Below are positions 1 through 64,000 of a stretch of DNA of 64,000 bases, in pieces. Below the pieces are notes generated by a model, which was given only the letters and a program-made list of their open reading frames with translations, was not told the origin of the DNA and ran no database searches. The DNA is taken from the NCBI GenBank assembly GCA_965248265.1, contig CBDFJF010000001.1, forward strand, positions 2,784,001 to 2,848,000, read 5' to 3'. Position 1 is the stretch's first letter. Every line of letters starts with the position of its first letter. The translations under genes and the position numbers were made by a program. The DNA is from Candidatus Latescibacterota bacterium. Lineage in GTDB: Bacteria > Latescibacterota > UBA2968 > UBA8231.

Positions 1-122
1 CGCAGACTGCCCCTGACAGAATCCCCGACGATGAGAGCGCCGGTCAATACAGAGGTCGCCACGGCGGCCCCGAGCGCCACCGACACGCTCAGACCGCGGT
101 AGTACCTCAGACTTCGAAGCAC
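1..122 (-). CDS. ABC transporter permease (FtsX/MacB-like), 5' part only; runs off the window
   Basis: Not in the ORF track. The minus frame from the GTG at 122 reads VLRSLRYYRGLSVSVALGAAVATSVLTGALIVGDSVRGSL, a typical N-terminal TM segment of large ABC permeases. It overlaps the 3' end of the ABC ATPase. Confidence 0.7.
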   Translation of the reverse strand, partial: MLRSLRYYRGLSVSVALGAAVATSVLTGALIVGDSVRGSL

Positions 123-823
123 TGACCGTCTCTCAACTCCAACCGGCGGCCGCAGCGCGCGGCGATGTCCATACTATGACTGACGACGATGAGCATGTTA
201 TCCTCAGCCCGGTGAAGCTCGAACAAGAGTCCGGCAACAGCTTCGGCCGTGGAGTGGTCGAGGTTACCGGTCGGCTCGTCGCACAGGAGCAACCCGGGAC
301 GATTCATCAGGGCCCGTGCCACGGCCGCACGTTGACATTCCCCACCCGAAAGCTCGGCTGGCGTATGGTGTGCCCGTTCTTCCAGGCCGACACCCTCCAG
401 CAATTCCAGCCCGCGTGCACGCGCATCGGCATCGATGCGAGCAAAGGCCAGCACCGGCATGAGTACGTTTTCGAGCACGGAGTACTGCGGCAGCAACTGA
501 TGATTCTGGAAGACAAAACCGATGCCCCGGTTTCTGAAGCGTGCCAACGCACCCTCTTGCAGAGAGAAAGGATCCTCGCCGTCAATGTCGATGTGCCCGT
601 CGCTGGGTGGTTCCAAGGTGCCGATGATGTGGAGAAGGGTGCTCTTTCCAGAACCGGAGGGCCCGGTTATCGCCATCGACTCTCCAGCTTGCAAGCTGAA
701 GCTAATGCCCTCGAGAACCCGTACCTCATCTTGCCCGCGGTCGAAGCCCTTGCACAGAGAGGCAACCTCCAGACTGGCCGGTCGATGATCCATAAGCCGC
801 GATGGATGATCCATGAAGGTCAC
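107..823 (-). CDS. ABC transporter ATP-binding protein (LolD/MacB-like)
   Basis: Walker A GPSGSGKS, IGFVFQ, signature LSGGECQR, Walker B LLLCDEPTGNLD, H-loop VSH. Confidence 0.93.
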   Translation of the reverse strand: MTFMDHPSRLMDHRPASLEVASLCKGFDRGQDEVRVLEGISFSLQAGESMAITGPSGSGKSTLLHIIGTLEPPSDGHIDIDGEDPFSLQEGALARFRNRGIGFVFQNHQLLPQYSVLENVLMPVLAFARIDADARARGLELLEGVGLEERAHHTPAELSGGECQRAAVARALMNRPGLLLCDEPTGNLDHSTAEAVAGLLFELHRAEDNMLIVVSHSMDIAARCGRRLELRDGQCFEV

Positions 824-831
824 GGTGGCTG

Positions 832-1257
832 TCAGGCCGGCTTTGCTTCTATCTTGCCGCGTATCCCTGGGGGGATGGTGATCGCCTTCATCTCCTCACC
901 TGGGTTGCAGCGGCAGCAGACTACGGTCAATTCGCCGTGCGCGATCTCAGTCTCCCCTCTCGAAAAGAGAAACTCGTAGGTCATCGATTTGTCGCCGATG
1001 CGGCGGACAGTCAGGTGGATGTCGAGTTCCTCTTCGAAATAGGCTGGGTTGGAGAAGGTGCACGACGACGCCAGACGCGGCCATCCGATGGTGTTGCCAT
1101 CCTCATCTTCTCCCCCGTGCACACACAACCCAAGCGAGCGCAGGAACTCGTGCTCTGCCTGCTCCATCAGAACGTAGAATCGGGAGAAGTGAACGATCCC
1201 GGCCATGTCGGTGTCGACGAACTCGATGCGACGCCGAGTGTCGTATTCATGAGCCAT
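832..1257 (-). CDS. Acyl-CoA thioesterase (4HBT/YbgC hot-dog fold)
   Basis: Motif FVDTDMAGIVHFSRF...EQAEHEFL; 141 aa. Confidence 0.88.
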   Translation of the reverse strand: MAHEYDTRRRIEFVDTDMAGIVHFSRFYVLMEQAEHEFLRSLGLCVHGGEDEDGNTIGWPRLASSCTFSNPAYFEEELDIHLTVRRIGDKSMTYEFLFSRGETEIAHGELTVVCCRCNPGEEMKAITIPPGIRGKIEAKPA

Positions 1258-1275
1258 GAAGCCAGATCCCTCCGA

Positions 1276-1743
1276 TCAGGTTGGCCGGAACAGCGTCACC
1301 AGACAGGCGCCGGTGGCCGCCATGGCGATACCGAGGACAAAGGGCCAGTTCAGCGTGGCCAACCCACCGGCCGGCGGGTGCACGATCATCGCCAGTACGG
1401 CGTTGACGATGGGTGCCCCGGCGAAGACGATCGACATCACTACCGGAGGCGTGCCCTTGGCACCGAACGCCAGGATGACTCCCAGGGCGCCAAGGGCGCC
1501 GGCAATGCCGGCTGCCGTGCTCCACACCACTCCCCTGCTGGCGAAACTCCAATCGGCATCGTTCAGTTTGAGGATCAACAGTGAACCCAGAACACCGGCC
1601 ATCAGGTAGGCCAGACCGACGAACAGGAAGGCCTTGTAGCGACCGTTGATCGGATCCCCCATCGCCATCTGGCCCGTGTGCAGGAGGACGCCGTAGGTCC
1701 CCCAGCACAACACACTCATACCTGCAAAGATATACCAGGTCAT
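1276..1743 (-). CDS. Small multi-pass membrane protein (DMT/EamA-like)
   Basis: About 5 hydrophobic helices; CWGTYG and VMSIVFAGAPIVN motifs. Confidence 0.6.
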   Translation of the reverse strand: MTWYIFAGMSVLCWGTYGVLLHTGQMAMGDPINGRYKAFLFVGLAYLMAGVLGSLLILKLNDADWSFASRGVVWSTAAGIAGALGALGVILAFGAKGTPPVVMSIVFAGAPIVNAVLAMIVHPPAGGLATLNWPFVLGIAMAATGACLVTLFRPT

Positions 1744-1773
1744 TTCCCCCTCCCCTTTTCTCTTGTTGCTGCG

Positions 1774-3063
1774 TCAGACGAACTGCTCGTAGACCCTTCG
1801 TGTTTCCCGTGCCATGATCTGAGCTGAGAACGACTCATGGATGGTTGTCATTCCCCTGCTGCCGATTTCACGGCGCCTTGGGGCATCGTTCAACAGCTGC
1901 TCGATCCCTTCCGCCAGCGACTCGGGCGAGTTGGCCTGGACCAGGATGCCGCCGCCCGTCCACTCAATCAGCTCGGGAAAGCTCCCGTGGCGTGGCTGCA
2001 CCACCGGGACACCGTTGGCCAGTGCCTCTAGAACGTAAAGACCTTTCGGATCCTCATAGACCGTGGGGACAGAGAGCATGTCCAGTGACTGCAGAAAGCG
2101 CAGCTTGTCGCCGCGATCGACTTCGCCGACGAACTCCACTGAACCCTCAAGTCCGGCAGAGCGAAGACGCTCCACCACCTTCGTATAGTACATCCGGTCG
2201 CCTCGACCGAGCCAGCCTGCTACCCGCAGACGCACGGGGACGGGTGCGGCGCGCTGCGCCACCAGCTGGTAGGCATCCGCTAAAAGGTGCAGACCTTTTT
2301 CCGGGGCGATGCGAGCGAGATAGCCGATGGTAAAGGGCGAATCGGGACGATTCTCAGCGACGCCGCATCCAGACAGATTCACCCCCAGTTTCACCAGATG
2401 AAAGCGCGATGCAGGTAGCGCCAGGTAGTCACTCATGAAATCGGAGTACCACTGGCAGGGCGAGATGATGCCATCGATGTCCTGCGACCTGGCCTGGAGC
2501 GTCGTGTGGGCGACGGATCGACAGGGCTCCACCAGAGCGTCGAGGAACAGCTCCTCCCCCTGGATGCTGCAAAGGACCGGTACGCCCAGCTGCTCCTTGA
2601 GGTAACGGGCCATGCCCGAGAACATGGAATTGGTGAGATGAACGATGTCCGGATTTACCTCGTCGCGGATCCAATCGACCAGGCGCCGCAATTCCTTCTT
2701 CTGATGACCGGTCTCGCCGTTGAGGACGGAAACGGTCAGGCCTCCAAGGTCTGTGGCGCTGGTGCTGGCACTGAATGTGTTCGACACCCAGCGCAACAGC
2801 GACGGACGGTCAAACAGCCAGTCTACCATCCGTGGTGTATGGCGGAACAGGGACAGCTTCTCCTGGAGGAAGACATTGACGCCACCGTAAAAAATGTTCC
2901 CCTCGACGCTGACGCCGTCTTCGTCCGTGCGCAGTGGTGTGTAAGTGGGGATCAGCGTCACCTCGGTGCCCTGTTGCAGCAGCGCGGCGGCGAGGGTGTT
3001 GTCGTGGATGCAGCTGCCGCAGTACATGCCCCCGGCCCCGGCGGCGATGTAGGCGACCCGCAT
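1774..3063 (-). CDS. Glycosyltransferase family 4 (GT-B)
   Basis: Start taken at MRVAYIAAGAGGMYCGSC (ATG 3063, overlapping the symporter stop). Motifs GYLARIAPEKG and EDPKGLYVLEALANGVPVV. Confidence 0.88.
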   Translation of the reverse strand: MRVAYIAAGAGGMYCGSCIHDNTLAAALLQQGTEVTLIPTYTPLRTDEDGVSVEGNIFYGGVNVFLQEKLSLFRHTPRMVDWLFDRPSLLRWVSNTFSASTSATDLGGLTVSVLNGETGHQKKELRRLVDWIRDEVNPDIVHLTNSMFSGMARYLKEQLGVPVLCSIQGEELFLDALVEPCRSVAHTTLQARSQDIDGIISPCQWYSDFMSDYLALPASRFHLVKLGVNLSGCGVAENRPDSPFTIGYLARIAPEKGLHLLADAYQLVAQRAAPVPVRLRVAGWLGRGDRMYYTKVVERLRSAGLEGSVEFVGEVDRGDKLRFLQSLDMLSVPTVYEDPKGLYVLEALANGVPVVQPRHGSFPELIEWTGGGILVQANSPESLAEGIEQLLNDAPRRREIGSRGMTTIHESFSAQIMARETRRVYEQFV

Positions 3064-4526
3064 CAGTTTGACGGAAAGAACCGGTCGACGACGCTCTTGT
3101 CCGGTGGTCGAGTGAGTAGCGATCCGACGATCATGGCCACCGTCGAGGCCGCCAGAATCACGGCAACGGGCATGATGCCGGTGTCGCCGAGGGTGTGACC
3201 GGGGGACTCCCATCCTATCTGGAAGAAGTAGGTCCACAGGCAAGCCACCGTGACCAGCGCCGCAGCAGCGCCGTACTTCGTGCTGCGCCTCCAGAACAGG
3301 GCGGCCGCAACCAGGGGGAAGAGGGCGGCGAAACCCGTGAAGGACCACACTCCAAGTTTGAAAATACTGCGGTCCGTCGTCAGCGATAGGATGTAGGTGA
3401 CGACGAGAACGAGGGCGACGAAGAGCCGGCCGTAGAGCACCTGCTGTCGCTCACTCATGTGGTCTCGAAAACCGTAGTGGCGGACAATGTCTTGAGTAAA
3501 CATTGTCCCTATCGAGAGCACCTGCGAATCGAGTGATGACATCACCGCGGCGAATACCCCTGCTGCGAGCAGGCCCGCCAGAATCTCGGGAGCGTGCATG
3601 TCGATGACGCGTATGAGAATCGAGTTGGCTGCCGGACCCTTGAGATTCGGAAAATCGATGCGGCCGATGATACCGAGGGTGACACTCGGGATCCACACGG
3701 CGGCGATACAGATGGGATAGATCTTGAGCGGAACCCGGAAGGTCTGGGCGCGGCGAGCCGTCAGCCAGTGCATGAACATGTGCGGGAACATTCCGACGGA
3801 CAGAGGGATGCAGGTGTAGGTCAGCAGCTTCAATGGCTTGATCTGCTCCCCGCGAATGAGGAGGTCCGGATGACTCTCGGATACCGTCTTCATCGCCTGA
3901 TGCAGTCCGCCGTGCTGATGAAGAATGAAGAAGAAGGCGGTCCCGCCGAGGATGACGAAGACGAGTGTTTGAAAGGCGTTGGCCCAGGCGGTTCCGCGCA
4001 GCCCGCCGTAGCAGACGTAGGTCAGGACGACGAGACAAACCAACAGTCCCCCGACCCATTCCGGCACATCGCCTTTGGTGATTTGATGCAGGGTGATGCC
4101 GCCACCGGACACCCCGATGAGGAGGTAGGGGATGAGCAGGGCAATGAGGACGATGAAGAGTGCCAGTCCGAGCGAGTCTGAGCCCCAACGCTGGCGGAAG
4201 TACTGCACTTGAGTGAGTAGACCGAGTCGCTTTCCCAATGCCCACACGCGAGTGCCAACGAAGAAGAAGACGCAGGGAATGATCAACGCCGAGGACGAGG
4301 CCATCAGGCCGAACACAACGATGCCCTCGTGGTAGGCCTCCCCTGACGCGCCAAGAATGGCGAAGGCAGTCATGTTGGTACCAAAGAGCGACATCAGCAG
4401 CAGGAACGGACCGATCGAGCGACTGGCGACGAAGTAGTCTTCCCCCGTGCCGCGAAAGAGGCGGTGACTCAGGCTACCGATGGCGACTACCAGACACAGG
4501 TAGAGGATGATGATGGTCAGCGTCAT
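3063..4526 (-). CDS. Sodium:solute symporter (SSS; PanF/PutP-like)
   Basis: DYFVASRSIGP, YGGLRGTAWAN, AAVMSSLDS; about 13 TM helices. Confidence 0.92.
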   Translation of the reverse strand: MTLTIIILYLCLVVAIGSLSHRLFRGTGEDYFVASRSIGPFLLLMSLFGTNMTAFAILGASGEAYHEGIVVFGLMASSSALIIPCVFFFVGTRVWALGKRLGLLTQVQYFRQRWGSDSLGLALFIVLIALLIPYLLIGVSGGGITLHQITKGDVPEWVGGLLVCLVVLTYVCYGGLRGTAWANAFQTLVFVILGGTAFFFILHQHGGLHQAMKTVSESHPDLLIRGEQIKPLKLLTYTCIPLSVGMFPHMFMHWLTARRAQTFRVPLKIYPICIAAVWIPSVTLGIIGRIDFPNLKGPAANSILIRVIDMHAPEILAGLLAAGVFAAVMSSLDSQVLSIGTMFTQDIVRHYGFRDHMSERQQVLYGRLFVALVLVVTYILSLTTDRSIFKLGVWSFTGFAALFPLVAAALFWRRSTKYGAAAALVTVACLWTYFFQIGWESPGHTLGDTGIMPVAVILAASTVAMIVGSLLTRPPDKSVVDRFFPSN

Positions 4527-4753
4527 GGCGCCTCGTCATCCTCCTCGTCGACTTCCAGATGTTCAGGCCAGGCGTAAGTGACCAGCAGGGTCAGCATCAC
4601 GGCGGCGGCCAAACAGAACAGGATGTGGTAGACGAAACCAACGGGTAAGCCGGCAACCAGGCCGGCATCGTGCCACAACCACAGGTCATTGTGGAGCAGG
4701 TACAGGAGGAAGGCCATGAGGTAGAGCAGCCCACGTGAGACCGAATTGCTCAT
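4523..4753 (-). CDS. Small membrane protein, DUF3311-like (SSS partner)
   Basis: LHNDLWLW...GLPVGFVYH; two TM helices; coupled immediately upstream of the SSS gene. Confidence 0.75.
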   Translation of the reverse strand: MSNSVSRGLLYLMAFLLYLLHNDLWLWHDAGLVAGLPVGFVYHILFCLAAAVMLTLLVTYAWPEHLEVDEEDDEAP

Positions 4754-6024
4754 GGTTTGCTCGTCTCCATCTGTTGCCCGTATTGAGGAGGCACTTCGCA
4801 CATTTCACCGAGCGGGGCCAGCACCCGCTGAACATCCTCGGTTTGCAGATTTCCACTGAGAATATCGACAATCCCACGCCGGCATTCCGGATGCCGCCTC
4901 AGGAACTCGCTGAAGCTGAATTCATCTTCGTAGAAAGCGTACACCAGACGGCGCACCGCTTCCATGCCTCGCAGGTAGTGCTGTTCGAATTTGCCGAGTT
5001 GGGCAGCGCTGGTGTCGTCGCTGGCCAGACCCTCGATGATGGCATCTGCCGCCATTTCGCCTGATACCAGCGCCAGGTACACGCCAGAAGAGTAAATAGG
5101 ATCCACGAACCCGAACGCATCGCCAACCAGGACCCAGCCATCGCCGGCGATGCGATCCGCCCGGTAGGAGAAATCCTGCGTCACCTTCGCCGGCATGATC
5201 CGCTGGGCACCAGCCAGACGTTGCTGCATCGGCTCACACAGGGCTACTTCTTCAGCGAAGATCTCTTCAGCATCGCCGTCGCGCCCGCGCAGCAGGTAGT
5301 CGAGCGCCCCGACCACGCCGACACTGACGCGATCGTCGGGCAGTGGAATGTACCAGAACCAGGATTGTTTGTGGCGAGTGTGCAGGATGAGAGTTGCCCC
5401 CTCGTCGATGCCGTCGTCGCGGAGTCCCCCGACGAAGTGGGTGAAGATGGAAGCCTTTTTCAATCTTGGTTCCAGCTTCTTCACGCCCAGACGACGGGCG
5501 ATCAGGGCGCTTTGTCCGGTGGCATCCACGACCACCCTTGAGCTCACCTCGCGTTCACCGCCATCCGTGGCAACCGCCCTAACCCCTGTGGCCCGCTCGC
5601 CGTCGAAGAGAACCTCCCGGACGGGGACTCCCTCGACAACATGGGCTCCTTTGTCACGCGCGTTCTCCATCATCATGCCATCGAACTCGCTGCGCACGAC
5701 CTGCCACGTCACCGCACTGTCGTGCGGGTCGAACTCCTGGAAGTAGAACGGGGCCGAGCCGCGACCGGAGGCCCCGAAGAACTGGACGCTGTACTTGCGC
5801 GGAAACGAACTCGCTTCCAGCCGCTCCAGCATCCCCAGCCGCTTGAAGGTCCAGTAAGTCCCCGGCATGAGGGACTCGCCAACCTGGAATGGCGAGGTGG
5901 CATCGCGCTCCAGCAACAGAACGCTGTGTCCCTGTTGCGCGACCAGTGTGGCTGCGGTGGAGCCGGCTGGTCCTCCGCCGATGACGATGACATCATAGCC
6001 GTCTTTGATGTCGCCTTCCTTCAT
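4750..6024 (-). CDS. FAD-dependent oxidoreductase, flavin-dependent halogenase type
   Basis: GGGPAG Rossmann motif, VGESL, DATG, WFWYIPL (WxWxIP), GDAFGFVDPIYSSGV. Confidence 0.82.
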   Translation of the reverse strand: MKEGDIKDGYDVIVIGGGPAGSTAATLVAQQGHSVLLLERDATSPFQVGESLMPGTYWTFKRLGMLERLEASSFPRKYSVQFFGASGRGSAPFYFQEFDPHDSAVTWQVVRSEFDGMMMENARDKGAHVVEGVPVREVLFDGERATGVRAVATDGGEREVSSRVVVDATGQSALIARRLGVKKLEPRLKKASIFTHFVGGLRDDGIDEGATLILHTRHKQSWFWYIPLPDDRVSVGVVGALDYLLRGRDGDAEEIFAEEVALCEPMQQRLAGAQRIMPAKVTQDFSYRADRIAGDGWVLVGDAFGFVDPIYSSGVYLALVSGEMAADAIIEGLASDDTSAAQLGKFEQHYLRGMEAVRRLVYAFYEDEFSFSEFLRRHPECRRGIVDILSGNLQTEDVQRVLAPLGEMCEVPPQYGQQMETSKP

Positions 6025-6029
6025 GGCCC

Positions 6030-7364
6030 TCAAAACCCTTGCGGACGCGGGCGGCGATCGGTAACCCGTTTCGCTTTGAGTTCGAACCGGGGAAGTTCCC
6101 CGGGGCCGGCGAGCTCAACGCCGGCGCGGATTCCCAGGTTCGTGTGCAACGCGTGCTGTAGCTTTCCTTGCAGAATCCCCGAATCATCCGATTCGCCATC
6201 ACAAAGCTCGACTCGCACCAACAGCTCGTCCATCTCACCCTGGCAAAAGGCCTCGACAGCGAACTCGACAACCTGATCGAACTGACGCACGGCGCTTTCG
6301 ATGGCGCTGGGGTAGACGTTGATACCGCGTATGATCAAGACGTCATCGAGACGGCCGATGACACCGCCGGCAAGCCGGCGATAGGTCCTTCCACACGGGC
6401 AATTGTCCTGTTGGTGCCAGCGCACCCGATCGCCGGTGCGATAGCGAATTACCGGCATTGCCGTACGATCCAAATTCGTAATCACCAACTCCCCTTCTTC
6501 ACAGGGTTGCTGCGTCTGCGGATCCAGCACTTCACAAATGAACTCGCTCTCGTTCACGTGCAGGCCGTCCTGGACTTCACACTCGAATCCCCAGGCACCC
6601 ACTTCCGTCGCCCCGGCATGGTCGAAACAACGAGCCCCCCAGGCCCGTTCGATCTTGCTCTTGGTAGCCGGAATACTGGCCCCCGGCTCACCGGCGTGAA
6701 TGGTCCTGCGAACGGCGGAGTTGGCGATGTCCAAACCCAATCCCCGTGCGACCTCAGCCAGGTGCAGTGCGTAGGTCGGAGTGCAGACCAGCACGGTGGC
6801 TTGGTTCGCGAGAATCGCCTGTAGACGTTGAGGAGAAGACATACCACCCCCCGTAATCGCCAGCGCGCCCAGCTGGGAAGCCCCCTCGCAGGCGCTCCAG
6901 AAACCGATGAACGGCCCGAACGAGAACGCGAAAAAGATGCGGTCGTCAGCCCCGACTCCGGCGGCGCGGTAGACGGCCTGCCAACAGCGGCCCCACCAGC
7001 TCCAACTCTGGGCAGTATCCAACCACCGCAGGCGCTCTCCCGTGGTCCCGGAAGTCTGATGCAGACGGGCGTAGGCTTCGTGTGGCAGACTGCAGTTGGT
7101 GCCGTATGGCGGATATGCCTGCTGGTCTTCGGACAACTCGTCCTTGGTCGTGTACGGCAAGCGCGTGAGGTCCGCCAGGGACGCGATATCCGTGGCTGCC
7201 CGTATCCCTGCCGCGTGGAGTTTATTGCGATAGAAAGGATTGTCCTCCAGCATGATCGTCAGCTGCGACCGCAACCGTTCGAGTTGCTGCTGTTCCAACT
7301 CCCCGCGCGCGAGCGCTTCGCAGGCAACTATGTTGCTGTGTGGAGTTGAAGTCAGCTCAATCAC
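6030..7364 (-). CDS. Phenylacetate-CoA ligase (PaaK)-family adenylate-forming enzyme
   Basis: LPYTTKDEL, HQTSGTTG, GEPG, DHAGATE, IRYRTGD, GRLDD, GINVYPSAIE. Confidence 0.88.
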   Translation of the reverse strand: MIELTSTPHSNIVACEALARGELEQQQLERLRSQLTIMLEDNPFYRNKLHAAGIRAATDIASLADLTRLPYTTKDELSEDQQAYPPYGTNCSLPHEAYARLHQTSGTTGERLRWLDTAQSWSWWGRCWQAVYRAAGVGADDRIFFAFSFGPFIGFWSACEGASQLGALAITGGGMSSPQRLQAILANQATVLVCTPTYALHLAEVARGLGLDIANSAVRRTIHAGEPGASIPATKSKIERAWGARCFDHAGATEVGAWGFECEVQDGLHVNESEFICEVLDPQTQQPCEEGELVITNLDRTAMPVIRYRTGDRVRWHQQDNCPCGRTYRRLAGGVIGRLDDVLIIRGINVYPSAIESAVRQFDQVVEFAVEAFCQGEMDELLVRVELCDGESDDSGILQGKLQHALHTNLGIRAGVELAGPGELPRFELKAKRVTDRRPRPQGF

Positions 7365-7445
7365 CTGGGGTGGTCAACTGCAAACAGACGATCTCGGACA
7401 TGTCCCGCACGTAGGCACTTCGGTGGATGAAGTGTGCCGTCGTCA

Positions 7446-8795
7446 TCACGTATAGCGTGAGTTTCGGTAACGCTCATCGTAGAAGGCCGGCAGCAACTGG
7501 TCAACACGCAGCATCCCGTCAGCTGTGAGCTGAACCTCGTCGGCGTCAAAGGCCAGCATGCCCTCGGACTGCAGCGCCTGTAGGGGTTGCTCAAATCGGG
7601 TGATGATGTCGACGCCGTGACGCTCCCGAAAGTATTGGGGATGCACCTGCCCGAGTTTGAGTTGCAGTATCAACTCACGTGTCAGCCGCTCATCAGCCGT
7701 GGTCTCAAATGCCCGGTTCACGGGTAGCTGGTGACGGGACAGCGCTTCGAGGTAGTCGTCCCAACGGTCCTTGTTCTGGTAATGGACACCACCCATATGC
7801 GAGATCGCGGACACCCCCGCGCCGATCATATCGCTGCCGCGCCACAGGGCATCACGATACACGAAACGCTGATCGCCCCGCGTCTCTTTGACCACTGTAT
7901 AGGCGCTGGAGGCTCTGTAGCCATGCGCTTGAAACTGATCGAACGCGTACTGATGCCACTCGCGCTTGGTTTGCCAATCAGCAGGTCGAATGTCGCCATT
8001 GCCATCGCCGGTGAGCGCTTTGGAGTACACTGTATTGTAGGGCAGTTCCATCTGGTACACAGTGACGCTGTCGGCATCCAGATCTATGGTCCGTTGCACA
8101 GTGTCACGCCACGTCTCCCAGGTCTCTCCAACCATGCCGGCAATGAGATCGACGTTGAGCTGGTCGAACTCCTGCTGCCTGATCCACGGCATGACCCGGT
8201 AAACCTCCTCCGATATATGAGCGCGCCCGTTCTCTCGCAGGATGGCATCGTCCAGATTTTCCACACCCAGACTTAGACGCGTGACTCCAACCTCCCGAAT
8301 CGCCACCAGCTTGGCCTCGGTCAGGGTGCCGGGTTCGCACTCGAAGCTGATCTCCTCGGCCGCATCCCAGGGAAGCACGTCGTGCAACTTGCTCACCAGC
8401 GAGCGCAGGTGACGCGCACTGATGTAGGAGGGAGTGCCGCCACCGAAGTAGACGAACTTCAGAGGGCGACCCTCAATGCGGGGCCGCCCTAAGTACATCT
8501 GGACTTCGTCAACCAGCGCTGTCAGGTAGCTGTCGATCTGCGCCGCATTTTTGTCCGTGAAAACGCGAAAGTAACAGAACTTGCAGCGCTTGCGACAGAA
8601 TGGAATGTGCAGGTAGAGACCGAGATCCGTGGCGTGCACAGGCTCCGAGTTCAGCGCCTCGGCTACCGCTCCCACCTGTTCTTCCGACCAGAACGAATAG
8701 GGTGGATAGTTCGACACGAAGACGCTGCCGACCTCGGTGTCGGAGAGAATGTCATCGAGCCTGGTGGTAGCGGGCTCGGGTTTGATTTCACTCAA
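7446..8795 (-). CDS. HemN-like radical SAM enzyme (class C type)
   Basis: LYLHIPFCRKRCKFCYF (CxxxCxxC), YFGGGTPS, RLSLGV, NVDLIAG, GAGVSA; HemN_C-like tail. Confidence 0.9.
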   Translation of the reverse strand: MSEIKPEPATTRLDDILSDTEVGSVFVSNYPPYSFWSEEQVGAVAEALNSEPVHATDLGLYLHIPFCRKRCKFCYFRVFTDKNAAQIDSYLTALVDEVQMYLGRPRIEGRPLKFVYFGGGTPSYISARHLRSLVSKLHDVLPWDAAEEISFECEPGTLTEAKLVAIREVGVTRLSLGVENLDDAILRENGRAHISEEVYRVMPWIRQQEFDQLNVDLIAGMVGETWETWRDTVQRTIDLDADSVTVYQMELPYNTVYSKALTGDGNGDIRPADWQTKREWHQYAFDQFQAHGYRASSAYTVVKETRGDQRFVYRDALWRGSDMIGAGVSAISHMGGVHYQNKDRWDDYLEALSRHQLPVNRAFETTADERLTRELILQLKLGQVHPQYFRERHGVDIITRFEQPLQALQSEGMLAFDADEVQLTADGMLRVDQLLPAFYDERYRNSRYT

Positions 8796-8801
8796 GGGGA
8801 A

Positions 8802-9938
8802 TCAGTCCGGGTTGCCGAAACAATAGAGGACGCCGTCTTCGCTACCGATTACCAGGCGGCCATCCGCGACGGCAGCCGAGGCTACGATGGTTGCCCCGGT
8901 GTCGTAGCTCCAGAGCTCCGTGCCAGTGCCTACATCAAGAGCGTGAACGGATCCCTTAGAAGATCCGAAAAAAAGACGTTCACCGGAAATCACTGGAGAC
9001 GAATCGACCCGGGCGCCCGCATCGAACAGCCACCGGGGCTGCCCCGTCTTTCGGTCTAACCCATGCACGGTCCGATCCCGACCGGCTGCCACAACCAGGT
9101 CCGCCGTTATCGCGGTTGAAGCGTAGTACGGCTGTCGCCGTTGGGGATGCTGATAGCGCCAGCGAACCGTCTCAGTCAGAAGGTCGACGGCAAGCACCTG
9201 ATTCCCGAAGGTGCCGAAATAAGTGGTCCCCGAATCATCGATGGCACAGCTGGCCGCCACGTAGCCGCCAACCTGGACGACGCCTTCTTCGCTGCCGTCT
9301 GAAAGATCGAGTCGGCGCAGAAATCCGTCACAACCTGCCGTCACGACGGTTGAATCGAAGATGGCCGGCGTGCCGTGCACATAGCCCTCAGTCTCAGCTC
9401 GCCAGACCAGCTGACCGTCGGCGGCAAACAGGCAGTACACTCGACTGTCGTAACTGCCGAATATGACCCGGTCACCCCATGGATGAGCCGACGATGTGAT
9501 GCCGGCCTCGGCATCGAAGGTCCACAACAGTTCGCCGCTGAGTGCATCCAGAGCGTAAAACCTGCCCGACTCGTCTCCGAAGAACAGGCGTCCCTCAGCG
9601 ACTCCGGCGGATGACTTAATCTCATCGCGGGCAGCAAAGGTCCACCGCGGCTCTCCCGAACTCAGATCCAGGGCGTAGAGGTGACCGTCGAGATTGCCAC
9701 TGTACACCGTGCCATTCCAGATCGCCGCCGTCGACTCGATCCCGGGAGGTGCACGACTGCTGTCTGAAGCTGTTGGCCGAACCGCCCACAACAGCTCCAG
9801 CCCCTGGGGCAGTGCACTGAGGGCACGGCCGCTTTGACGATGATCGCCGCGGAAAAGAGCCCACGAAGTGGAATCAGCCTTGACGGGTACCACCGGCAGA
9901 GCGGTGAGAACTGTCAGGATTTGCAACCAGCGTCTCAA
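8802..9938 (-). CDS. Secreted PQQ-binding-like beta-propeller protein (BamB-like)
   Basis: Signal peptide, WALFRGD, repeated SxP/A...G.DG.LYALD..G...W blades. Confidence 0.85.
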   Translation of the reverse strand: MRRWLQILTVLTALPVVPVKADSTSWALFRGDHRQSGRALSALPQGLELLWAVRPTASDSSRAPPGIESTAAIWNGTVYSGNLDGHLYALDLSSGEPRWTFAARDEIKSSAGVAEGRLFFGDESGRFYALDALSGELLWTFDAEAGITSSAHPWGDRVIFGSYDSRVYCLFAADGQLVWRAETEGYVHGTPAIFDSTVVTAGCDGFLRRLDLSDGSEEGVVQVGGYVAASCAIDDSGTTYFGTFGNQVLAVDLLTETVRWRYQHPQRRQPYYASTAITADLVVAAGRDRTVHGLDRKTGQPRWLFDAGARVDSSPVISGERLFFGSSKGSVHALDVGTGTELWSYDTGATIVASAAVADGRLVIGSEDGVLYCFGNPD

Positions 9939-11074
9939 GAGGCCGCCTTGTAGAGGTTCAGAATCTCTGCATCCGTTACCGGCCGCGGGTTGAATTGCGC
10001 CGTCTTCTGGGACGCCGCCTCGGACGCCAGTCTGGGAAGGTCACCCGCCGGCACACCAAGATCACTGAGGCCTGTCGGCATCGATGCCTCCTGCAACAAC
10101 GTTTCGACGCGCTTGAGCAGGGCCGTCACCGAACCTCGCCTTGGTGAGTCCAGGACCTGTGCCAACTGGGCGTAGTCAGCCGAGCAGGTTTCGGCGTTGA
10201 AGCGTATGACGTGCGGCAACATCACCCCGATGGCCACGCCGTGGACGATTCCGTACCGAGCCGTCAGCGGATTGGCGCACGCATGGGTCGCCCCTAGCAT
10301 AGACCGCTCGATCGCGGCACCCGCCCAATGCGCCCCGAGCAGCATGCGCGCCCGCGTGGCGGTACCTGGCGCGTCATTGAGGCTGTCCCTGAAACTCGCG
10401 TCGAGCAACCGCAGGGCTTCCGACGACAGGAATCGCGACTGTGGTCGCGCTGTCGTGGAGACGAAACTTTCAATGGCATGAGAAAGGGCGTCCACGCCGA
10501 CGGCCCTGCGCGTTGGAAGTGGCACCGTGCGCGTCAACTCGGCATCCAGGATGACGGCCCGGAACCGGGCCCGCGAGTCTCCGCAAGCCATTTTCTCGTG
10601 ACTGTCCGCGGCTGAGATAAGTGCGAAGCGCTGGGCTTCACTGCCTGTTCCGGCCGTCGTCGGCACGCCGATGGATGGAAACATCGGCTTGGATGCCAAG
10701 CCATCGCCCCGGTAGTCTTCCATACGGCCACCGTTACTGAGCAGAAAGTTGACCCCCTTGGCGCAGTCCATGGCGCTGCCACCGCCGAGACCGATGATGG
10801 TGATCTCTGCGCCGAGTTGCCGCGCCTGCGCCGTCGCCTCCTCGACATGGTGGGTCGTCGGATTCTCTGCGACGCCATCGAAAACCGAACAGTCAATGGA
10901 TGCTGAGTGCAGAGAGGACAAGGCCACGTCCACGATGCCCGCCTTTGCGACACCTTCATCGCTCACAAGAAAGGCATTGCGGCCGCCGAGATCGGCGGCC
11001 AACTCTCCCAGGCGCGAAAGCCCTCCCGCCCCGAGGATGACCCGTGGGTGGCTGTTGTCAGCTTTTGCAGACAA
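9935..11074 (-). CDS. Iron-containing alcohol dehydrogenase
   Basis: GLGGGSAMDCAK, VPTTAGTGSE, DALSHAIES, HACA...HG metal ligands. Confidence 0.93.
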   Translation of the reverse strand: MSAKADNSHPRVILGAGGLSRLGELAADLGGRNAFLVSDEGVAKAGIVDVALSSLHSASIDCSVFDGVAENPTTHHVEEATAQARQLGAEITIIGLGGGSAMDCAKGVNFLLSNGGRMEDYRGDGLASKPMFPSIGVPTTAGTGSEAQRFALISAADSHEKMACGDSRARFRAVILDAELTRTVPLPTRRAVGVDALSHAIESFVSTTARPQSRFLSSEALRLLDASFRDSLNDAPGTATRARMLLGAHWAGAAIERSMLGATHACANPLTARYGIVHGVAIGVMLPHVIRFNAETCSADYAQLAQVLDSPRRGSVTALLKRVETLLQEASMPTGLSDLGVPAGDLPRLASEAASQKTAQFNPRPVTDAEILNLYKAAS

Positions 11075-12482
11075 ACGAGCGCTGCCGGTAGAGATGCTCG
11101 AAGAGGTTGCCCTCGTGTGGTTGATCGAATGAAACCTGATTCGTTGGCATGGGACCGAAGTTCAAGCGGTCGATTCCCGGGCATTGCAGCAGCCGCTGAC
11201 GCAGGGACTCATCATCGGTGACCGCACTCACCACGAGAGAAGGTGTCACCCGCTGGATGATGTCTTCGTGACTTGCGTCGACGACGGCGACGAAGGGAAA
11301 CAGGTACTCGAGGTTCGCCAGCGGATGGTCAGCGTCGGTGCAGTGTATGACTGTCGGCTGCAAAAAAGTGCACCCGTCAAGTTCGACCACCCGATCACCA
11401 CGTCCCAGGCGCGCACTGACATCCTCGGCCCCCGGAGCCTTCAACATGCCATCGATGGAATCGGAAATGCGCCGCGCCATGTCGGCGTTCGCGAAAGCCG
11501 CCAGTTCGGCTGCAGGATTAACCAGGGACATCGGCCGCAGACTCAGAAGCTCCCGTGCCAATCCCTCCGCAATCTCCGCCCCACTCTTGGGCGTCCACAC
11601 CCCCGAGGCGTTGATACAGGAACGCCCGCTGTTCCCAGCAATCGACTGCATCAGAAAGTCGATATGGTCATGCCAAACACCGCCCGCATCCGAACCAAAG
11701 ACGATCTTGCTGCGACCGCTGCCATGAACCTCCACCCGAGGATCCAGCTTCCACGGCGCCACCGTAGCGTCTCCGCCGAACAGGAGCGAACGACCGCAAC
11801 GCAACAAGATCTCCGCTGCCGCCGAGTAGTCGGCAGGGTAGAAACTGAAAGCCGATGGCGGACACCCCGCAGCCATAAACGCCTGCGCGATCCGGTACGG
11901 CGTCCACGGCTCCTCCCGCCCTGGCTTGAGTGCTACCGGCACCCGCAACGGAATCGAAGGCAGCCACAGCGTGTGCACACCCGGTGAGTTGTTCGGCAAC
12001 ACCGCCCCAAGCGCATCCGCCTGACGTTGATAACTCAACATGCGCCCATTGTGCTGACCCCACCCCTCCCGCAGAATCTCCAAATCCAGATCCCGCGTCA
12101 GCCCCCCCAATACCGTCGTCATCTCCACCAGCACACCGCGGATCTTCTCCATGTTGCGCCGGCACAACGTGACAGGTAACCCAGTGGTTGATGACAGCTG
12201 AGAAACGTATTCGTCCGCAGACTGAATCGAGTCCTCCCCAAGCGGCAACTCCGCTGACATGAACAAATCGGCTGCTTTGCCGCAGATCTCAATGAGATCC
12301 TTCGAACTCAGCTCATCAGAAGCACTCTGGTTGTCCGCCGCCATCGCCAGATCCCTGGCGATCAACCCACGATTCGCCTGACTAACCTCAGCCACCCCCT
12401 CCCCCGTGCGGATATTGAGAAGAGTAGTCCGGTTCAGGCTTCTGTAAGGAGTCCCAGCTCTGAGAATCGGAATGTGCAGCAT
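11058..12482 (-). CDS. Aldehyde dehydrogenase/acyl reductase family protein (GriD/EhpG-like)
   Basis: LPNNSPG, LKPGREEP, HGSGRSK, catalytic Cys in NSGRSCINAS, EYLFPF. Lies next to the EhpF/GriC-like gene apart from the IS insertion. Confidence 0.8.
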   Translation of the reverse strand: MLHIPILRAGTPYRSLNRTTLLNIRTGEGVAEVSQANRGLIARDLAMAADNQSASDELSSKDLIEICGKAADLFMSAELPLGEDSIQSADEYVSQLSSTTGLPVTLCRRNMEKIRGVLVEMTTVLGGLTRDLDLEILREGWGQHNGRMLSYQRQADALGAVLPNNSPGVHTLWLPSIPLRVPVALKPGREEPWTPYRIAQAFMAAGCPPSAFSFYPADYSAAAEILLRCGRSLLFGGDATVAPWKLDPRVEVHGSGRSKIVFGSDAGGVWHDHIDFLMQSIAGNSGRSCINASGVWTPKSGAEIAEGLARELLSLRPMSLVNPAAELAAFANADMARRISDSIDGMLKAPGAEDVSARLGRGDRVVELDGCTFLQPTVIHCTDADHPLANLEYLFPFVAVVDASHEDIIQRVTPSLVVSAVTDDESLRQRLLQCPGIDRLNFGPMPTNQVSFDQPHEGNLFEHLYRQRSFVCKS

Positions 12483-12811
12483 TCAGCTACTCACCTGTGA
12501 CTCTGGTGATACCATTTCCGATTGCTCAAATATCGATTGAGTGGGGGATAGTCTTGCCATATACCGTTGCCGTTGATGGTGTTGGTTCAGCCCTTTCCTA
12601 AACTGCCAGTCGGTCTTGTTCTTGTTTGTTGCTCTCCTTGGTACCGTCTTGGTGTTTCTGTTGACGTCTTAGGTGCTTGCCGTTGGTGTTTGGTGATGTC
12701 TCTGGTTTTGACGTTGCAACTTCACTCTTGTTTCTGCTGGTTTGCTGATACTTCCCCAAGAGAGTGGACACCTCGAAGCGCCAAGTTAAATTTCTGGCAG
12801 GAGGTGTTCTT

Positions 12812-13099
12812 ATGTCACGCAAGTATGATCGTGAGTTTAAGCTCGAGGCCATTCGCCTGGCCGCAGAAGAAGGGGTATCGGCCCGAGGGGTCGAGCAACG
12901 ATTGGGTTTAAGTGCAGGCATTATCAGTCGTTGGAAGAGAGAATTGAAGGTCCAAGGAGATGAAGCCTTCCCAGGTACCGGCCATTTAGGTGATCACGAC
13001 GAGGAGGTCCGCCGTTTGCGGCGTGAGCTGGCGCGGGTGTCCCAGGAACGAGATATCCTAAAAAAGGCGGCGGCCTTCTTCGCCAACGAGTCCAGATGA
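12812..13099 (+). CDS. IS3 transposase OrfA (HTH)
   Basis: MSRKYDREFKLEAIRL...ERDILKKAAAFF; RBS GGAGGT before ATG 12812. Confidence 0.9.
   Translation: MSRKYDREFKLEAIRLAAEEGVSARGVEQRLGLSAGIISRWKRELKVQGDEAFPGTGHLGDHDEEVRRLRRELARVSQERDILKKAAAFFANESR
13060..13066 (+). promoter_or_regulatory. -1 programmed ribosomal frameshift site A AAA AAG (OrfAB fusion)
   Basis: CTA AAA AAG in the orfA frame just before the ATGA orfA/orfB overlap; canonical for IS3. Confidence 0.7.
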
Positions 13100-13965
13100 G
13101 GTATCGCTTCATCGAGGTGGAGAAGGCGATGTACCCGGTCACTATGTTGTGTCGCGTGCTGCGGGTGTCGCGTAGCGGTTTCTACGCCTGGCAGCAGCGC
13201 CCGATCAGTCCTCGAGCTGAGCAGACTCGGCGACTGGATGTCGAGATCAACAAGTTGTTTGAAGCCAGCAAGCGGCGCTCCGGTAGCCCAAAGATCACCC
13301 GCGCCCTGATAGACGGAGGCTGGCAGGTGGGCGAGAATCGCGTTGCACGGCGCATGCGTGTGTTGGGTCTGCGTTCGATTGTGCGACGCCGTTTCAAGGT
13401 GACGACCAACTCGCAACATCGATTTGCGGTGGCGCCGAACCGTTTGCAGCGCGATTTCACCGCACAGCGCCCCAATCAAGTGTGGGTCAGCGACCTGACC
13501 TACCTCAGCGTCGGTCGCGGCTGGTTGTATTTGGTCGTCGTCATCGACCTGTACTCCAGGCGCGTGGTGGGTTGGGCGTTGAGCTCGGCACTGGATCACC
13601 GCGTGGCGCTGGTCGCGCTGCAGCGGGCTGTAGCTCAACGTCGTCCGCCGAGGGGTCTGATCATCCATTCCGATCGCGGCGTTCAATACGCCTGCACCGC
13701 GTTCACTAACTGGGTCAGCAAACACGGCTTTGTGCAGAGTATGAGCCGTAAGGGCGACTGCTGGGATAACGCCGTGGCTGAGTCCTTCTTCCATCTGCTC
13801 AAGACCGAGTTGACCTACCACGAACACTGGCTCAACTACCGGGCCGCGTATCGCAGCCTGTTCGACTACATCGAGATTTTTTACAATCGAGAAAGGAGTC
13901 ATTCCACCCTGGATTACGCAACACCCGCAGCATTCGAGCAGCATTCAACCAAACTTGCTGCTTGA
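13096..13965 (+). CDS. IS3 transposase OrfB (rve integrase, DDE)
   Basis: WVSDLTY, IHSDRGVQY, CWDNAVAESFF, YNRER.HSTL. Confidence 0.95.
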   Translation: MRYRFIEVEKAMYPVTMLCRVLRVSRSGFYAWQQRPISPRAEQTRRLDVEINKLFEASKRRSGSPKITRALIDGGWQVGENRVARRMRVLGLRSIVRRRFKVTTNSQHRFAVAPNRLQRDFTAQRPNQVWVSDLTYLSVGRGWLYLVVVIDLYSRRVVGWALSSALDHRVALVALQRAVAQRRPPRGLIIHSDRGVQYACTAFTNWVSKHGFVQSMSRKGDCWDNAVAESFFHLLKTELTYHEHWLNYRAAYRSLFDYIEIFYNRERSHSTLDYATPAAFEQHSTKLAA

Positions 13966-14066
13966 CGGTGTCCATTTTTCCGGGGGAGTATCACCCGAAG
14001 CCGCGACGAAGCCCGCCGCGGGCAAGGAGCACACGGGGACGAGCCCACCAACACGCGGACCCACCC

Positions 14067-15140
14067 CTAGTACACCCCCACAGTAACCGACTCCCTCAAC
14101 TCACTAAGCAACCTCAAATCCCGCACTCCATCCCACGGATACTCCTCAATCGGCTCAGCCCGCTCCGCCTCATCCCGCTCCAAAAACCGCGGCATAAAGA
14201 ATTCCTTCGTCAGCGTCGTCAACATAACGCGCCCGGTCTCACCGTAATCGACCTGCCGCTCGGTATCCTGCGGATCAACCAACTCGATAACGGCTCGAGG
14301 TTGCGGCGGGTAGTAAATGATGGCGTAGTCATCGGCTGGATCGAACGGCTTACAGTGCGCGAGACCCATCAGGGTGTTGCCGTAGGTTGGAATGAACTCG
14401 ATACCCGGGACTAGCTCTTCGCGCGCGAAACGATGGAATTGCGCGTCCATTTCCGTGCCGCCGCAGAAGATGCCGGTGATGCCGGCCTTGGGCAGCGAGA
14501 TCTTCTCAGACAGGGCTTCCAGCAGACGTGGAGTCGTGAACAGACAGCGAATGGAATCATGCGCCCGCAGGATCTTCAGCGCCTGGTCAACGACATGACT
14601 CTTGTAGGCTTCCAACTCCTGGGTTTTTTGCTGCTTGATGAGGACGTTGACCCAACGCGGATCGAGGTCGACGAAGAAGCAGATACCACCCCGAATCTGC
14701 GCCAGGTGTTCGACGGCCAGACGCAGTCGCCGCGGTCCAGTCGGACCGACCATGAGCCAGTCACTTCCGTGTGGGAAGCCGTCCTCTGGGAGAAACTCAC
14801 TGAAGCGCTCGTAGTCGAGTTTGAAATCGTGGACGTTGATACGGCTCTTGGGTACCCCTGTCGATCCGCCAGTCTCGAACACGTAGACCGGTTCGTCGGC
14901 GTACGCGCGGGGCACCCAGCGTCGGACCGGTCCACCGCGCAACCACGAGTCTTCGAAATGACCGAGGCGTCGCAGATCGTCGTAAGAGTTGATCTGGGTA
15001 CGGGGGTCAAAGTCCAACCCCTTGGCGAAATCCAGCCAGAAGTCGCATCCAGTGGCCGGATCGAAGTGCCATTGCACGATCTCGCGCACGTGCTGGTCGA
15101 GGTGCACGCTTGCCTCGCCGATTGAACCTGGCCTTTGCAT
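14067..15140 (-). CDS. EhpF/GriC-like stand-alone adenylate-forming protein (aryl-carboxylate reductase component)
   Basis: WHFDPATGCDFW, FETGGSTGVPK, PTGP, FFVDLDPRWV, TTP, GGTE, YGETG, ERD and C-terminal GVY. All match EhpF-family motifs as I recall them. Confidence 0.78.
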   Translation of the reverse strand: MQRPGSIGEASVHLDQHVREIVQWHFDPATGCDFWLDFAKGLDFDPRTQINSYDDLRRLGHFEDSWLRGGPVRRWVPRAYADEPVYVFETGGSTGVPKSRINVHDFKLDYERFSEFLPEDGFPHGSDWLMVGPTGPRRLRLAVEHLAQIRGGICFFVDLDPRWVNVLIKQQKTQELEAYKSHVVDQALKILRAHDSIRCLFTTPRLLEALSEKISLPKAGITGIFCGGTEMDAQFHRFAREELVPGIEFIPTYGNTLMGLAHCKPFDPADDYAIIYYPPQPRAVIELVDPQDTERQVDYGETGRVMLTTLTKEFFMPRFLERDEAERAEPIEEYPWDGVRDLRLLSELRESVTVGVY

Positions 15141-16582
15141 TACTCACCTTCGATGGCGAACAAGCGGTTCCTGGAAGCGATGTACAGGACGCCGTCCTCG
15201 ACCACGGGAGTCGTGTAGATGGAGCTACCCATGTTGATCTCATTCAAGACTTCCAGCGTTTTTCCGGCCTTCAGTATGGCGACATCGCCGTCCTCGTCAC
15301 CGACATAGACCATGCCATCGGCCACCAGGGTCGAGCCCCAGACTGCGGCGAAGCTGTCGTAGACCCAATGCTTCTTACCGGTTTGGAGATCAAGGCAGTA
15401 GACGAAACCCGAAAGATCGGCCGCGTAGAGGAGGCCGTCCTGTATGGAAACCGTCGACATGGTCCGGTGGAAATCCTCCCCGCCAACGTGCCACACACCA
15501 CCACTGTCAGTGATGTCTCCTGTTTTTGTCGCATCAATGCACCACAGATGACCGATCCCCTCACCGTGTTCAGGGTCCTGACCCACGCCGACGTAGACCC
15601 GGTCGCCGTGGATGACGGGAGTTGAAACGATGTTGTTGCGGGTGCCACGTCCGCCCAGCTCCCACTCGGAGTCCTTCGGATTGCAGTCAAATTTCCAGAT
15701 GAGTTTGCCTGTCAGAGGTTCCAATGAGTAAACCCATCCGTCTCCTCCGGGAAAGACCACCTGTGCCTTGCCCTTGACGATGCCGTAAGCTGGATTCGAC
15801 CACTGTCCGTGCAGGATCCCCTCACCGGGCGAAGCATCTTCCCATACCACCTCACCCGTGTGCTTGTTCACGGCGATGAAGCTGGGGGCAAAGGGAGAGG
15901 GGATGGCCACATGGCCTTCGTCAACGCCATTTGATGTAACGACGAAAAGCAGGTCCCCGGCCCCGACCGGCGAGCAGGTTGCCAGGTTGTGCGGAAAGAC
16001 ATTGAGTTCCTCCATCATGTCCATCTTCCAAATCACATCCGCATCAATTCCGGTAGTGTCTTTTTCAGTTATGAACGGCCCGTCGTTCTCTCCGTCGGCG
16101 AATCCCTCGGCGTCAATGCAAACGACTTCGCAGCGATTCGATATGTAATAGACACGGCCGTCTTCGATAAAGGGCGTCGAGCACACGCCTTGCCGGGGCC
16201 AGTCGTTGACGCGTCCGGCCGCAAGTTTGGTGTGGGTGGCTTGCCACTGAAAACGGCCATCGGCACGACCGAAGGCCATCACCACTCCCCGATCGCCGAC
16301 CAGTGCGGGATTGCGCAGGCCCTGGTTGTTGGTACCGACGAACACCTGGTTTCCGTAGATCAACGGACCGGCGTAGGTCTGCGAGCCCAGTGGGGCGCTC
16401 CAGCGAATGCCAGCGCCGGTTTCCGTGTTCCAATTAACCGGTAGTCCACTGGCCGATGCGACCATGTTGCGCTCCGTCGTAAAGCCCCACATCGCCGCAT
16501 CGTCGGAGCCCACGTCGACCACTCCCACCAGCAGGGAGACAATTGCTACTATGGTGTCTTTGTGCGATAGGCGCTGCGTCAT
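15140..16582 (-). CDS. Secreted PQQ-binding-like beta-propeller protein
   Basis: Hydrophobic N-terminus, MWG...RNM, GVCSTP, repeated Trp-ending blades. Confidence 0.85.
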   Translation of the reverse strand: MTQRLSHKDTIVAIVSLLVGVVDVGSDDAAMWGFTTERNMVASASGLPVNWNTETGAGIRWSAPLGSQTYAGPLIYGNQVFVGTNNQGLRNPALVGDRGVVMAFGRADGRFQWQATHTKLAAGRVNDWPRQGVCSTPFIEDGRVYYISNRCEVVCIDAEGFADGENDGPFITEKDTTGIDADVIWKMDMMEELNVFPHNLATCSPVGAGDLLFVVTSNGVDEGHVAIPSPFAPSFIAVNKHTGEVVWEDASPGEGILHGQWSNPAYGIVKGKAQVVFPGGDGWVYSLEPLTGKLIWKFDCNPKDSEWELGGRGTRNNIVSTPVIHGDRVYVGVGQDPEHGEGIGHLWCIDATKTGDITDSGGVWHVGGEDFHRTMSTVSIQDGLLYAADLSGFVYCLDLQTGKKHWVYDSFAAVWGSTLVADGMVYVGDEDGDVAILKAGKTLEVLNEINMGSSIYTTPVVEDGVLYIASRNRLFAIEGE

Positions 16583-16621
16583 GTCGTCTTTCTCTTCCGC
16601 TTGCGAGTCGGGATTGCTCGT

Positions 16622-18841
16622 TTAGTCTGCCGCCACCATCACGTTGTCATAGTAGAGCAGTGCCGCTGAGTAACCGTAGAGTCCCGGACTACCTTGGCGA
16701 TTGGGCAGGGGATCCGTGGCCGTGATCGTCCATTGTTCCGGCTCATCCGCGTCCCTCCTCCACACCTTTCCGCGAACGACGGCCTCCCCGGACTCGGTGT
16801 CGACCCGCATCTTCACCGTGTACCACACGCCCATTTCCCAGACAAAATCGATGGTCTTCTCCATGCGAAGAGCCGCCGCCCATGACCGCACCTGCAGCCG
16901 CTGATGGTTTCCCATCAGGTCGAGGGTGTAGCGTTGCGCGATCAGCCCGACGTCGGGACGATTGCGCTTGCCCTGCGTCCCCATGACATCCGCCTGCACG
17001 GTGTAACCGGACATCGACGGAGGACCGATGTAGACGTTCGACCGCTGCAGGCCCCGTTTGGCCAGACCCTTCATGAGAACGCGCTCTCCGTCAAGGTCGA
17101 CGACGGAGAACTTGCCGCCTCCGGAGCCGATCCAGGAGGCGGGAGCCGGGTTGGATCCGGCTTCAGCGCTCATGCTGTCAAACGTCTCTGCCTGGTCACC
17201 GGAAGGCACCACTCGAACTCGAGCACGACTGGTTGCCGAACTCCCTTTGAGCTGCACCACGATGGTGCCGACTGAGCGACCAGCCGTTGCCGTGAAGACT
17301 CCACGGTCTAGGCTGCCTGACAGATCTTCCAGCGCCCACTCCAGGTTGTCGTCCTCGCTCATGGAGACGGGCGATCCGGTGTCATCGAATCCCCTCACTT
17401 CGAAGCGCGCCGTCGCCCCGGAGGGCATCAGCACTTCCGCCGGCACGATCTGGATGTGAGTTGGATGATTCGGGGAAACCGCTGCCGTTGCCACATCAGA
17501 CGCTGGAACCGCTGGCTTGTCATTCCCGTTGCCCAGACAGTACAGCCCCTCTTCGGTGGCGAAGTAGACGTTGCCGTAGCCTACCGCAGGTGAGCCAAAA
17601 ATTTCGGCGGCTCGACCATCCGACGTGGTGATCTGGTCACTGTCGAGGACGGATGCCGCGTCTTCGCTGACGTCCAGGATCTTCAACGTGCCATTCACTT
17701 CGGGGACGAACAATTTGCCATCCGCCCACACAGGCGATCCCTTGCCCACCCGGCCGACATTTTGTACCCACTGTTCCTCGCCGCTGGTCGCATCCAGGCA
17801 GTGCAGGTTGGCCGAGTTGTCGACGATGTAGAGCAGGCCATCATGAACGACAGGCGAGGTGTAGCCGGCCGGTACGCCGTCAGCGCGCCAGACCTCATGG
17901 CTGGCCGTCAGGTCGCCGGTTCCGCTACCGTCAATGCAGACGACGCGCCCCATGGTGGTCGTGTCCAGATTCTCCTCGCTGTGCGCGGCGTAGACTCGAT
18001 CTCCAGCGACCACGACGGATACGTTGAGGCCTCTGTTACTGAGACCAAAACCCCACACTTTGCGACCGGTGTGGACTTCAATCCCGTACACGGCGCCATC
18101 GGCATTGCCGCCGATGAGCAGGCGGCGGCCATCGATCTGGGCCATCACCGGAGTCGAGTAGGTCGTATCAAGTGGACGACCACCCGGTGTGGAAATCCAG
18201 ACGACGTCGCCACTGCGCTTGTCGAAAGCGAAGTAACGATGCCGCGGCACAGCCTGTTCACCCCAGCTGCTGTTGAGAAAGCTGACGATGACCAGGTCGC
18301 CATCCACGACTGGCGTGTGGATGCGACCGCCATAACCGGAGATGCGGCGGAACTCTTCGGTCAACGAGCGCGACCAGACGACCTCGCCGTCTCTGTCGTA
18401 GCACAGCAACAACCCCTGGACGCCGTGGACGTAGAGGTTGCCCGTTTCGGGATCAGCCGCCGGACTCGACCAGCCGACTCTGTTGAAGGGAATCGTGGTG
18501 TGGAAGACGTTGAAGCGATGCTCCCACAGCAATTCGCCGGTGAAGGCATCGTAGCAAGCGGTGCGTTCCTGCCTTTTAATGCCCTCGCCAACGCGCCCGA
18601 GTGCGCAGACCCTGCCATCGACGATGACAGGAGTGGACCGTCCTGTGAATGGCACCTTCCACAATTGGCCGTCGCCATCGACGCTCCAGGTATCGACCAG
18701 CCCGGTCTCGAGTGATACACCGCTTTGATGCGGTCCTCTCCAACCGGGCCATTGCGCGGGCGCCGGAGCGGTAGCGGCGCCAACCAGGATGGCGCCAAAG
18801 GCCAGCATCGTCGACAGTCGCGTGGTCCTGAAAGGCTTCAT
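16622..18841 (-). CDS. Secreted PQQ-like beta-propeller protein with C-terminal Ig-like and beta-sandwich domains
   Basis: Start MKPFRTTR (ATG 18841) with a signal peptide; WPGWRGP; STP blades; about 280 aa beta-rich C-terminal extension. Confidence 0.82.
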   Translation of the reverse strand: MKPFRTTRLSTMLAFGAILVGAATAPAPAQWPGWRGPHQSGVSLETGLVDTWSVDGDGQLWKVPFTGRSTPVIVDGRVCALGRVGEGIKRQERTACYDAFTGELLWEHRFNVFHTTIPFNRVGWSSPAADPETGNLYVHGVQGLLLCYDRDGEVVWSRSLTEEFRRISGYGGRIHTPVVDGDLVIVSFLNSSWGEQAVPRHRYFAFDKRSGDVVWISTPGGRPLDTTYSTPVMAQIDGRRLLIGGNADGAVYGIEVHTGRKVWGFGLSNRGLNVSVVVAGDRVYAAHSEENLDTTTMGRVVCIDGSGTGDLTASHEVWRADGVPAGYTSPVVHDGLLYIVDNSANLHCLDATSGEEQWVQNVGRVGKGSPVWADGKLFVPEVNGTLKILDVSEDAASVLDSDQITTSDGRAAEIFGSPAVGYGNVYFATEEGLYCLGNGNDKPAVPASDVATAAVSPNHPTHIQIVPAEVLMPSGATARFEVRGFDDTGSPVSMSEDDNLEWALEDLSGSLDRGVFTATAGRSVGTIVVQLKGSSATSRARVRVVPSGDQAETFDSMSAEAGSNPAPASWIGSGGGKFSVVDLDGERVLMKGLAKRGLQRSNVYIGPPSMSGYTVQADVMGTQGKRNRPDVGLIAQRYTLDLMGNHQRLQVRSWAAALRMEKTIDFVWEMGVWYTVKMRVDTESGEAVVRGKVWRRDADEPEQWTITATDPLPNRQGSPGLYGYSAALLYYDNVMVAAD

Positions 18842-18845
18842 GGGA

Positions 18846-20645
18846 TTACCAGTTTGTGAATGAGCCGTCATCCCGGCTCATGCGATACACTCCATCCTGT
18901 GCCACCTCGAAACGTCCTTCGGCTGCCATCGTCTCGTCGATCTCGACGCCCAGCCCCGGAGAATCAGGGACCGACAGGTAGCCGTCGTCGAAGGTTACTT
19001 GGGTGCTGAACACATCCTTCAGCACCGAACCCGGAACCCTGGGTAGCTCCTGTACACCGACCAGGGGACTCGCCAGACACAGATGCAGACTGGCCGCCGT
19101 GTTCACTGGTCCGAGGGGATTGTGGGGTGCAATAGCAATGTAGTGGGTTTCGCACCAACCAGCGATTTTGCGCGCCTCCGAAAACCCGCCGCACAGAGAA
19201 ATATCCAGCCGGCAATAATCCATCAGTTCCTCTTCAATGACTTCGCGGAAAGCCCACTTGCCAGCGAACTGCTCACCTATGGCAAGGGGCACCGAAGTCT
19301 GCCGACGCAGATTTTTGAGGCTCGCCGGATTCTCACTGCGCAGCGGATCCTCCACGAAGAATGGGCGGAACTCCTCCACGCCGCGGCAAAACTGAATGGC
19401 GGCCGGGGGATCCAACCTGGTATGCACGTCGATGAGAATCTCCACCTCATCGCCAACTGCTTCCCGTACTGCCCGAGCCGCCTCGATTCCGTGGTTGACT
19501 GCCCTGGTCGACTCCAACAGCTCCGCTCCGGCCGGATCGTTCACCGACCAGCGCAGGAACTTCCATCCCTCGTCGACTTTTTCATGACAGGCCGTGACTA
19601 GGGCATCGAGGTCGCCGGTATCGGAAACATGGGGATAACACACCACCCGGTCCCGGACTCTACCACCGAGCAGTTCGTACACGGGAACGCCAAGTGCCTT
19701 CGCTTTGATGTCCCACAGCGCCGTGTCTACGGCACTGACCGCCGCCGTCTGCACCAGTCCTCCGGGGAAAAACCCTCCCCGAAACATCACCTGCCACAGG
19801 TGCTCGATACGAAACGGATCCTGGCCGACCAGGTCGACGCTGAAGGCATGCAAGACCTCGGCCGCCGCACCGACCCTGCTGGCCAGGCCGATCTCGCCGA
19901 GTCCGTATAGGCCGGAGTCGGTCTCGATTTTGACGAAACCATAATTATGAGTGCCCTCGCGGACGAGAATTGGTTTGATCGCCGTGATCTTCATCGTCTC
20001 TACCGTTGTTGAACTGAGTGCTGGACGTTCGAGGTCAATCGCCGGTTGCGGCAAGAGCCGATCGCGCAGGTCGTCGAGGGGAAACGCGGGGCCGGGGTCG
20101 TCTTTGCGATCGGGGGCGATCTCCTCATGGCCGAGTATCTGCGAAATTCCGTAGTGTCTCACCAGCAGTGCACATAGCTGCTCCACCACAGCCACCTGCA
20201 CCGCTGGAAAGCTGTGCCAGTGAGAGGATACCGATTCGTTGCGATGAATGGCCTCGACAACATCTTCTTCGGCGTAGGCCTTACCGAACCAGGATAGATA
20301 GTCCCCCCCGTCGCGGAGCTGCAGACGACCAGGATTGTCAACTTCGATGCCGATGGAATAGTCGTTGAGGCCGCTGCGACCCTGCCATGTGCTCTTGCCT
20401 GCGTGCCAGCCGACGGTGTCGAAGGGGAGCAGCTGGGTGACGGTCCCGTCTCGGGCAACGACCAGATGCGCCGACACCTTGCGTTCGGTATCACACAGGG
20501 TATCGATCGCCGACTGGGCGTTGGCGCCGGCAGTATAATGGATGATGATGGTGTCGAGGTCCCCGGGACCGAAGTGGCCACCTCGATTGGGTGAGTCGGC
20601 GTGCCCGATGCCCTCTCCCGACAGTCTGTGTTCGCGAATGCGCAC
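18846..20645 (-). CDS. Fusion of N-acetylmuramoyl-L-alanine amidase (Amidase_2/AmpD) and a mandelate racemase/galactonate dehydratase-like enolase
   Basis: N-terminal IIIHYTAG, SAHLVV, WHAG, SIGIE, GHEEIAPDRKDDPG. C-terminal MKITAIK..., DTALWDIKAK, DVH, EDP, GEQ, HN, PGLGVEID. Confidence 0.8.
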   Translation of the reverse strand: MRIREHRLSGEGIGHADSPNRGGHFGPGDLDTIIIHYTAGANAQSAIDTLCDTERKVSAHLVVARDGTVTQLLPFDTVGWHAGKSTWQGRSGLNDYSIGIEVDNPGRLQLRDGGDYLSWFGKAYAEEDVVEAIHRNESVSSHWHSFPAVQVAVVEQLCALLVRHYGISQILGHEEIAPDRKDDPGPAFPLDDLRDRLLPQPAIDLERPALSSTTVETMKITAIKPILVREGTHNYGFVKIETDSGLYGLGEIGLASRVGAAAEVLHAFSVDLVGQDPFRIEHLWQVMFRGGFFPGGLVQTAAVSAVDTALWDIKAKALGVPVYELLGGRVRDRVVCYPHVSDTGDLDALVTACHEKVDEGWKFLRWSVNDPAGAELLESTRAVNHGIEAARAVREAVGDEVEILIDVHTRLDPPAAIQFCRGVEEFRPFFVEDPLRSENPASLKNLRRQTSVPLAIGEQFAGKWAFREVIEEELMDYCRLDISLCGGFSEARKIAGWCETHYIAIAPHNPLGPVNTAASLHLCLASPLVGVQELPRVPGSVLKDVFSTQVTFDDGYLSVPDSPGLGVEIDETMAAEGRFEVAQDGVYRMSRDDGSFTNW

Positions 20646-20654
20646 GAGGATGTT

Positions 20655-21251
20655 TCAGTCCGAATCGTAGGGCAGGATTTCAATGCTCTGCAGCAGTTCG
20701 GCAGTCTCGTCGAACAAAGCGGCGAACAGCGATCCACCGAGCATGGCCAGATCTTCACGGCCTTCCTCGTGCGCCTGGCATCGTTCGGCGAAAGCCACAC
20801 CGATCTGTCCGGTCAATCCAGAAACTTCGGATGTGGGTGCGTGCACGGCGTTGGTGTAGTAATCCAACCGCTCATGTAAGTCTTCTATCAGATTGCCGTC
20901 GGCTTTATTGGCAATCATTTCCCAGTGATGGTAGTAGCGCTCGAAGATCGCCCGTTTTCCCTCTGAGTCCCCCAACGCCATTTCGGCTCCAAACTCAACA
21001 GCGAATGCACGCAGGAACATGAGTTCCGAAAGCATGGCCTGTGTCGGAACCTCGACGATCTGCGCCATCTCTTCGACGGCCTCCTGTTCAGAAGAGCCTG
21101 CCACACACACCGCCTCCATCAGCAGGGCAGCCAGTTCAACCGGGGTCGCCTGCCGCCTGGTCGAAGGCATCGGCGGCTCCGTGTCTTGGCGCTGTTCGGA
21201 TCGGGTTTCGGAATGGCTGCCATTGCCGTTCGCCACCTGGGAGCTCTTCAC
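20655..21251 (-). CDS. Hypothetical protein (acidic, helical)
   Basis: 198 aa ORF with RBS (AAGGAAG), coupled to the downstream gene; no recognised motif. Confidence 0.65.
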   Translation of the reverse strand: MKSSQVANGNGSHSETRSEQRQDTEPPMPSTRRQATPVELAALLMEAVCVAGSSEQEAVEEMAQIVEVPTQAMLSELMFLRAFAVEFGAEMALGDSEGKRAIFERYYHHWEMIANKADGNLIEDLHERLDYYTNAVHAPTSEVSGLTGQIGVAFAERCQAHEEGREDLAMLGGSLFAALFDETAELLQSIEILPYDSD

Positions 21252-21412
21252 CTGTCTTCCTTTCTGCTCGTCTGCGTCATCCTATACAATACCCAAGTAA
21301 TGCTTGTTTGGCGCAGCCCATCTTTTGCCTAAGAAGCTGCATCTCTCTATCGTTAGCAACAGGTCAACCGTCCCTGCTGCTATCAATCCCCTTCACCGGT
21401 ATCGTGCACTGA

Positions 21413-21808
21413 ATGCTCGATTTTCTCGACAGAGACGCGTTCGAAATCATCTTTAGTTCTGAGGTCATTTTCTGCGCGGTGTTTACCATTTCTCTGTTCA
21501 TCCTCGTCCATTCGGTGCTCTCGTTTCTACGCCATAGCGGTCCGTTGTACAAGCGCATGAACGAGCTCGAAGCCGAAATCAGCGTGCTCGCAGCCGGCAT
21601 ACCGGTGAGGATCGAGGAGATTGCTCAGAGGCGTCGTGAACTCAGTCCGCTGCAGGACGATTTCAAACAGCTGCGGGACTATCACGCCAGGCTCAGCTAC
21701 ATGGCCCAAAAAGCGATGGAGGAAGAGGAAGACAAAGAAAAAGAAGAGGACGACGAGGGTCAGCGCAGCATCCGCCGCCAGCGTCTCGGCCTGGACCGTT
21801 TTATATAG
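21413..21808 (+). CDS. Hypothetical membrane-anchored coiled-coil protein
   Basis: One N-terminal TM helix, heptad-like region, acidic tail; possible TTGCCT-17-TATCGT promoter at 21325-21353. Confidence 0.65.
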   Translation: MLDFLDRDAFEIIFSSEVIFCAVFTISLFILVHSVLSFLRHSGPLYKRMNELEAEISVLAAGIPVRIEEIAQRRRELSPLQDDFKQLRDYHARLSYMAQKAMEEEEDKEKEEDDEGQRSIRRQRLGLDRFI

Positions 21809-21811
21809 TAA

Positions 21812-22501
21812 CTAGAAGAGCTCGCCGGATCCCATGTCGGCGATGATCTCACCTGCTTCTTGATCGACGAACCCGTCCCCGAACACCATCGATTCCAGAT
21901 AGTAGACCCTCTCCCAGGCGATCGGTGTGTGCACGAGAAATCGCACCCTGCCCCCCTTGCCATCGATCCGGCACATCGGGCCGAATGTTTGCGGTCTCTT
22001 TAGATCATTCACCTTCTGCGCCCGATCCAGAATCTCATCGAAACGCACCCCGGTGAAAATGGGCGTCGACTCCAGCCACTCAGCCGCGTGTCGACTCGCC
22101 CGCATGGACCACAATTCGATCACGAAGAAGGTGTACTCGAACAACCCCTGGGGACTCAGTTCGAACTCCAGGTACCGGTATAGCTGATCAACCAGATCGT
22201 CGCGCTCGAGTGGCGCATCGGGATCCGACATCGGAATCCACGAGTCGTCGTCGTCCGGGCGAGCGAACGGCTGGATCGGCAGTACCACCCCGTCATCCGT
22301 CTTCTCCTGGATGTAATCCAGCACGTAGCCCTTCCGCACGTTGACATGTGGAAAAATCTGTACCAACGCATTCACGTCGTCGGGCTTTTCGAACTCCTGC
22401 CACTGAGTGCGAAAAGCCAGGACTTTTGTCAGAATATCGTCAGCTGAAACCTCTGAAATCGACTCGAACATCGCTCCCATTCCGGCGTTGACTACGGACA
22501 A
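21812..22501 (-). CDS. Hypothetical protein
   Basis: 229 aa ORF with genome-typical codon usage; start may be slightly downstream (MGAMF). Confidence 0.65.
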   Translation of the reverse strand: MSVVNAGMGAMFESISEVSADDILTKVLAFRTQWQEFEKPDDVNALVQIFPHVNVRKGYVLDYIQEKTDDGVVLPIQPFARPDDDDSWIPMSDPDAPLERDDLVDQLYRYLEFELSPQGLFEYTFFVIELWSMRASRHAAEWLESTPIFTGVRFDEILDRAQKVNDLKRPQTFGPMCRIDGKGGRVRFLVHTPIAWERVYYLESMVFGDGFVDQEAGEIIADMGSGELF

Positions 22502-22519
22502 AAATAGACCGGCGAGCGA

Positions 22520-22548
22520 TTGACAACAAGCCGCAGTGCCTGTAGTGT
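22520..22548 (+). promoter_or_regulatory. sigma70-type promoter for the PAS kinase
   Basis: TTGACA-17 nt-TAGTGT, 31 nt upstream of ATG 22580. Confidence 0.55.
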
Positions 22549-22579
22549 TGCTCCTTCCAGCACATAGAGTTAGGACATC

Positions 22580-23713
22580 ATGGAAGAGCGCCCCTCAATT
22601 TCTGACCTGCAGCAGCAGATCGCGCAACTGCAACAGCAGATCGCCAAGCTAGAAGGCCTGCCGCCTGAAGATGATCGGGCAACGGCGGAGTCGCTGCCGG
22701 TGGACGCTGGCAGCGATATGCTGTTCCGCAAGATTTTCGAGCACTCCAATGATGCCATCTTTTTGATCGACCCGGACTTGAACGAGACCCTGGACGTCAA
22801 CACTCGGGCCTGTGACATGCTCGAATATCGGCGCGAGGAACTGTTGACCCTGCCGATCTCCGTCATCTTCCCACACGACATGACTCGCTTGCAGGCCTTC
22901 GCTTTGTCGGTTTTGGAACAAGGGCACGGTTGGATAGGTGAGGTTGTGTGCCAGTCACGAACTGGACGCCAGCTGGAAATCGAGATTTCCGCGTCCGAAC
23001 TGTCGCTTTCCGCGGATCACCCATCTTGCATCATCGCCCTGCTGCGTGACATCACAGAGCGCAAGATGACGGAGGCCCGAATCAAGGCATCCTTGGAGGA
23101 GAAGGAAGTCTTGCTCAAGGAGATCCATCACCGCGTCAAGAACAACCTGCAGATCATCTCCAGTCTGTTCGACCTACAGTCTGGCGAGACGACTGACGAG
23201 ACGGTATTGGAGATGTTTCGCGAGTGCCGCAATCGCGTACGGTCGATGGCGATGATACACGAGCGGTTGTACAGTGCTGAAGACCTTGCCCGCATCGACG
23301 CGGCACAATATCTGAGCACGCTGACGAACGACCTGGCTCAAAGCTACGGACTCACCTCTCGTCATGTGAATCTGCGACTGCAGGCCAACGAAGTGTACCT
23401 GGATGTCGACAAAGCCATCCCCTGCGGACTCATCGTCAACGAATTGGTGTCCAACGCCCTCAAGTACGCTTTTCAATCAGAGAGCTGTGGCGAGATCGTT
23501 GTGCAACTTGAACCGGTGGCGAACGATGGGCTGGAATTGACAGTACGCGACAACGGAGTCGGATTTCCAACAGAGATCAATTTCCGCAACACGTCGTCGT
23601 TGGGCCTGCGTCTGGTCAACAGCCTGGTTGACCAGTTGGACGGCGAGATCGAGATGAGTGCGGCAGGCGGGACCTGCTTCGCGATCGTCTTTCCCACGTC
23701 GAAGAAAAAATGA
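22580..23713 (+). CDS. PAS-domain sensor histidine kinase (HisKA_2 type)
   Basis: PAS (IFEHSNDAIF...RDITERK), EIHHRVKNNLQ, NELVSNALKYAF, DNGVG, SLGL. Confidence 0.92.
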   Translation: MEERPSISDLQQQIAQLQQQIAKLEGLPPEDDRATAESLPVDAGSDMLFRKIFEHSNDAIFLIDPDLNETLDVNTRACDMLEYRREELLTLPISVIFPHDMTRLQAFALSVLEQGHGWIGEVVCQSRTGRQLEIEISASELSLSADHPSCIIALLRDITERKMTEARIKASLEEKEVLLKEIHHRVKNNLQIISSLFDLQSGETTDETVLEMFRECRNRVRSMAMIHERLYSAEDLARIDAAQYLSTLTNDLAQSYGLTSRHVNLRLQANEVYLDVDKAIPCGLIVNELVSNALKYAFQSESCGEIVVQLEPVANDGLELTVRDNGVGFPTEINFRNTSSLGLRLVNSLVDQLDGEIEMSAAGGTCFAIVFPTSKKK

Positions 23714-23731
23714 TCGCGGCCGCGACTCTCG

Positions 23732-24889
23732 CTAGATAAGCTGAAGGGCTCTCTGCGAATTGACGAACGCCTGCGTCAACATCGCGCTGCTGCTACGCGA
23801 CAGAATCTGAGCTTTGCTGAGCCTGGAGGTTTCCAGAGCGATATCAGAGTCGCGGAGGGCCGATTCGGATGATTGGATGCTTTCAATTTCGTTTTCGCTG
23901 AATTGGATGCTGTACCCCAGGCGATTCTGCAAAGCGCCTATCCTGCCTCGCTCGCGCGACAGCTTCTCGATGGCGAAATCGATTTTGGCCAGGGCCTCAC
24001 GCGCGCTCAGCTGACTACTGATGGAAACCGACTCCAGATCCAGCGTATCCCCGCTTGCCCTCAGGTCGGGTAGCTCGAAGCTGAGCTGTTTCTGCGATTC
24101 GTTGGTGGGAGCAATCTGGAAATGCCTGCTCTGCCCTTCCCCCACAACCAGCGACTTGCCGGCGAGGTCACCTGACTGGTAGGCGCCCTCAGATGAGCCA
24201 CCGTCACCGCTGAGCGTCACGCGAATCCCGAGACGATCGAAGTTGGCAATCAGCTTGGTACCGGCCGCCACCCGTCCGTTGTCGAGAGGAGTCGACAGAT
24301 CCAAGCTCTGCGAGACAACCCCGTTACCTAGCGTTATTTTCGAATCCTGATCAGAATCAGCGAAGGTGTAAGTACCTTGATCAGCCCCGGACAGCTCCAC
24401 TTTGGTGACGCCGGTGTCAACCTCGTCTGTTACGGCGGTGGACCCCGCTTCGTCAACGGCAATCTGTCCCGCCAGCAGTGCGTCATTGTTGTAGCGTGTC
24501 GCGACAATCAACCGATCGATACCCGAACGAGACTGGTTGAACTCGGCATCCAGGGTTTCGCGTTGGGAGTCCTGGAGATGACCGTTGGCTGCAGCGACGG
24601 CCATCTCGCGCATACGTTCCAGTATCCTGGAAGCCTCCTGCAGTGGCGCTTGTGTCACCTGCAACAGGTCATTGGCGGTTTCTGCGTTGCGCACGTTCTG
24701 ATCCAGCTGAACCAGCTCCGAACGCATCCCCTCCGAGATCGACAACCCAGCCGCATCGTCAGCGGCTCGTTCAATGCGTTGCCCGGATCCCAGTCTGGCG
24801 ACCACATTGGTCGATTCCACTCTGCTTCGAGTGATCGAGCGCCCCACATTCAGAGCCATGATGTTGTTGTTGGTACTTAGCACTGCCAT
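23732..24889 (-). CDS. fliC: Flagellin
   Basis: N-terminal RLGSGQRIERAADDAAGLSISEGMR and C-terminal RGRIGALQNRL...RDSDIALE...QILSRSSSAMLTQA. Confidence 0.9.
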   Translation of the reverse strand: MAVLSTNNNIMALNVGRSITRSRVESTNVVARLGSGQRIERAADDAAGLSISEGMRSELVQLDQNVRNAETANDLLQVTQAPLQEASRILERMREMAVAAANGHLQDSQRETLDAEFNQSRSGIDRLIVATRYNNDALLAGQIAVDEAGSTAVTDEVDTGVTKVELSGADQGTYTFADSDQDSKITLGNGVVSQSLDLSTPLDNGRVAAGTKLIANFDRLGIRVTLSGDGGSSEGAYQSGDLAGKSLVVGEGQSRHFQIAPTNESQKQLSFELPDLRASGDTLDLESVSISSQLSAREALAKIDFAIEKLSRERGRIGALQNRLGYSIQFSENEIESIQSSESALRDSDIALETSRLSKAQILSRSSSAMLTQAFVNSQRALQLI

Positions 24890-24983
24890 CGACCTGCTGT
24901 TAGGTCACGTGGTATCATTTTATTCCACATGATGATACTTAACTCATTGAAATTAAACAACTTACGCACTTCCTACCCCCTGT

Positions 24984-25010
24984 GTATCGGATCGTCCAAT
25001 AGATGCTTTA
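24984..25010 (-). promoter_or_regulatory. sigma28 (FliA) promoter of the flagellin gene
   Basis: Minus strand reads TAAA-N15-TCCGATAC; the consensus is TAAA-N15-GCCGATAA. Confidence 0.7.
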
Positions 25011-25011
25011 G

Positions 25012-25044
25012 AAAAAAGAAACCCCGTCTGAGTGAAAACGGGGT
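25012..25044 (-). terminator. Rho-independent terminator after the zinc-finger gene
   Basis: Minus strand ACCCCGT-loop-ACGGGGT followed by TTCTTTTTT. Confidence 0.7.
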
Positions 25045-25080
25045 CTTGCGGACGATCGCCCTGCTCGGTTGTCTGCTGCT

Positions 25081-25509
25081 TTATTCCCGCCCGATCAGTG
25101 CCTCCAGTCCCGCCATTTCTGTATCGATTGCGTTTGCTCCGGGAGAAAGGCCCGTTCTTTCCCCCATGCGCTGCGACCAGGATTGCTCCAGTCGCTGCAG
25201 GTAACGGGTCGCCGCGGTCAGCTCTTGACCCTTCTGGGTAATCATGCGCTCGTACAACGCCTCGCCAATCACGCCTTCCTCACGAGCCCGTCTGAGGTCC
25301 TCCGCTTCTGTCTTGAGATGGTAGAGCTTCGTTACTTGCTCCATGACGTCCTGTTCCAGGCGGCTGATCGCTCCATCCACATTGAATCCGGCGGCCATCT
25401 TCTTGGCGTTTTCCAGATTGTAATCGTGGTCAAACCGCAAATGCCCGTTGAGGCCCCTTAAGGAGACCTTCTTACCGCACTCCGGACAGATGACTTTGGT
25501 TTCCGCCAT
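25081..25509 (-). CDS. C2H2-type zinc finger plus coiled-coil protein
   Basis: MAETKVICPECGKKVSLRGLNGHLRFDH (C-x2-C-x11-H-x4-H), then a helical coiled-coil region. Confidence 0.7.
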   Translation of the reverse strand: MAETKVICPECGKKVSLRGLNGHLRFDHDYNLENAKKMAAGFNVDGAISRLEQDVMEQVTKLYHLKTEAEDLRRAREEGVIGEALYERMITQKGQELTAATRYLQRLEQSWSQRMGERTGLSPGANAIDTEMAGLEALIGRE

Positions 25510-25651
25510 GACCTGGGATTTTTCGAATAGCGTGCGTAACAAGTTTGTTTACAACTATATAGAATATACCCACCGCGATGGTTTTGCGCTCTGTAGAATC
25601 GGAGGCAGCGCTGTTCTTGACCCCGGATTGGACGGCCGATAGCTTGCGTAT

Positions 25652-26647
25652 ATGGAAATCACGAGACCTTACCTGCTGTTCCTCGGTGACGCTGCCGACC
25701 AACTCGCCGCCAAGACCGCGGACGGCGTGGCACGGTGGCGGACGGATTGGTGCGTGGGCCAGTTGAGGCTACCCGGTTGTAAGGCCGACGTGGGACTGCC
25801 CGATAAGAGTCTGGAAGAGGGGAAGGTTGCTGGGGCCCGGACCCTCGTCGTCGGTGTTGCCAACCGCGGTGGTGTAATCTCGGACCAGTGGCGACAGGCC
25901 CTCATGGCAGCAGTGAGACTCCGCTACGACATCGCCAGCGGCCTGCACAACCGACTGGATGAGATCGAGGAACTGCGTCGTGCCGCCGAAGACATGGGAA
26001 CCAGGCTCATCGATGTACGCCATCCCACCAAGAGCTTTCCGTTGGGCAACGGCCGCCGACGCGCGGGCAAGCGCCTGCTCACTGTCGGTACGGATGTCTC
26101 ATGCGGCAAGATGTTCACCGCCTTGAGCATGGAGAAAGAGATGAAGTCCCGCGGCCTCAGAGCTGATTTTCGCGCCACCGGGCAGACTGGCATTTTCATC
26201 GCTGGCGAGGGAGTCAGTGTCGACGCGGTCGTCTCCGACTTCGTGGCAGGATGTGTCGAGGAGCTGGCGCCGGAGAACGAGCCTGACCACTGGGACCTGA
26301 TAGAGGGCCAGGGATCGCTATTCCACGCTTCCTACGCCGGGGTAACACTCGGACTCGTCCATGGTGCCCAAGCCCACCGGCTCGTTCTCTGCCACCAACC
26401 CAACCGTCCACACATGCGGGGTCTCCCCGACTACACCCTGCCGAGCCTGATTGAAGCCATCGGCCTCTACGAACTGACCGGGCGACTCACCAATCCGGAG
26501 TGCCGGGTCATCGGACTGTCCCTCAATACCTCTCAGATGCAGGATTCGGATGCGCAAGACGCCCTGCGACAGGCTGAGGACGAGACAGGACTGCCGGCGA
26601 TCGACGCCTTCAAGGACGGTGCCGCCCGTCTCGTCGACCTGTTGTGA
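25652..26647 (+). CDS. dgcN: DUF1611-family D-glutamate N-acetyltransferase DgcN
   Basis: PYLLFLGD, AAKTA, VGTDVSCGKM, RATGQTG, DAVVSDF, EGQGSL; adjacent to the epimerase gene. Confidence 0.8.
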   Translation: MEITRPYLLFLGDAADQLAAKTADGVARWRTDWCVGQLRLPGCKADVGLPDKSLEEGKVAGARTLVVGVANRGGVISDQWRQALMAAVRLRYDIASGLHNRLDEIEELRRAAEDMGTRLIDVRHPTKSFPLGNGRRRAGKRLLTVGTDVSCGKMFTALSMEKEMKSRGLRADFRATGQTGIFIAGEGVSVDAVVSDFVAGCVEELAPENEPDHWDLIEGQGSLFHASYAGVTLGLVHGAQAHRLVLCHQPNRPHMRGLPDYTLPSLIEAIGLYELTGRLTNPECRVIGLSLNTSQMQDSDAQDALRQAEDETGLPAIDAFKDGAARLVDLL

Positions 26648-27639
26648 GCCCAGACCAAATCTCGCTCCAGGCTCGACACGAGAGCTGGCCCATCGCCGGT
26701 TCCTTCACCATCTCTCGGGGAAGCAAGACAACGGCCGATGTCATCGTCGTAGAGGTGACACGGGGTCAACACCGTGGACGGGGCGAATGCGTGCCCTATC
26801 CCCGCTACGACGAGACGGTCCCGGGTGTGTTGGCGGCAATCCAGCAGTTGCAGCCGGCCCTCGAAGACCCCTTCACGAGGCAGCACCTGCAGCAGCTGTT
26901 GCCGGCAGGTGCCGCCCGCAATGCCGTGGACTGCGCACTGTGGGATCTCGAGTCCAGGGAATCTGGGGAGCCCGTCTGGCAGCTGGCCGGCCTGCCACCC
27001 CCGAGGGCTGTGACCACGGCCTACACGATCAGCCTGGGTACGGCCGAGGCGATGGGTGTGGCCGCGCGGCAAAATCGACATCGGCCGCTGCTGAAACTCA
27101 AACTCACCGGCACCGGCGATCTCGAGCGCGTGACGGCGATCCGACAGTCAGCGCCTGCGGCTGCCTTGATCGTCGACGCCAACGAGAGCTGGTCCATCGA
27201 CCAGCTGGAGTCGGTTGGTGCCAGCCTGGCTGAGCAAGGCGTCGCCCTGATCGAGCAGCCGCTTCCGGCCGGAGCCGATGAGGCGCTAGCATCCTGCCAC
27301 CACCCCGTGCCGATCTGCGCCGACGAAAGCTGTCACACCAGTGCTGACGTGTCCGCCCTCGCCAACCGTTACGACGTAGTCAACATCAAGCTTGATAAGA
27401 CCGGAGGTCTCACCGAAGCGCTGGCATTGCAGGCAAGCGCCAGTTCATGCGGACTGGGCATCATGATCGGTTGCATGGTGAGTACTTCCCTCTCCATGGC
27501 GCCCGCGTTTGTGCTGACGAATGGCGCGGATTTCGTTGACCTGGACGGACCATTGCTGTTGCAGCGCGATCGCGAGTACGGACTGCAGTACGAAGAAAGC
27601 CTCATCCACCCACCCGTTCCGCAGCTGTGGGGCGGTTGA
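26644..27639 (+). CDS. dgcA: N-acetyl-D-Glu racemase / L-Ala-D/L-Glu epimerase (enolase superfamily)
   Basis: FTISRGSK, GECVPY, AARNAVDCALWD, KLK, DANE, EQP, DES, NIKLDKTGG, DLDGP. Confidence 0.82.
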   Translation: MSPDQISLQARHESWPIAGSFTISRGSKTTADVIVVEVTRGQHRGRGECVPYPRYDETVPGVLAAIQQLQPALEDPFTRQHLQQLLPAGAARNAVDCALWDLESRESGEPVWQLAGLPPPRAVTTAYTISLGTAEAMGVAARQNRHRPLLKLKLTGTGDLERVTAIRQSAPAAALIVDANESWSIDQLESVGASLAEQGVALIEQPLPAGADEALASCHHPVPICADESCHTSADVSALANRYDVVNIKLDKTGGLTEALALQASASSCGLGIMIGCMVSTSLSMAPAFVLTNGADFVDLDGPLLLQRDREYGLQYEESLIHPPVPQLWGG

Positions 27640-27783
27640 TATCCACCCGCGAAGTTTTCTCTCTCCATTCACCGCGATTCTCATTAAACGTTATAGCACA
27701 CCCCTATGTCCAACGTAGCAGATCAATCTGCTGGGGGGAATCGAGACCGCATGAATACAACCGCAAGAAGAGGAGATTGAGAA

Positions 27784-28416
27784 ATGACACGTCACTTCGC
27801 GTTGGGAGCGGCAGTTGCCCTGGTGTTCGCTGGCTCGGTGGTGGTCGATGCCAAACGTGGTGCAGGGCTGAATCTGACCGAGGACCAGCGAGCCACGATG
27901 AAGAGTCTCGACGACGACATGAAAACACAGCTCGACGACATCAGAGCTCAGGTAAAGGCCGGCGACCTCAGTCGAGACGAAGGTCGCAGCCAGTCGCAAG
28001 GCATCAGGGAAAGTTTTCGTGAAAGTCGACAATCCGTGCTCACGTCAGAGCAACTGCAGGTAATCGAAGAGCGCAGAGCAAGCGGCGGCGAGGGGCGTGG
28101 CCGCGGACGGGGACAGGGTGGGGGGGGAGGACCATTGGCAGACCTGGGTTTGAGCGATTCCCAGGGTGAGCAACTCAAGGGTATGCGCGATGAACATCGT
28201 GCAGCCATGGATGAACTGCGCAAATCGGGTGATGCCACGCGCGACGATTTTCTGCAACTGCGAGAGACTCAACGGCAGGAGATCGACGGTATTCTCACCG
28301 ACGAGCAACGCCAGACTCTGCAGCAAAAACGGGAGGAGCGAGGATCGAAGGGTGAGGGCCGTGGGCGGCGCGGAGGGAAAGGCGGCGGTCGACGGAGAGG
28401 TGGGCGAGCCAGATAG
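27784..28416 (+). CDS. Spy/CpxP-like periplasmic protein with Gly/Arg-rich segments
   Basis: Signal peptide; LNLTEDQ/LTSEQ and LGLSDSQ/LTDEQ (LTxxQ) repeats. Confidence 0.65.
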   Translation: MTRHFALGAAVALVFAGSVVVDAKRGAGLNLTEDQRATMKSLDDDMKTQLDDIRAQVKAGDLSRDEGRSQSQGIRESFRESRQSVLTSEQLQVIEERRASGGEGRGRGRGQGGGGGPLADLGLSDSQGEQLKGMRDEHRAAMDELRKSGDATRDDFLQLRETQRQEIDGILTDEQRQTLQQKREERGSKGEGRGRRGGKGGGRRRGGRAR

Positions 28417-28509
28417 GCACTAACCTCATAGCCTGTCAGGGTGCCGCGCTGCTCCGTGGAACCTGTTGAGGAGAGATGCCGATGGAGGCCATCTATCATC
28501 ACCGCGATG

Positions 28510-29088
28510 TTATCGCAATTGTGCCCGCGCCAACTCCAGGTAATTATCCAGTGACTCGGTAACCATGCCCGGCACCTTGCCGGCATCGTCCCAACGCCGG
28601 ACTCTCACAGCGTCGGCCACGTACGGACTCTGTTCGAATGTGGCCCGTTCTTCTTCACTCATCAGACCGCCCTGCTTCTCCAGGGTGGTCAGCGAACCCT
28701 CTGTGAGGCCCTCCCGGTAGGCAGGTTCAGTCGTACAGAGATAACGCTTGGACTGCGCGTGCTTGCCGACGCAGAACAGGACACGATCCGAGAACAACCC
28801 CGCCAGCGTTGGGGCGCCAAGTTCATCGTGGCCTATTTCCTGGGTCGCGGCAACCGCTTCGCCGTGATCCTCTACCGAGTCGGGCAACTCATGGTCTTCG
28901 ACGACCAGGCGCCCGAAATCGTGCAGCAACGCCGCTACCACCAACTCGTCATCGGCTCCGTCTTGCCGTGCGAGTGCAGCGCATTGCAGCGCGTGATCGA
29001 GTTCGGACACGGGCTCGCTGCCGTACTGTCTGTTGCTGCCGTCTTGGAGCCGTTCATGGATGAAGGCGATTGCTTGTTCCGGTTTCAT
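28510..29088 (-). CDS. HD-domain protein, PhnZ/TmpB-like di-iron oxygenase
   Basis: YGSEPVSELDHALQCA, LLHD, H.ELGA, HAQSKRYL, RRWDDAGK. Confidence 0.8.
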   Translation of the reverse strand: MKPEQAIAFIHERLQDGSNRQYGSEPVSELDHALQCAALARQDGADDELVVAALLHDFGRLVVEDHELPDSVEDHGEAVAATQEIGHDELGAPTLAGLFSDRVLFCVGKHAQSKRYLCTTEPAYREGLTEGSLTTLEKQGGLMSEEERATFEQSPYVADAVRVRRWDDAGKVPGMVTESLDNYLELARAQLR

Positions 29089-29143
29089 TATCTGGCTTCC
29101 TGATAGTTAGTCGGTATTCGTCTGGACGATCTGCACCAACAAT

Positions 29144-32100
29144 TTACTGCACGTAGGCGATTTTGTGCACCTTCGTGTACTGACCGGCCTCCAGGCGGAC
29201 AAAATAAGCCCCCGTAGCCAGCGCCCTTCCCTTGCGATCCCGTCCGTCCCAAGTGACTTGATGCAGGCCGGCCTCCCACGTTTCGTTCGCCAGCAGGTGT
29301 ACGCGCTGCCCGAGAATGTTGTAAATGGATAGCGTAACGGACTCGGGTACAGGCAACCCGAACCGGATGGTCACGGTGCTGTTGAAGGGATTCGGAGCCG
29401 GATTGTGCAGAACATGGGTCTCCGGTCGCGGCGACACCACGTCAGCGCTTATCAGGCCCTCATCGAATTCCACGGCATCGAGCTCAATGTGGTCGATTAC
29501 ATCCTGCGATGCCTGCGCTGCACTCACCACCACCTTGGCGAGGGTCGTGCGGCCGGAACCTGGAACCACCCCGGCAAAGGCAAAGCGTAGATCCCCGTCC
29601 GCCGCCACGTGCCGGCGCTCATATCGTGCTTCTGGCGCATCCCATATCACCACGTCGACAATCTCCAGTTCGCTGGGATCGTAGGTCATCTGCACCACTC
29701 CGGAAAAGACATCGGTGAAGTCATCGATGACGATAGGCACGTCGAAGGTTCCGTCCTGGTTACTGGTAGGCTCCGAGAGATGTACTGAGCGCCCGATTCC
29801 CGACAGGTCATCCGCGGGGCCGCCGGAGGCGGGAAAGGACTCGACGAGGTCGCTGTCGTAGCGCAAAATCCACGAGGCGTCGTAGGGACTGACGCGGGTG
29901 ACCTCTCCGTTCAGGCTGACATCGGCCAACTCCATCGCGTAATCGGCTATCGATTCCAGTCCCAGTGCGTGGTTGAGAATCTGTGTTGCATCCTCTTCGT
30001 TAACCAGACGATCGCCCGACACATCCCCGGCGAGATCCTCAAACTCGGCCCGCAACCGGAAGTGTCGTAAGCCGATCGGGCCTGAGCTGAATCGGTACTC
30101 GGATTGAACTTCCAGATCGGCTATGAGCACGCTATCCTGATCGGCATCTTCCAGAGCCATGCTGAACCCGCGCGGCAACTCATCGGGGTTGGTCCAAGCC
30201 CACGTCAGCTCCGTGTCGATCAGATCGGTCTCGACGGTGAAGGTCCACTCTTGGTCCTCCCACTCGGGATCGCGGATATCGTAGGTGTAGCGGCCAGGTC
30301 GTTCCGGCCAGAATGTCCCCGGGTCTTCTGGATCGTCGTGGGTGAAGTACACCCGCACGAACGGGGTTCCCAGCGATGGCAAATCCAGTGCGTCATTGAC
30401 ATCGAAGCGTCGCGACGCCTCTTCACTGACGCCGGCTCGGTTGTGCAGGTCCTGTCGGGTTTGACCGAATTCATTGGGTTGGGTGGTGACCGAGAACTCA
30501 GCGTGCCAGTCTAGGGCCGTCGGCCTGTGCGCGAGGACTTTGCCTGCGGAGTCGAAAGACCCGCTCGGAGGCAGCAGCAGATCGAGATCTTTGCTGCGGT
30601 CCAGTTGAAGCACCCAGAACCCTTGCCAGCGCCCCAGGCGACCATCGGCACCCACCGGCACGTAGGTCTGACGATCCCAATTCCACAGATAGGCGTGGCC
30701 GTCGATCCAGCCGGCGTTGGCGGCTCGTCGCACCGGCGTTATCACGCCGCTGCCGTTGTCTCGAATTTTCGCATCCCCCCAGTTGATGGCGAATGGAAAT
30801 GGATTGGCCAGTTGATTCGGGGAGCCCGCACTATCGTCATCATCGTCGTCATCGTCATCGTCGTCGCGAAAGCCTGCTCCGGAGGCGACGAGGGGAATGA
30901 CGAAGTCTTCGGAGAGGTCCACGCTCGTCCCGGAGACCGAAACCGAGTCGCCTTCAGTGGAACCGTCGCCGTAGATGATCGACCACCACTGAATAAGCCA
31001 GTGGCCTCGGCCGGGCTCGAAGTCCGGAGGATTACCGGAAAGGCCCAACTCCTCTTTGTAGTACTGATAACCCCCTCCAGGTGTATTCCACCGCACGAGA
31101 CGCCACCAGAACCCCCATGGATCCTCCCCTTCTCCCGGAAAGTCGTCGCCAAGCACGATGTCCGGGTTGCCATCGTCCGGACTCAACGGTACGCCGATCA
31201 TGACGTAATCGGAGTATGGCAATCCCCCCTGCACCAGTGTTACCCCACCCGAACGCGAGGCCTCGACAGTGTTACCATAGCGCCCAACATTGATGCGATT
31301 GCCGTTTGGCGCTGGCTCGTTTCCGAAGACATCGCGCGGATTGCCAGCGTCAATCGCCGGGCTCGTCTCGCTGTCGTTGACCCAGGCGCTGCCGTTCCAG
31401 TGACCTGCCTGGCTGCGCAGATGTAGATCCATGGCTGCCGCCGCTGTACTCCCATCAACAAAGAGCGGATCGAGGGACAGGCTGTTGCCGTCCAGTCCCG
31501 AGGCCGCGCGCCATTCCGCGAGCGTTTCGTAGGTAGACCCCGGAACCTTGGCGACAGCACCACCGGCGTTGGGATTCAGGTCGTTGTAGTCGCTGTAAGC
31601 GAAGGTGCTCCCGATCGCCTTTGGCAGATCGATGCAGACGTCGACACCGTGGATGATGGTGTTGCGGACGACGTGGCCGTCCCCTGCCGAGTTGTTACCG
31701 CCCTGGAAGGAGAGGCCGCTCTCGAATCCGACAATCGTGTTGTTGATCAGGGAATCGCCATCGGTCTCGCGGGCGAAGAAAACCCCCGTCTGGCGACCAC
31801 CATCGTCGAGGATGAGGTTGTTTTGCAGCCTGTTGAAGTCCGCGTCGCGCGCCAGATTGACGCCGATGGTATTGGTGTGAATCCGGTTGTTGACCAGCAA
31901 GTTGTGATCTGCCCGTAGCAACCTGACCCCACCTCCATTGTTGTTGTTGGTGCCATCGTGCAGGACGCAGTCGCGGATCGTGACGTTGTCGGCCTCGTTG
32001 ATATCCACGGCGTAGCGATTGGAAGCCTCGACGACGACCCCTTCGACGACGACGTACGGGCTCTTGATCACGACCCCAAACTGACCGTTCGGAGGCGCTA

Positions 32101-34330
32101 TGGTCGGGGACTGACCGGCGGACGGTTGCAGCGTGATCGAGTAGCCGGCCTCCGTCTTCTTGTCGATCGTCACTCGCTCGGCGTAGCGACTGCTGTCCAG
32201 AATGTGCACGAAGTAGTACGTCTCGATTGCCGTCAGATCATCCGGTATCGCGTTCACGGCTCGCTGGATGGAGGCCCATGGTTGCGAGCGGTCATCCGGC
32301 ACTCCGTCGTTGCTCCCGCTCGTCGCGACGTAGTGCGTGATGGTGTCCAGGCCGGCTGTGCTGAAATCAGCAACCGCTGATCTGACCTCGTTGCCGAACT
32401 GGTCTCGCGCGCGCAGCTGGGCGAAATACTCTGTACTGCGAGTGAGTCCGTCGATCGTCGTCGTCCCTGTCTGCATTAACGCCAGGGCCGCGTCCTGCTG
32501 CGGACCCCACAGGCTTGCACTGCCGTCGACGACGGCGGCTTGATTGGTCCCGTAGTAGACGGAATACTGATCGAAGTGCGACTCCGTCGATACCGGGGTC
32601 CAGCTCCATGTGATCGATTTGGATGTCGAATTCGTGCCGGCGAAACCACCCATGCCGGCGGGAGCCACATTGTCCACGGTCACGGCGACTGCAGCCGGGG
32701 TACCCTGGTCTTCGACATCATCGTTAGCGGTCAGCTTCAACCACAGCTCGCCGTCCCCAGCCGGTGCATCTGTTGCACTGAGCCAGTCGAAGGTGACGGT
32801 GTTGCTGCCGGAGTCTGTGACGATGCGGGTGTTGTCGCCTGGGCCAACCTGGTACTGGTTGCCGCCATCGATGTTCGGTGGCCCGCCGCTGTCATCGAAA
32901 TCAGCGTCGACCGGACCCGATAGCGCAGTCGCTGCGTAGCTACCACGTGGTGCCGTACTCCACTCGACCCGAGCGCGGGTGTCGGCACCCCCCGCATGGC
33001 TGACTTCTATCGACACAGCAACATGGCCCGATCCGTCCGTCGCTTGTGCGGCCTCGTTGAACTCGCCCCACGGCTGCGGTGATGCCGACAAGGAGGCTTG
33101 AGCCGTGGTGCCGTATCTGCCCATGTTGGCGCGACCGCCATTGGGATCGAGCTCCTGGCTCTCGTCAACCGATGGATCGGCTGTGTCAATGCTGGGACTG
33201 TGAGCGCCGTCCGCCGTCCACTCCCCTCCGTGATAACTGCCCACCGTAGACTCCAGGTGAAAATCCTCTGTCACACCGACGAACAGGGGATCCGCCGATA
33301 GACTGTGTGAGTCAACTCCGCTGCCGATTTGCCAGGCATTCAGATCGTCGTAGTCCTCCCTGTCCAACCGGCCAACGATGGCCCCCAAAGCAGCCACATG
33401 CAGGTTGTTGTAGTCGGAAACCGTTGAAGCTGGCAACTCTCCGGGATCATTCTGCCGATCCACCGCGAAACAGGTGCCGTCATTGCCGGCCACCAGGATA
33501 TTGTTGCTGAACTCGTTCCCCTCCCCCGGCTCATCCTTCTTTTTTCCAGTATTGCCCAGATGAATCTCCAGGTCGTTTCCGAAGAAGGTATTGTTGATTA
33601 CCTGGTTGTTTGTACTCTTGCGATAGAGCCACAGACCCCGCACGCGATTCCCGTGAATGAGATTATTGCCAAAGGTGTTTTCGTCCGCTGTGTTGAAAAC
33701 CAGGATTCCGACCTCGTTGTCGGTGATGGTGTTACCCCGATACTGGCCGCGCGTACCACCCTGAACGTAGATGCCTGGTGTGTCTCTATCGCGAGTGCCA
33801 CGCACGACACAGTCACTGACGGTCACGAAGTCGGACCACGCTACGTGCACACCGCTCTGACGAGAACCTCCTTCCAATATCAAACCCTCGAGAGTGACGA
33901 AAGGGGATGAGTCGATTTTACATGCCGGTTTCTTTCTCTTGGACGAGACTATCGTCGGCTGCTGGCCATCCTGTGCACGCACCGTCAAGGTCGCGGACTC
34001 CTTCGTCTTCTTCTTGATCGCGACTGACTCCTCGTAGATCTCGCTGTCCCGGATCTCAATGATGTAATGGGTATCCGGCTTTTTCGGGATTTCGTCGATG
34101 GCGTCGCTGATGCTCGTCAACGCCCCATCAGCGCCGTCCTTACGCACCACGATGATCTCCTGGGCGTACAGCTTGCCCGGAGCGACCCAGCCGGCGGTAA
34201 GCAACAGGATTCCGCTAATCACGGTTGCCAAGGAGGGAACCATCCCGCCTGAAGCTACCGTGCGCTGAGACCGGTTGAGAGGCTGTGCCGACGATGATTT
34301 CTCAGCTACCACCGAGATCCTTTCGGGCAT
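29144..34330 (-). CDS. Very large secreted protein: two right-handed beta-helix modules, FN3, dockerin-like, cohesin-like and FlgD-Ig/T9SS-type C-terminal domain
   Basis: Signal-like ...GKLYAQ; NNTF/NNIL/SDYN(N/D) repeats; GDVSGD...DATQIL; NPAPNPFNSTVTIRF...WDGRD. Start uncertain (34243 or 34330). Confidence 0.8.
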   Translation of the reverse strand: MPERISVVAEKSSSAQPLNRSQRTVASGGMVPSLATVISGILLLTAGWVAPGKLYAQEIIVVRKDGADGALTSISDAIDEIPKKPDTHYIIEIRDSEIYEESVAIKKKTKESATLTVRAQDGQQPTIVSSKRKKPACKIDSSPFVTLEGLILEGGSRQSGVHVAWSDFVTVSDCVVRGTRDRDTPGIYVQGGTRGQYRGNTITDNEVGILVFNTADENTFGNNLIHGNRVRGLWLYRKSTNNQVINNTFFGNDLEIHLGNTGKKKDEPGEGNEFSNNILVAGNDGTCFAVDRQNDPGELPASTVSDYNNLHVAALGAIVGRLDREDYDDLNAWQIGSGVDSHSLSADPLFVGVTEDFHLESTVGSYHGGEWTADGAHSPSIDTADPSVDESQELDPNGGRANMGRYGTTAQASLSASPQPWGEFNEAAQATDGSGHVAVSIEVSHAGGADTRARVEWSTAPRGSYAATALSGPVDADFDDSGGPPNIDGGNQYQVGPGDNTRIVTDSGSNTVTFDWLSATDAPAGDGELWLKLTANDDVEDQGTPAAVAVTVDNVAPAGMGGFAGTNSTSKSITWSWTPVSTESHFDQYSVYYGTNQAAVVDGSASLWGPQQDAALALMQTGTTTIDGLTRSTEYFAQLRARDQFGNEVRSAVADFSTAGLDTITHYVATSGSNDGVPDDRSQPWASIQRAVNAIPDDLTAIETYYFVHILDSSRYAERVTIDKKTEAGYSITLQPSAGQSPTIAPPNGQFGVVIKSPYVVVEGVVVEASNRYAVDINEADNVTIRDCVLHDGTNNNNGGGVRLLRADHNLLVNNRIHTNTIGVNLARDADFNRLQNNLILDDGGRQTGVFFARETDGDSLINNTIVGFESGLSFQGGNNSAGDGHVVRNTIIHGVDVCIDLPKAIGSTFAYSDYNDLNPNAGGAVAKVPGSTYETLAEWRAASGLDGNSLSLDPLFVDGSTAAAAMDLHLRSQAGHWNGSAWVNDSETSPAIDAGNPRDVFGNEPAPNGNRINVGRYGNTVEASRSGGVTLVQGGLPYSDYVMIGVPLSPDDGNPDIVLGDDFPGEGEDPWGFWWRLVRWNTPGGGYQYYKEELGLSGNPPDFEPGRGHWLIQWWSIIYGDGSTEGDSVSVSGTSVDLSEDFVIPLVASGAGFRDDDDDDDDDDDSAGSPNQLANPFPFAINWGDAKIRDNGSGVITPVRRAANAGWIDGHAYLWNWDRQTYVPVGADGRLGRWQGFWVLQLDRSKDLDLLLPPSGSFDSAGKVLAHRPTALDWHAEFSVTTQPNEFGQTRQDLHNRAGVSEEASRRFDVNDALDLPSLGTPFVRVYFTHDDPEDPGTFWPERPGRYTYDIRDPEWEDQEWTFTVETDLIDTELTWAWTNPDELPRGFSMALEDADQDSVLIADLEVQSEYRFSSGPIGLRHFRLRAEFEDLAGDVSGDRLVNEEDATQILNHALGLESIADYAMELADVSLNGEVTRVSPYDASWILRYDSDLVESFPASGGPADDLSGIGRSVHLSEPTSNQDGTFDVPIVIDDFTDVFSGVVQMTYDPSELEIVDVVIWDAPEARYERRHVAADGDLRFAFAGVVPGSGRTTLAKVVVSAAQASQDVIDHIELDAVEFDEGLISADVVSPRPETHVLHNPAPNPFNSTVTIRFGLPVPESVTLSIYNILGQRVHLLANETWEAGLHQVTWDGRDRKGRALATGAYFVRLEAGQYTKVHKIAYVQ
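30833..30865 (-). repeat. GAY trinucleotide tract encoding 11 consecutive Asp
   Basis: (ATC/GTC)11 on the + strand. Confidence 0.9.
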
Positions 34331-34451
34331 GACGAAGACGTTTGTTGATCGAACGGATGGGTGGACAGGAGTGACGAAAGGGAAGAGTGATAGACCGATT
34401 GCGACTGTGCGGGGAGTATCTTGTTCAATAAGCTGTCGACCAGCACCACCG

Positions 34452-34673
34452 TCAAGCGGAATCGTCGTTGCCGCCTCGATTGCTTCTGCGCCGCCAATCC
34501 CCGACGAGCACGTAAACGCCCAGGGCAACCGAGGTCATCGCGATCGCGGAGAAAATGATCTTCGGTAGGAGAGCCTCGAAGGTGTCGACTGTCGAAAACA
34601 TGCCGATGCCGATCGCCAACATGCTGATACCCGACATGATTCGAATGATACCGCTTAGCATCGGCACGCCCAC
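34452..34673 (-). CDS. Small two-TM hypothetical protein
   Basis: 73 aa, two hydrophobic helices, start overlaps the stop of the upstream gene. Confidence 0.55.
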   Translation of the reverse strand: MGVPMLSGIIRIMSGISMLAIGIGMFSTVDTFEALLPKIIFSAIAMTSVALGVYVLVGDWRRRSNRGGNDDSA

Positions 34674-35560
34674 TACCCTTGGTCTAGGTCCAGCAAAAAA
34701 CGCGGAAGACCCAGTGCTTCCAGCACACTCGAAGTCACCGCACGAATCGAGCGCTCGAGATCGAGGCTGCCATCTGAATTGAAAACAGGCTGGTGCGCGT
34801 CTACGAGGGCGACGTGGGCTGTGCCCAACTCCGCCTTCAGATAATCGATGCAGGGCTGCACATGCTCGACGTAGAATTGGTAGCGGCGCTCGAGACCCTC
34901 GTCGGTATCATCACTCCGGCCCCGTCCGCCGGCGCGGGCTTTCATCTCGTCCTTCGTGATTGAAAGGTGAATGACCTTGATCACACCGATATCCAGTTCC
35001 GCGAAGGTACTCAGCAACCGCTGGGCCGCTTCCGTCGTTCGGGGGTACCCGTCGAGGATGAAGATCCGCTCACGCAGATCCGTCGACTCCCGGAGGCGGA
35101 CATCGATGATGCGTTCGGTCCAGTCATCCGGGATGAGCAACCCCTCAGCGACGCAGTATTCCAACCAGTCGAGTTGCGTGATCTGACCCGGCTCACACCC
35201 GAAACGATCACCGAAGCCCGGCTGGTGTCGCTTGACCTTGTCAATTAGATCATGCGTACTGCTCTCGGCCGTCAGCACCGGTTCCACGTCGCTGATCCCG
35301 TACTGCGATCCCAGTCGCTCGCGGAAGTTCGCATCGCTGCGCGCTGCCCGGACAGTGGCCCTCAGCAACTCGCCCATGGAGACGTGCAGCTGCGGCGGCA
35401 TCGACAGGAACCTGCCCAAACCATTGGCGATCTCGCCCTTGCCACAGCTAGAAGGCCCGGTCAGCAGAATGGCCCCTTCACCCTCGACGGCAACTTGCCT
35501 GACGGAAATCTTGATGTGGCCTTCGCGGCGCGTGTCCAATGCCGGGGGATTCAGCGCCAT
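34673..35560 (-). CDS. Adenylate kinase-like NMP kinase with insertion
   Basis: P-loop GPSSCGKG, HVSMGELLR, GLLIPD, ILDGYPRT, RGRSDD; start taken at MALNP. Confidence 0.75.
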   Translation of the reverse strand: MALNPPALDTRREGHIKISVRQVAVEGEGAILLTGPSSCGKGEIANGLGRFLSMPPQLHVSMGELLRATVRAARSDANFRERLGSQYGISDVEPVLTAESSTHDLIDKVKRHQPGFGDRFGCEPGQITQLDWLEYCVAEGLLIPDDWTERIIDVRLRESTDLRERIFILDGYPRTTEAAQRLLSTFAELDIGVIKVIHLSITKDEMKARAGGRGRSDDTDEGLERRYQFYVEHVQPCIDYLKAELGTAHVALVDAHQPVFNSDGSLDLERSIRAVTSSVLEALGLPRFLLDLDQG

Positions 35561-35913
35561 GACGACCTCGTCAGATGCCATCCGCTGCCGTACTCGCAGG
35601 CATACACCTGCAGGGTTACGCCCTGCTCCCCGCGCAAGATATCTGCTCTTCGCTGAGCATCTTCTGCGGACCCGTACGACTCCTTCGGTTTGCCATCGCT
35701 GCCGGTGCAATAGCCGCATCGTGAACTAGGGGTCTGCCGGTTGGCCGGAGACAGGTGCCACAGACCGCATTGGTCACATTGGTATGGTACCAGACCCTGG
35801 CCGTAGGTACTGTTGGCATGGTCGGCCCCCTCTTGAGCTTCGTGTCGCGAATCGTACTCCGTGAGCGGCTTCCCGGACTTCTTACCGACACACGTTTCGC
35901 TCTTCTGGCTCAT
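35551..35913 (-). CDS. Hypothetical protein with two tandem Cys/His motif repeats
   Basis: C..K..Y.S..EA...YQCDQCGLWHLS and C..K..Y.S.EDA...YACEYGSGWHLT. Confidence 0.7.
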   Translation of the reverse strand: MSQKSETCVGKKSGKPLTEYDSRHEAQEGADHANSTYGQGLVPYQCDQCGLWHLSPANRQTPSSRCGYCTGSDGKPKESYGSAEDAQRRADILRGEQGVTLQVYACEYGSGWHLTRSSWR

Positions 35914-36027
35914 TCTCTCTCTCCGTGTCCCTGGCGGTTACCCGGCGCGGTGACTCTTGCGGATGACGAGTTTCAATCCTGACCAAATATCGTCAACTGC
36001 GCGGACCTTCACATCCATTGTGATTTC

Positions 36028-36888
36028 TTATGCTCTGACCCTTGTCCTGTCGTGGCTCCCTTGAGGGTCGACGACGCACATCACGCGATCCCCCTCGATA
36101 ACGGTGTGACCACGACTCAAGGGCGCCTCCTTCATGCCGGGCCGCCTCAGGAAAATCTGTTGATCCCTCTGATAGTGTGCTATCGCGGATTCGAACAACC
36201 GTGAACCCGTCACCAAGCGTGCCATCGCGTTGCCGATGGTCCCGACCAGGACTCCATTCTCGTCCTCGAGCAGTTGTCCAAGCCGGTTGAAATCGTTACC
36301 GCTGAAGCCCGCCCGCGGCGGCATACTGGTGCTGACGACGCGTTCCAATGCTTCGTTGGGCTGGCGAACGAGCATTTCCACCTCGATCTCTCGGCGGTAC
36401 GGAACTCCCACCCGTGCTTCAACCAGGTGGATGGCGGTCAACCGGGTGTAGGGTACCCCCAACAACAGAAACTGACCCTCGCCGTTGGCTATTCGTCCCA
36501 TCGGACTGTCGTCGTCCCAGGCTGACGGGCTTCGAGTAGCGACGATCTGCTCTGCCATCGGACCGATCGCGGCGATGCTGTGAAACACGTGAATGCTACG
36601 CAGCGCCCCCACCCGCTGTCTCGCTGCCTCCGATATCGCGCCCATTTCTGATGGGGTTCGAGCGGGGTCGAAGATAAACCCGGGTTGACTTGGAGCAGAG
36701 AACGTGAAGGTGGGCACGACCAGTGTTCCCTGCGATCCCAGACTCTCCAGCAGCGCATCAACCACGGCCTCGGCCCCACCCTCCACGGTACCGATACTGC
36801 GCAGCGAACTGTGCACCATCATCACGCCACCGGCGGCAACGCCCAGGCGCGAAAAATCGCTGACGAGATCCTTTATACCCACGGCCAC
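36028..36888 (-). CDS. AAC(3)/YokD-family N-acetyltransferase
   Basis: MVHSSLRSIG.VEGG, LVVPTFT, LLLGV, T.IHLVE. Confidence 0.85.
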   Translation of the reverse strand: MAVGIKDLVSDFSRLGVAAGGVMMVHSSLRSIGTVEGGAEAVVDALLESLGSQGTLVVPTFTFSAPSQPGFIFDPARTPSEMGAISEAARQRVGALRSIHVFHSIAAIGPMAEQIVATRSPSAWDDDSPMGRIANGEGQFLLLGVPYTRLTAIHLVEARVGVPYRREIEVEMLVRQPNEALERVVSTSMPPRAGFSGNDFNRLGQLLEDENGVLVGTIGNAMARLVTGSRLFESAIAHYQRDQQIFLRRPGMKEAPLSRGHTVIEGDRVMCVVDPQGSHDRTRVRA

Positions 36889-36894
36889 GGGGTC

Positions 36895-38031
36895 TTACCG
36901 CGAGGCGACGAGCTCGTCCCCGACGAGCCCATGGAGGAAGGTCACGGCTCGCTCCTTGCTGCCGGTCAATCCAAATGGAAGGTGATCTCCGCCGTCGTAT
37001 TCGAACAACTCACTACCGCTGGCAACGATGGTATCGCTCAAACGTTGAGACTGAGCCAACGGCACGATATCGTCGGCAGTGCCATGATGAATCTGCACCG
37101 GCGGCAGCCGTTCGACGAAGTACAGAGGCGATCGCCGCAGTAACTCACGGCGCATCTCTGCCAGGCTGAGCTCTCCCTGTTGTACCCTGGGAATGAGATC
37201 TTGCTCCAGAAACGAGATACCGGGTAGCTCACGCTGAGGTTCACCCAGCAAGGCGTCTTCCAGAATCTCGATCACGAAGGAACCAAAGAAATCGGTGGGG
37301 GCAAAGAAATCGATCACGCCATCGATACGGGAATCCCTGATCGCCATCAGCAAGGCATTGGATCCACCCCCACTCATGCCGAAGGCGACGATGCGCTCTG
37401 GATCCGCTTGGTGCGTCGTCTCCAGCACTGCGTTCAGGAACGCCAGGCCATCATCAACCTCACCGACCCACGGGCTGGGCTCACCCTCTGACCGATGCCT
37501 GACCCCATCGAAGGTCAACGCCTGTGACCTGAACGAGGGAATTACCAGTATGTATTCGTCCAGGCGCGCGCCGATGACGAGTGGAAGCAGGAACAGAGTG
37601 CCTTCTACCGAGACTCCGTCCTCACCGAAGTGTGAGTAGATGAGTACGGGGAGTTGAGCTGCAGCTTCGGGCACGACCACGGCGCCGACGTGACGCTGGC
37701 CGTCGACGAGGTGGGATAACACTCTGACGACGACCCCACCGTCATCGGAGAGTTCGGCAAGCGCTTCTTCGCGGATGTCAATGGCCGCTACGTCTCGCTC
37801 CTGCCAACTGGCAGCAACCTCGGCGATCTCGGACGCGCTCGGGGCGGCAAATAGTTGAGTGATGTTGATGCCGCCGACGATGCGATCGGTGCTGGGGCTT
37901 TGTGTCCCTGAATCGGAACCACATCCCAAGGTGAATATCGCGGTACCCGCGACCAGAGCACCCGATGTGTAGAGTAAACGCACTCCTGTCAGCTTTCTGA
38001 AATGAGAGGGACACGGGAATTTCCGCGACAT
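36895..38031 (-). CDS. Alpha/beta hydrolase (S9 peptidase-like) lipoprotein
   Basis: Lipobox FTLGC; GMSGGG nucleophile; HHGTADDIVP; GGDH; start taken at MSRKF. Confidence 0.78.
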   Translation of the reverse strand: MSRKFPCPSHFRKLTGVRLLYTSGALVAGTAIFTLGCGSDSGTQSPSTDRIVGGINITQLFAAPSASEIAEVAASWQERDVAAIDIREEALAELSDDGGVVVRVLSHLVDGQRHVGAVVVPEAAAQLPVLIYSHFGEDGVSVEGTLFLLPLVIGARLDEYILVIPSFRSQALTFDGVRHRSEGEPSPWVGEVDDGLAFLNAVLETTHQADPERIVAFGMSGGGSNALLMAIRDSRIDGVIDFFAPTDFFGSFVIEILEDALLGEPQRELPGISFLEQDLIPRVQQGELSLAEMRRELLRRSPLYFVERLPPVQIHHGTADDIVPLAQSQRLSDTIVASGSELFEYDGGDHLPFGLTGSKERAVTFLHGLVGDELVASR

Positions 38032-38175
38032 GAGAGCCCCTGTCGAGACCCGCTTTCCCTCGACGGGATCCGCAGCCTGCGTGAGTGAGTTTCGATTGAC
38101 ATTGTTCCTGACCAGAGGTAACGTGGCTAGGAGAATCGTGCACCGCAGCCGTCGACAGCCAGTGCCAGGTCGCCC

Positions 38176-40287
38176 ATGCCTAGATGGTACCGAGAAGTAC
38201 TGACTCAAGAAGCCGACCCCGATCTGCGCGCCGAGATCGGACACTACCTCGAATCACGGCGCCCCCGCTCGCGCAAACTCGACGCTGGCTGCGTCGTCGA
38301 GTTCATGAAGAAGGGTCGCCTCTGCTGCGGCGCCGTCTGGCCAAACGCGGCCAACGGTAGAATGCAGTTCATCATCGACGCCGACGCCTCGCAAACCTGG
38401 ATACGCCGTTCGCGGTTGCTGGATATCTCCTCCGTCAAAGTCTCGATCCGGGGACGCCGGCAGGCTGCGGCTGCCCTGGATCTCATCGATGAACGCCGGC
38501 GCCGACAGGCCGCACAGCTCGACATGGAGACCCTGTGGGCACTGGCCGCTGAGTCCAAGGCTCCCACCGGCTGGACCACGAATTTTTTGACCGACCTGGC
38601 GTTCGGTGATCGCCGTGGCGGCGACAGTCGGGCCGTGCTGCTGCGCGTCCTGCACGCCGGGGAGTGGTTCTCACGACGCGGTGACCGCTGGGTCCCACAC
38701 GACGCCACGATCGTGGACCGGCGCAGACAGTTAGCACGCGACCGTCAGCGCCAGTCAGGTGAGTTGGACGTGTTGGCCGGCTGGCTGCGCGCCGTAGCCG
38801 ACGGCGATACTGAGCGGCGGCTACCCGAGGGACACCAGCGGGCCATCGCCCTGCTTGAGGAAGCGGCACTGGGCACGCCCAAAGGTCACCCCGAGACCAG
38901 GGCAGCTGCGGAATTGATGGCCCGCGCCCATCTGCACGGGGCAGCGGCCGCTTTTGACTTGTTGGTGCGCCTGGGTCGGTGGTCGACCCATGAAAACCTG
39001 GAAATCCACCGCGGACGAGTCCCCATCCACTTCACTGCGGATACACTCACCGCCGCGCAAGATATCCATGATTCTGGTCGACACCGCTGGATGCCGCCTG
39101 CCGATCGCTGCAGCCGCGCTTGGAGTCGACCGCTGGGGTGGGTTCCCGCCGGCAGCATGGGCTGTGAGCGCGCGTTCTCTGCAAGGCAAACCCTTCGAGG
39201 ATTCAAGGTCACCGTTTTTCTCGCCGCTCCGGTACTGCTGTTCGAGAGAGACAGCACGATCGAACAAGAGGCCGCCGTGCGAGGCCGCTCCATCTCCCCC
39301 CCGGACCGTGATATTCCGATGCTGCCACCGTCGGTCGTCGAGGACGCCCGACTGGTCGATGACGAAGGGAGGCCAGCCGTGGCCATCACCGTCGTCATGG
39401 ACCGCAGCTTTACTCTCAAGTCAGTTGAGGTGGGACTGCGTCGTGTACGGCCACGACTGGTTTCCGCGGGCGATGAACCGCGGGCCCAGCGCCAGCACAG
39501 CCTGCTGTCATCGATAGCAACCTCCCTGCGAGACGGACGACTCGAGCGATCTTGCATCCCCGACGCCGATGTTCGCCGGCCTGCAGTACGGCTGATCGAC
39601 GGCCAGCCTTCGTTCCCCGAGCCTGCCTTCACCGAGGGTATGACGATCGATGAAGAGCTCACTCATCTGGCGTGCTGGGCGGCAGCTGCCTGGTGTCGCG
39701 AGCGCGACATACCGACGGTCTACCGAACCCAGGCAGCGCCGGAGTCGCCCGATATAGACTTCAAAGTACCAACACTACCGTCTCGCGTGCGGTATGAGCA
39801 GCTGTGTCGACTGCTGCCGCGACCTTCCGTTCAGACCGACGCGGCCGAGCAATCCGTGCTCGGGTTCCTCGAGTATGCCAGCACTGGAATGCCTTGCTCG
39901 CGCTTTGAGGACCTCATGATGCAGCGCCAGTTGATCAGCGCCGCCACCGGGCAGAGCTCGACCTACAGTAAGGAGGAGCTGGAAGTGGGCCTGGCCGATA
40001 CGGCTTCGGCCCGCGAAGTGGCCTACAGGGTGGAGCGCAGCGGACAACGCTACTGGACACTGATGGCACTGGAAGCCTCGGCCGGGGACCGGCTTCCCGG
40101 CCTGGTCATCGAACGGGCTGGCCTGGGATACCGCGTTCTGCTGGAAGAATCCGGATTTTCCGCCTTCGTGCCGGCTCCGGGCGAGCTCTGGGCCCAACCG
40201 GGCGACCGAATCGTCGTCCGCGTAGCGCAGGTTTCCGCTCACCGCGATCTACTCAAACTGGCCGACCCACAACGGCCAACCAACTGA
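38176..40287 (+). CDS. RNase II/RNB-family protein with degenerate active site
   Basis: RNB landmarks (R...IPMLP, VYRTQ, LG...Y...P.SRFEDLMMQRQL, S1-like tail) are present, but the DxxxxxDxDD motif is not. Confidence 0.7.
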   Translation: MPRWYREVLTQEADPDLRAEIGHYLESRRPRSRKLDAGCVVEFMKKGRLCCGAVWPNAANGRMQFIIDADASQTWIRRSRLLDISSVKVSIRGRRQAAAALDLIDERRRRQAAQLDMETLWALAAESKAPTGWTTNFLTDLAFGDRRGGDSRAVLLRVLHAGEWFSRRGDRWVPHDATIVDRRRQLARDRQRQSGELDVLAGWLRAVADGDTERRLPEGHQRAIALLEEAALGTPKGHPETRAAAELMARAHLHGAAAAFDLLVRLGRWSTHENLEIHRGRVPIHFTADTLTAAQDIHDSGRHRWMPPADRCSRAWSRPLGWVPAGSMGCERAFSARQTLRGFKVTVFLAAPVLLFERDSTIEQEAAVRGRSISPPDRDIPMLPPSVVEDARLVDDEGRPAVAITVVMDRSFTLKSVEVGLRRVRPRLVSAGDEPRAQRQHSLLSSIATSLRDGRLERSCIPDADVRRPAVRLIDGQPSFPEPAFTEGMTIDEELTHLACWAAAAWCRERDIPTVYRTQAAPESPDIDFKVPTLPSRVRYEQLCRLLPRPSVQTDAAEQSVLGFLEYASTGMPCSRFEDLMMQRQLISAATGQSSTYSKEELEVGLADTASAREVAYRVERSGQRYWTLMALEASAGDRLPGLVIERAGLGYRVLLEESGFSAFVPAPGELWAQPGDRIVVRVAQVSAHRDLLKLADPQRPTN

Positions 40288-40529
40288 CCGACCGTAGCTA
40301 GCCTTCTTCCTCATCCCACATAGCGCTATCGGAGCCGGCGTATACTCTCGTATCCGTTCGGACCGCCGATTGCCCGCACCCGTCGGCGCAAGGTATATTG
40401 CCAACCATCAAAAACCATGTCTTTCTGTTTGGAGCTTTTATGGTATGTCACCCGATGATCAGCGCCGAGGCCGTGTGGCCCGCGTAATTCGCCTGACACG
40501 GTCGTTTTGTAGACTGCGGAGATGACCCG

Positions 40530-41333
40530 ATGTTGGATGAAGTAACTGGACGACAGATCAACGACTACGAACGGGACGGTTTCGTCGCCATCCCCGAGTT
40601 TGTTACTTCATCCGAGTTGAGAGTTTGGCAACGGGTGACGGACCAGGCGGTGTCAGATCGACTGGAGGCAGGTGGTGAAAATACGAATCAGACTGAAGAG
40701 GACCGCAGCCACTACTCACGGGTGTTCGTCCAGTGCCTGCGTCTGGCGGATACCAACGCTGAGATGCGCGAGCTCATTTACGACAGGCGCATCGGCAAGA
40801 TGGCTGCGCAGCTGGCGGGCATCGACGGCATTCGCGTGTGGCACGATCAGGCCTTGATCAAACAAGCTTTCGGCAACCCGACGGCTTGGCATATAGACAA
40901 TCCGTACTGGTCGTTCAGCTCCCCCGATGCGATCTCGATCTGGGTGGCCCTGGATGATGCCACGCTGGAGAATGGATGCATGTGGTATGTACCCGGATCG
41001 CACAAGAGTGCGACCCACGAGAACGTGGGGATCGGCCAAAACATCGGCGAGCTGTTCGACTTTTATCCACAATGGAAGGAGATCGACCCCGTCGCCGTCC
41101 CCACCTCGGCCGGGACAGCCGTCTTCCATAGTGGATTGACGGCGCATGGGGCAGGGGCCAACATGACCAGACACGCCCGCCGGGCCATGACCTGCGCCTT
41201 CATGCCGGATGGAGCGACCTTCAATGGGAATCAAAACATCTTGCCACAGCCCTACTTCGATTCGCTGTCGGAGGGTGACGTGCTGGACAATGAGGAGCAG
41301 AACCCGCTGATCTGGAGCATGTCGTGGGAGTAG
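40530..41333 (+). CDS. Phytanoyl-CoA dioxygenase (PhyH)-family Fe/2OG dioxygenase
   Basis: WHDQALIK, WHID, WVALDDAT.ENGC, PGSH, H.AG.N, RRA. Confidence 0.9.
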   Translation: MLDEVTGRQINDYERDGFVAIPEFVTSSELRVWQRVTDQAVSDRLEAGGENTNQTEEDRSHYSRVFVQCLRLADTNAEMRELIYDRRIGKMAAQLAGIDGIRVWHDQALIKQAFGNPTAWHIDNPYWSFSSPDAISIWVALDDATLENGCMWYVPGSHKSATHENVGIGQNIGELFDFYPQWKEIDPVAVPTSAGTAVFHSGLTAHGAGANMTRHARRAMTCAFMPDGATFNGNQNILPQPYFDSLSEGDVLDNEEQNPLIWSMSWE

Positions 41334-41355
41334 TGGCCAAACCGGGAGACCAGAG

Positions 41356-43260
41356 TTGAGATCGGTGCTGGCGCCCAGCTATCGCGCCTTGTTCATCGGC
41401 ATCATAGGCTGCCTCCTGTGTGGTGCCGGCTCCCAGTACACGGACATGATGTTGAAGCGGTCCGGTCTCACCGGATGGTTTTATACACCCGGCGCTCTGA
41501 TTCTTCTCCTGGTCGTCGTCCTCGCGGCTAATCCAATCGTGGGACTGGTGCGCCGCCGTTGGATGCTGTGCCCGGCCGAACTGGCGCAGATCTACGTCAT
41601 GATGATTATCGGCTCGGCCGTCTCCACCGATGGCTTCGTCTCCTATTTCCTTCCCCAGCTCACCAGTCCGACCTATTACGCCACCCCTGAAAACAACTGG
41701 GCCGTGGAGCTGCTGCCGCATGTTCCCCCGTGGTTGATCCCATCCTACCATTTGAAGGAGGTCAAGGACCTCTACGAGGGCACCCCCGGAGGCGTGCCGT
41801 GGAGCCTCTGGCTGCCCCCGATTCTGCGCTGGGTGCCGCTGGCCCTGTCCCTTCACCTGGCCATGATCACGATCATGGTGATCCTGCGCAAGCAGTGGGT
41901 CGAAAGGGAGCGGCTGGTCTTTCCGATGACCCAATTACCCGTCGCCATGATCCAGGACGGCGGGGATGAGTCACTGGTGAAGCCTTTCTTCAAGAACTGG
42001 GTGATGTGGCTCGGCTTTGCCATCCCCTTCCTGATTCAAACCAACAATGGTATGGTCCAGCATTTCGCCTGGTTGCCGCGGATCAACATCGGGGGGTCCT
42101 ACCTCTATTTTTTCGGGGATACGGTCAAGATCCTGATCGGCATGAACTTCATGATGGTCGGGTTCACCTACCTGGTCCGGCGTGAGGTTTCTCTGGGTCT
42201 GTGGGTCTTTGCCATGCTGGGCATGGCCCAAATCGCCATCTTCGCCGCGTTGGGAATCGATAAACACGAACCGATGTTCAGTGGTTTTTCATCCCGGGCC
42301 GGTGTCATCAACTCGCATCAGGGTTTTGGCGCCTTCATGGTGCTGGCCTTGTTCAGTCTGTGGAATGCCCGCGGCCACGTGAAACAAGTGCTGAACCAGG
42401 CGTTGGGCCGGGGGCCAAAGCTGGACGATTCCGACGAGGTGCTCTCGTATCGCGCCGCGGTTGCGGTACTGGCTGGCAGCCTGATTTTCATGTCTGTATG
42501 GATGTGGCTGACCGGCCTGCCGGCGTGGATCGTTCCACCCTTCCTGTTCCTGGCCTTCCTTCTGTTCCTTGGCATCACCCGAATCATCGCCGAGGGAGGT
42601 GTTCCGTACCTGTTCGCGCCGATGATCGCCTCCGACTTCATCGTCGGCGGCTTCGGCACACGGGCGCTGGGAGCAACCGGCATCGTTGCTCTTGCCTTCA
42701 CCTACATGTGGGCCAGCGATATCATCAATTTTGTGATGGTATCCTGCGCCAACGGCCTCAAGGTGGTCGAAGAGAGTGTGACCCGGAATCGCCGCCTGAT
42801 ATTCGGCAGCATGGTCGTGGCCCTGATAGTCTCCTTCGGCAGTTCGGTCTGGGTTTTATTGGAAGTAGCCTACAAGCACGGGGGGCTCAACACGTCGCAC
42901 TACTTTGCCGGTCAATCTTATCAACACTTCGACGACGCGCTTGTGCGGATCCAAGCATCTGTCGGGCCGCAGTGGGATTACTGGGGATACACCGCCATCG
43001 GCGGAGCCATCATGGGCGCGCTCATGCTGGTGCGCAACCACTTTCTGTGGTGGCCCATCCACCCGATCGGCTTTCCCATCAGCCTGGTCATGAACAAGAT
43101 GGTGGTGAGCGTGTTCATTGCCTGGCTCATCAAGAGCATCATTCTGGAGTACGGCGGACCCAGGTTGTTCAAACGGTTGCGACCTTTCTTCCTCGGACTG
43201 ATCCTCGGCGACTTCTTTCCGCTCGGCTTCAACATCCTGCTCGATGTGCTGGTAAGGTGA
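41356..43260 (+). CDS. Polytopic membrane protein, DUF6785/DUF6784 (OPT-like) family
   Basis: LRKQWVERERLVFP, RIIAEGG, WWPIHPIG, PFFLGLILG; many TM helices. Confidence 0.7.
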   Translation: MRSVLAPSYRALFIGIIGCLLCGAGSQYTDMMLKRSGLTGWFYTPGALILLLVVVLAANPIVGLVRRRWMLCPAELAQIYVMMIIGSAVSTDGFVSYFLPQLTSPTYYATPENNWAVELLPHVPPWLIPSYHLKEVKDLYEGTPGGVPWSLWLPPILRWVPLALSLHLAMITIMVILRKQWVERERLVFPMTQLPVAMIQDGGDESLVKPFFKNWVMWLGFAIPFLIQTNNGMVQHFAWLPRINIGGSYLYFFGDTVKILIGMNFMMVGFTYLVRREVSLGLWVFAMLGMAQIAIFAALGIDKHEPMFSGFSSRAGVINSHQGFGAFMVLALFSLWNARGHVKQVLNQALGRGPKLDDSDEVLSYRAAVAVLAGSLIFMSVWMWLTGLPAWIVPPFLFLAFLLFLGITRIIAEGGVPYLFAPMIASDFIVGGFGTRALGATGIVALAFTYMWASDIINFVMVSCANGLKVVEESVTRNRRLIFGSMVVALIVSFGSSVWVLLEVAYKHGGLNTSHYFAGQSYQHFDDALVRIQASVGPQWDYWGYTAIGGAIMGALMLVRNHFLWWPIHPIGFPISLVMNKMVVSVFIAWLIKSIILEYGGPRLFKRLRPFFLGLILGDFFPLGFNILLDVLVR

Positions 43261-43272
43261 TCGTCCGTAACG

Positions 43273-45795
43273 TCAGTCCTTGAGCGCTGTGTGGACCTTG
43301 GACCAGAGGATCTCGGAGTCGAACGGTTTCTGCAGGAAGCCGGCCAGTCCCTTGCCCGTAAACTGACTTATCGCCTCCTGCTCGTTGAATCCGCTCATCA
43401 GCAGAACCTTGACATTGGGAAATTGCTTGACCATTTCGCGAAGGGTTTCGACACCGTCCATGTCAGGCATCGTCAGGTCAAGGAGGACGACATCGAATCC
43501 GCCTCGCGCGGAGGCCATTTTGTCGAGTGCAACACGTCCGTTTTCGGCAACCACGACGTCGCAACCGCAGGCTTTCAATACTCGGGCCGACACAGTTCGA
43601 ACCGTTTCTTCGTCGTCTACCACCAGGATCGACCCGGTCTCCATGGTTTTCGACTCGAACTCTGGAGTCTTCGCCCCGACTTCGGCCTCCGGTTCTTCGC
43701 TACAGGGCAGGAGGATCTTGAAGGTGCTGCCCTTGTTTACCTCCGAATAGACCTCAAAGGCCCCCCCATGGCCACGCACGATGCCCAGGACGGCGGCGAG
43801 CCCCAATCCACGCCCGGTAAATTTGGTTGTGTAAAACGGGTCAAAGATCTTGGATCTGGTCTCTTCGTCCATGCCGCATCCATTGTCACCGACTTCGAGG
43901 GACACGTAGTCGCCTGCGGCAATGTCGGGCGACATAGCGCTGCCTGACCCGTATCCCTGTTTGGCTCGCAGTAAGCCTGTGCTGACGGTGATGAGACCGC
44001 TCTTGTTGCCGATCGCTTCGGATGCGTTGATAACCAGGTTGAGCACAATCTGCCTGATTTGAGAAGAGTCAGCTCTCACCAGGGGCAAATCCTCCTGCAA
44101 ATCGAACTTCAACGCCGCCTTCTTGCTGATCGACAGCTGCAGCAGGTGGTTCATGTCATCGATCAGAGCGCTCAAGCTAAGGTTGTCGACGATGAAGCGG
44201 CCCCGGCCTGAGTATGCCAGCATCTGCATACACAGGTCAGCGGCATGCCTGGTCGTGGTTTCGATATCTTCCATGTAGTGCAAGACCGGAGAGTCCTTGG
44301 GAAGCTCCATGCGACTGAGACTGGCGTTGCCGAGAATGCCGGTGAGCAGGTTGTTGAAATCGTGGGCGATGCCGCCCGCCAACAACCCGAGGCTTTCCAA
44401 CCGTTGCGTTTCCCGGAGCTTGTTGTCGATGGTCCGCTTTTCCTGCTCAGCGCGTTTGCGGTCAGTGATGTCAATGGACAGGACGAAGAAACCGAGTACC
44501 GTTTCATCAACATCGAAATGGGGTACGTAGCGGACCTCCAGGTGCCGAGCAATATCATCCTTGTCGGTAATAGTAGTCTCGAAGATCGCACTGTGACCTT
44601 GAAGGGCTGCTTCCGCATGTCCGGCGATAGCGTTAAACCCAGCCTCGCCAAGAACCTCACGAATGTGCTTGCCCTTGACCTCGTCTCGCGACAGACCGAA
44701 CCAATCCTCGTAACCTCGATTCGCGAACTGGTACCGTTTTTCCGTGTCCACGTAGGCAATCAGCGCCGGCATGGCATCGGTTATCAAGCGGTATTGCTGG
44801 CTGCCATGCTCCAGCTCTTCCTCCACCCGTTTGCGCTCTGTTATCTCACTCAGCAGTTGCTTGTTCGATGACATCAGCTCCGCAGTGCGCGTTTCGACCC
44901 GCTGTTCTAATTCAGTATGGGCTCGCTGTAGGGCTTCTTCGGCCTGCTTGCGTTTCGTGATGTCGATCCAACTGCCGACGACCTCGAGGGGATTGCCCTC
45001 CTCGTCGCAAATGAAGTTGAGCTCGTCGCGCATCCATCGGTAGGTTCCATCCTGGTGCATGAAGCGGTACTCCACGGAGTAGTTGCCGACCGGCGCGATG
45101 CCGTCCAACTCGGCGAAGATGCGAGTGCCGTCTTCAGGATGGAGGCGGCTGGCCCAGAAATCGGGATCGGCAACGAATTCCGAGGCTTCGTACCCGAGCA
45201 GGGAGGAAACATTCTCGCTGACAAAAGTCGCCGCAAAGTCCCCTGATGGTTTGGCGGTGTACACGGTAGCAGGGCTTGCGCTGAGCAGGTATTGCAGGCG
45301 TGATTGTAACTCTTTGGCCTCTTGCTCGGCTGCCCAGCGCAAAGTGATGTTTTCGAAGCACACAGCCACAGTTCGTTCGTCTAACGGAATGGCCACCACC
45401 GACCAAACAGCACTCGTAACATGCTCGTCGCCGTAGTGGAAATAGGGCAGGGTTTGAGCCTGTCTGGTATCCAGAGCCGTCTTGAAGGAGGCCGGAATAT
45501 CGGTGTCCAGGAGCTCGGGATTACTTTCTCTCATGGTCTTGCCGACCAAGAGTTCATCTGACATACCCGACAGCTGTACGGCGGTCTTGTTTCTGAACAT
45601 GGCGCGAAAGGAACCCAGATCGGACGCGTCAACCAGCTCATATACCGTAACGCCGACGGGAAGTCGGTCGAACAGGGACTGTAGGAATTCGTGGGAGGCG
45701 CTTGGGGAAGGCGAGCTGTCGGATTGCTCAGTCAAATCAGATCTTTCGGGGTTCACGGATTTGCCGAAAATCTGAAACGGGCAACGCACCCTCAC
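43273..45795 (-). CDS. Multi-PAS hybrid sensor histidine kinase with receiver domain
   Basis: Three PAS domains, GGIAHDFNNLL, NLVINASEA, DNGCG, FTGRGLGL, REC (VVDDE, DLTMP, KPF). Confidence 0.93.
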   Translation of the reverse strand: MRVRCPFQIFGKSVNPERSDLTEQSDSSPSPSASHEFLQSLFDRLPVGVTVYELVDASDLGSFRAMFRNKTAVQLSGMSDELLVGKTMRESNPELLDTDIPASFKTALDTRQAQTLPYFHYGDEHVTSAVWSVVAIPLDERTVAVCFENITLRWAAEQEAKELQSRLQYLLSASPATVYTAKPSGDFAATFVSENVSSLLGYEASEFVADPDFWASRLHPEDGTRIFAELDGIAPVGNYSVEYRFMHQDGTYRWMRDELNFICDEEGNPLEVVGSWIDITKRKQAEEALQRAHTELEQRVETRTAELMSSNKQLLSEITERKRVEEELEHGSQQYRLITDAMPALIAYVDTEKRYQFANRGYEDWFGLSRDEVKGKHIREVLGEAGFNAIAGHAEAALQGHSAIFETTITDKDDIARHLEVRYVPHFDVDETVLGFFVLSIDITDRKRAEQEKRTIDNKLRETQRLESLGLLAGGIAHDFNNLLTGILGNASLSRMELPKDSPVLHYMEDIETTTRHAADLCMQMLAYSGRGRFIVDNLSLSALIDDMNHLLQLSISKKAALKFDLQEDLPLVRADSSQIRQIVLNLVINASEAIGNKSGLITVSTGLLRAKQGYGSGSAMSPDIAAGDYVSLEVGDNGCGMDEETRSKIFDPFYTTKFTGRGLGLAAVLGIVRGHGGAFEVYSEVNKGSTFKILLPCSEEPEAEVGAKTPEFESKTMETGSILVVDDEETVRTVSARVLKACGCDVVVAENGRVALDKMASARGGFDVVLLDLTMPDMDGVETLREMVKQFPNVKVLLMSGFNEQEAISQFTGKGLAGFLQKPFDSEILWSKVHTALKD

Positions 45796-45940
45796 AGAGG
45801 GCTGAGGCTAAGGCGGGCGCCAGAATATAGCGCCGGGGCGACCATGGCAACAGGCTGCCGGTGGCACGACTGAACCCTGTCTATTGATAGTCGTGCCGCT
45901 GACCCCTACACTCCTCCCCTCACCTCAAGGAGATAATACC

Positions 45941-46246
45941 ATGATCGGACAACTGCGCATATACACCATCAACGCCGGCATGATGGACAGCTGGCTCAAG
46001 GCCTTCGAGGAGGATATCGTCCCCCGCGTCAAGGAAGTCGGCATGGGCGTGCACACGGCCTGGGTCAATGAAGACCGGACCCAGTTCATCTGGATCCGCA
46101 CCTACGACAGCGTTGAGGACATCGAAGTCAAGGAGGCCGCGCTCTACGGAACACAGTGGTGGGCGGAAAACGTCGACCGACTGCGCGCCCACCATGCCCA
46201 CCGCGAGGTCAAAATCATCGAGCCTTTCCTGCCGGATGGAGCCTAG
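45941..46246 (+). CDS. NIPSNAP-family protein
   Basis: MIGQLRIYTI...FIWIR; RBS AAGGAG before ATG 45941. Confidence 0.8.
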   Translation: MIGQLRIYTINAGMMDSWLKAFEEDIVPRVKEVGMGVHTAWVNEDRTQFIWIRTYDSVEDIEVKEAALYGTQWWAENVDRLRAHHAHREVKIIEPFLPDGA

Positions 46247-46255
46247 GAGATCGAG

Positions 46256-47360
46256 ATGACGGTGAGTACGGAAGATCGCGGTTCACGCATCCGCATCACC
46301 ACCTTGCGGGCCATCAACGTCGGCGGCAAAGGCTATGTTAAGATCGAGACCAACATGGACGTCGTCGGTTGGGGCGAGATCAATAATATGGACACCAAAG
46401 TCGCCTGCGCTTTGGCCGAGTCGCTGTCTGAGATACTCATTGGCGAAAATCCGACGCGGATCGAGCACCTGTGGCAGCGGATGTTTCGGTCCCATCGCAA
46501 CATCCGCGGAGGTGGCCTCATGGTGCACACGATTTCCGGCATCGACATGGCTCTGTGGGACATCACTGGCAAGCTGTGGGGCGTTCCCGTCTACCGTCTG
46601 ATGGGCGGTCCGGTGCGCGACAAGATCTGGAAGTACCCTTCGCCGAAGGGGATCAAGATAAGTCCCCCTGGTGGACCCCTTTACCATGCCGGCACTCCTG
46701 CTGAGATCGAAACATGTGTCGCCGCCGTGCATGAGGCCCGCAAAAAGGTCGGTCCCGACGGCGCCGTCATGTTCGATGCCCACAGTCGGATGCCGGCCGC
46801 CTTCGTCAAACAGTTTGCGGCACAGCTCAAGCCGGACGACCTGCTGTTTCTTGAAGAGGCCTGGGTGCCCGGCAACATCGAGGTCATGCGCCGGGTGCGG
46901 GAAACGGTGCCGGTGCCACTGGCCACGGGCGAGCGCGACCGCACCATCTGGGAGGTGCGTGAAATCCTCGAAGCCCAGGTCATCGACATCCTGCAACCCG
47001 ATGTCGGCCATACGGGAGGCCTGACGCAATTCAGAAAAATCGGCACTCTGTGTGAGGCCCATCATGTACCGGTGGCACCGCACTGCACCATGTCCTACCT
47101 GGGGCTGACCGCCAGCCTGCACGCCCTCGGCCTGCGTCCCCTACTTCCTCATCCACGAGGGCTACGACGGCGTCCTCCCCGACGGCATCGCCAACAAGAC
47201 CTGGGAGATGGACGACGAAGGATACACCAGTCTGCCCGAGGGACCAGGGCTCGGCGTCGAGATCGACGAAGCCAAGGCGATCGAGCACGGCAAGAATCCC
47301 GCCAACGCCTTCGAGTGGCCGGACCACCGCCTGCGCGACGGCTCCGTGTCGGATTACTAG
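46256..47360 (+). pseudogene. Mandelate racemase/galactonate dehydratase-like enolase with a frameshift near 47126
   Basis: IDMALWDI, DAH, EE, GER, QPD in frame 1. The conserved C-terminus (FLIHE...LPEGPGLGVEID...DGSVSDY*) is in another frame after one extra C. Confidence 0.75.
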
Positions 47361-47361
47361 A

Positions 47362-49044
47362 ATGCGGGTGAAACTCGATCAGGCTGTCGAAGCCCGCGAT
47401 GGGGTACGTCTGTCGGCGGATGTCTACCTGCCAGCTGCCGACGGACCGTTTCCGGTGCTGGCCGCGAGGACGATCCAGGACAATCAAGCGTCTGAGGCGA
47501 TTGAATGGGTGGCGCGGTTCATCAAAGCTGGCTACGCCGTCGTCATCCAGGATTGTCGCGGCCGCTTCCACTCGGACGGCGACTGGGACCCCTACGTGAA
47601 CGAAACGGCCGATGGCCACGACACGCTAGAGTGGATCAGTTCACAACAATGGTGCGATGGCAACGTCGGCATGTTTGGGAGCGGCTACATGGGCTATGTA
47701 CAGACTCGCGCTGCCCTCGGTGATACCAAGGTCCTCAAGGCGATCGCTCCCTCTTCCTCCCAGCAGGACAACTTCGGATACTGGTTCACACACGGACCCT
47801 TTCAATGGCACACTGCGTTGAATTTTCTGGAAACCGCAGGGAGCGCATCGCAGACGGGCGCGCTGTCGCTCGTCAACCGGGAAGAGTTGTGGTCGCGACT
47901 GCCCCTGGCGACTGCCCTCGATGAAGTCGCCGAGGTTCCGTTCTTCAAGAAAGCGCTCGAACACAATCGCTACGACGAATTCTGGAAAGACGACAGCCTG
48001 CTGGATCGCTACGGCCGCATCCAGGTACCGGCTCTGTTCATCACGGGCTGGTACGATGTGTTGTTGAATGAAACCGTGCAGATGTTTCAAGGGTTTACAG
48101 CCAACGCCGGCACCGAGGAGGCGCGCAGCAGGAGCAAGCTCGTCATCGGACCGTGGCACAGCGGCAACCTGGGGTCTGGCCTGCCTTCAGGTGACTTCGA
48201 TTTCGGACCGGACTCGGGCCTTGATCTGGCGGCAGAGCATCTGCGCTGGTACGATCAGCGGCTGCGGGGAGTGAGTACCGGCATCGACGACGAGCCGCCC
48301 GTGCGGATCTTTACGATGGGTGAAAACGTCTGGCGCTTCGAGAACGAGTGGCCGCCCGCCAGCATGAACTACAGGAAATTCTTCCTGCATGGTGATGGAC
48401 ACGCCAATTCCGTGTCCGGGGATGGGTGCCTGGATTTCGAGCGCTGTGGTGACACCGAACGGGTCGACGAATTCATTTACGATCCAGCGAATCCGGTCCC
48501 GACGTTTGGCGGTAACATCGGACAGCTTGCGGGGACTGTGGCGGGCGCAGTGGATCGGCGTTCCATCCAGCAGCGGGATGACATCCTCGTCTACGATACG
48601 GATGTACTGCCGGAGGATCTCGAGGTTACCGGGTCGCCCCTGGTGACGCTTTGGGCCTCCAGTGACTGCACGGATACCGACTTCGCCGCGACGGTCTGCG
48701 ACGTGCACGAGGACGGCCGTGCCATCATCATCTGCGAGGGCATGGTGCGCACCCGCTTCAGCCAGGAGAGACAGGACCCGACCGCCAGTCGTGAGAATCC
48801 CAAGCTGGCCGTCCCGGACCTACCCAGCAAGTACTTCGTGTCTCTGTGGCACACCAGCATGGTGTTCAAGGCCGGACACCGCATCCGCCTGGAGTTGACC
48901 AGCAGTAACTTTCCGCGCTTCGACCGAAATCCCAACACCGGCCACGACCTGGGTGTCGATGCGAAGATGCGTCTGGCCAATAACAAGGTCTATCACAACA
49001 CCGATCACCCGACACACCTAACCTTACCGGTGGTCGAGCGCTAG
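47362..49044 (+). CDS. CocE/NonD-family hydrolase-like protein (catalytic residues altered)
   Basis: RDGVRLSADVYLP, QDCRGR..SDG, GMFGSGYMG, GWYD, GPW, YDPANPVP, SSNFPRFDRN. Confidence 0.85.
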   Translation: MRVKLDQAVEARDGVRLSADVYLPAADGPFPVLAARTIQDNQASEAIEWVARFIKAGYAVVIQDCRGRFHSDGDWDPYVNETADGHDTLEWISSQQWCDGNVGMFGSGYMGYVQTRAALGDTKVLKAIAPSSSQQDNFGYWFTHGPFQWHTALNFLETAGSASQTGALSLVNREELWSRLPLATALDEVAEVPFFKKALEHNRYDEFWKDDSLLDRYGRIQVPALFITGWYDVLLNETVQMFQGFTANAGTEEARSRSKLVIGPWHSGNLGSGLPSGDFDFGPDSGLDLAAEHLRWYDQRLRGVSTGIDDEPPVRIFTMGENVWRFENEWPPASMNYRKFFLHGDGHANSVSGDGCLDFERCGDTERVDEFIYDPANPVPTFGGNIGQLAGTVAGAVDRRSIQQRDDILVYDTDVLPEDLEVTGSPLVTLWASSDCTDTDFAATVCDVHEDGRAIIICEGMVRTRFSQERQDPTASRENPKLAVPDLPSKYFVSLWHTSMVFKAGHRIRLELTSSNFPRFDRNPNTGHDLGVDAKMRLANNKVYHNTDHPTHLTLPVVER

Positions 49045-49048
49045 AAAA

Positions 49049-49792
49049 TCAATCCGCTTCGCTGGCCTTCAATCCACCCCAGCTGCCCTCCTCTACCGCC
49101 GTCTCCGAATCGATGGCAAAGCAGTAGAACAACCCATCACCTCCCGTGCCCTCCAGGTCTGACTGGCTACAGCCCCTCGACGCGTGCGCCGAGTTCCACG
49201 ACGTCGGGTCGGCACCTCCACCGGTGCGGTCGTGGTGGCCGAGTTGGGCGCTGCCGACATTGCTGCTCGTCCACCCTTCACAAGTCAGGTCGTCGTCTCC
49301 TTCGAAGGCCGTCCCGTCCTGCCGTGAGCCGGTGAGGATGTCGTGGCGATTGGGACTGTCGCCGCGGCCATTGACGATGCCGCCACCCTCGGTCAGTCCC
49401 GTCTCCTTGTTGAGGTTGTTGTTGTCGCCGTGCAGATCTTCGACGCTGCCGGCGATCAGCACCCCCTCGGCGTTGTACCAGGGGCCCGAGCCAATGCGAT
49501 CACGCGCGTGGGTTACACCGTTCTCGCCCGTGTCGCTCAGGTAAGCACGCCAGGTGAGATCGCCACCACCCACCGGCTCGGCCAATGTCTGACAATAGGC
49601 ATCGGCCCCAGCCAGGCCGCCCAGATCGGCACCGTTGCCGGGACCATCGCTGGTGATGAAGAAGGTCATCCGATTCCCCATCTCATCTTGAGCGAGAACG
49701 GAGATCCCCGCTATCAGCACGGCCATGCTCACGGCGACTGGTACCGGAACAAGAGTATGATTGGATTTCATCTCTGAGACTCCATGATTCAA
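49049..49792 (-). CDS. Secreted endostatin/NC10-like (DUF1554-type) domain protein
   Basis: Signal peptide; FFITS, LGGLAGADAYCQ, WRAYLS, ARDRIG.GPW, HDILTGS, GLFYCFA. Confidence 0.7.
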   Translation of the reverse strand: MNHGVSEMKSNHTLVPVPVAVSMAVLIAGISVLAQDEMGNRMTFFITSDGPGNGADLGGLAGADAYCQTLAEPVGGGDLTWRAYLSDTGENGVTHARDRIGSGPWYNAEGVLIAGSVEDLHGDNNNLNKETGLTEGGGIVNGRGDSPNRHDILTGSRQDGTAFEGDDDLTCEGWTSSNVGSAQLGHHDRTGGGADPTSWNSAHASRGCSQSDLEGTGGDGLFYCFAIDSETAVEEGSWGGLKASEAD

Positions 49793-49966
49793 ACTGAGTA
49801 TGCACCGATCGTCATCACGCTACCTGGACTTACTTCCATATCCATGCCAAATGCCCGCGCGTAGACGCGCGTGACATCGTTGAGGTTCCCGCACATGGCC
49901 CGCGCCGTGATCGCCAGCAGCGTCCACAGGGTATTCTGGTTCATCGATGATTCGATCAGGCTTGGT

Positions 49967-50833
49967 TCAATCCGAGAATATCTCCTCCAGGAAGCGATCC
50001 AACTCGGCCCAGCTCTTTTGATCCGCGCTCTCATTGTAAGCCAGTGGCATCTTCAGCGCTTCCCCCACCACCGTCGCTCCCGGGTTGGTGAATGAGTGTA
50101 CGGCCCCGGGGTAGGCGATCAGCTTCATGTCGACCTTAGCCTGCTCCATCTCTTTCTTAAAGGTTTCCACTTGCTCGGGGGGAATGAGCGGGTCATCAGC
50201 GCCATGGAGGACGAGAACCCGAGCCTTGACGGCGCCCTGCACGGCTGGCGTCTGCGTCGACAGGTTTCCGTGGAAGCTGGCAACACCGTCGAGGTCGGCA
50301 CCGGCCCGTGCCATGTGCAGGACGACGGCGCCACCGAAACAATAGCCGATTGCTGCCGTCTTGGTTTTGTCCGTGGTAACATGGTCACGCAAAATCTTGT
50401 GCGCTGCTTCGAAGCGAGCCTCGGCCGCAGCGATGTTGCCGAGTACCTCCATCATGAATTTCTGTGCATCCCCGGGATGCTGGGCCAGCTTGCCGTCACC
50501 GTACATGTCCAGGGCGAAGGCCGTGTAGCCCATCTCCGCCAGCATCCGTGCTCGGGTGCGTACGTAGTCGTTGTGTCCCCACCATTCATGCACGACCAGA
50601 ACACCCGGGCGCTTGCCGGGAAGAGTCTGGTCGTGGGCCATGAACCCCTTCAGTTTGACGCCACCGACCTCGTAGGAGACTTCCCTTGTGAGTACCTGCG
50701 ATTCCAACAACCATCCCATCCATCCCTTTAGTTTGACGCCGTCGACCTGATCGGCGGATTCTTCTTCGCTCCAAGCCGTTGTGGCGAAGACCAGTACGAT
50801 CAATTGGTGGAGGATGAAGATCCTGTGAGTCAT
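49967..50833 (-). CDS. Dienelactone hydrolase-family protein, secreted
   Basis: VHEWWG, GYCFGG, SFHG, HGADD, HSFTNP. Confidence 0.9.
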   Translation of the reverse strand: MTHRIFILHQLIVLVFATTAWSEEESADQVDGVKLKGWMGWLLESQVLTREVSYEVGGVKLKGFMAHDQTLPGKRPGVLVVHEWWGHNDYVRTRARMLAEMGYTAFALDMYGDGKLAQHPGDAQKFMMEVLGNIAAAEARFEAAHKILRDHVTTDKTKTAAIGYCFGGAVVLHMARAGADLDGVASFHGNLSTQTPAVQGAVKARVLVLHGADDPLIPPEQVETFKKEMEQAKVDMKLIAYPGAVHSFTNPGATVVGEALKMPLAYNESADQKSWAELDRFLEEIFSD

Positions 50834-50989
50834 GGCTCTTCCCTTTCCTTCAGCTACCCTGCGCGGGTACCGGTTGCAGGGAGAAGACTGTTCGGTTGTT
50901 ATTGACCCTTCTAACTCTGGCCGACAAAGTACCGCGCTGACACGTCAGGGTCCATTTGGTAAATATCAGTCAACCTGGAGGTTTATTTC

Positions 50990-52054
50990 GTGAAAGAGTT
51001 ACGGTGTGTGCTGGTTGGGATCGGCGGTGTCGGCAAGGTCATCCTCCGACATCTTATCGGCCAACCCTGGTTTCGCCCGGTCGCCCTCGTCGATGTTAAT
51101 CCTCTGGCTCTGACGGACGGTCGCGCGTTAATCGCGCCCAATGTCCCAGGCGAGTTTTCCGACCTTGGCGAAGCCCTCACATCCATCGACGCCGATGCCG
51201 TCCTCATCAATACGCCGTCCGAGTTGCACTACGAGCAGTCACTTGCCGCCATCGGCGCCGGGATCCATGTCTGTGTGGCCAAACCCGTTACCAACGACTT
51301 CGCCCAGGCACAGGATTTGGTTAGCCGGGCCGACGCCGCTGGGGTAACCCTTTCGGTCAAACAGCAGATGCGTCACAACCGCCACTACCAGACGGTGGCC
51401 TCTTTCCTGCGGGGCGGGGAAATCGGACAACCGGAGGTTATCGCCTTCAGCAATTCCAAGCCCCGGCATGAACCCTACAACCTGGCAACGGTATCACAGC
51501 CGGCGTTGTTCGAAATGTCCTGTCACCACTTCGACACCCTGATGGCCATGTTCCCCGATCACGCGCCAGTGCGAATCAGCTGCGATGGGTTTCGACCGTC
51601 GTGGTCCGTCTACGGCGGGCCCTGCATGGTGAATGCGCTGATCGAACTGAAGGGTGGAGTGCACGTTCTCTATCACGGAGGCTTCTCATCCCAGAGCAAC
51701 TGGTACGAATTGCGGGTAGAGGGAACGCTGGGTGTGTTGCGCTGCCGCGGCCTGCACATGAGCAAGGACACGATGGAGTACGAGGTGGCGCCTCGCGGGG
51801 GCGAATTCGAGCTTCGTGATCTCGACAAGGGGCGCGAACCCGTCTATGCGTTCGGACCGTTCTTCGATCTCTGGGCCGCCTACGTCAACGGTGGACCGGA
51901 ACCGCCCTGGTCAGGCCGCAACAACCTCAAGGTCTTCGGGCTACTCAGTGCTGCCATTGATTCGATCGAATCAGGCGGCGCGCCAGTGAGTGTTGCCCGC
52001 GATGGTCCCTACGCGGAGGCATATCGAACACCAGGGGAATGGTCGGTAGGCTGA
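50990..52054 (+). CDS. Gfo/Idh/MocA oxidoreductase
   Basis: VGIGGVG, TP..LH, VAKP, EMSCHHFD. Confidence 0.85.
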   Translation: MKELRCVLVGIGGVGKVILRHLIGQPWFRPVALVDVNPLALTDGRALIAPNVPGEFSDLGEALTSIDADAVLINTPSELHYEQSLAAIGAGIHVCVAKPVTNDFAQAQDLVSRADAAGVTLSVKQQMRHNRHYQTVASFLRGGEIGQPEVIAFSNSKPRHEPYNLATVSQPALFEMSCHHFDTLMAMFPDHAPVRISCDGFRPSWSVYGGPCMVNALIELKGGVHVLYHGGFSSQSNWYELRVEGTLGVLRCRGLHMSKDTMEYEVAPRGGEFELRDLDKGREPVYAFGPFFDLWAAYVNGGPEPPWSGRNNLKVFGLLSAAIDSIESGGAPVSVARDGPYAEAYRTPGEWSVG

Positions 52055-52074
52055 AGAGACAGTGGCTTGATCAC

Positions 52075-52282
52075 TCACGGATCGACGTCCTTGGTTGTGC
52101 GGTACAACCGAATCGTGACGTCCTCGAGTGTGGCCAACTTCGAGACCGCGGATCACGGTCGCACCCGCCAGACCGCAGTCGCGGGCCTTGTTGACGAGCC
52201 ACTCGAAAAGAGGTCCCCCCTCGAACTGGTCGCTTTCACCGATGAAGATGCGCAACAACTGGCCTTCTTGAAGCACCATCAT
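52075..52282 (-). pseudogene. DUF190 (PII-like, crcB-associated) gene with internal deletion and frameshift
   Basis: LLRIFIGESD...GLAGATVIRGLE, then in another frame LATLEDVTIRLYR...TGA at 52075; the middle of the domain is missing. Confidence 0.7.
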
Positions 52283-52291
52283 GACGTCACC

Positions 52292-52681
52292 TTATAGCGA
52301 TTTGGTCAAGCCGTAGCCGAGCCACACGAGGACGACACCGGCGACGACCTGGATGGCGATGTTGGCCAACGAAGCCAGCAACTCACCCTCTCTGGCAAGG
52401 GTGACGGATTCATATCCAAAGGTCGAGAACGTGGTGAAACCGCCGAGCAGCCCGACCAGAAGAAACATCCTGACTTCTGGTGTGAACAACTGGCGCATCT
52501 CGACGAGACCGCCGCCGACTCCGATGGCGAAGCAGCCGACGAGATTCACCACCATGGTTCCGTAGGGAAACGTACTGTTCTGCAGTACCTGATGCACGGC
52601 CCCGCCCAGCAGGAAACGGCAGATAGAACCGATGAAGCCCCCCAGACCGATCCACAGCAGGGTGGATAACTGCAGGTTCAC
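52292..52681 (-). CDS. crcB: Fluoride channel CrcB/FluC
   Basis: GGFIGSICRF, FPYGTMVVN, GLLGGFTTFSTF. Confidence 0.93.
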   Translation of the reverse strand: MNLQLSTLLWIGLGGFIGSICRFLLGGAVHQVLQNSTFPYGTMVVNLVGCFAIGVGGGLVEMRQLFTPEVRMFLLVGLLGGFTTFSTFGYESVTLAREGELLASLANIAIQVVAGVVLVWLGYGLTKSL

Positions 52682-52721
52682 GACAGCACGCGCGAAGACA
52701 GGTGTTGAACGAAGTGCCCAC

Positions 52722-53318
52722 TCATGAGGCGACCTGCCGAATGGCACTCGCAACAGCCCGCCCCAAAGCGGCGCTACCCTCATCGGTAAAGTGGACCCCG
52801 TCCTCCTTCAATAGCTGTCCGGGGCCGTTATCGACCACAACCTTGTGAAGATCGTTGATGATAACCCCGTGCTGAGTGGCCACCTCGGTGGCTACCTCAT
52901 TGTAGGCGGCGACATTCTCGTTGGTCCGGTGTATGCCTTTACCCGATTCATGCTGTCGTTGCAGATCGACCGGTGTGGTGAGACCAAAGACAATCTGCGC
53001 CTGTGTTGTGGATGCGATCCTCTTCAGGATTCTGTCCAGGTTCGCGCGGTACTCCCCGATCGGCACCCGGCACTCTCCCGTGGGCGGCATTCCGGGATCG
53101 GGACTGGGATCCTGCGCCATGTCGTGCAAGCCGGCATTGATGTGGACGACATCGAGATCGTCGCTGAGCCATTCGTCGAGGTGCTCGAGAATGACGCGGG
53201 TGTTGCCGCACTGACGGTCTCCCAGCGCCACCACTTCGGCCCAGCCATCGAGCTCCTCCACGACAGTCGGTTCGTAGCCCATGCGAATGGAATCACCGAC
53301 ACAGATAACTTTTTTCAT
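52722..53318 (-). CDS. SGNH/GDSL hydrolase
   Basis: GDSI, NAGLHD, DGVH. Confidence 0.88.
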   Translation of the reverse strand: MKKVICVGDSIRMGYEPTVVEELDGWAEVVALGDRQCGNTRVILEHLDEWLSDDLDVVHINAGLHDMAQDPSPDPGMPPTGECRVPIGEYRANLDRILKRIASTTQAQIVFGLTTPVDLQRQHESGKGIHRTNENVAAYNEVATEVATQHGVIINDLHKVVVDNGPGQLLKEDGVHFTDEGSAALGRAVASAIRQVAS

Positions 53319-54832
53319 TCGACCAGCATCATCTTGCGCGTGAGCTCGACACCGTTCGCGCGTAGGCGGTAAAGGTACACTCCCGTTCCTACCCGGCGCC
53401 CATCCTCATCATCGCCTTCCCACAATGCGGATTGACTCCCCGACCGAACATCGTCCGCTAGCAACGACCTCACCCGGCGCCCCAGCAGATCGAATACCTC
53501 CAGCTCTACGGGTCCCTGCACCCCAGGCACCGAAAAAACGATCGTCGTCGACGGATTGAATGGGTTGGGGAAGTTCTGTTGTAGTTCAATCTCCGTGGGT
53601 AGCGGCTGCTCGGCCATTTCGATATTCGTCGGCGTATCATTCGTCGGCATTTCGCCAGGCAGCAGTTCAAAGACATAGATCGGACCGTCGAGACCTACGA
53701 CGTACAACTCGCCGCTTTCATCCTCGCCGAAGCTGGCGATACTGCACGAGCAGGTTGCGATCTGGGTTTGACCCTGCGCTTCACCCTCGATGTAGCGGAA
53801 ACCCCAGATCCTGCGTGAGACGAAGTCACCATAGACGTAGACGCCATGGAGCTCTCCCAGCGTCAGGCCGCGGTAGACGTAGCCTCCTGTCACGGAGGTA
53901 CCCTCATCACGTCCGTAATCGACGACGGGAAGAGCCAGACCGTCCTGATCACAGTTTGTCGATGGGGAAAAACAGCTGAATCCCTCCATGATGTTCCAGC
54001 CGTAGTTACCTCCCCTTTCGATCAAGTCGATCTCTTCCAACCGATTCTGGCCCACGTCCCCTGTCCACAGCTGACCGTTGGCGCGATCGAAGCTGAAGCG
54101 CCAGGGGTTGCGCAATCCGTATGCCCAGATCTCCTCTCTCCAGTCGTCGTCATTGCCCACAAAGGGATTATCGGAGGGGATGCCATAGGCCAGGTCATCC
54201 GTGCGCTCGTCGACATCGATACGCAGAATAGCCGCCAACCAGGTGGCAGGAGTCTGTCCATTGCCGAACCTGTCATTGGCCGCCCCGCCGTCGCCCAGAC
54301 CGATGTAGAGCATGCCGTCAGGACCGAAACTGACCTGGCCTCCGTTGTGGTTCGAGGCCGGCTGCGGCACTTCCCACAATACCCGTTCACTGTCCGCATC
54401 GACCACGTCTGGGTCTCCAGATACCAGGAACTCGGACACGCGCGAGATCAGATTTCCGTGAGTGTAATAGACGTACAGCCGGCGGTTGGTCGCATACTCG
54501 GGATGGAAGGCCAACCCGAGCAGGCCACCCTCCGAAACCGTGTTGACGACGGCCGACAAATCCAGAAAGACAGAGGCGATCACGTCATCCTGGTTCGGCA
54601 TGACCTTGATTCGCCCACCCTTCTCGACGATGAAGATGCGATCACTGCCGTCGCCGGCGTGGGTCAGGAACAGAGGTTGCGAAAAGCTGTTAGCCGCGAA
54701 CACCTGTTTCAGCTCGCGCGAGGCGAGCTCCAGCTCACTTGACTCCAGGTCCTGAGCGCTGGCGGGAATACTCCATGACGACAACAGCAGGAAAGCCACT
54801 ACCCTTTGAAGCGCGACATGCACTATGGCCAT
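53315..54832 (-). CDS. PQQ-dependent sugar dehydrogenase (GSDH) with FlgD-Ig/T9SS-type C-terminal domain
   Basis: GLLGLAFHP, NHNGG, GPDGMLY..GDGG, AYGLRNPWR, GGNYGW; QNFPNPFNPSTTI. Confidence 0.9.
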   Translation of the reverse strand: MAIVHVALQRVVAFLLLSSWSIPASAQDLESSELELASRELKQVFAANSFSQPLFLTHAGDGSDRIFIVEKGGRIKVMPNQDDVIASVFLDLSAVVNTVSEGGLLGLAFHPEYATNRRLYVYYTHGNLISRVSEFLVSGDPDVVDADSERVLWEVPQPASNHNGGQVSFGPDGMLYIGLGDGGAANDRFGNGQTPATWLAAILRIDVDERTDDLAYGIPSDNPFVGNDDDWREEIWAYGLRNPWRFSFDRANGQLWTGDVGQNRLEEIDLIERGGNYGWNIMEGFSCFSPSTNCDQDGLALPVVDYGRDEGTSVTGGYVYRGLTLGELHGVYVYGDFVSRRIWGFRYIEGEAQGQTQIATCSCSIASFGEDESGELYVVGLDGPIYVFELLPGEMPTNDTPTNIEMAEQPLPTEIELQQNFPNPFNPSTTIVFSVPGVQGPVELEVFDLLGRRVRSLLADDVRSGSQSALWEGDDEDGRRVGTGVYLYRLRANGVELTRKMMLVE

Positions 54833-54847
54833 GATTGCCTCGTCCCT

Positions 54848-55114
54848 TCAGGCGAACCGTTTCGCTGACCGGGCTTTCGCTTTGGCAGCCTCGACCTCTC
54901 GATCCAGGCTGGGACGATCCGTCACCAGATTGCTCAGCAGCGTCGTGACCGAGCCAGACACCTCTTCGACGGCCAGATCGAATGCGGCGGCATTCGCCTT
55001 CGATGGTCGCCTGTAGCCGCTGACTTTTCTCACGAACTGCAAACTCGCGGCCTGAATCTCATCCAGCGTCGCCGGTGGCTCGAAGTTGAACAGTATCTTG
55101 ATGTTCCTACACAT
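54848..55114 (-). CDS. DUF2277-family protein
   Basis: MCRNIK.LFNFEPPAT.DEI.AASLQFVRKVSG. Confidence 0.88.
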   Translation of the reverse strand: MCRNIKILFNFEPPATLDEIQAASLQFVRKVSGYRRPSKANAAAFDLAVEEVSGSVTTLLSNLVTDRPSLDREVEAAKAKARSAKRFA

Positions 55115-55198
55115 TGTACTTCCTCCCTCGCTTTCGAATGCATCCCCCCACGGCAGGGCAATAGATTTCCGGGTGCCGTCGATCAGCCGCCATAGCGC

Positions 55199-56089
55199 TC
55201 ATCCTGTTTTTCGCTCTTCCTCTCGTCGCGTATGGTGTGCTTGATAGACCTCGGGTTCCACGTACTTGTAGGCCGCCTTCGCGTTCATCCACCAGTACTT
55301 CTCGAGCGCCGCTTCGCCTTTGGGTTCGAAGAAGCTGCGAACGATCGCCAGCACGGTGTCGTGGTCCGAGTTCATGTCGCAAACTGGCCAGTTGCTACCG
55401 AAGATGAGACGGTCCTCGCCGAAGGCATCCCACAGAACGTTCAGTACGGGTAGATAGTAGTCGAGCTCGGCCGGCGCCGGCGTGATCTGGCTGTATTCAA
55501 CCAGACCCGAAACCTTGCAGAAAATCTGCGGCACTTCGCCGACGGCCTGTATGTAGTCGACCCAGGCGGGGTTCGGCTCCTCGCCGTCGATGCTGGGCTC
55601 ACCGCAGTGGTTGAGCACCCAGCGCAACTCGGGGACGCGACGTGCGAGGGAACACACATCGCCGGGGCGATCCGTCGTCCCGCAGATGTCCACCTGCAGG
55701 TTGTGCTCGGCCATCTTTTCCACGCGCTGCAAGGCACGGCCATCTGCATCGTCGACGAATTCAGCGCCGGCACGAATGCCGCGGTAATACGGATTCGCGG
55801 CCAGGCGGTCGACGTTGTCGCAGAAGTCGTCGTCAGAGCCTATGTGACCGACGACACCGAGTATCCAGGGATCTTCCGGATTCACCAGGTCCAGGACCCA
55901 TTGGTTGTCATCCGGCCAGACGCTGGCTGCCGTTACTACTGTGCCGACTACTCCAGTTGGCGCTGCGACTTCGCGATGATGCACAGGCAATACGGTCCGG
56001 TAGATGAGATCGTCTTCTTTGCCGGGCCAGGGTACACCCTGCGGCCGGAAGGGATCGTAGAAGTGGGTGTGCGTGTCGATGATCTTCAT
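55199..56089 (-). CDS. Amidohydrolase_2 (sugar lactonase-like)
   Basis: IDTHTH, NH, KVSG, FGSNWPV. Confidence 0.85.
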   Translation of the reverse strand: MKIIDTHTHFYDPFRPQGVPWPGKEDDLIYRTVLPVHHREVAAPTGVVGTVVTAASVWPDDNQWVLDLVNPEDPWILGVVGHIGSDDDFCDNVDRLAANPYYRGIRAGAEFVDDADGRALQRVEKMAEHNLQVDICGTTDRPGDVCSLARRVPELRWVLNHCGEPSIDGEEPNPAWVDYIQAVGEVPQIFCKVSGLVEYSQITPAPAELDYYLPVLNVLWDAFGEDRLIFGSNWPVCDMNSDHDTVLAIVRSFFEPKGEAALEKYWWMNAKAAYKYVEPEVYQAHHTRREEERKTG

Positions 56090-56102
56090 GTCGTGCTCGA
56101 GT

Positions 56103-56537
56103 TCAGGTCATACAGCATTTCTTGAACTTTCGGCCACTGCCGCACGGACAGGGTTCGTTGCGACCGATTGCCGCCACCGGTTTGCGGATCGTCTCCCCGC
56201 GGAAGGTGCCATCGGCACGAAAGCCCTTTTCGTAGCGTTTTGCTGCATGCTCGACGGCACGCAACCATTGGGGCGCAGCGGCATAATGAGCCGCTTCATC
56301 GAGATAACTCAGGTAAGCCGTCAGTAGCCTCGGGAAACCGCGCCGCTGTTCAACGGGTAGGTCCACCTGGGCCACGGTCTTGAGGGCGCCATCCACCGAG
56401 GCCGGTGAGGCATCGTCGCCGGCCGCTTCGCACCACAACGACAGCAATGACTCGGCGGTCTCCTTCGACTCGGCATCCAGGAGCAGGAAATGCTCGGATC
56501 CGACGTACGCGGGAATCAGGTCGGAGAGTTCGCTCAT
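56103..56537 (-). CDS. SEC-C motif domain protein
   Basis: C-terminal GRNEPCPCGSGRKFKKCC; start taken at MSELS. Confidence 0.8.
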   Translation of the reverse strand: MSELSDLIPAYVGSEHFLLLDAESKETAESLLSLWCEAAGDDASPASVDGALKTVAQVDLPVEQRRGFPRLLTAYLSYLDEAAHYAAAPQWLRAVEHAAKRYEKGFRADGTFRGETIRKPVAAIGRNEPCPCGSGRKFKKCCMT

Positions 56538-56682
56538 CTTCGGAAATGGCCTCACAGCCTGTTGAAGGCGACGATCGCAGTGGATCAACTCTCGAATATC
56601 AGGCGAGATTCTCACCGGGACAATCGAAGGGGGAAGCGGGAACAGCTTGACACTGCCACGCCTGAATGATATTGAGTATCAC

Positions 56683-59600
56683 ATGACTCAAACATTGGTA
56701 AGACTGGCCTTCCAGCTCGCTCCGGAACGTCACCAGCAACTCGAGTCGCTGTTGCGGGAGCATGGCCTTCCGCTGCTGGCACAACATGGCTTTGGGGCGG
56801 TAACCGAATTGGGACGGCCCACCGTACCGGATGTGTGCTCGACCCTGTTCGCCATCGGTCAGGTATCCGAACTCACTGATCGGCGAGAGGCCCTGCGCAA
56901 CGATGAGGCCTGGCGTCAACTGCTGCAGGACTGGGGCGGCCGCTTCGACCGCGCCGGATCCGATGGCATGATGGAGTACCGTATCGAGCTGTACTCGGCT
57001 CCCGCCGGCCTGGGAACGACCCAGCCGACCCGTGAAACCGGCAACTGGCGGACCTACGACGCCACCGACGGTCTGGGCAGCGGTTTCGTGTGGGACGTGT
57101 TCCAGGACCGGGACGGCTACATCTGGTGTACCTGTTATGGAGGGGGGGTAGCGCGTTTCGACGGACACGCCTTTCAGAAATTCACCACCAAGGAGGGACT
57201 CGCCCACAACGAAGTCGCCTGTGGCTTCGAGGCGGCGGACGGGCGCTTGTGGTTCGGCACCGAAGATGGCATCAGTGTGTTCGATGGCGAGCGCTTTGAA
57301 TCCATGACTACCGAACAGGGGCTGCCCCACAATGAAGTCGCTGACATCTTCCAGGACGCGGCCGGCGACATCTGGCTGTGTACGGAAAACGGCGTCAGCC
57401 GCTACGATGGTACGAACTTTCACAACCTCGACAGCAGTGACGGGTTAGTGGACAACCATGTTTCCTGCGGGCTGCAGGACCGAAACGGCCATTACTGGTT
57501 CGGCACCGAAGGAGGTCTGAGCCGCTACAACGGCAGCATCTTCACCGCTTACACCCGCCGCGAGGACCTTCCCGACAACTGGATTCGCTCTGTGTTCGAG
57601 GACCGGGAAGGCGTCATCTGGGTCGGCACCCATGAAGGCGGAGTATGCCGCTTCGACGGTGACCGCTTTGCCGTGCTGACAGAGAACGATGGCCTGCCGC
57701 ACAACGGCGTTCTCGGCATCATGCAGGACACTGCTGGCGACTACTGGTTCTGCACCTTCAGAGGCATCGCCCGTTATGATGGGCAACACTTCACTGCCAC
57801 CTTCGCTGAAGCGGACGGTCTCGCCAACAACCGTACCTGGTCAGCCATGCAGGATCGCGAAGGCCAGTACTGGTTCGGCACCCTCAGCGGCGTCAGCTGT
57901 TACGACGGCAACACCTTCGCCAGTTTCAGGACCCAGGATCCATCCAAGGAGAACAGCGTCCTCGCCATCGTCCAGGATCGCCAGGGTGACATGTGGTTCG
58001 GCCCCTGGGGAGGCGGCATCACCCGGTACGACGGCGACACCTTCACGACTTTCACCTCGGAGGATGGCCTGACGGAAGACGTCATCTTCTCCGCCATTGA
58101 GGACGACAAGGGCCGCCTGTGGTTCGGCACCTGGGACAGTGGCGCGGCCTGTTACGACGGCGACACCTTCCAGTACTTCACCACCAGTGACGGTCTCATC
58201 AACAATCGCGTTTGGAGCATGCTAGCTGACCGCAAGGGCAACGTCTGGTTCTGCACCGCCCCACAGGCGGCAGGATCCAGGGGCGGCGTCACCCGCTTCG
58301 ACGGCGAATCCTTCCGCTCCTTCACGACTGAGGAAGGACTGGCACACGATCGCGTTCGTCGGGTGATCGAGGACCGGGAAGGCACCATCTGGTTTGCCAC
58401 CTTCTCAGGCCTGAACCGCTACGACGGCACTTCGATCACGACCGTCGATGGGGATCGTGGTGTGCCCAGCGACAGCATTTGGGCGCTTGTGGAGGATAGT
58501 CAGGGCGGTCTGTGGCTGGGAACCAGCGGCGGCGGCGCTTGTCGTTTCGACGGTGAATCGTGCGAATCGTTTACGACCGAACACGGACTCCCGTCAAACG
58601 ATATCTGGACCATGTGTGAGGACCGGGAAGGCACCATCTGGGTCGGCACCAGCGGCGCCGGCGTCGGCCGCTTCGACGGTCGCATCATCCAGACTATGAA
58701 CGCTGCCGACGGTCTTGCCGGCAACATGGTCCAGTCTCTTTGCGCCTGTCACGGCGGCAACGTCTGGATCGGTACCAATGGCGGCCTGACGCGCTACCGT
58801 CCACCGGCGGCCTTTCCGCCGCCCGTCTTCATCGACGCCATCGTCGCCGGACGGCGCTATGAATCCGAGACCCAGATCGAGATCGAATCCAGTGTCGGGC
58901 TGGTGGCCTTCGAGTTTCACGGCATGAGTTTCAAGACCATGCCAGAATCACTCCTCTACCGCTGTCGACTCAGCGGATTCGACGGCGATTGGCGCCCGGT
59001 CCGTGACGGTCGGATCGAGTACCAGGACCTGCCACCGGGGGACTACACCTTCGAAGTGGCAGCCGTAGATCGCGATCTGGTTTATTCAGAGCAAATCGCA
59101 ACGCGTTCCTTGACGGTGACTGCGGACACCCGCGACGAGCAGATCGACGAGCTCGAGCAACGGGTTCGCGAGCGCACGCGAGCGCTCGAAGACAGCCAGA
59201 CGCAGTTGGTGCAGTCGGAGAAAATGGCCGCCCTCGGCAACCTCGTCGCCGGCATCGCCCATGAGATCAACAATCCGGTAGGCGCCATGAGCAGTGCTGC
59301 CGACATCGTAGGTCGAGGCCTCGAGCGTCTGCGCGAACTGTTGGATGAGGGCTCGGGGGAGGACCCCCAGATCAGCAAGGTCCTTGCTCTGTTGGAAGGC
59401 AACAACCAAAACGTCATCATCGCTGGGAATCGAGTCGCCGAGGTTGTGCGCAGCCTCAAAAACTTCGCCCGTTTGGATGAGGCGCCGTTCCAGAAGGCTG
59501 ACCTGCGAGACGGTCTCGACAGCACCCTGACTCTACTCAAGCGGGACATGGGCGTACGAATCTCCGTCGAGCGCAAATTCGGCGACATCCCGCAGATCAT

Positions 59601-59946
59601 GTGCTATGCCAGCGAACTCAACCAGGTGTTCATGAACCTGCTCGCCAACGCGGTTCAAAACACGGTCGGTGAGGGTACGGTGACGGTCGAAACCTTCGCC
59701 CGTGATGCCCACGTGTTCGTCCGCATCAGCGACACCGGCAAGGGCATTCCGTTGCAGAACCTGAAGCGGATCTTCGACCCGGGGTTCACGACCCATGGGG
59801 TCGGCGTCGGAGTAGGTCTGGGGCTATCGACGAGTTACAACATCGTGCGCAAGCACGGCGGTACCATCGAGGTCGAGAGCGAGGTCGGCAAAGGATCGAC
59901 GTTCACGATTCGTCTGCCCGAGCGCGCTTCCAGTCCCCAGACGTAA
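56683..59946 (+). CDS. Histidine kinase with Reg_prop beta-propeller repeats and Y_Y_Y domain
   Basis: About 14 DGL....QD..G..WFGT repeats, YRCRL...LPPGDYTFEV, AGIAHEINNP, QVFMNLLANA, DTGKG, GLGL. Confidence 0.9.
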   Translation: MTQTLVRLAFQLAPERHQQLESLLREHGLPLLAQHGFGAVTELGRPTVPDVCSTLFAIGQVSELTDRREALRNDEAWRQLLQDWGGRFDRAGSDGMMEYRIELYSAPAGLGTTQPTRETGNWRTYDATDGLGSGFVWDVFQDRDGYIWCTCYGGGVARFDGHAFQKFTTKEGLAHNEVACGFEAADGRLWFGTEDGISVFDGERFESMTTEQGLPHNEVADIFQDAAGDIWLCTENGVSRYDGTNFHNLDSSDGLVDNHVSCGLQDRNGHYWFGTEGGLSRYNGSIFTAYTRREDLPDNWIRSVFEDREGVIWVGTHEGGVCRFDGDRFAVLTENDGLPHNGVLGIMQDTAGDYWFCTFRGIARYDGQHFTATFAEADGLANNRTWSAMQDREGQYWFGTLSGVSCYDGNTFASFRTQDPSKENSVLAIVQDRQGDMWFGPWGGGITRYDGDTFTTFTSEDGLTEDVIFSAIEDDKGRLWFGTWDSGAACYDGDTFQYFTTSDGLINNRVWSMLADRKGNVWFCTAPQAAGSRGGVTRFDGESFRSFTTEEGLAHDRVRRVIEDREGTIWFATFSGLNRYDGTSITTVDGDRGVPSDSIWALVEDSQGGLWLGTSGGGACRFDGESCESFTTEHGLPSNDIWTMCEDREGTIWVGTSGAGVGRFDGRIIQTMNAADGLAGNMVQSLCACHGGNVWIGTNGGLTRYRPPAAFPPPVFIDAIVAGRRYESETQIEIESSVGLVAFEFHGMSFKTMPESLLYRCRLSGFDGDWRPVRDGRIEYQDLPPGDYTFEVAAVDRDLVYSEQIATRSLTVTADTRDEQIDELEQRVRERTRALEDSQTQLVQSEKMAALGNLVAGIAHEINNPVGAMSSAADIVGRGLERLRELLDEGSGEDPQISKVLALLEGNNQNVIIAGNRVAEVVRSLKNFARLDEAPFQKADLRDGLDSTLTLLKRDMGVRISVERKFGDIPQIMCYASELNQVFMNLLANAVQNTVGEGTVTVETFARDAHVFVRISDTGKGIPLQNLKRIFDPGFTTHGVGVGVGLGLSTSYNIVRKHGGTIEVESEVGKGSTFTIRLPERASSPQT

Positions 59947-59963
59947 CACGCGTCTTCGTTACC

Positions 59964-60512
59964 CTAGCACTCGCAGTCAGAGCAATCCCGGCGTGGCTCC
60001 CATTCTGCGGGCATGCCCTGTCGATCGAACTCGATGTGGCAACATGCCAGCAGCATCTGTTTCAACTGGGTTCGACCTCTCTGCACCCGTGACTTCGCTC
60101 CCGAAATGGAAAGGCCGAGCTGCTCGGCCGCCTCACGCTGAGACCTGCCCTCCAACTCGACAAGACGAACAGCATCCCCGTACTTGGCTGGCAGCCCTGC
60201 CATCATCTTTGAGGCGCAGGCACCCAACTCACTTTCGAACTCCTCGTCCCCGTCGATGGCCGGCATGGTCTCTTCGTCGAAGACTTCCACGGGGTTCTGA
60301 CGACCGCGATAGTGATCGCTGATGACATTGCGGGCGATCCGGAACACCCATGCCGTCAGCCGCTCCCGCTCACCCAGGCTGTCGATATGGCGGTGTATGC
60401 GCACGAACACATCCTGCAGCAGGTCCTCCGCCAGGTGCGGGTCGCTGACCCGCCGCAGGATGAAATGCCGCAACGCCGCACCGAGTTCTTCCCAGATTTG
60501 CTGCGTCGTCAC
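59964..60512 (-). CDS. sigZ: ECF sigma factor, SigZ-like
   Basis: AEDLLQDVF, WVFRIARN, SGAKSRVQRGR, C-terminal CC motif. Confidence 0.78.
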   Translation of the reverse strand: MTTQQIWEELGAALRHFILRRVSDPHLAEDLLQDVFVRIHRHIDSLGERERLTAWVFRIARNVISDHYRGRQNPVEVFDEETMPAIDGDEEFESELGACASKMMAGLPAKYGDAVRLVELEGRSQREAAEQLGLSISGAKSRVQRGRTQLKQMLLACCHIEFDRQGMPAEWEPRRDCSDCEC

Positions 60513-60530
60513 TTTGAGATCGATCCTTTC

Positions 60531-60998
60531 TCAGACTGTACAGCATTCGCTGGAGCAGCAGGCTTCTTCTTCGACGCTGTCACCCCGGTACTGCACCGCG
60601 TCATCCAGCGTAACGAATACCTCCCAGCCGTTACCGTCGGGGTCGGCGACCCAGACCTTGTCCTGGACAGCGTAGCAACACTCGGTCTCGTGTTCGATGC
60701 GAACATCTAGCTGTGCGTCGTGTAAACGGGCGGTCATACGTTCAACCTCATCCGTCGATTTCACCTGAATGCCGAAATGGGCCGGGAATGATGAACCGGT
60801 CGCCGTGGGATGTTGGTTCAAGGCCAGGTTCACGGAGGGTTCGATCGGTTCAAATTTCGCGTACGTCGGATGCTCCTTTGTCGGTGGTACGCCCAGCAAG
60901 GTCTGGTAGAATGAAACGGAAGCGGTCAGGTCTTTGACGGCAAGCGCCACATGAATCCGGTGTGTGCCCGCGAAGGATGCTGCTGATTGTTCGGACAT
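60531..60998 (-). CDS. ArsI/CadI-family VOC (glyoxalase) protein
   Basis: RIHVAL, FY..L, YAKF, HFGIQV, ECCYAVQDKVWVADPDGNGWEVF, C-terminal CC..CC. Confidence 0.85.
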   Translation of the reverse strand: MSEQSAASFAGTHRIHVALAVKDLTASVSFYQTLLGVPPTKEHPTYAKFEPIEPSVNLALNQHPTATGSSFPAHFGIQVKSTDEVERMTARLHDAQLDVRIEHETECCYAVQDKVWVADPDGNGWEVFVTLDDAVQYRGDSVEEEACCSSECCTV

Positions 60999-61100
60999 GG
61001 GTCCATCTCCTCATCGTTGCAGTGCATTGCGATACAGCGTTCACCAATGCAGACGGAAATGAGAAACGAATGGACGCAAAAAAGTTCTTTGGGGGCCTCT

Positions 61101-61844
61101 TCACGTGATCGACGGTGGACACCCGAAGCGATCGGTGATGGCCCGCGCCGTATTGATGTGACGCTTGCCGTTCTTGAGGCTGAAGTTGAGATGCCCGGGC
61201 AGCAGCGCCTCGAACGAATACTCTGAGAGTCGTTCGATCGACTCGATGGTTTGGGGTACGCTGCAATCGTAGGTCTTCTGCAGGACAACCTTCCCACCGA
61301 AGAAAATGGCGTCTCCACCCACGAGGTAGGTCTTGTCCTTTCCGGTAACCAGGTAGGAGCAGTGGTCGTGGCTGTTGCCGGGCGTGTGGATCATTTCGAT
61401 GTTGAAGTCTCCGATGGTAACAACATCACCGTGGTCGAGGACATGCTCCACCGGGCTGGAACGGTAGACATAGTCGTGTGGGTAGATTCCACCCTCTTTA
61501 GCTGTATCCAGGCTCACGGCCGCTTCGTCACCGCTCACGATGATCTTCGCCGTTGCCTCCGAGGCATAGACCTCGACAGCGACGTGATCGCGCAGATGGG
61601 CGGTACCGCCGCCATGGTCGGCGTGGGCGTGGGTCAGGAACAGGTAGTCGATGCGGTTGGGATCCAGCCCATCGTGGCGACAGATGCCCAAGATCTCTTC
61701 GACACCGAAGCCTGACCCCATGTCGAACACGGCACAGCCTGCTGCTCCCCCATCGAACAGGAAGATGTTGCAGTCATAGCGGTCGGTCATGTCGAAGCCC
61801 ATGACGCCGCTGCCGACGAGATAGACATTGCGGTCGATTCTCAT
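61101..61844 (-). CDS. MBL-fold metallo-hydrolase
   Basis: THAHADH, TPG, GD, LLPGH. Confidence 0.85.
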   Translation of the reverse strand: MRIDRNVYLVGSGVMGFDMTDRYDCNIFLFDGGAAGCAVFDMGSGFGVEEILGICRHDGLDPNRIDYLFLTHAHADHGGGTAHLRDHVAVEVYASEATAKIIVSGDEAAVSLDTAKEGGIYPHDYVYRSSPVEHVLDHGDVVTIGDFNIEMIHTPGNSHDHCSYLVTGKDKTYLVGGDAIFFGGKVVLQKTYDCSVPQTIESIERLSEYSFEALLPGHLNFSLKNGKRHINTARAITDRFGCPPSIT

Positions 61845-62809
61845 GGTGTCTCCTGAAGGATGATCTCGGACAACAGCGCCGCGTCGACGTTGCCGCCGCT
61901 GACGACCGCTACGGCCGTCCCGTCAGCGTCCGCTTCATTGTGGAACAGGGCTGCCGCCACCGCGACGGCGCCGCTGGGCTCGACGACGAGTCGGGCATCC
62001 AGGATCGTGCGCCGCATGGCCTGAGTGATCTCCTGTTCGCTGACGGTGATGATGTCGGCGGCGAATTCACGAATGTGGGCGAAGGTCAGGTCGCCGACGC
62101 GGGTGGCGCGCATGCCGTCGGCGCTTGTGCGGCGAGCATCCTCGAGGGGAATCTCGACAACGCTGCCCGTGTGAAAACTTTGGCGTGCGTCATCGGCAAC
62201 CTCAGGCTCGACACCGATGACCCTTCCTCCAAAACCAGACAGCTTCAGGGCAGCCCCGGTGCCGCTGAGCAACCCTCCACCGCCGACGGGAACGAAGACG
62301 ACGTCCACTTCTGGTTGGTCTTCGAATATCTCCAGGCCGACAGTCGCGGCTCCAGCGATGACGAACTCGTCCTCGAAGGGGGGCACCATCACGAGACCGC
62401 GTTGCTGCGCCAACTCTTCGGCCGCCAGACGCCAATCCTCCTCGCTGCCGCCCTCCAACTCGACGATGGTCGCACCGAGAGCCCTCGTTTTCACCTTCTT
62501 GATCTGCGGAGCAATCGCCGGCATCACAATCGTCGCTTTGATGCTGAGAACCCGGGCCGCGTAGGCGACGCCCTGAGCGTGATTGCCACTCGAGAACGCG
62601 ATGACGCCGCTTGCTTTTTCTTGATCTGATAGGGAGGCAATCTTGTTGTAGGCCCCTCGCAGTTTGAAGGCCCCGATCGGCTGCAGGCTCTCTGGTTTGA
62701 GCCACAGATGGCCGCCTGATTGAGGCTTTGGAAAGGCGATCAGTGGTGTGCGGGTCGCCACCCCTAGGATCCGCTTCTGTGCGGTAACAATGTCCTGGAG
62801 CTCAATCAT
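61841..62809 (-). CDS. Threonine/serine dehydratase-family PLP enzyme
   Basis: ESLQPIGAFKLRGA, SSGNHAQG, PVGGGGL, EPSGA, SGGN. Confidence 0.9.
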   Translation of the reverse strand: MIELQDIVTAQKRILGVATRTPLIAFPKPQSGGHLWLKPESLQPIGAFKLRGAYNKIASLSDQEKASGVIAFSSGNHAQGVAYAARVLSIKATIVMPAIAPQIKKVKTRALGATIVELEGGSEEDWRLAAEELAQQRGLVMVPPFEDEFVIAGAATVGLEIFEDQPEVDVVFVPVGGGGLLSGTGAALKLSGFGGRVIGVEPEVADDARQSFHTGSVVEIPLEDARRTSADGMRATRVGDLTFAHIREFAADIITVSEQEITQAMRRTILDARLVVEPSGAVAVAAALFHNEADADGTAVAVVSGGNVDAALLSEIILQETP

Positions 62810-62932
62810 GGGGCTTCGTGATCCTGATTGTGGTCGTCCCGATCGTGGTTGTCCTCCACCTCTATCTTTTCACCCCCTACATAACTAAAAATGCGATGAT
62901 GAGGCGAGTGCCCGGACCCTGGGAACTTTTTG

Positions 62933-62961
62933 TTGACCAATCGGTCCCTAATTACTACATT
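62933..62961 (+). promoter_or_regulatory. sigma70-type promoter overlapped by a GACC-N4-GGTC palindrome
   Basis: TTGACC-17 nt-TACATT; GACCAATCGGTC at 62935-62946. Confidence 0.5.
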
Positions 62962-63012
62962 CGGGTTCATCATTCATCTGTCGCAGTGTTCAACGAGAAG
63001 GAGAATAGCCCA

Positions 63013-64000
63013 ATGTCCACGAGTCCCGAAAATGGTAATGGCAATGGCAACGGCTTAGCCAGCGCCTTCGCCGAGTGGGTCATCCGCTGGCGCTGGCTCG
63101 TCCTCATCGGATCCATCGCAGTCGCCCTGGTCGCCGGTTCCGGTGGAGAGCGCCTGGCGTTCAACAATGACTACCGCGTCTTCTTCGCCGAGGACAATCC
63201 CGAGCTGCTCGCCTTCGAAAAGCTGCAGCGCACCTATACCAAAATCGACAACGTCCTCTTCGCCATTGCTCCGCGCGAAGGAGGAGTCTTCACGCCCGAA
63301 ATTCTGGATGCGGTCGAGTTTTTGACCCTGGAGGCCTGGCAGCTGCCGTTCGTCCTGCGGGTAGACTCCATCACCAACTACCAGCACACCACCGCCACGG
63401 ACGATGATCTGATCGTGGCGGATCTGGTCGAGGGTGGTGTCGATTTCACGCGCGTGATGCTGGACGAAGTCTCGCACATCGCCACTAATGAGCCGACCAT
63501 GCGCGACTTCCTGGTCGCCCATGAGGGACACACCACCGGCGTCAACGTCACCTTCCAGATGCCGCAGCTGGCCATGGATGAAACGCCAGAAGCCGTGGCC
63601 GCCGCCCGCGAACTCGCATCCAGGATCGAAGAGAAGTACCCCGTTGACATCCACCTCACCGGTATGGTCATGCTCAACAATGCCTTTCAGGAAATGAGTC
63701 TGAAGGATATGACCACCATGGTGCCGGGGATGTACATCATCATCATTCTCGCCACCTTGCTACTCGTGCGCTCCTTTACGGCCATGATCGGCACGGTCAT
63801 CGTCATTCTTCTCTCGTTGATGACAGCCATGGGCTTGGCGGGTTGGGCCGGAATCGAACTCACACCGCCGTCATCGATCGCACCCACCATCATCATGACG
63901 CTGGCCGTGGCCGACTCCATTCACGTCCTCATCAGCATGTTGAGTGCCATGCGGCGCGGCCTCACCCGGCGCGAGGCACTCGTCGAGAGCATGCGCGTCA
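63013..64000 (+). CDS. MMPL/RND-family transporter, 5' part (runs off the window)
   Basis: Not in the ORF track. MSTSPENGNGNGNGLASAFAEWVIRWRWLVL...DYRVFFAEDNPEL...RVDSITNYQH...TLAVADSIH. Confidence 0.85.
   Translation, partial: MSTSPENGNGNGNGLASAFAEWVIRWRWLVLIGSIAVALVAGSGGERLAFNNDYRVFFAEDNPELLAFEKLQRTYTKIDNVLFAIAPREGGVFTPEILDAVEFLTLEAWQLPFVLRVDSITNYQHTTATDDDLIVADLVEGGVDFTRVMLDEVSHIATNEPTMRDFLVAHEGHTTGVNVTFQMPQLAMDETPEAVAAARELASRIEEKYPVDIHLTGMVMLNNAFQEMSLKDMTTMVPGMYIIIILATLLLVRSFTAMIGTVIVILLSLMTAMGLAGWAGIELTPPSSIAPTIIMTLAVADSIHVLISMLSAMRRGLTRREALVESMRV

Follow-up and report, generated by a model that had tools for sequence, protein, structure and literature searches.

The 64,000-nucleotide stretch of DNA analysed here (the window) begins with a long run of genes on one strand, which raises the question whether they form a single pathway and what such a pathway might produce. 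Using open reading frame calls and comparisons with Pfam, NCBIfam and the PDB, we located 16 co-directional genes on the minus strand between positions 1 and 18871 (Table 1). The initial annotation had listed about 16 such genes; every one that it named was found on this strand, and its family assignments hold. Neighbouring genes overlap or lie at most 39 nt apart, much as had been stated for most of them (<40 nt), the two exceptions being an 81-nt gap between the radical SAM and PaaK-like genes and a 1584-nt gap between the adenylase and reductase genes, where an insertion sequence is located. An ABC permease had also been listed, of which only 122 nt lie inside the window. Followed to the left, where a look for more genes had been advised, it runs 3.3 kb past the edge; the full protein of 1132 aa contains two FtsX domains and some 10 hydrophobic segments, and brings the array to about 17 genes.

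Table 1. Features of the array, with the sequence evidence for each
Feature	Position	Strand	Evidence
PQQ-like propeller with C-terminal Ig-like and ConA-like/CBM66-like domain, exported	16622..18871	-	PF13360 E 3.2e-30; signal peptide
PQQ-like beta-propeller, exported, 480 aa	15140..16582	-	PF13360 E 4.1e-29
EhpF/GriC-like adenylating enzyme	14067..15140	-	PDB EhpF 3l2k/3hgu E 2.6e-45
IS3-family insertion sequence	12746..13993	+	transposase NF033516 E 2.6e-103
ALDH-fold reductase, EhpG/GriD-like	11058..12482	-	PF00171 E 3.5e-12
Iron-containing alcohol dehydrogenase (Fe-ADH)	9935..11074	-	PF00465 E 1.9e-43; PF25137 E 1.2e-39
PQQ-like/BamB-like beta-propeller, exported, 378 aa	8802..9938	-	PF13570, PF13360
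HemN-like (class C) radical SAM enzyme	7446..8795	-	PF04055 + PF06969
PaaK-like aryl-acid adenylating enzyme/CoA ligase	6030..7364	-	PF14535 E 1.3e-18
Flavin-dependent halogenase, short PltA/CndH/Bmp2-type form	4750..6033	-	PF04820
Small membrane protein, DUF3311-like	4523..4801	-	PF11755 E 2.2e-5
Sodium:solute symporter (SSS), PanF/PutP-like	3063..4526	-	PF00474 E 2e-36; TIGR00813 E 1.8e-41
GT4 glycosyltransferase	1774..3063	-	PF00534 E 4.6e-26; PF13439 E 7.8e-11
5-TM protein, 155 aa, conserved, without assigned family	1276..1743	-	
Hotdog-fold acyl-CoA thioesterase (4HBT/YbgC superfamily)	832..1257	-	PF13279 E 4.9e-10; PF03061 E 2e-7
LolD/YbbA-like ABC ATPase, type VII ABC nucleotide-binding subunit	107..823	-	PF00005 E 5.4e-34
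Double-FtsX permease, 5' end	1..122 (continues left; L001:14724-18122)	-	two PF02687 FtsX stretches

Conservation of the gene order in other genomes had been set beforehand as a test of the array, and it was found. Of 10 relatives that were fetched, 7 keep the array collinear and 3 have it broken into 2-3 pieces, and its core order was found again in 80 loci labelled Poribacteria, Latescibacterota, Acidobacteriota, Gemmatimonadota and KSB1. Among these 80 loci the gene for the 378-aa propeller lies directly upstream of the radical SAM gene in 75 and next to the Fe-ADH gene in 63, and the PaaK-like and halogenase genes adjoin in 44; the adenylase and reductase genes are adjacent in 25 of 25 cases, and 557 of at least 587 pattern matches encode a relative of the radical SAM enzyme. 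Because the order is kept both in relatives and across phyla, the array is confirmed as a real set, beyond chance.

Five probe genes were followed across 40 relatives, in which the reductase was present in 27, the 5-TM protein in 27, the radical SAM enzyme in 26, the halogenase in 25 and the ligase in 25. All five are missing from 12 genomes, and the only exceptions to their joint gain or loss are three incomplete genomes (81-86% complete). The 5-TM protein occurs in exactly the same 27 genomes as the reductase, even when the two are unlinked. Pieces of the array are retained in G010, G025 and G029 though megabases apart, and where the cluster is split in Poribacteria, the adenylase and the 5-TM protein persist at another place in the genome in five of five cases. 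Some carriers dispense with PaaK and the halogenase, a point against the pathway proposed below: both are absent from locus L108, and PaaK from four Acidobacteriota loci. Rather than a rare, strain-level biosynthetic gene cluster, the array is a lineage-wide system found in several little-studied phyla and, by these five probes, passed on or lost entire; we read it as a copy of an orphan pathway that has been conserved.

The cluster had been put forward as a candidate undescribed one, which does not wholly hold. A 2026 preprint (Loureiro et al., bioRxiv 10.64898/2026.08.03.742642), in the part available, catalogues a Halo_AMP pseudoclass of sponge-microbiome clusters containing a PF04820 halogenase and an AMP-binding enzyme in Acidobacteriota, Latescibacterota and Poribacteria, frequently with PQQ-like domains, radical SAM enzymes, glycosyltransferases, thioesterases, TonB receptors, BagE/YtkN-like ligases and Bmp2-like halogenases; it gives no product, and it cites the Bmp pathway. 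Our array shares with these clusters the halogenase and AMP-binding combination, the phyla and the accessory families, and it is probably one of the 20 connected components of Halo_AMP. That part of the preprint contains neither the carboxylate reductase module nor propeller export, all-or-none inheritance or a link to chorismate lyase.

As to function, we tentatively propose, at a probability of roughly 40%, that the operon makes from an electron-rich aromatic carboxylic acid a halogenated alcohol that bears a sugar and is delivered to the cell envelope. What we observed is the gene set, its conservation and joint inheritance, the catalytic motifs, signals for export and the lack of carrier proteins; the steps and their order we infer. 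The scheme first put forward, namely activation, reduction, halogenation, methylation, glycosylation and export, remains, as a reading, the one that fits best.

The adenylase matches EhpF (PDB 3l2k/3hgu) over residues 16-346, and its orthologues (n = 21) are 70-79% identical. All reductase sequences examined (24 of 24) keep Cys289 and Asn165, and the position of the general-base Glu is occupied by an invariant His253. The predicted complex of the two proteins scored 0.76 versus 0.00 for the best of 3 controls, a mark that 116 of 157 solved complexes attain, as against 2 of 215 mismatched pairs; three runs shared at least 78% of the contacts, with a partner pLDDT of at least 87. We propose that the two proteins, complexed as in this model, form a carboxylate reductase of the EhpF/EhpG type, which would convert the carboxylate via an acyl-Cys289 thioester into the aldehyde, to be reduced by the Fe-ADH to a benzyl-type alcohol. 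EhpF/EhpG act in the pathway of the phenazine D-alanylgriseoluteic acid in Pantoea agglomerans, and GriC/GriD in grixazone biosynthesis, where the substrate is 3-amino-4-hydroxybenzoate, a 3-substituted 4-hydroxybenzoate. The likeness consists in a short adenylase beside a catalytic-Cys ALDH-fold partner, and in the expected course from an aromatic acid via the aldehyde to an alcohol that is then derivatised. Unlike its counterparts, the present pair belongs to a system of 17 genes that also comprises a GT4, importers, exported propellers and an exporter of the type VII ABC kind; genes for the synthesis of phenazine or 3,4-AHBA are lacking here, and a GriH-type PF01959 protein was not found in the genome.

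The enzyme initially listed as a WxWxIP flavoenzyme is indeed of the flavin-dependent halogenase type. It scores 107 bits against PF04820 (cut-off 21), matches 8zop (E 6.5e-67), CndH (1.1e-55) and PltA (3.8e-53) in the PDB, and shows in alignments the FPRK catalytic Lys, the WxWxIP motif as WFWYIP, and GDAxxFxDPxxSxG. On the neighbouring ligase PaaK models reach 247-271 bits, under their cut-offs of 646-700, and the thioesterase scores under the YbgC equivalog cut-offs. The radical SAM enzyme, with an invariant C67-x3-C71-x2-C74, is about equally close to the ChuW/HutW, HemN and STM4012 families of NCBIfam, and its PDB matches are HemN (E 7.4e-42) and NocN (7.6e-31). Together with the reductase pair, these enzymes point to an electron-rich aromatic acid, which the PaaK-like ligase would activate, the halogenase would halogenate on the ring, the HemN-like enzyme might C-methylate or otherwise modify on the ring, and the thioesterase would free. 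The array was correctly said to have no scaffold synthase, and the whole genome holds only 2 PP-binding domains, neither of them near the cluster. The closest solved halogenases (PltA, CndH, Bmp2-type) work on carrier-bound substrates, whereas the cluster encodes no carrier protein, which counts against this scheme.

It had been assumed that the acid is imported. Import is possible (SSS, TonB or TAXI) but not necessary, because a chorismate pyruvate-lyase-like gene tracks the cluster. This gene, of the 4-hydroxybenzoate-forming family PF01947, occurs in 19 of 27 carriers (missing in 8) and in 0 of 13 non-carriers; neither PF01947 nor the UbiC-type PF04345 was found in five of five carriers of other phyla. 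In G030 it sits within the cluster as the gene immediately upstream of PaaK; three Poribacteria loci likewise have it in the cluster, and in G044 it is 3.7 kb from the adenylase gene. In the present genome it lies on the other contig, as the first gene of a satellite operon that also includes an aldo/keto reductase and a fourth-propeller paralogue. The association of PF01947 with the cluster is a new lead. The starting acid would most likely be 4-hydroxybenzoate or a close derivative, which this lyase could supply from chorismate as an alternative to uptake.

Two known routes bear comparison. The bmp pathway of marine bacteria uses the chorismate lyase Bmp6 and the flavin halogenases Bmp5/Bmp2, and is similar in its chorismate-lyase-type supply of 4-hydroxybenzoate and its halogenase of the Bmp2/PltA branch; it differs in that no P450 coupling enzyme, proline/pyrrole module or carrier is present here, and reduction, glycosylation and export would be added. 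In Mycobacterium tuberculosis p-hydroxybenzoate ends, among other products, in secreted p-HBADs. The available part of PMC7205293 describes how the PF01947 lyase Rv2949c of that species makes p-hydroxybenzoate, which is then adenylated (FadD22) and enters phenolic glycolipids. The likeness, a matter of the phyletic and neighbourhood association of PF01947, extends to adenylation and to glycosylated phenolic compounds of the envelope or secreted; unlike in that species, no PKS or carrier is encoded here, the array includes a halogenase and a radical SAM enzyme, and the acid would be reduced, not elongated.

Uptake of the acid would here be the task of the DUF3311-like protein and the SSS symporter, which likely imports a carboxylate. 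The DUF3311 assignment stands as a family resemblance, but at 24.9 bits it is under the Pfam cut-off of 30; the gene adjoins SSS in 11 of the 12 SSS-bearing loci among the 80, and judging from its sequence context the protein is probably the symporter's small subunit. In relatives, a siderophore-type TonB receptor (20 of the 80 loci) or a TAXI binding protein (24) would serve instead. The TonB receptor, and the importers that many loci possess, suit uptake no less well than biosynthesis.

The locus might accordingly import an exogenous aromatic or other carboxylate (TonB, exported binding or processing propellers, SSS/TAXI) and transform it in the cytoplasm for assimilation or detoxification, the GT4 and ABC genes having a separate envelope role. 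The importers are indeed the recurring and most variable accessory, the carbohydrate-binding-like domain on one exported propeller recalls polymer-utilisation systems, and a scaffold synthase is lacking. We nevertheless consider such a function unlikely, since reduction of an acid to an alcohol, halogenation and glycosylation are anabolic or tailoring reactions, atypical of catabolism, since the 5-TM protein on the GT4 side shares the reductase's exact phyletic pattern, and since a search of this genome at E<=1e-10 gave no orthologue of the cluster's TonB receptor.

In the tailoring pathway that we favour, three exported PQQ-like propellers, one with a lectin-like domain, would bind or process the product in the periplasm. 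The ORF of the largest encodes 749 aa, with a likely start at the Met at 18841; an AlphaFold2 model of residues 450-749 (pLDDT 86.6) resembles CBM66 (4b1m; Foldseek TM 0.67 on target, rmsd 3.6-3.8), suggesting the lectin-like domain. The 480-aa propeller has an N-terminal hydrophobic segment (residues 11-29) and is 65-74% identical in 9 relatives, and the 378-aa propeller scores 195.9 bits against PF13570 (cut-off 133) and has a signal-peptide-like N-terminus. The propellers are BamB/PQQ_2-like and far under quinoprotein dehydrogenase cut-offs, which speaks against a rather improbable shuttle, in which a metallophore or periplasmic cofactor would leave through the type VII ABC system, be used or bound by the propellers and be recaptured via TonB and an importer. 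Such a shuttle would suit the TonB receptor, which passes the TIGR01783 siderophore-receptor model (256 bits versus a cut-off of 223.5) with the catecholate receptor Fiu as best equivalog, the combination in one unit of an exporter and an importer with three to four dedicated periplasmic proteins, and a PQQ-type sGDH-family gene inside the cluster of G030; PqqC was not found in this genome, in a search without positive control. The receptor is, however, absent here and from most Poribacteria loci, and chelating-group chemistry is not evident.

To return to the tailored aromatic alcohol, its sugar would be attached by the GT4, for which all NCBIfam equivalogs are far under cut-off. Its start, formerly placed at 3348, is most likely at 3063, because the long ORF opens with 95 residues of Arg-rich sequence from an alternative frame, and the alignments of 4 of 6 relatives begin no earlier than residue 95-96; the Met at 3063 overlaps the SSS stop codon by one base, last upon first. 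The product would then be moved into the periplasm by the 5-TM protein together with the type VII ABC system. Pfam does not bear out the DMT call made for the 5-TM protein, the only match at E<=10 being the unrelated UPF0220 (E 0.59). This protein is 62-71% identical in 10 relatives and has at least 7910 homologues, some labelled 'DMT-like' by JGI and one carrying PF00892; it is possibly a half-size DMT-like transporter.

The ABC ATPase matches LolD (E 1e-63) and YbbA (E 4e-53) in the PDB. The permease start overlaps the ATPase stop by 16 nt, and permease orthologues, 45-47% identical, occupy the same position in 5 relatives, with a partial one in G008. According to the available part of a 2025 study (PLoS Biol, PMC12646458), type VII ABC systems, which comprise YbbAP-TesA as well as LolCDE-LolA, MacAB and FtsEX-EnvC, extract hydrophobic compounds from the inner membrane with dedicated periplasmic partners. 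The array resembles YbbAP in its LolD/YbbA-like ATPase and in having one permease that, like YbbP, combines two FtsX domains; unlike in YbbAP, the propellers are the putative partners, and in the PDB no sequence match of the permease to YbbP could be detected, its best matches being MacB/YtrF (E about 1e-5).

The ATPase also matches DevA-type exporters (E 2.8e-46). Heterocyst glycolipids are exported by DevBCA, and a GT4 with a MacB-type ABC looks like a glycolipid export cassette, as would suit the envelope lipid once offered as an alternative, here a glycolipid made by reducing a fatty acid to the fatty alcohol and glycosylating it before export. Matches to BrtI, the bartoloside glycolipid exporter, in Halo_AMP clusters (bioRxiv 10.64898/2026.08.03.742642, available part) point the same way. 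A lipid product has nevertheless gained no support and appears very unlikely: the adenylase and reductase match EhpF and ALDH, LuxE PF04443 and LuxC PF05893 were not matched at E<=0.001, fatty-acyl signatures are absent, the halogenase, HemN-like enzyme and PaaK-like ligase indicate aromatic substrates, and the chorismate-lyase-like gene tracks the cluster. That the array is a mosaic of two or three unrelated operons side by side, as its splitting in 3 of 10 relatives and most Poribacteria and the lack of PaaK and halogenase in some carriers might suggest, is scarcely credible in view of the joint gain and loss of the five probes and the retention of the other parts elsewhere in all five split Poribacteria.

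The IS3 element had been correctly placed between the GriC-like and GriD-like genes, but not among the minus-strand genes, as it is intergenic and on the plus strand; it is no part of the pathway. This recently active element may weaken the expression of the downstream genes, and its insertion may have left this copy of the array partly non-functional. It measures 1248 bp with 42-nt inverted repeats, is present in 6 genome copies at 99.9-100% identity, and both of its junctions in the adenylase/reductase spacer are found in contigs of 4 runs from one sample.

Open reading frame, Pfam and NCBIfam calls placed the families named in the initial annotation on sixteen minus-strand ORFs between window positions 1 and 18871 of the source genome (G000; 7.3 Mb in two contigs, 92% complete). 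The sequence to the left of the window, where the same annotation had suggested looking for further genes, completed a seventeenth gene of the cluster, coding for a double-FtsX permease. Consecutive genes overlap or are separated by at most 39 nt, with the exception of 81 nt before the ligase gene and 1584 nt at an inserted IS element. Three earlier calls were revised. For GT4 the most likely start is 3063, which falls one base into the symporter stop codon; the DUF3311 call scores under the Pfam cut-off; and the 'DMT' label of the membrane protein with five helices (5-TM protein) lacks Pfam support, neither PF00892 nor any other DMT family being matched at E<=10. This protein belongs to a family of at least 7910 members; a precomputed PF00892 match exists for one homologue, and a JGI 'DMT-like' label is attached to some. 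The AlphaFold2 model of the protein itself (pLDDT 55.9) was too poor for a fold search. For 95 codons 5' of the likely start the GT4 frame remains open, running over the 3' end of the symporter gene in a different frame; this open overlap could be aligned in two relatives (G002 and G008) and is probably incidental to the conservation of the symporter sequence in G+C-rich DNA. A promoter and terminator scan gave counts at or under the shuffled expectation and was uninformative.

Beyond the permease gene lie a second ABC ATPase and two ABC-2 permeases, followed at some distance by a sugar nucleotidyltransferase. They were rejected as cluster members, as no orthologues were found there in the four relatives for which at least 2 kb had been fetched beyond the permease. 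At the other end, a gene for an amidase-dehydratase fusion lies next to the first propeller gene, its end 4-26 nt away. It occupies the same position in one of ten relatives only (G015, 62% identity), is absent there in the other nine, and was also rejected.

Coordinates of the cluster genes, listed in the direction of transcription, and of other features. Positions are those of the window unless a contig (C1, C2) of the source genome (G000) or of a relative (G027), or a fetched stretch (L001, left of the window; L026, in the relative G030; L122 and L124, in the source genome), is named.
Feature	Position	Strand	Remarks
Amidase-dehydratase fusion, 599 aa	18846-20645	-	AmpD-type N-acetylmuramoyl-L-alanine amidase and galactonate/mannonate dehydratase-like enolase-superfamily enzyme
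PQQ_2-type propeller, 749 aa		-	gene 1
PQQ_2-type propeller, 480 aa		-	gene 2
Adenylase, 357 aa	14067-15140	-	EhpF match
188-base skip in contigs	14387-14576		within adenylase gene
IS3-family element, 1248 bp	12746-13993	+	transposase NF033516, E 2.6e-103; 42-nt inverted repeats
ALDH-fold reductase, 474 aa	11058-12482	-	next after adenylase, beyond IS
Fe-ADH		-
Third propeller, 378 aa		-
HemN-like radical SAM enzyme		-
PaaK-like ligase		-
Flavin-dependent halogenase		-
DUF3311-like small protein		-
SSS symporter		-
Open frame 5' of GT4	3063-3348	-
GT4		-
5-TM membrane protein, 155 aa		-
Hotdog thioesterase		-
LolD-like ABC ATPase		-
Permease, 1132 aa, two FtsX domains	starts at 122	-	seventeenth gene; runs 3.3 kb beyond left window edge
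Second ABC ATPase and two ABC-2 permeases (PF06182)	L001:12157-14719		directly after cluster permease
Sugar nucleotidyltransferase	L001:10667-11620
Satellite operon	G000:C2:1129478-1134159 (L124:5479-10160)		PF01947 gene, aldo/keto reductase, fourth-propeller paralogue, PD40/DPPIV_N propeller
PF01947 gene of satellite operon	G000:C2:1129478-1130107		'Rv2949c-like chorismate pyruvate-lyase'; followed by aldo/keto reductase, then propeller paralogue
Second nest of repeat proteins	G000:C1:1310207-1318322 (L122:7208-15323)
Halogenase orthologue of G027	G027:C2:3455769-3456665		internal TGA
Glucose/sorbosone dehydrogenase	L026:6851-8050		PF07995, PQQ-dependent sGDH family

Full-length reductase orthologues were found in 27 of 40 relatives from the same family or class (55-61% identity, E<=3.5e-169), four further relatives giving weak ALDH-level matches only. 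For gene-order comparison 31.6 kb were fetched around ten of these orthologues. The order from adenylase to halogenase, or longer, was collinear with the window in seven of the ten, G002 and G015 among them (protein identity 45-79%), and the set was broken into two or three pieces in the other three (G010, G017 and G025). In many relatives a fourth propeller gene lies between the radical SAM gene and the ligase gene; the source genome contains three paralogues of it, all outside the cluster. Named species genomes were then scanned using an alignment of the radical SAM protein as query, and a relative of this protein is encoded by 557 of the at least 587 matched stretches listed. By label, the best 80 comprise 44 Poribacteria, 18 Latescibacterota or Latescibacteria, eight members of Acidobacteriota classes, one each of Gemmatimonadota, KSB1, 'Cytophagia' and 'Deferribacteres', and six unlabelled loci. 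The closest named loci among the matches listed are from Latescibacterota, as fits the initial annotation, which had proposed this phylum, among others, for a synteny search. The best 80 loci covered up to 10 kb on either side, 25 of them being cut by contig ends. Same-strand orthologues with at least 40% identity were present in these best 80 of the matches listed for the 378-aa propeller (75 loci), Fe-ADH (64), ligase (52), halogenase (48), reductase (37), adenylase (25), GT4 (15), SSS symporter (12) and 5-TM protein (8). The ligase and the halogenase are less widely distributed: one soil locus contains neither, and four Acidobacteriota loci have no ligase. With over 550 species-level genomes matched, the system counts among the more widespread orphan clusters in phyla that have few cultured members or none. 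In the relative G027 the alignment of the halogenase orthologue extends no further than residue 307-325; with the rest of the cluster intact, this gene may be a pseudogene.

We read the cluster as a tailoring pathway made of known enzyme families in an uncharacterised combination. In the route that we favour, an aromatic acid would be activated, halogenated on the ring, modified at carbon and then released; the two-protein reductase and the Fe-ADH would convert the released acid into a benzyl-type alcohol, GT4 would glycosylate it, and the 5-TM protein and the type VII ABC system would hand the product to the exported propellers. To this route as a whole we give roughly two chances in five. 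The known reactions of four enzyme families of the array (two-protein reductase, halogenase, HemN-like radical SAM and PaaK-like ligase) all centre on electron-rich aromatic rings. The halogenase matched PF04820 with 107.4 bits (cut-off 21) and contains the motifs GGGPAG (GxGxxG) and WFWYIP (WxWxIP), and the Lys of its FPRK aligns with those of FPIK in CndH and FPKK in PltA, the catalytic-site Lys motif. Enzymes of the PltA/CndH type depend on a carrier protein, whereas none is encoded with the halogenase here: the genome holds only two PF00550 matches, the nearer about 720 kb away on the same contig and the other on the other contig, so the substrate must be free or CoA-bound. The halogenase gene overlaps by 4 nt that of the ligase, which has an AMP-binding score of 24.8 bits and is PaaK-like only, scoring under the PaaK equivalog cut-offs (271.5 vs 700 and 246.7 vs 646.3 bits). 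The radical SAM protein combines PF04055 (E 2.7e-21) with PF06969 (HemN_C, E 9.9e-9) and shows class C features, and the cysteines of its CxxxCxxC motif (C67, C71 and C74) are invariant. It matched HemN (1olt) with an E value of 7.4e-42. HemN, ChuW and the methyltransferase NocN are related to it about equally closely, and it remains under every NCBIfam equivalog cut-off (ChuW 193.6/400, HemN 188.7/324.95 and HemW 164.4/205.4 bits).

As to the substrate, the fourth-propeller paralogues led to genes of family PF01947, putative chorismate pyruvate-lyases, four copies of which scored 41.6-72.6 bits (cut-off 22). One belongs to a satellite operon on the second contig. In the relative G030 the PF01947, aldo/keto reductase and fourth-propeller families are all inside the main cluster, where the lyase gene overlaps the stop of a TonB receptor gene and lies 54 nt upstream of the ligase gene. 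The PF01947 gene is also found within the cluster in three Poribacteria loci, and 3.7 kb from the adenylase gene in the genome G044. It is present in 19 of the 40 relatives, that is in 19 of 27 carriers and none of 13 non-carriers, and in all five Poribacteria carriers vs three of 14 control genomes. Rv2949c is described as producing p-hydroxybenzoate for mycobacterial phenolic glycolipids (PMC7205293). PF01947 is missing in eight of the 27 carrier relatives, and both PF01947 and UbiC-type lyases (PF04345) are missing in all five carriers from other phyla (Holophagales, Thermoanaerobaculaceae, Gemmatimonadota, KSB1 and an unlabelled soil bacterium); the source genome gave no match to E. coli-type UbiC (PF04345) either. 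Because PF01947 is missing from several carriers, 4-hydroxybenzoate is only a reasoned guess, with roughly one chance in three of being the substrate; some lineages may synthesise it and others take it up. De novo supply of 3,4-AHBA was rejected, no GriH-type PF01959 gene being found in the 92% complete genome. In G030 the cluster further contains, in the interval separating the fourth propeller from the TonB receptor, genes for a glucose/sorbosone dehydrogenase, three aldo/keto reductases and one Gfo/Idh/MocA oxidoreductase.

The importers differ by lineage: DUF3311/SSS in the source genome and 12 of the best 80 loci, a TonB-dependent receptor in 20, scoring over the siderophore-receptor cut-off (256 vs 223.5 bits), and a TAXI solute-binding protein in 24, all Poribacteria. 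An uptake and conversion locus would make use of such importers; we hold it to be unlikely.

All three cluster propellers begin with signal-peptide-like segments. Their best score against the PQQ-dependent dehydrogenases TIGR03075/TIGR03074 was 84.5 bits vs a cut-off of 480, and by sequence they are classed as PQQ_2/BamB-like. The C-terminal 300 residues of the largest are predicted to fold into an Ig-like domain and a concanavalin-like jelly roll (pLDDT 86.6), the best domain-level fold match of the latter being CBM66, a carbohydrate-binding module (TM 0.67 on target, rmsd 3.6-3.8 Å). The ABC ATPase is nearest to LolD (E 1e-63) and YbbA, and the permease contains two PF02687 stretches, which is the pairing of type VII (MacB/LolCDE/FtsEX/YbbAP) systems. 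With YbbP the permease has only the double-FtsX architecture in common: its five PDB matches at E<=0.001 were MacB, YtrF or unnamed ABC permease chains (best 6.5e-6), none of them YbbP. Type VII ABC systems are described as acting with periplasmic partner proteins (PMC12646458), and the propellers are the obvious candidates for this part. Around another fourth-propeller paralogue, the first contig bears a second nest of exported-looking repeat proteins, composed of a PQQ_2 propeller, an FG-GAP/ASPIC protein, an ankyrin-PQQ_2 fusion (739 aa), a 406-aa protein without family and a TPR protein.

A metallophore that is recaptured, or a cofactor that serves the propellers in the periplasm, would bring together the siderophore-type receptors and the exported propellers; considering the low dehydrogenase scores of the latter, we find it quite improbable. 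A related and bolder reading, which we rate a shade lower still, is a new small redox cofactor or ligand derived from 4-hydroxybenzoate. It would be a glycoside of hydroxybenzyl or quinone type, halogenated or methylated on the ring, that the type VII ABC system would export to serve a dedicated set of 'empty' quinoprotein-like periplasmic propellers, with siderophore-type TonB recapture in some lineages. The source genome gave no PqqC match, in a search without positive control that says nothing. If the cofactor reading were true, a PQQ-like cofactor system or metallophore cycle would be common to Poribacteria, Latescibacterota, Acidobacteriota and others.

The reduction step of the favoured route would be carried out by the adenylase and its ALDH-fold partner. 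The adenylase is a short ANL-superfamily homologue of EhpF, its only solved relative (3l2k/3hgu, phmmer, E 2.6e-45, residues 16-346). The two genes are adjacent in all 25 of the best 80 loci that hold the adenylase, and only the IS separates them in the window. In 24 of 24 reductase sequences Cys289, the ALDH nucleophile, and Asn165 are invariant, and the position of the general-base Glu is an invariant His. Hydrolytic ALDHs use Glu as general base, and its replacement by His is as would be expected of acyl-thioester reduction rather than hydrolysis. Co-folding of the two proteins scored 0.76, a mark attained by 116 of 157 solved complexes and two of 215 mismatched pairs, the best of three controls scoring 0.00. 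The runs share at least 78% of contacts, with a partner pLDDT of at least 87, and the model supports binding in a complex. The predicted contact residues fall within invariant stretches of both proteins. In its sequence-level features the pair is of the EhpF/EhpG (GriC/GriD) type. A fatty-acid reductase of the LuxE/LuxC type was rejected, as neither PF04443 nor PF05893 was matched at E<=0.001, the matches being AMP-binding (E 6.1e-7) and Aldedh (E 3.5e-12) only, and the EhpF match was strong. A fatty-alcohol glycolipid would also employ a carboxylate reductase and GT4; with an EhpF-type rather than a LuxE/LuxC-type pair, it is very improbable.

Five cluster genes used as probes showed nearly the same presence/absence pattern across the 40 relatives, which are not independent samples. 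Reductase and 5-TM protein were found in the identical 27 genomes, the radical SAM protein in 26, and halogenase and ligase in an identical 25; 12 genomes had none of the five, and the discrepancies are confined to three MAGs that are 81-86% complete. All parts were retained in G010, G025 and G029, although spread there over 0.3-2.3 Mb, and in five of five Poribacteria whose radical SAM locus lacks the adenylase and envelope genes both were found elsewhere in the genome. Carriers and non-carriers are interleaved among the genera of one family, implying several gains or losses of the whole set. Such repeated gain or loss argues for the cluster being one functional system; genes lie in pieces in some relatives, but a chance mosaic is highly improbable.

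No characterised pathway with this gene set was found in the literature on EhpF/EhpG, GriC/GriD, carboxylic acid reductase, Poribacteria halogenase/radical SAM and 8ZOP. A preprint on sponge microbiomes (Loureiro et al., bioRxiv 10.64898/2026.08.03.742642) defines a Halo_AMP pseudoclass through an antiSMASH custom rule that pairs a PF04820 halogenase gene with an AMP-binding gene within a set distance; in the sections available to us, these clusters come from the same phyla, frequently contain PQQ-like domains, rSAM, GT, TE and TonB receptors, and have no product assigned. The present cluster is probably one of its groups. The present analysis adds that the set is inherited all or none even where its modules are dispersed, that the reductase pair has a Cys/His signature and a predicted complex, that one propeller bears a lectin-like domain, that an IS was recently inserted, and that a chorismate-lyase-like gene is associated with the cluster. 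A carboxylate reductase of the rare two-protein kind is combined here with a halogenase, an exported set of three or four propellers and type VII ABC machinery; lacking PKS, NRPS and carrier protein, the cluster escapes BGC finders that work by rules. The chorismate-lyase link offers a concrete and cheap biochemical entry, 4-hydroxybenzoate and its 3-substituted derivatives. Should the product be a halogenated phenolic glycoside, it would be relevant to the question of where the natural organohalogens of sponges and soils come from.

The IS3-family element between the adenylase and reductase genes has six copies on both contigs with 99.9-100% identity, and has therefore been recently active in this genome. 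Both junctions are present in contigs of four runs (one sample, possibly the assembly source) and no contig joins across the element, so the insertion is real, at least in that sample; since contigs drop rare variants, an empty-site allele could still exist. The insertion breaks no gene, and the element, which faces the operon, may reduce transcription of the fourteen genes downstream. This copy has no obvious 3-bp target duplication, its flanks reading tgc and ccc. Each of the four runs has one contig in which 188 bases of the adenylase gene are missing, with only 22 bases on the shorter side, probably reflecting a related organism or an artefact.
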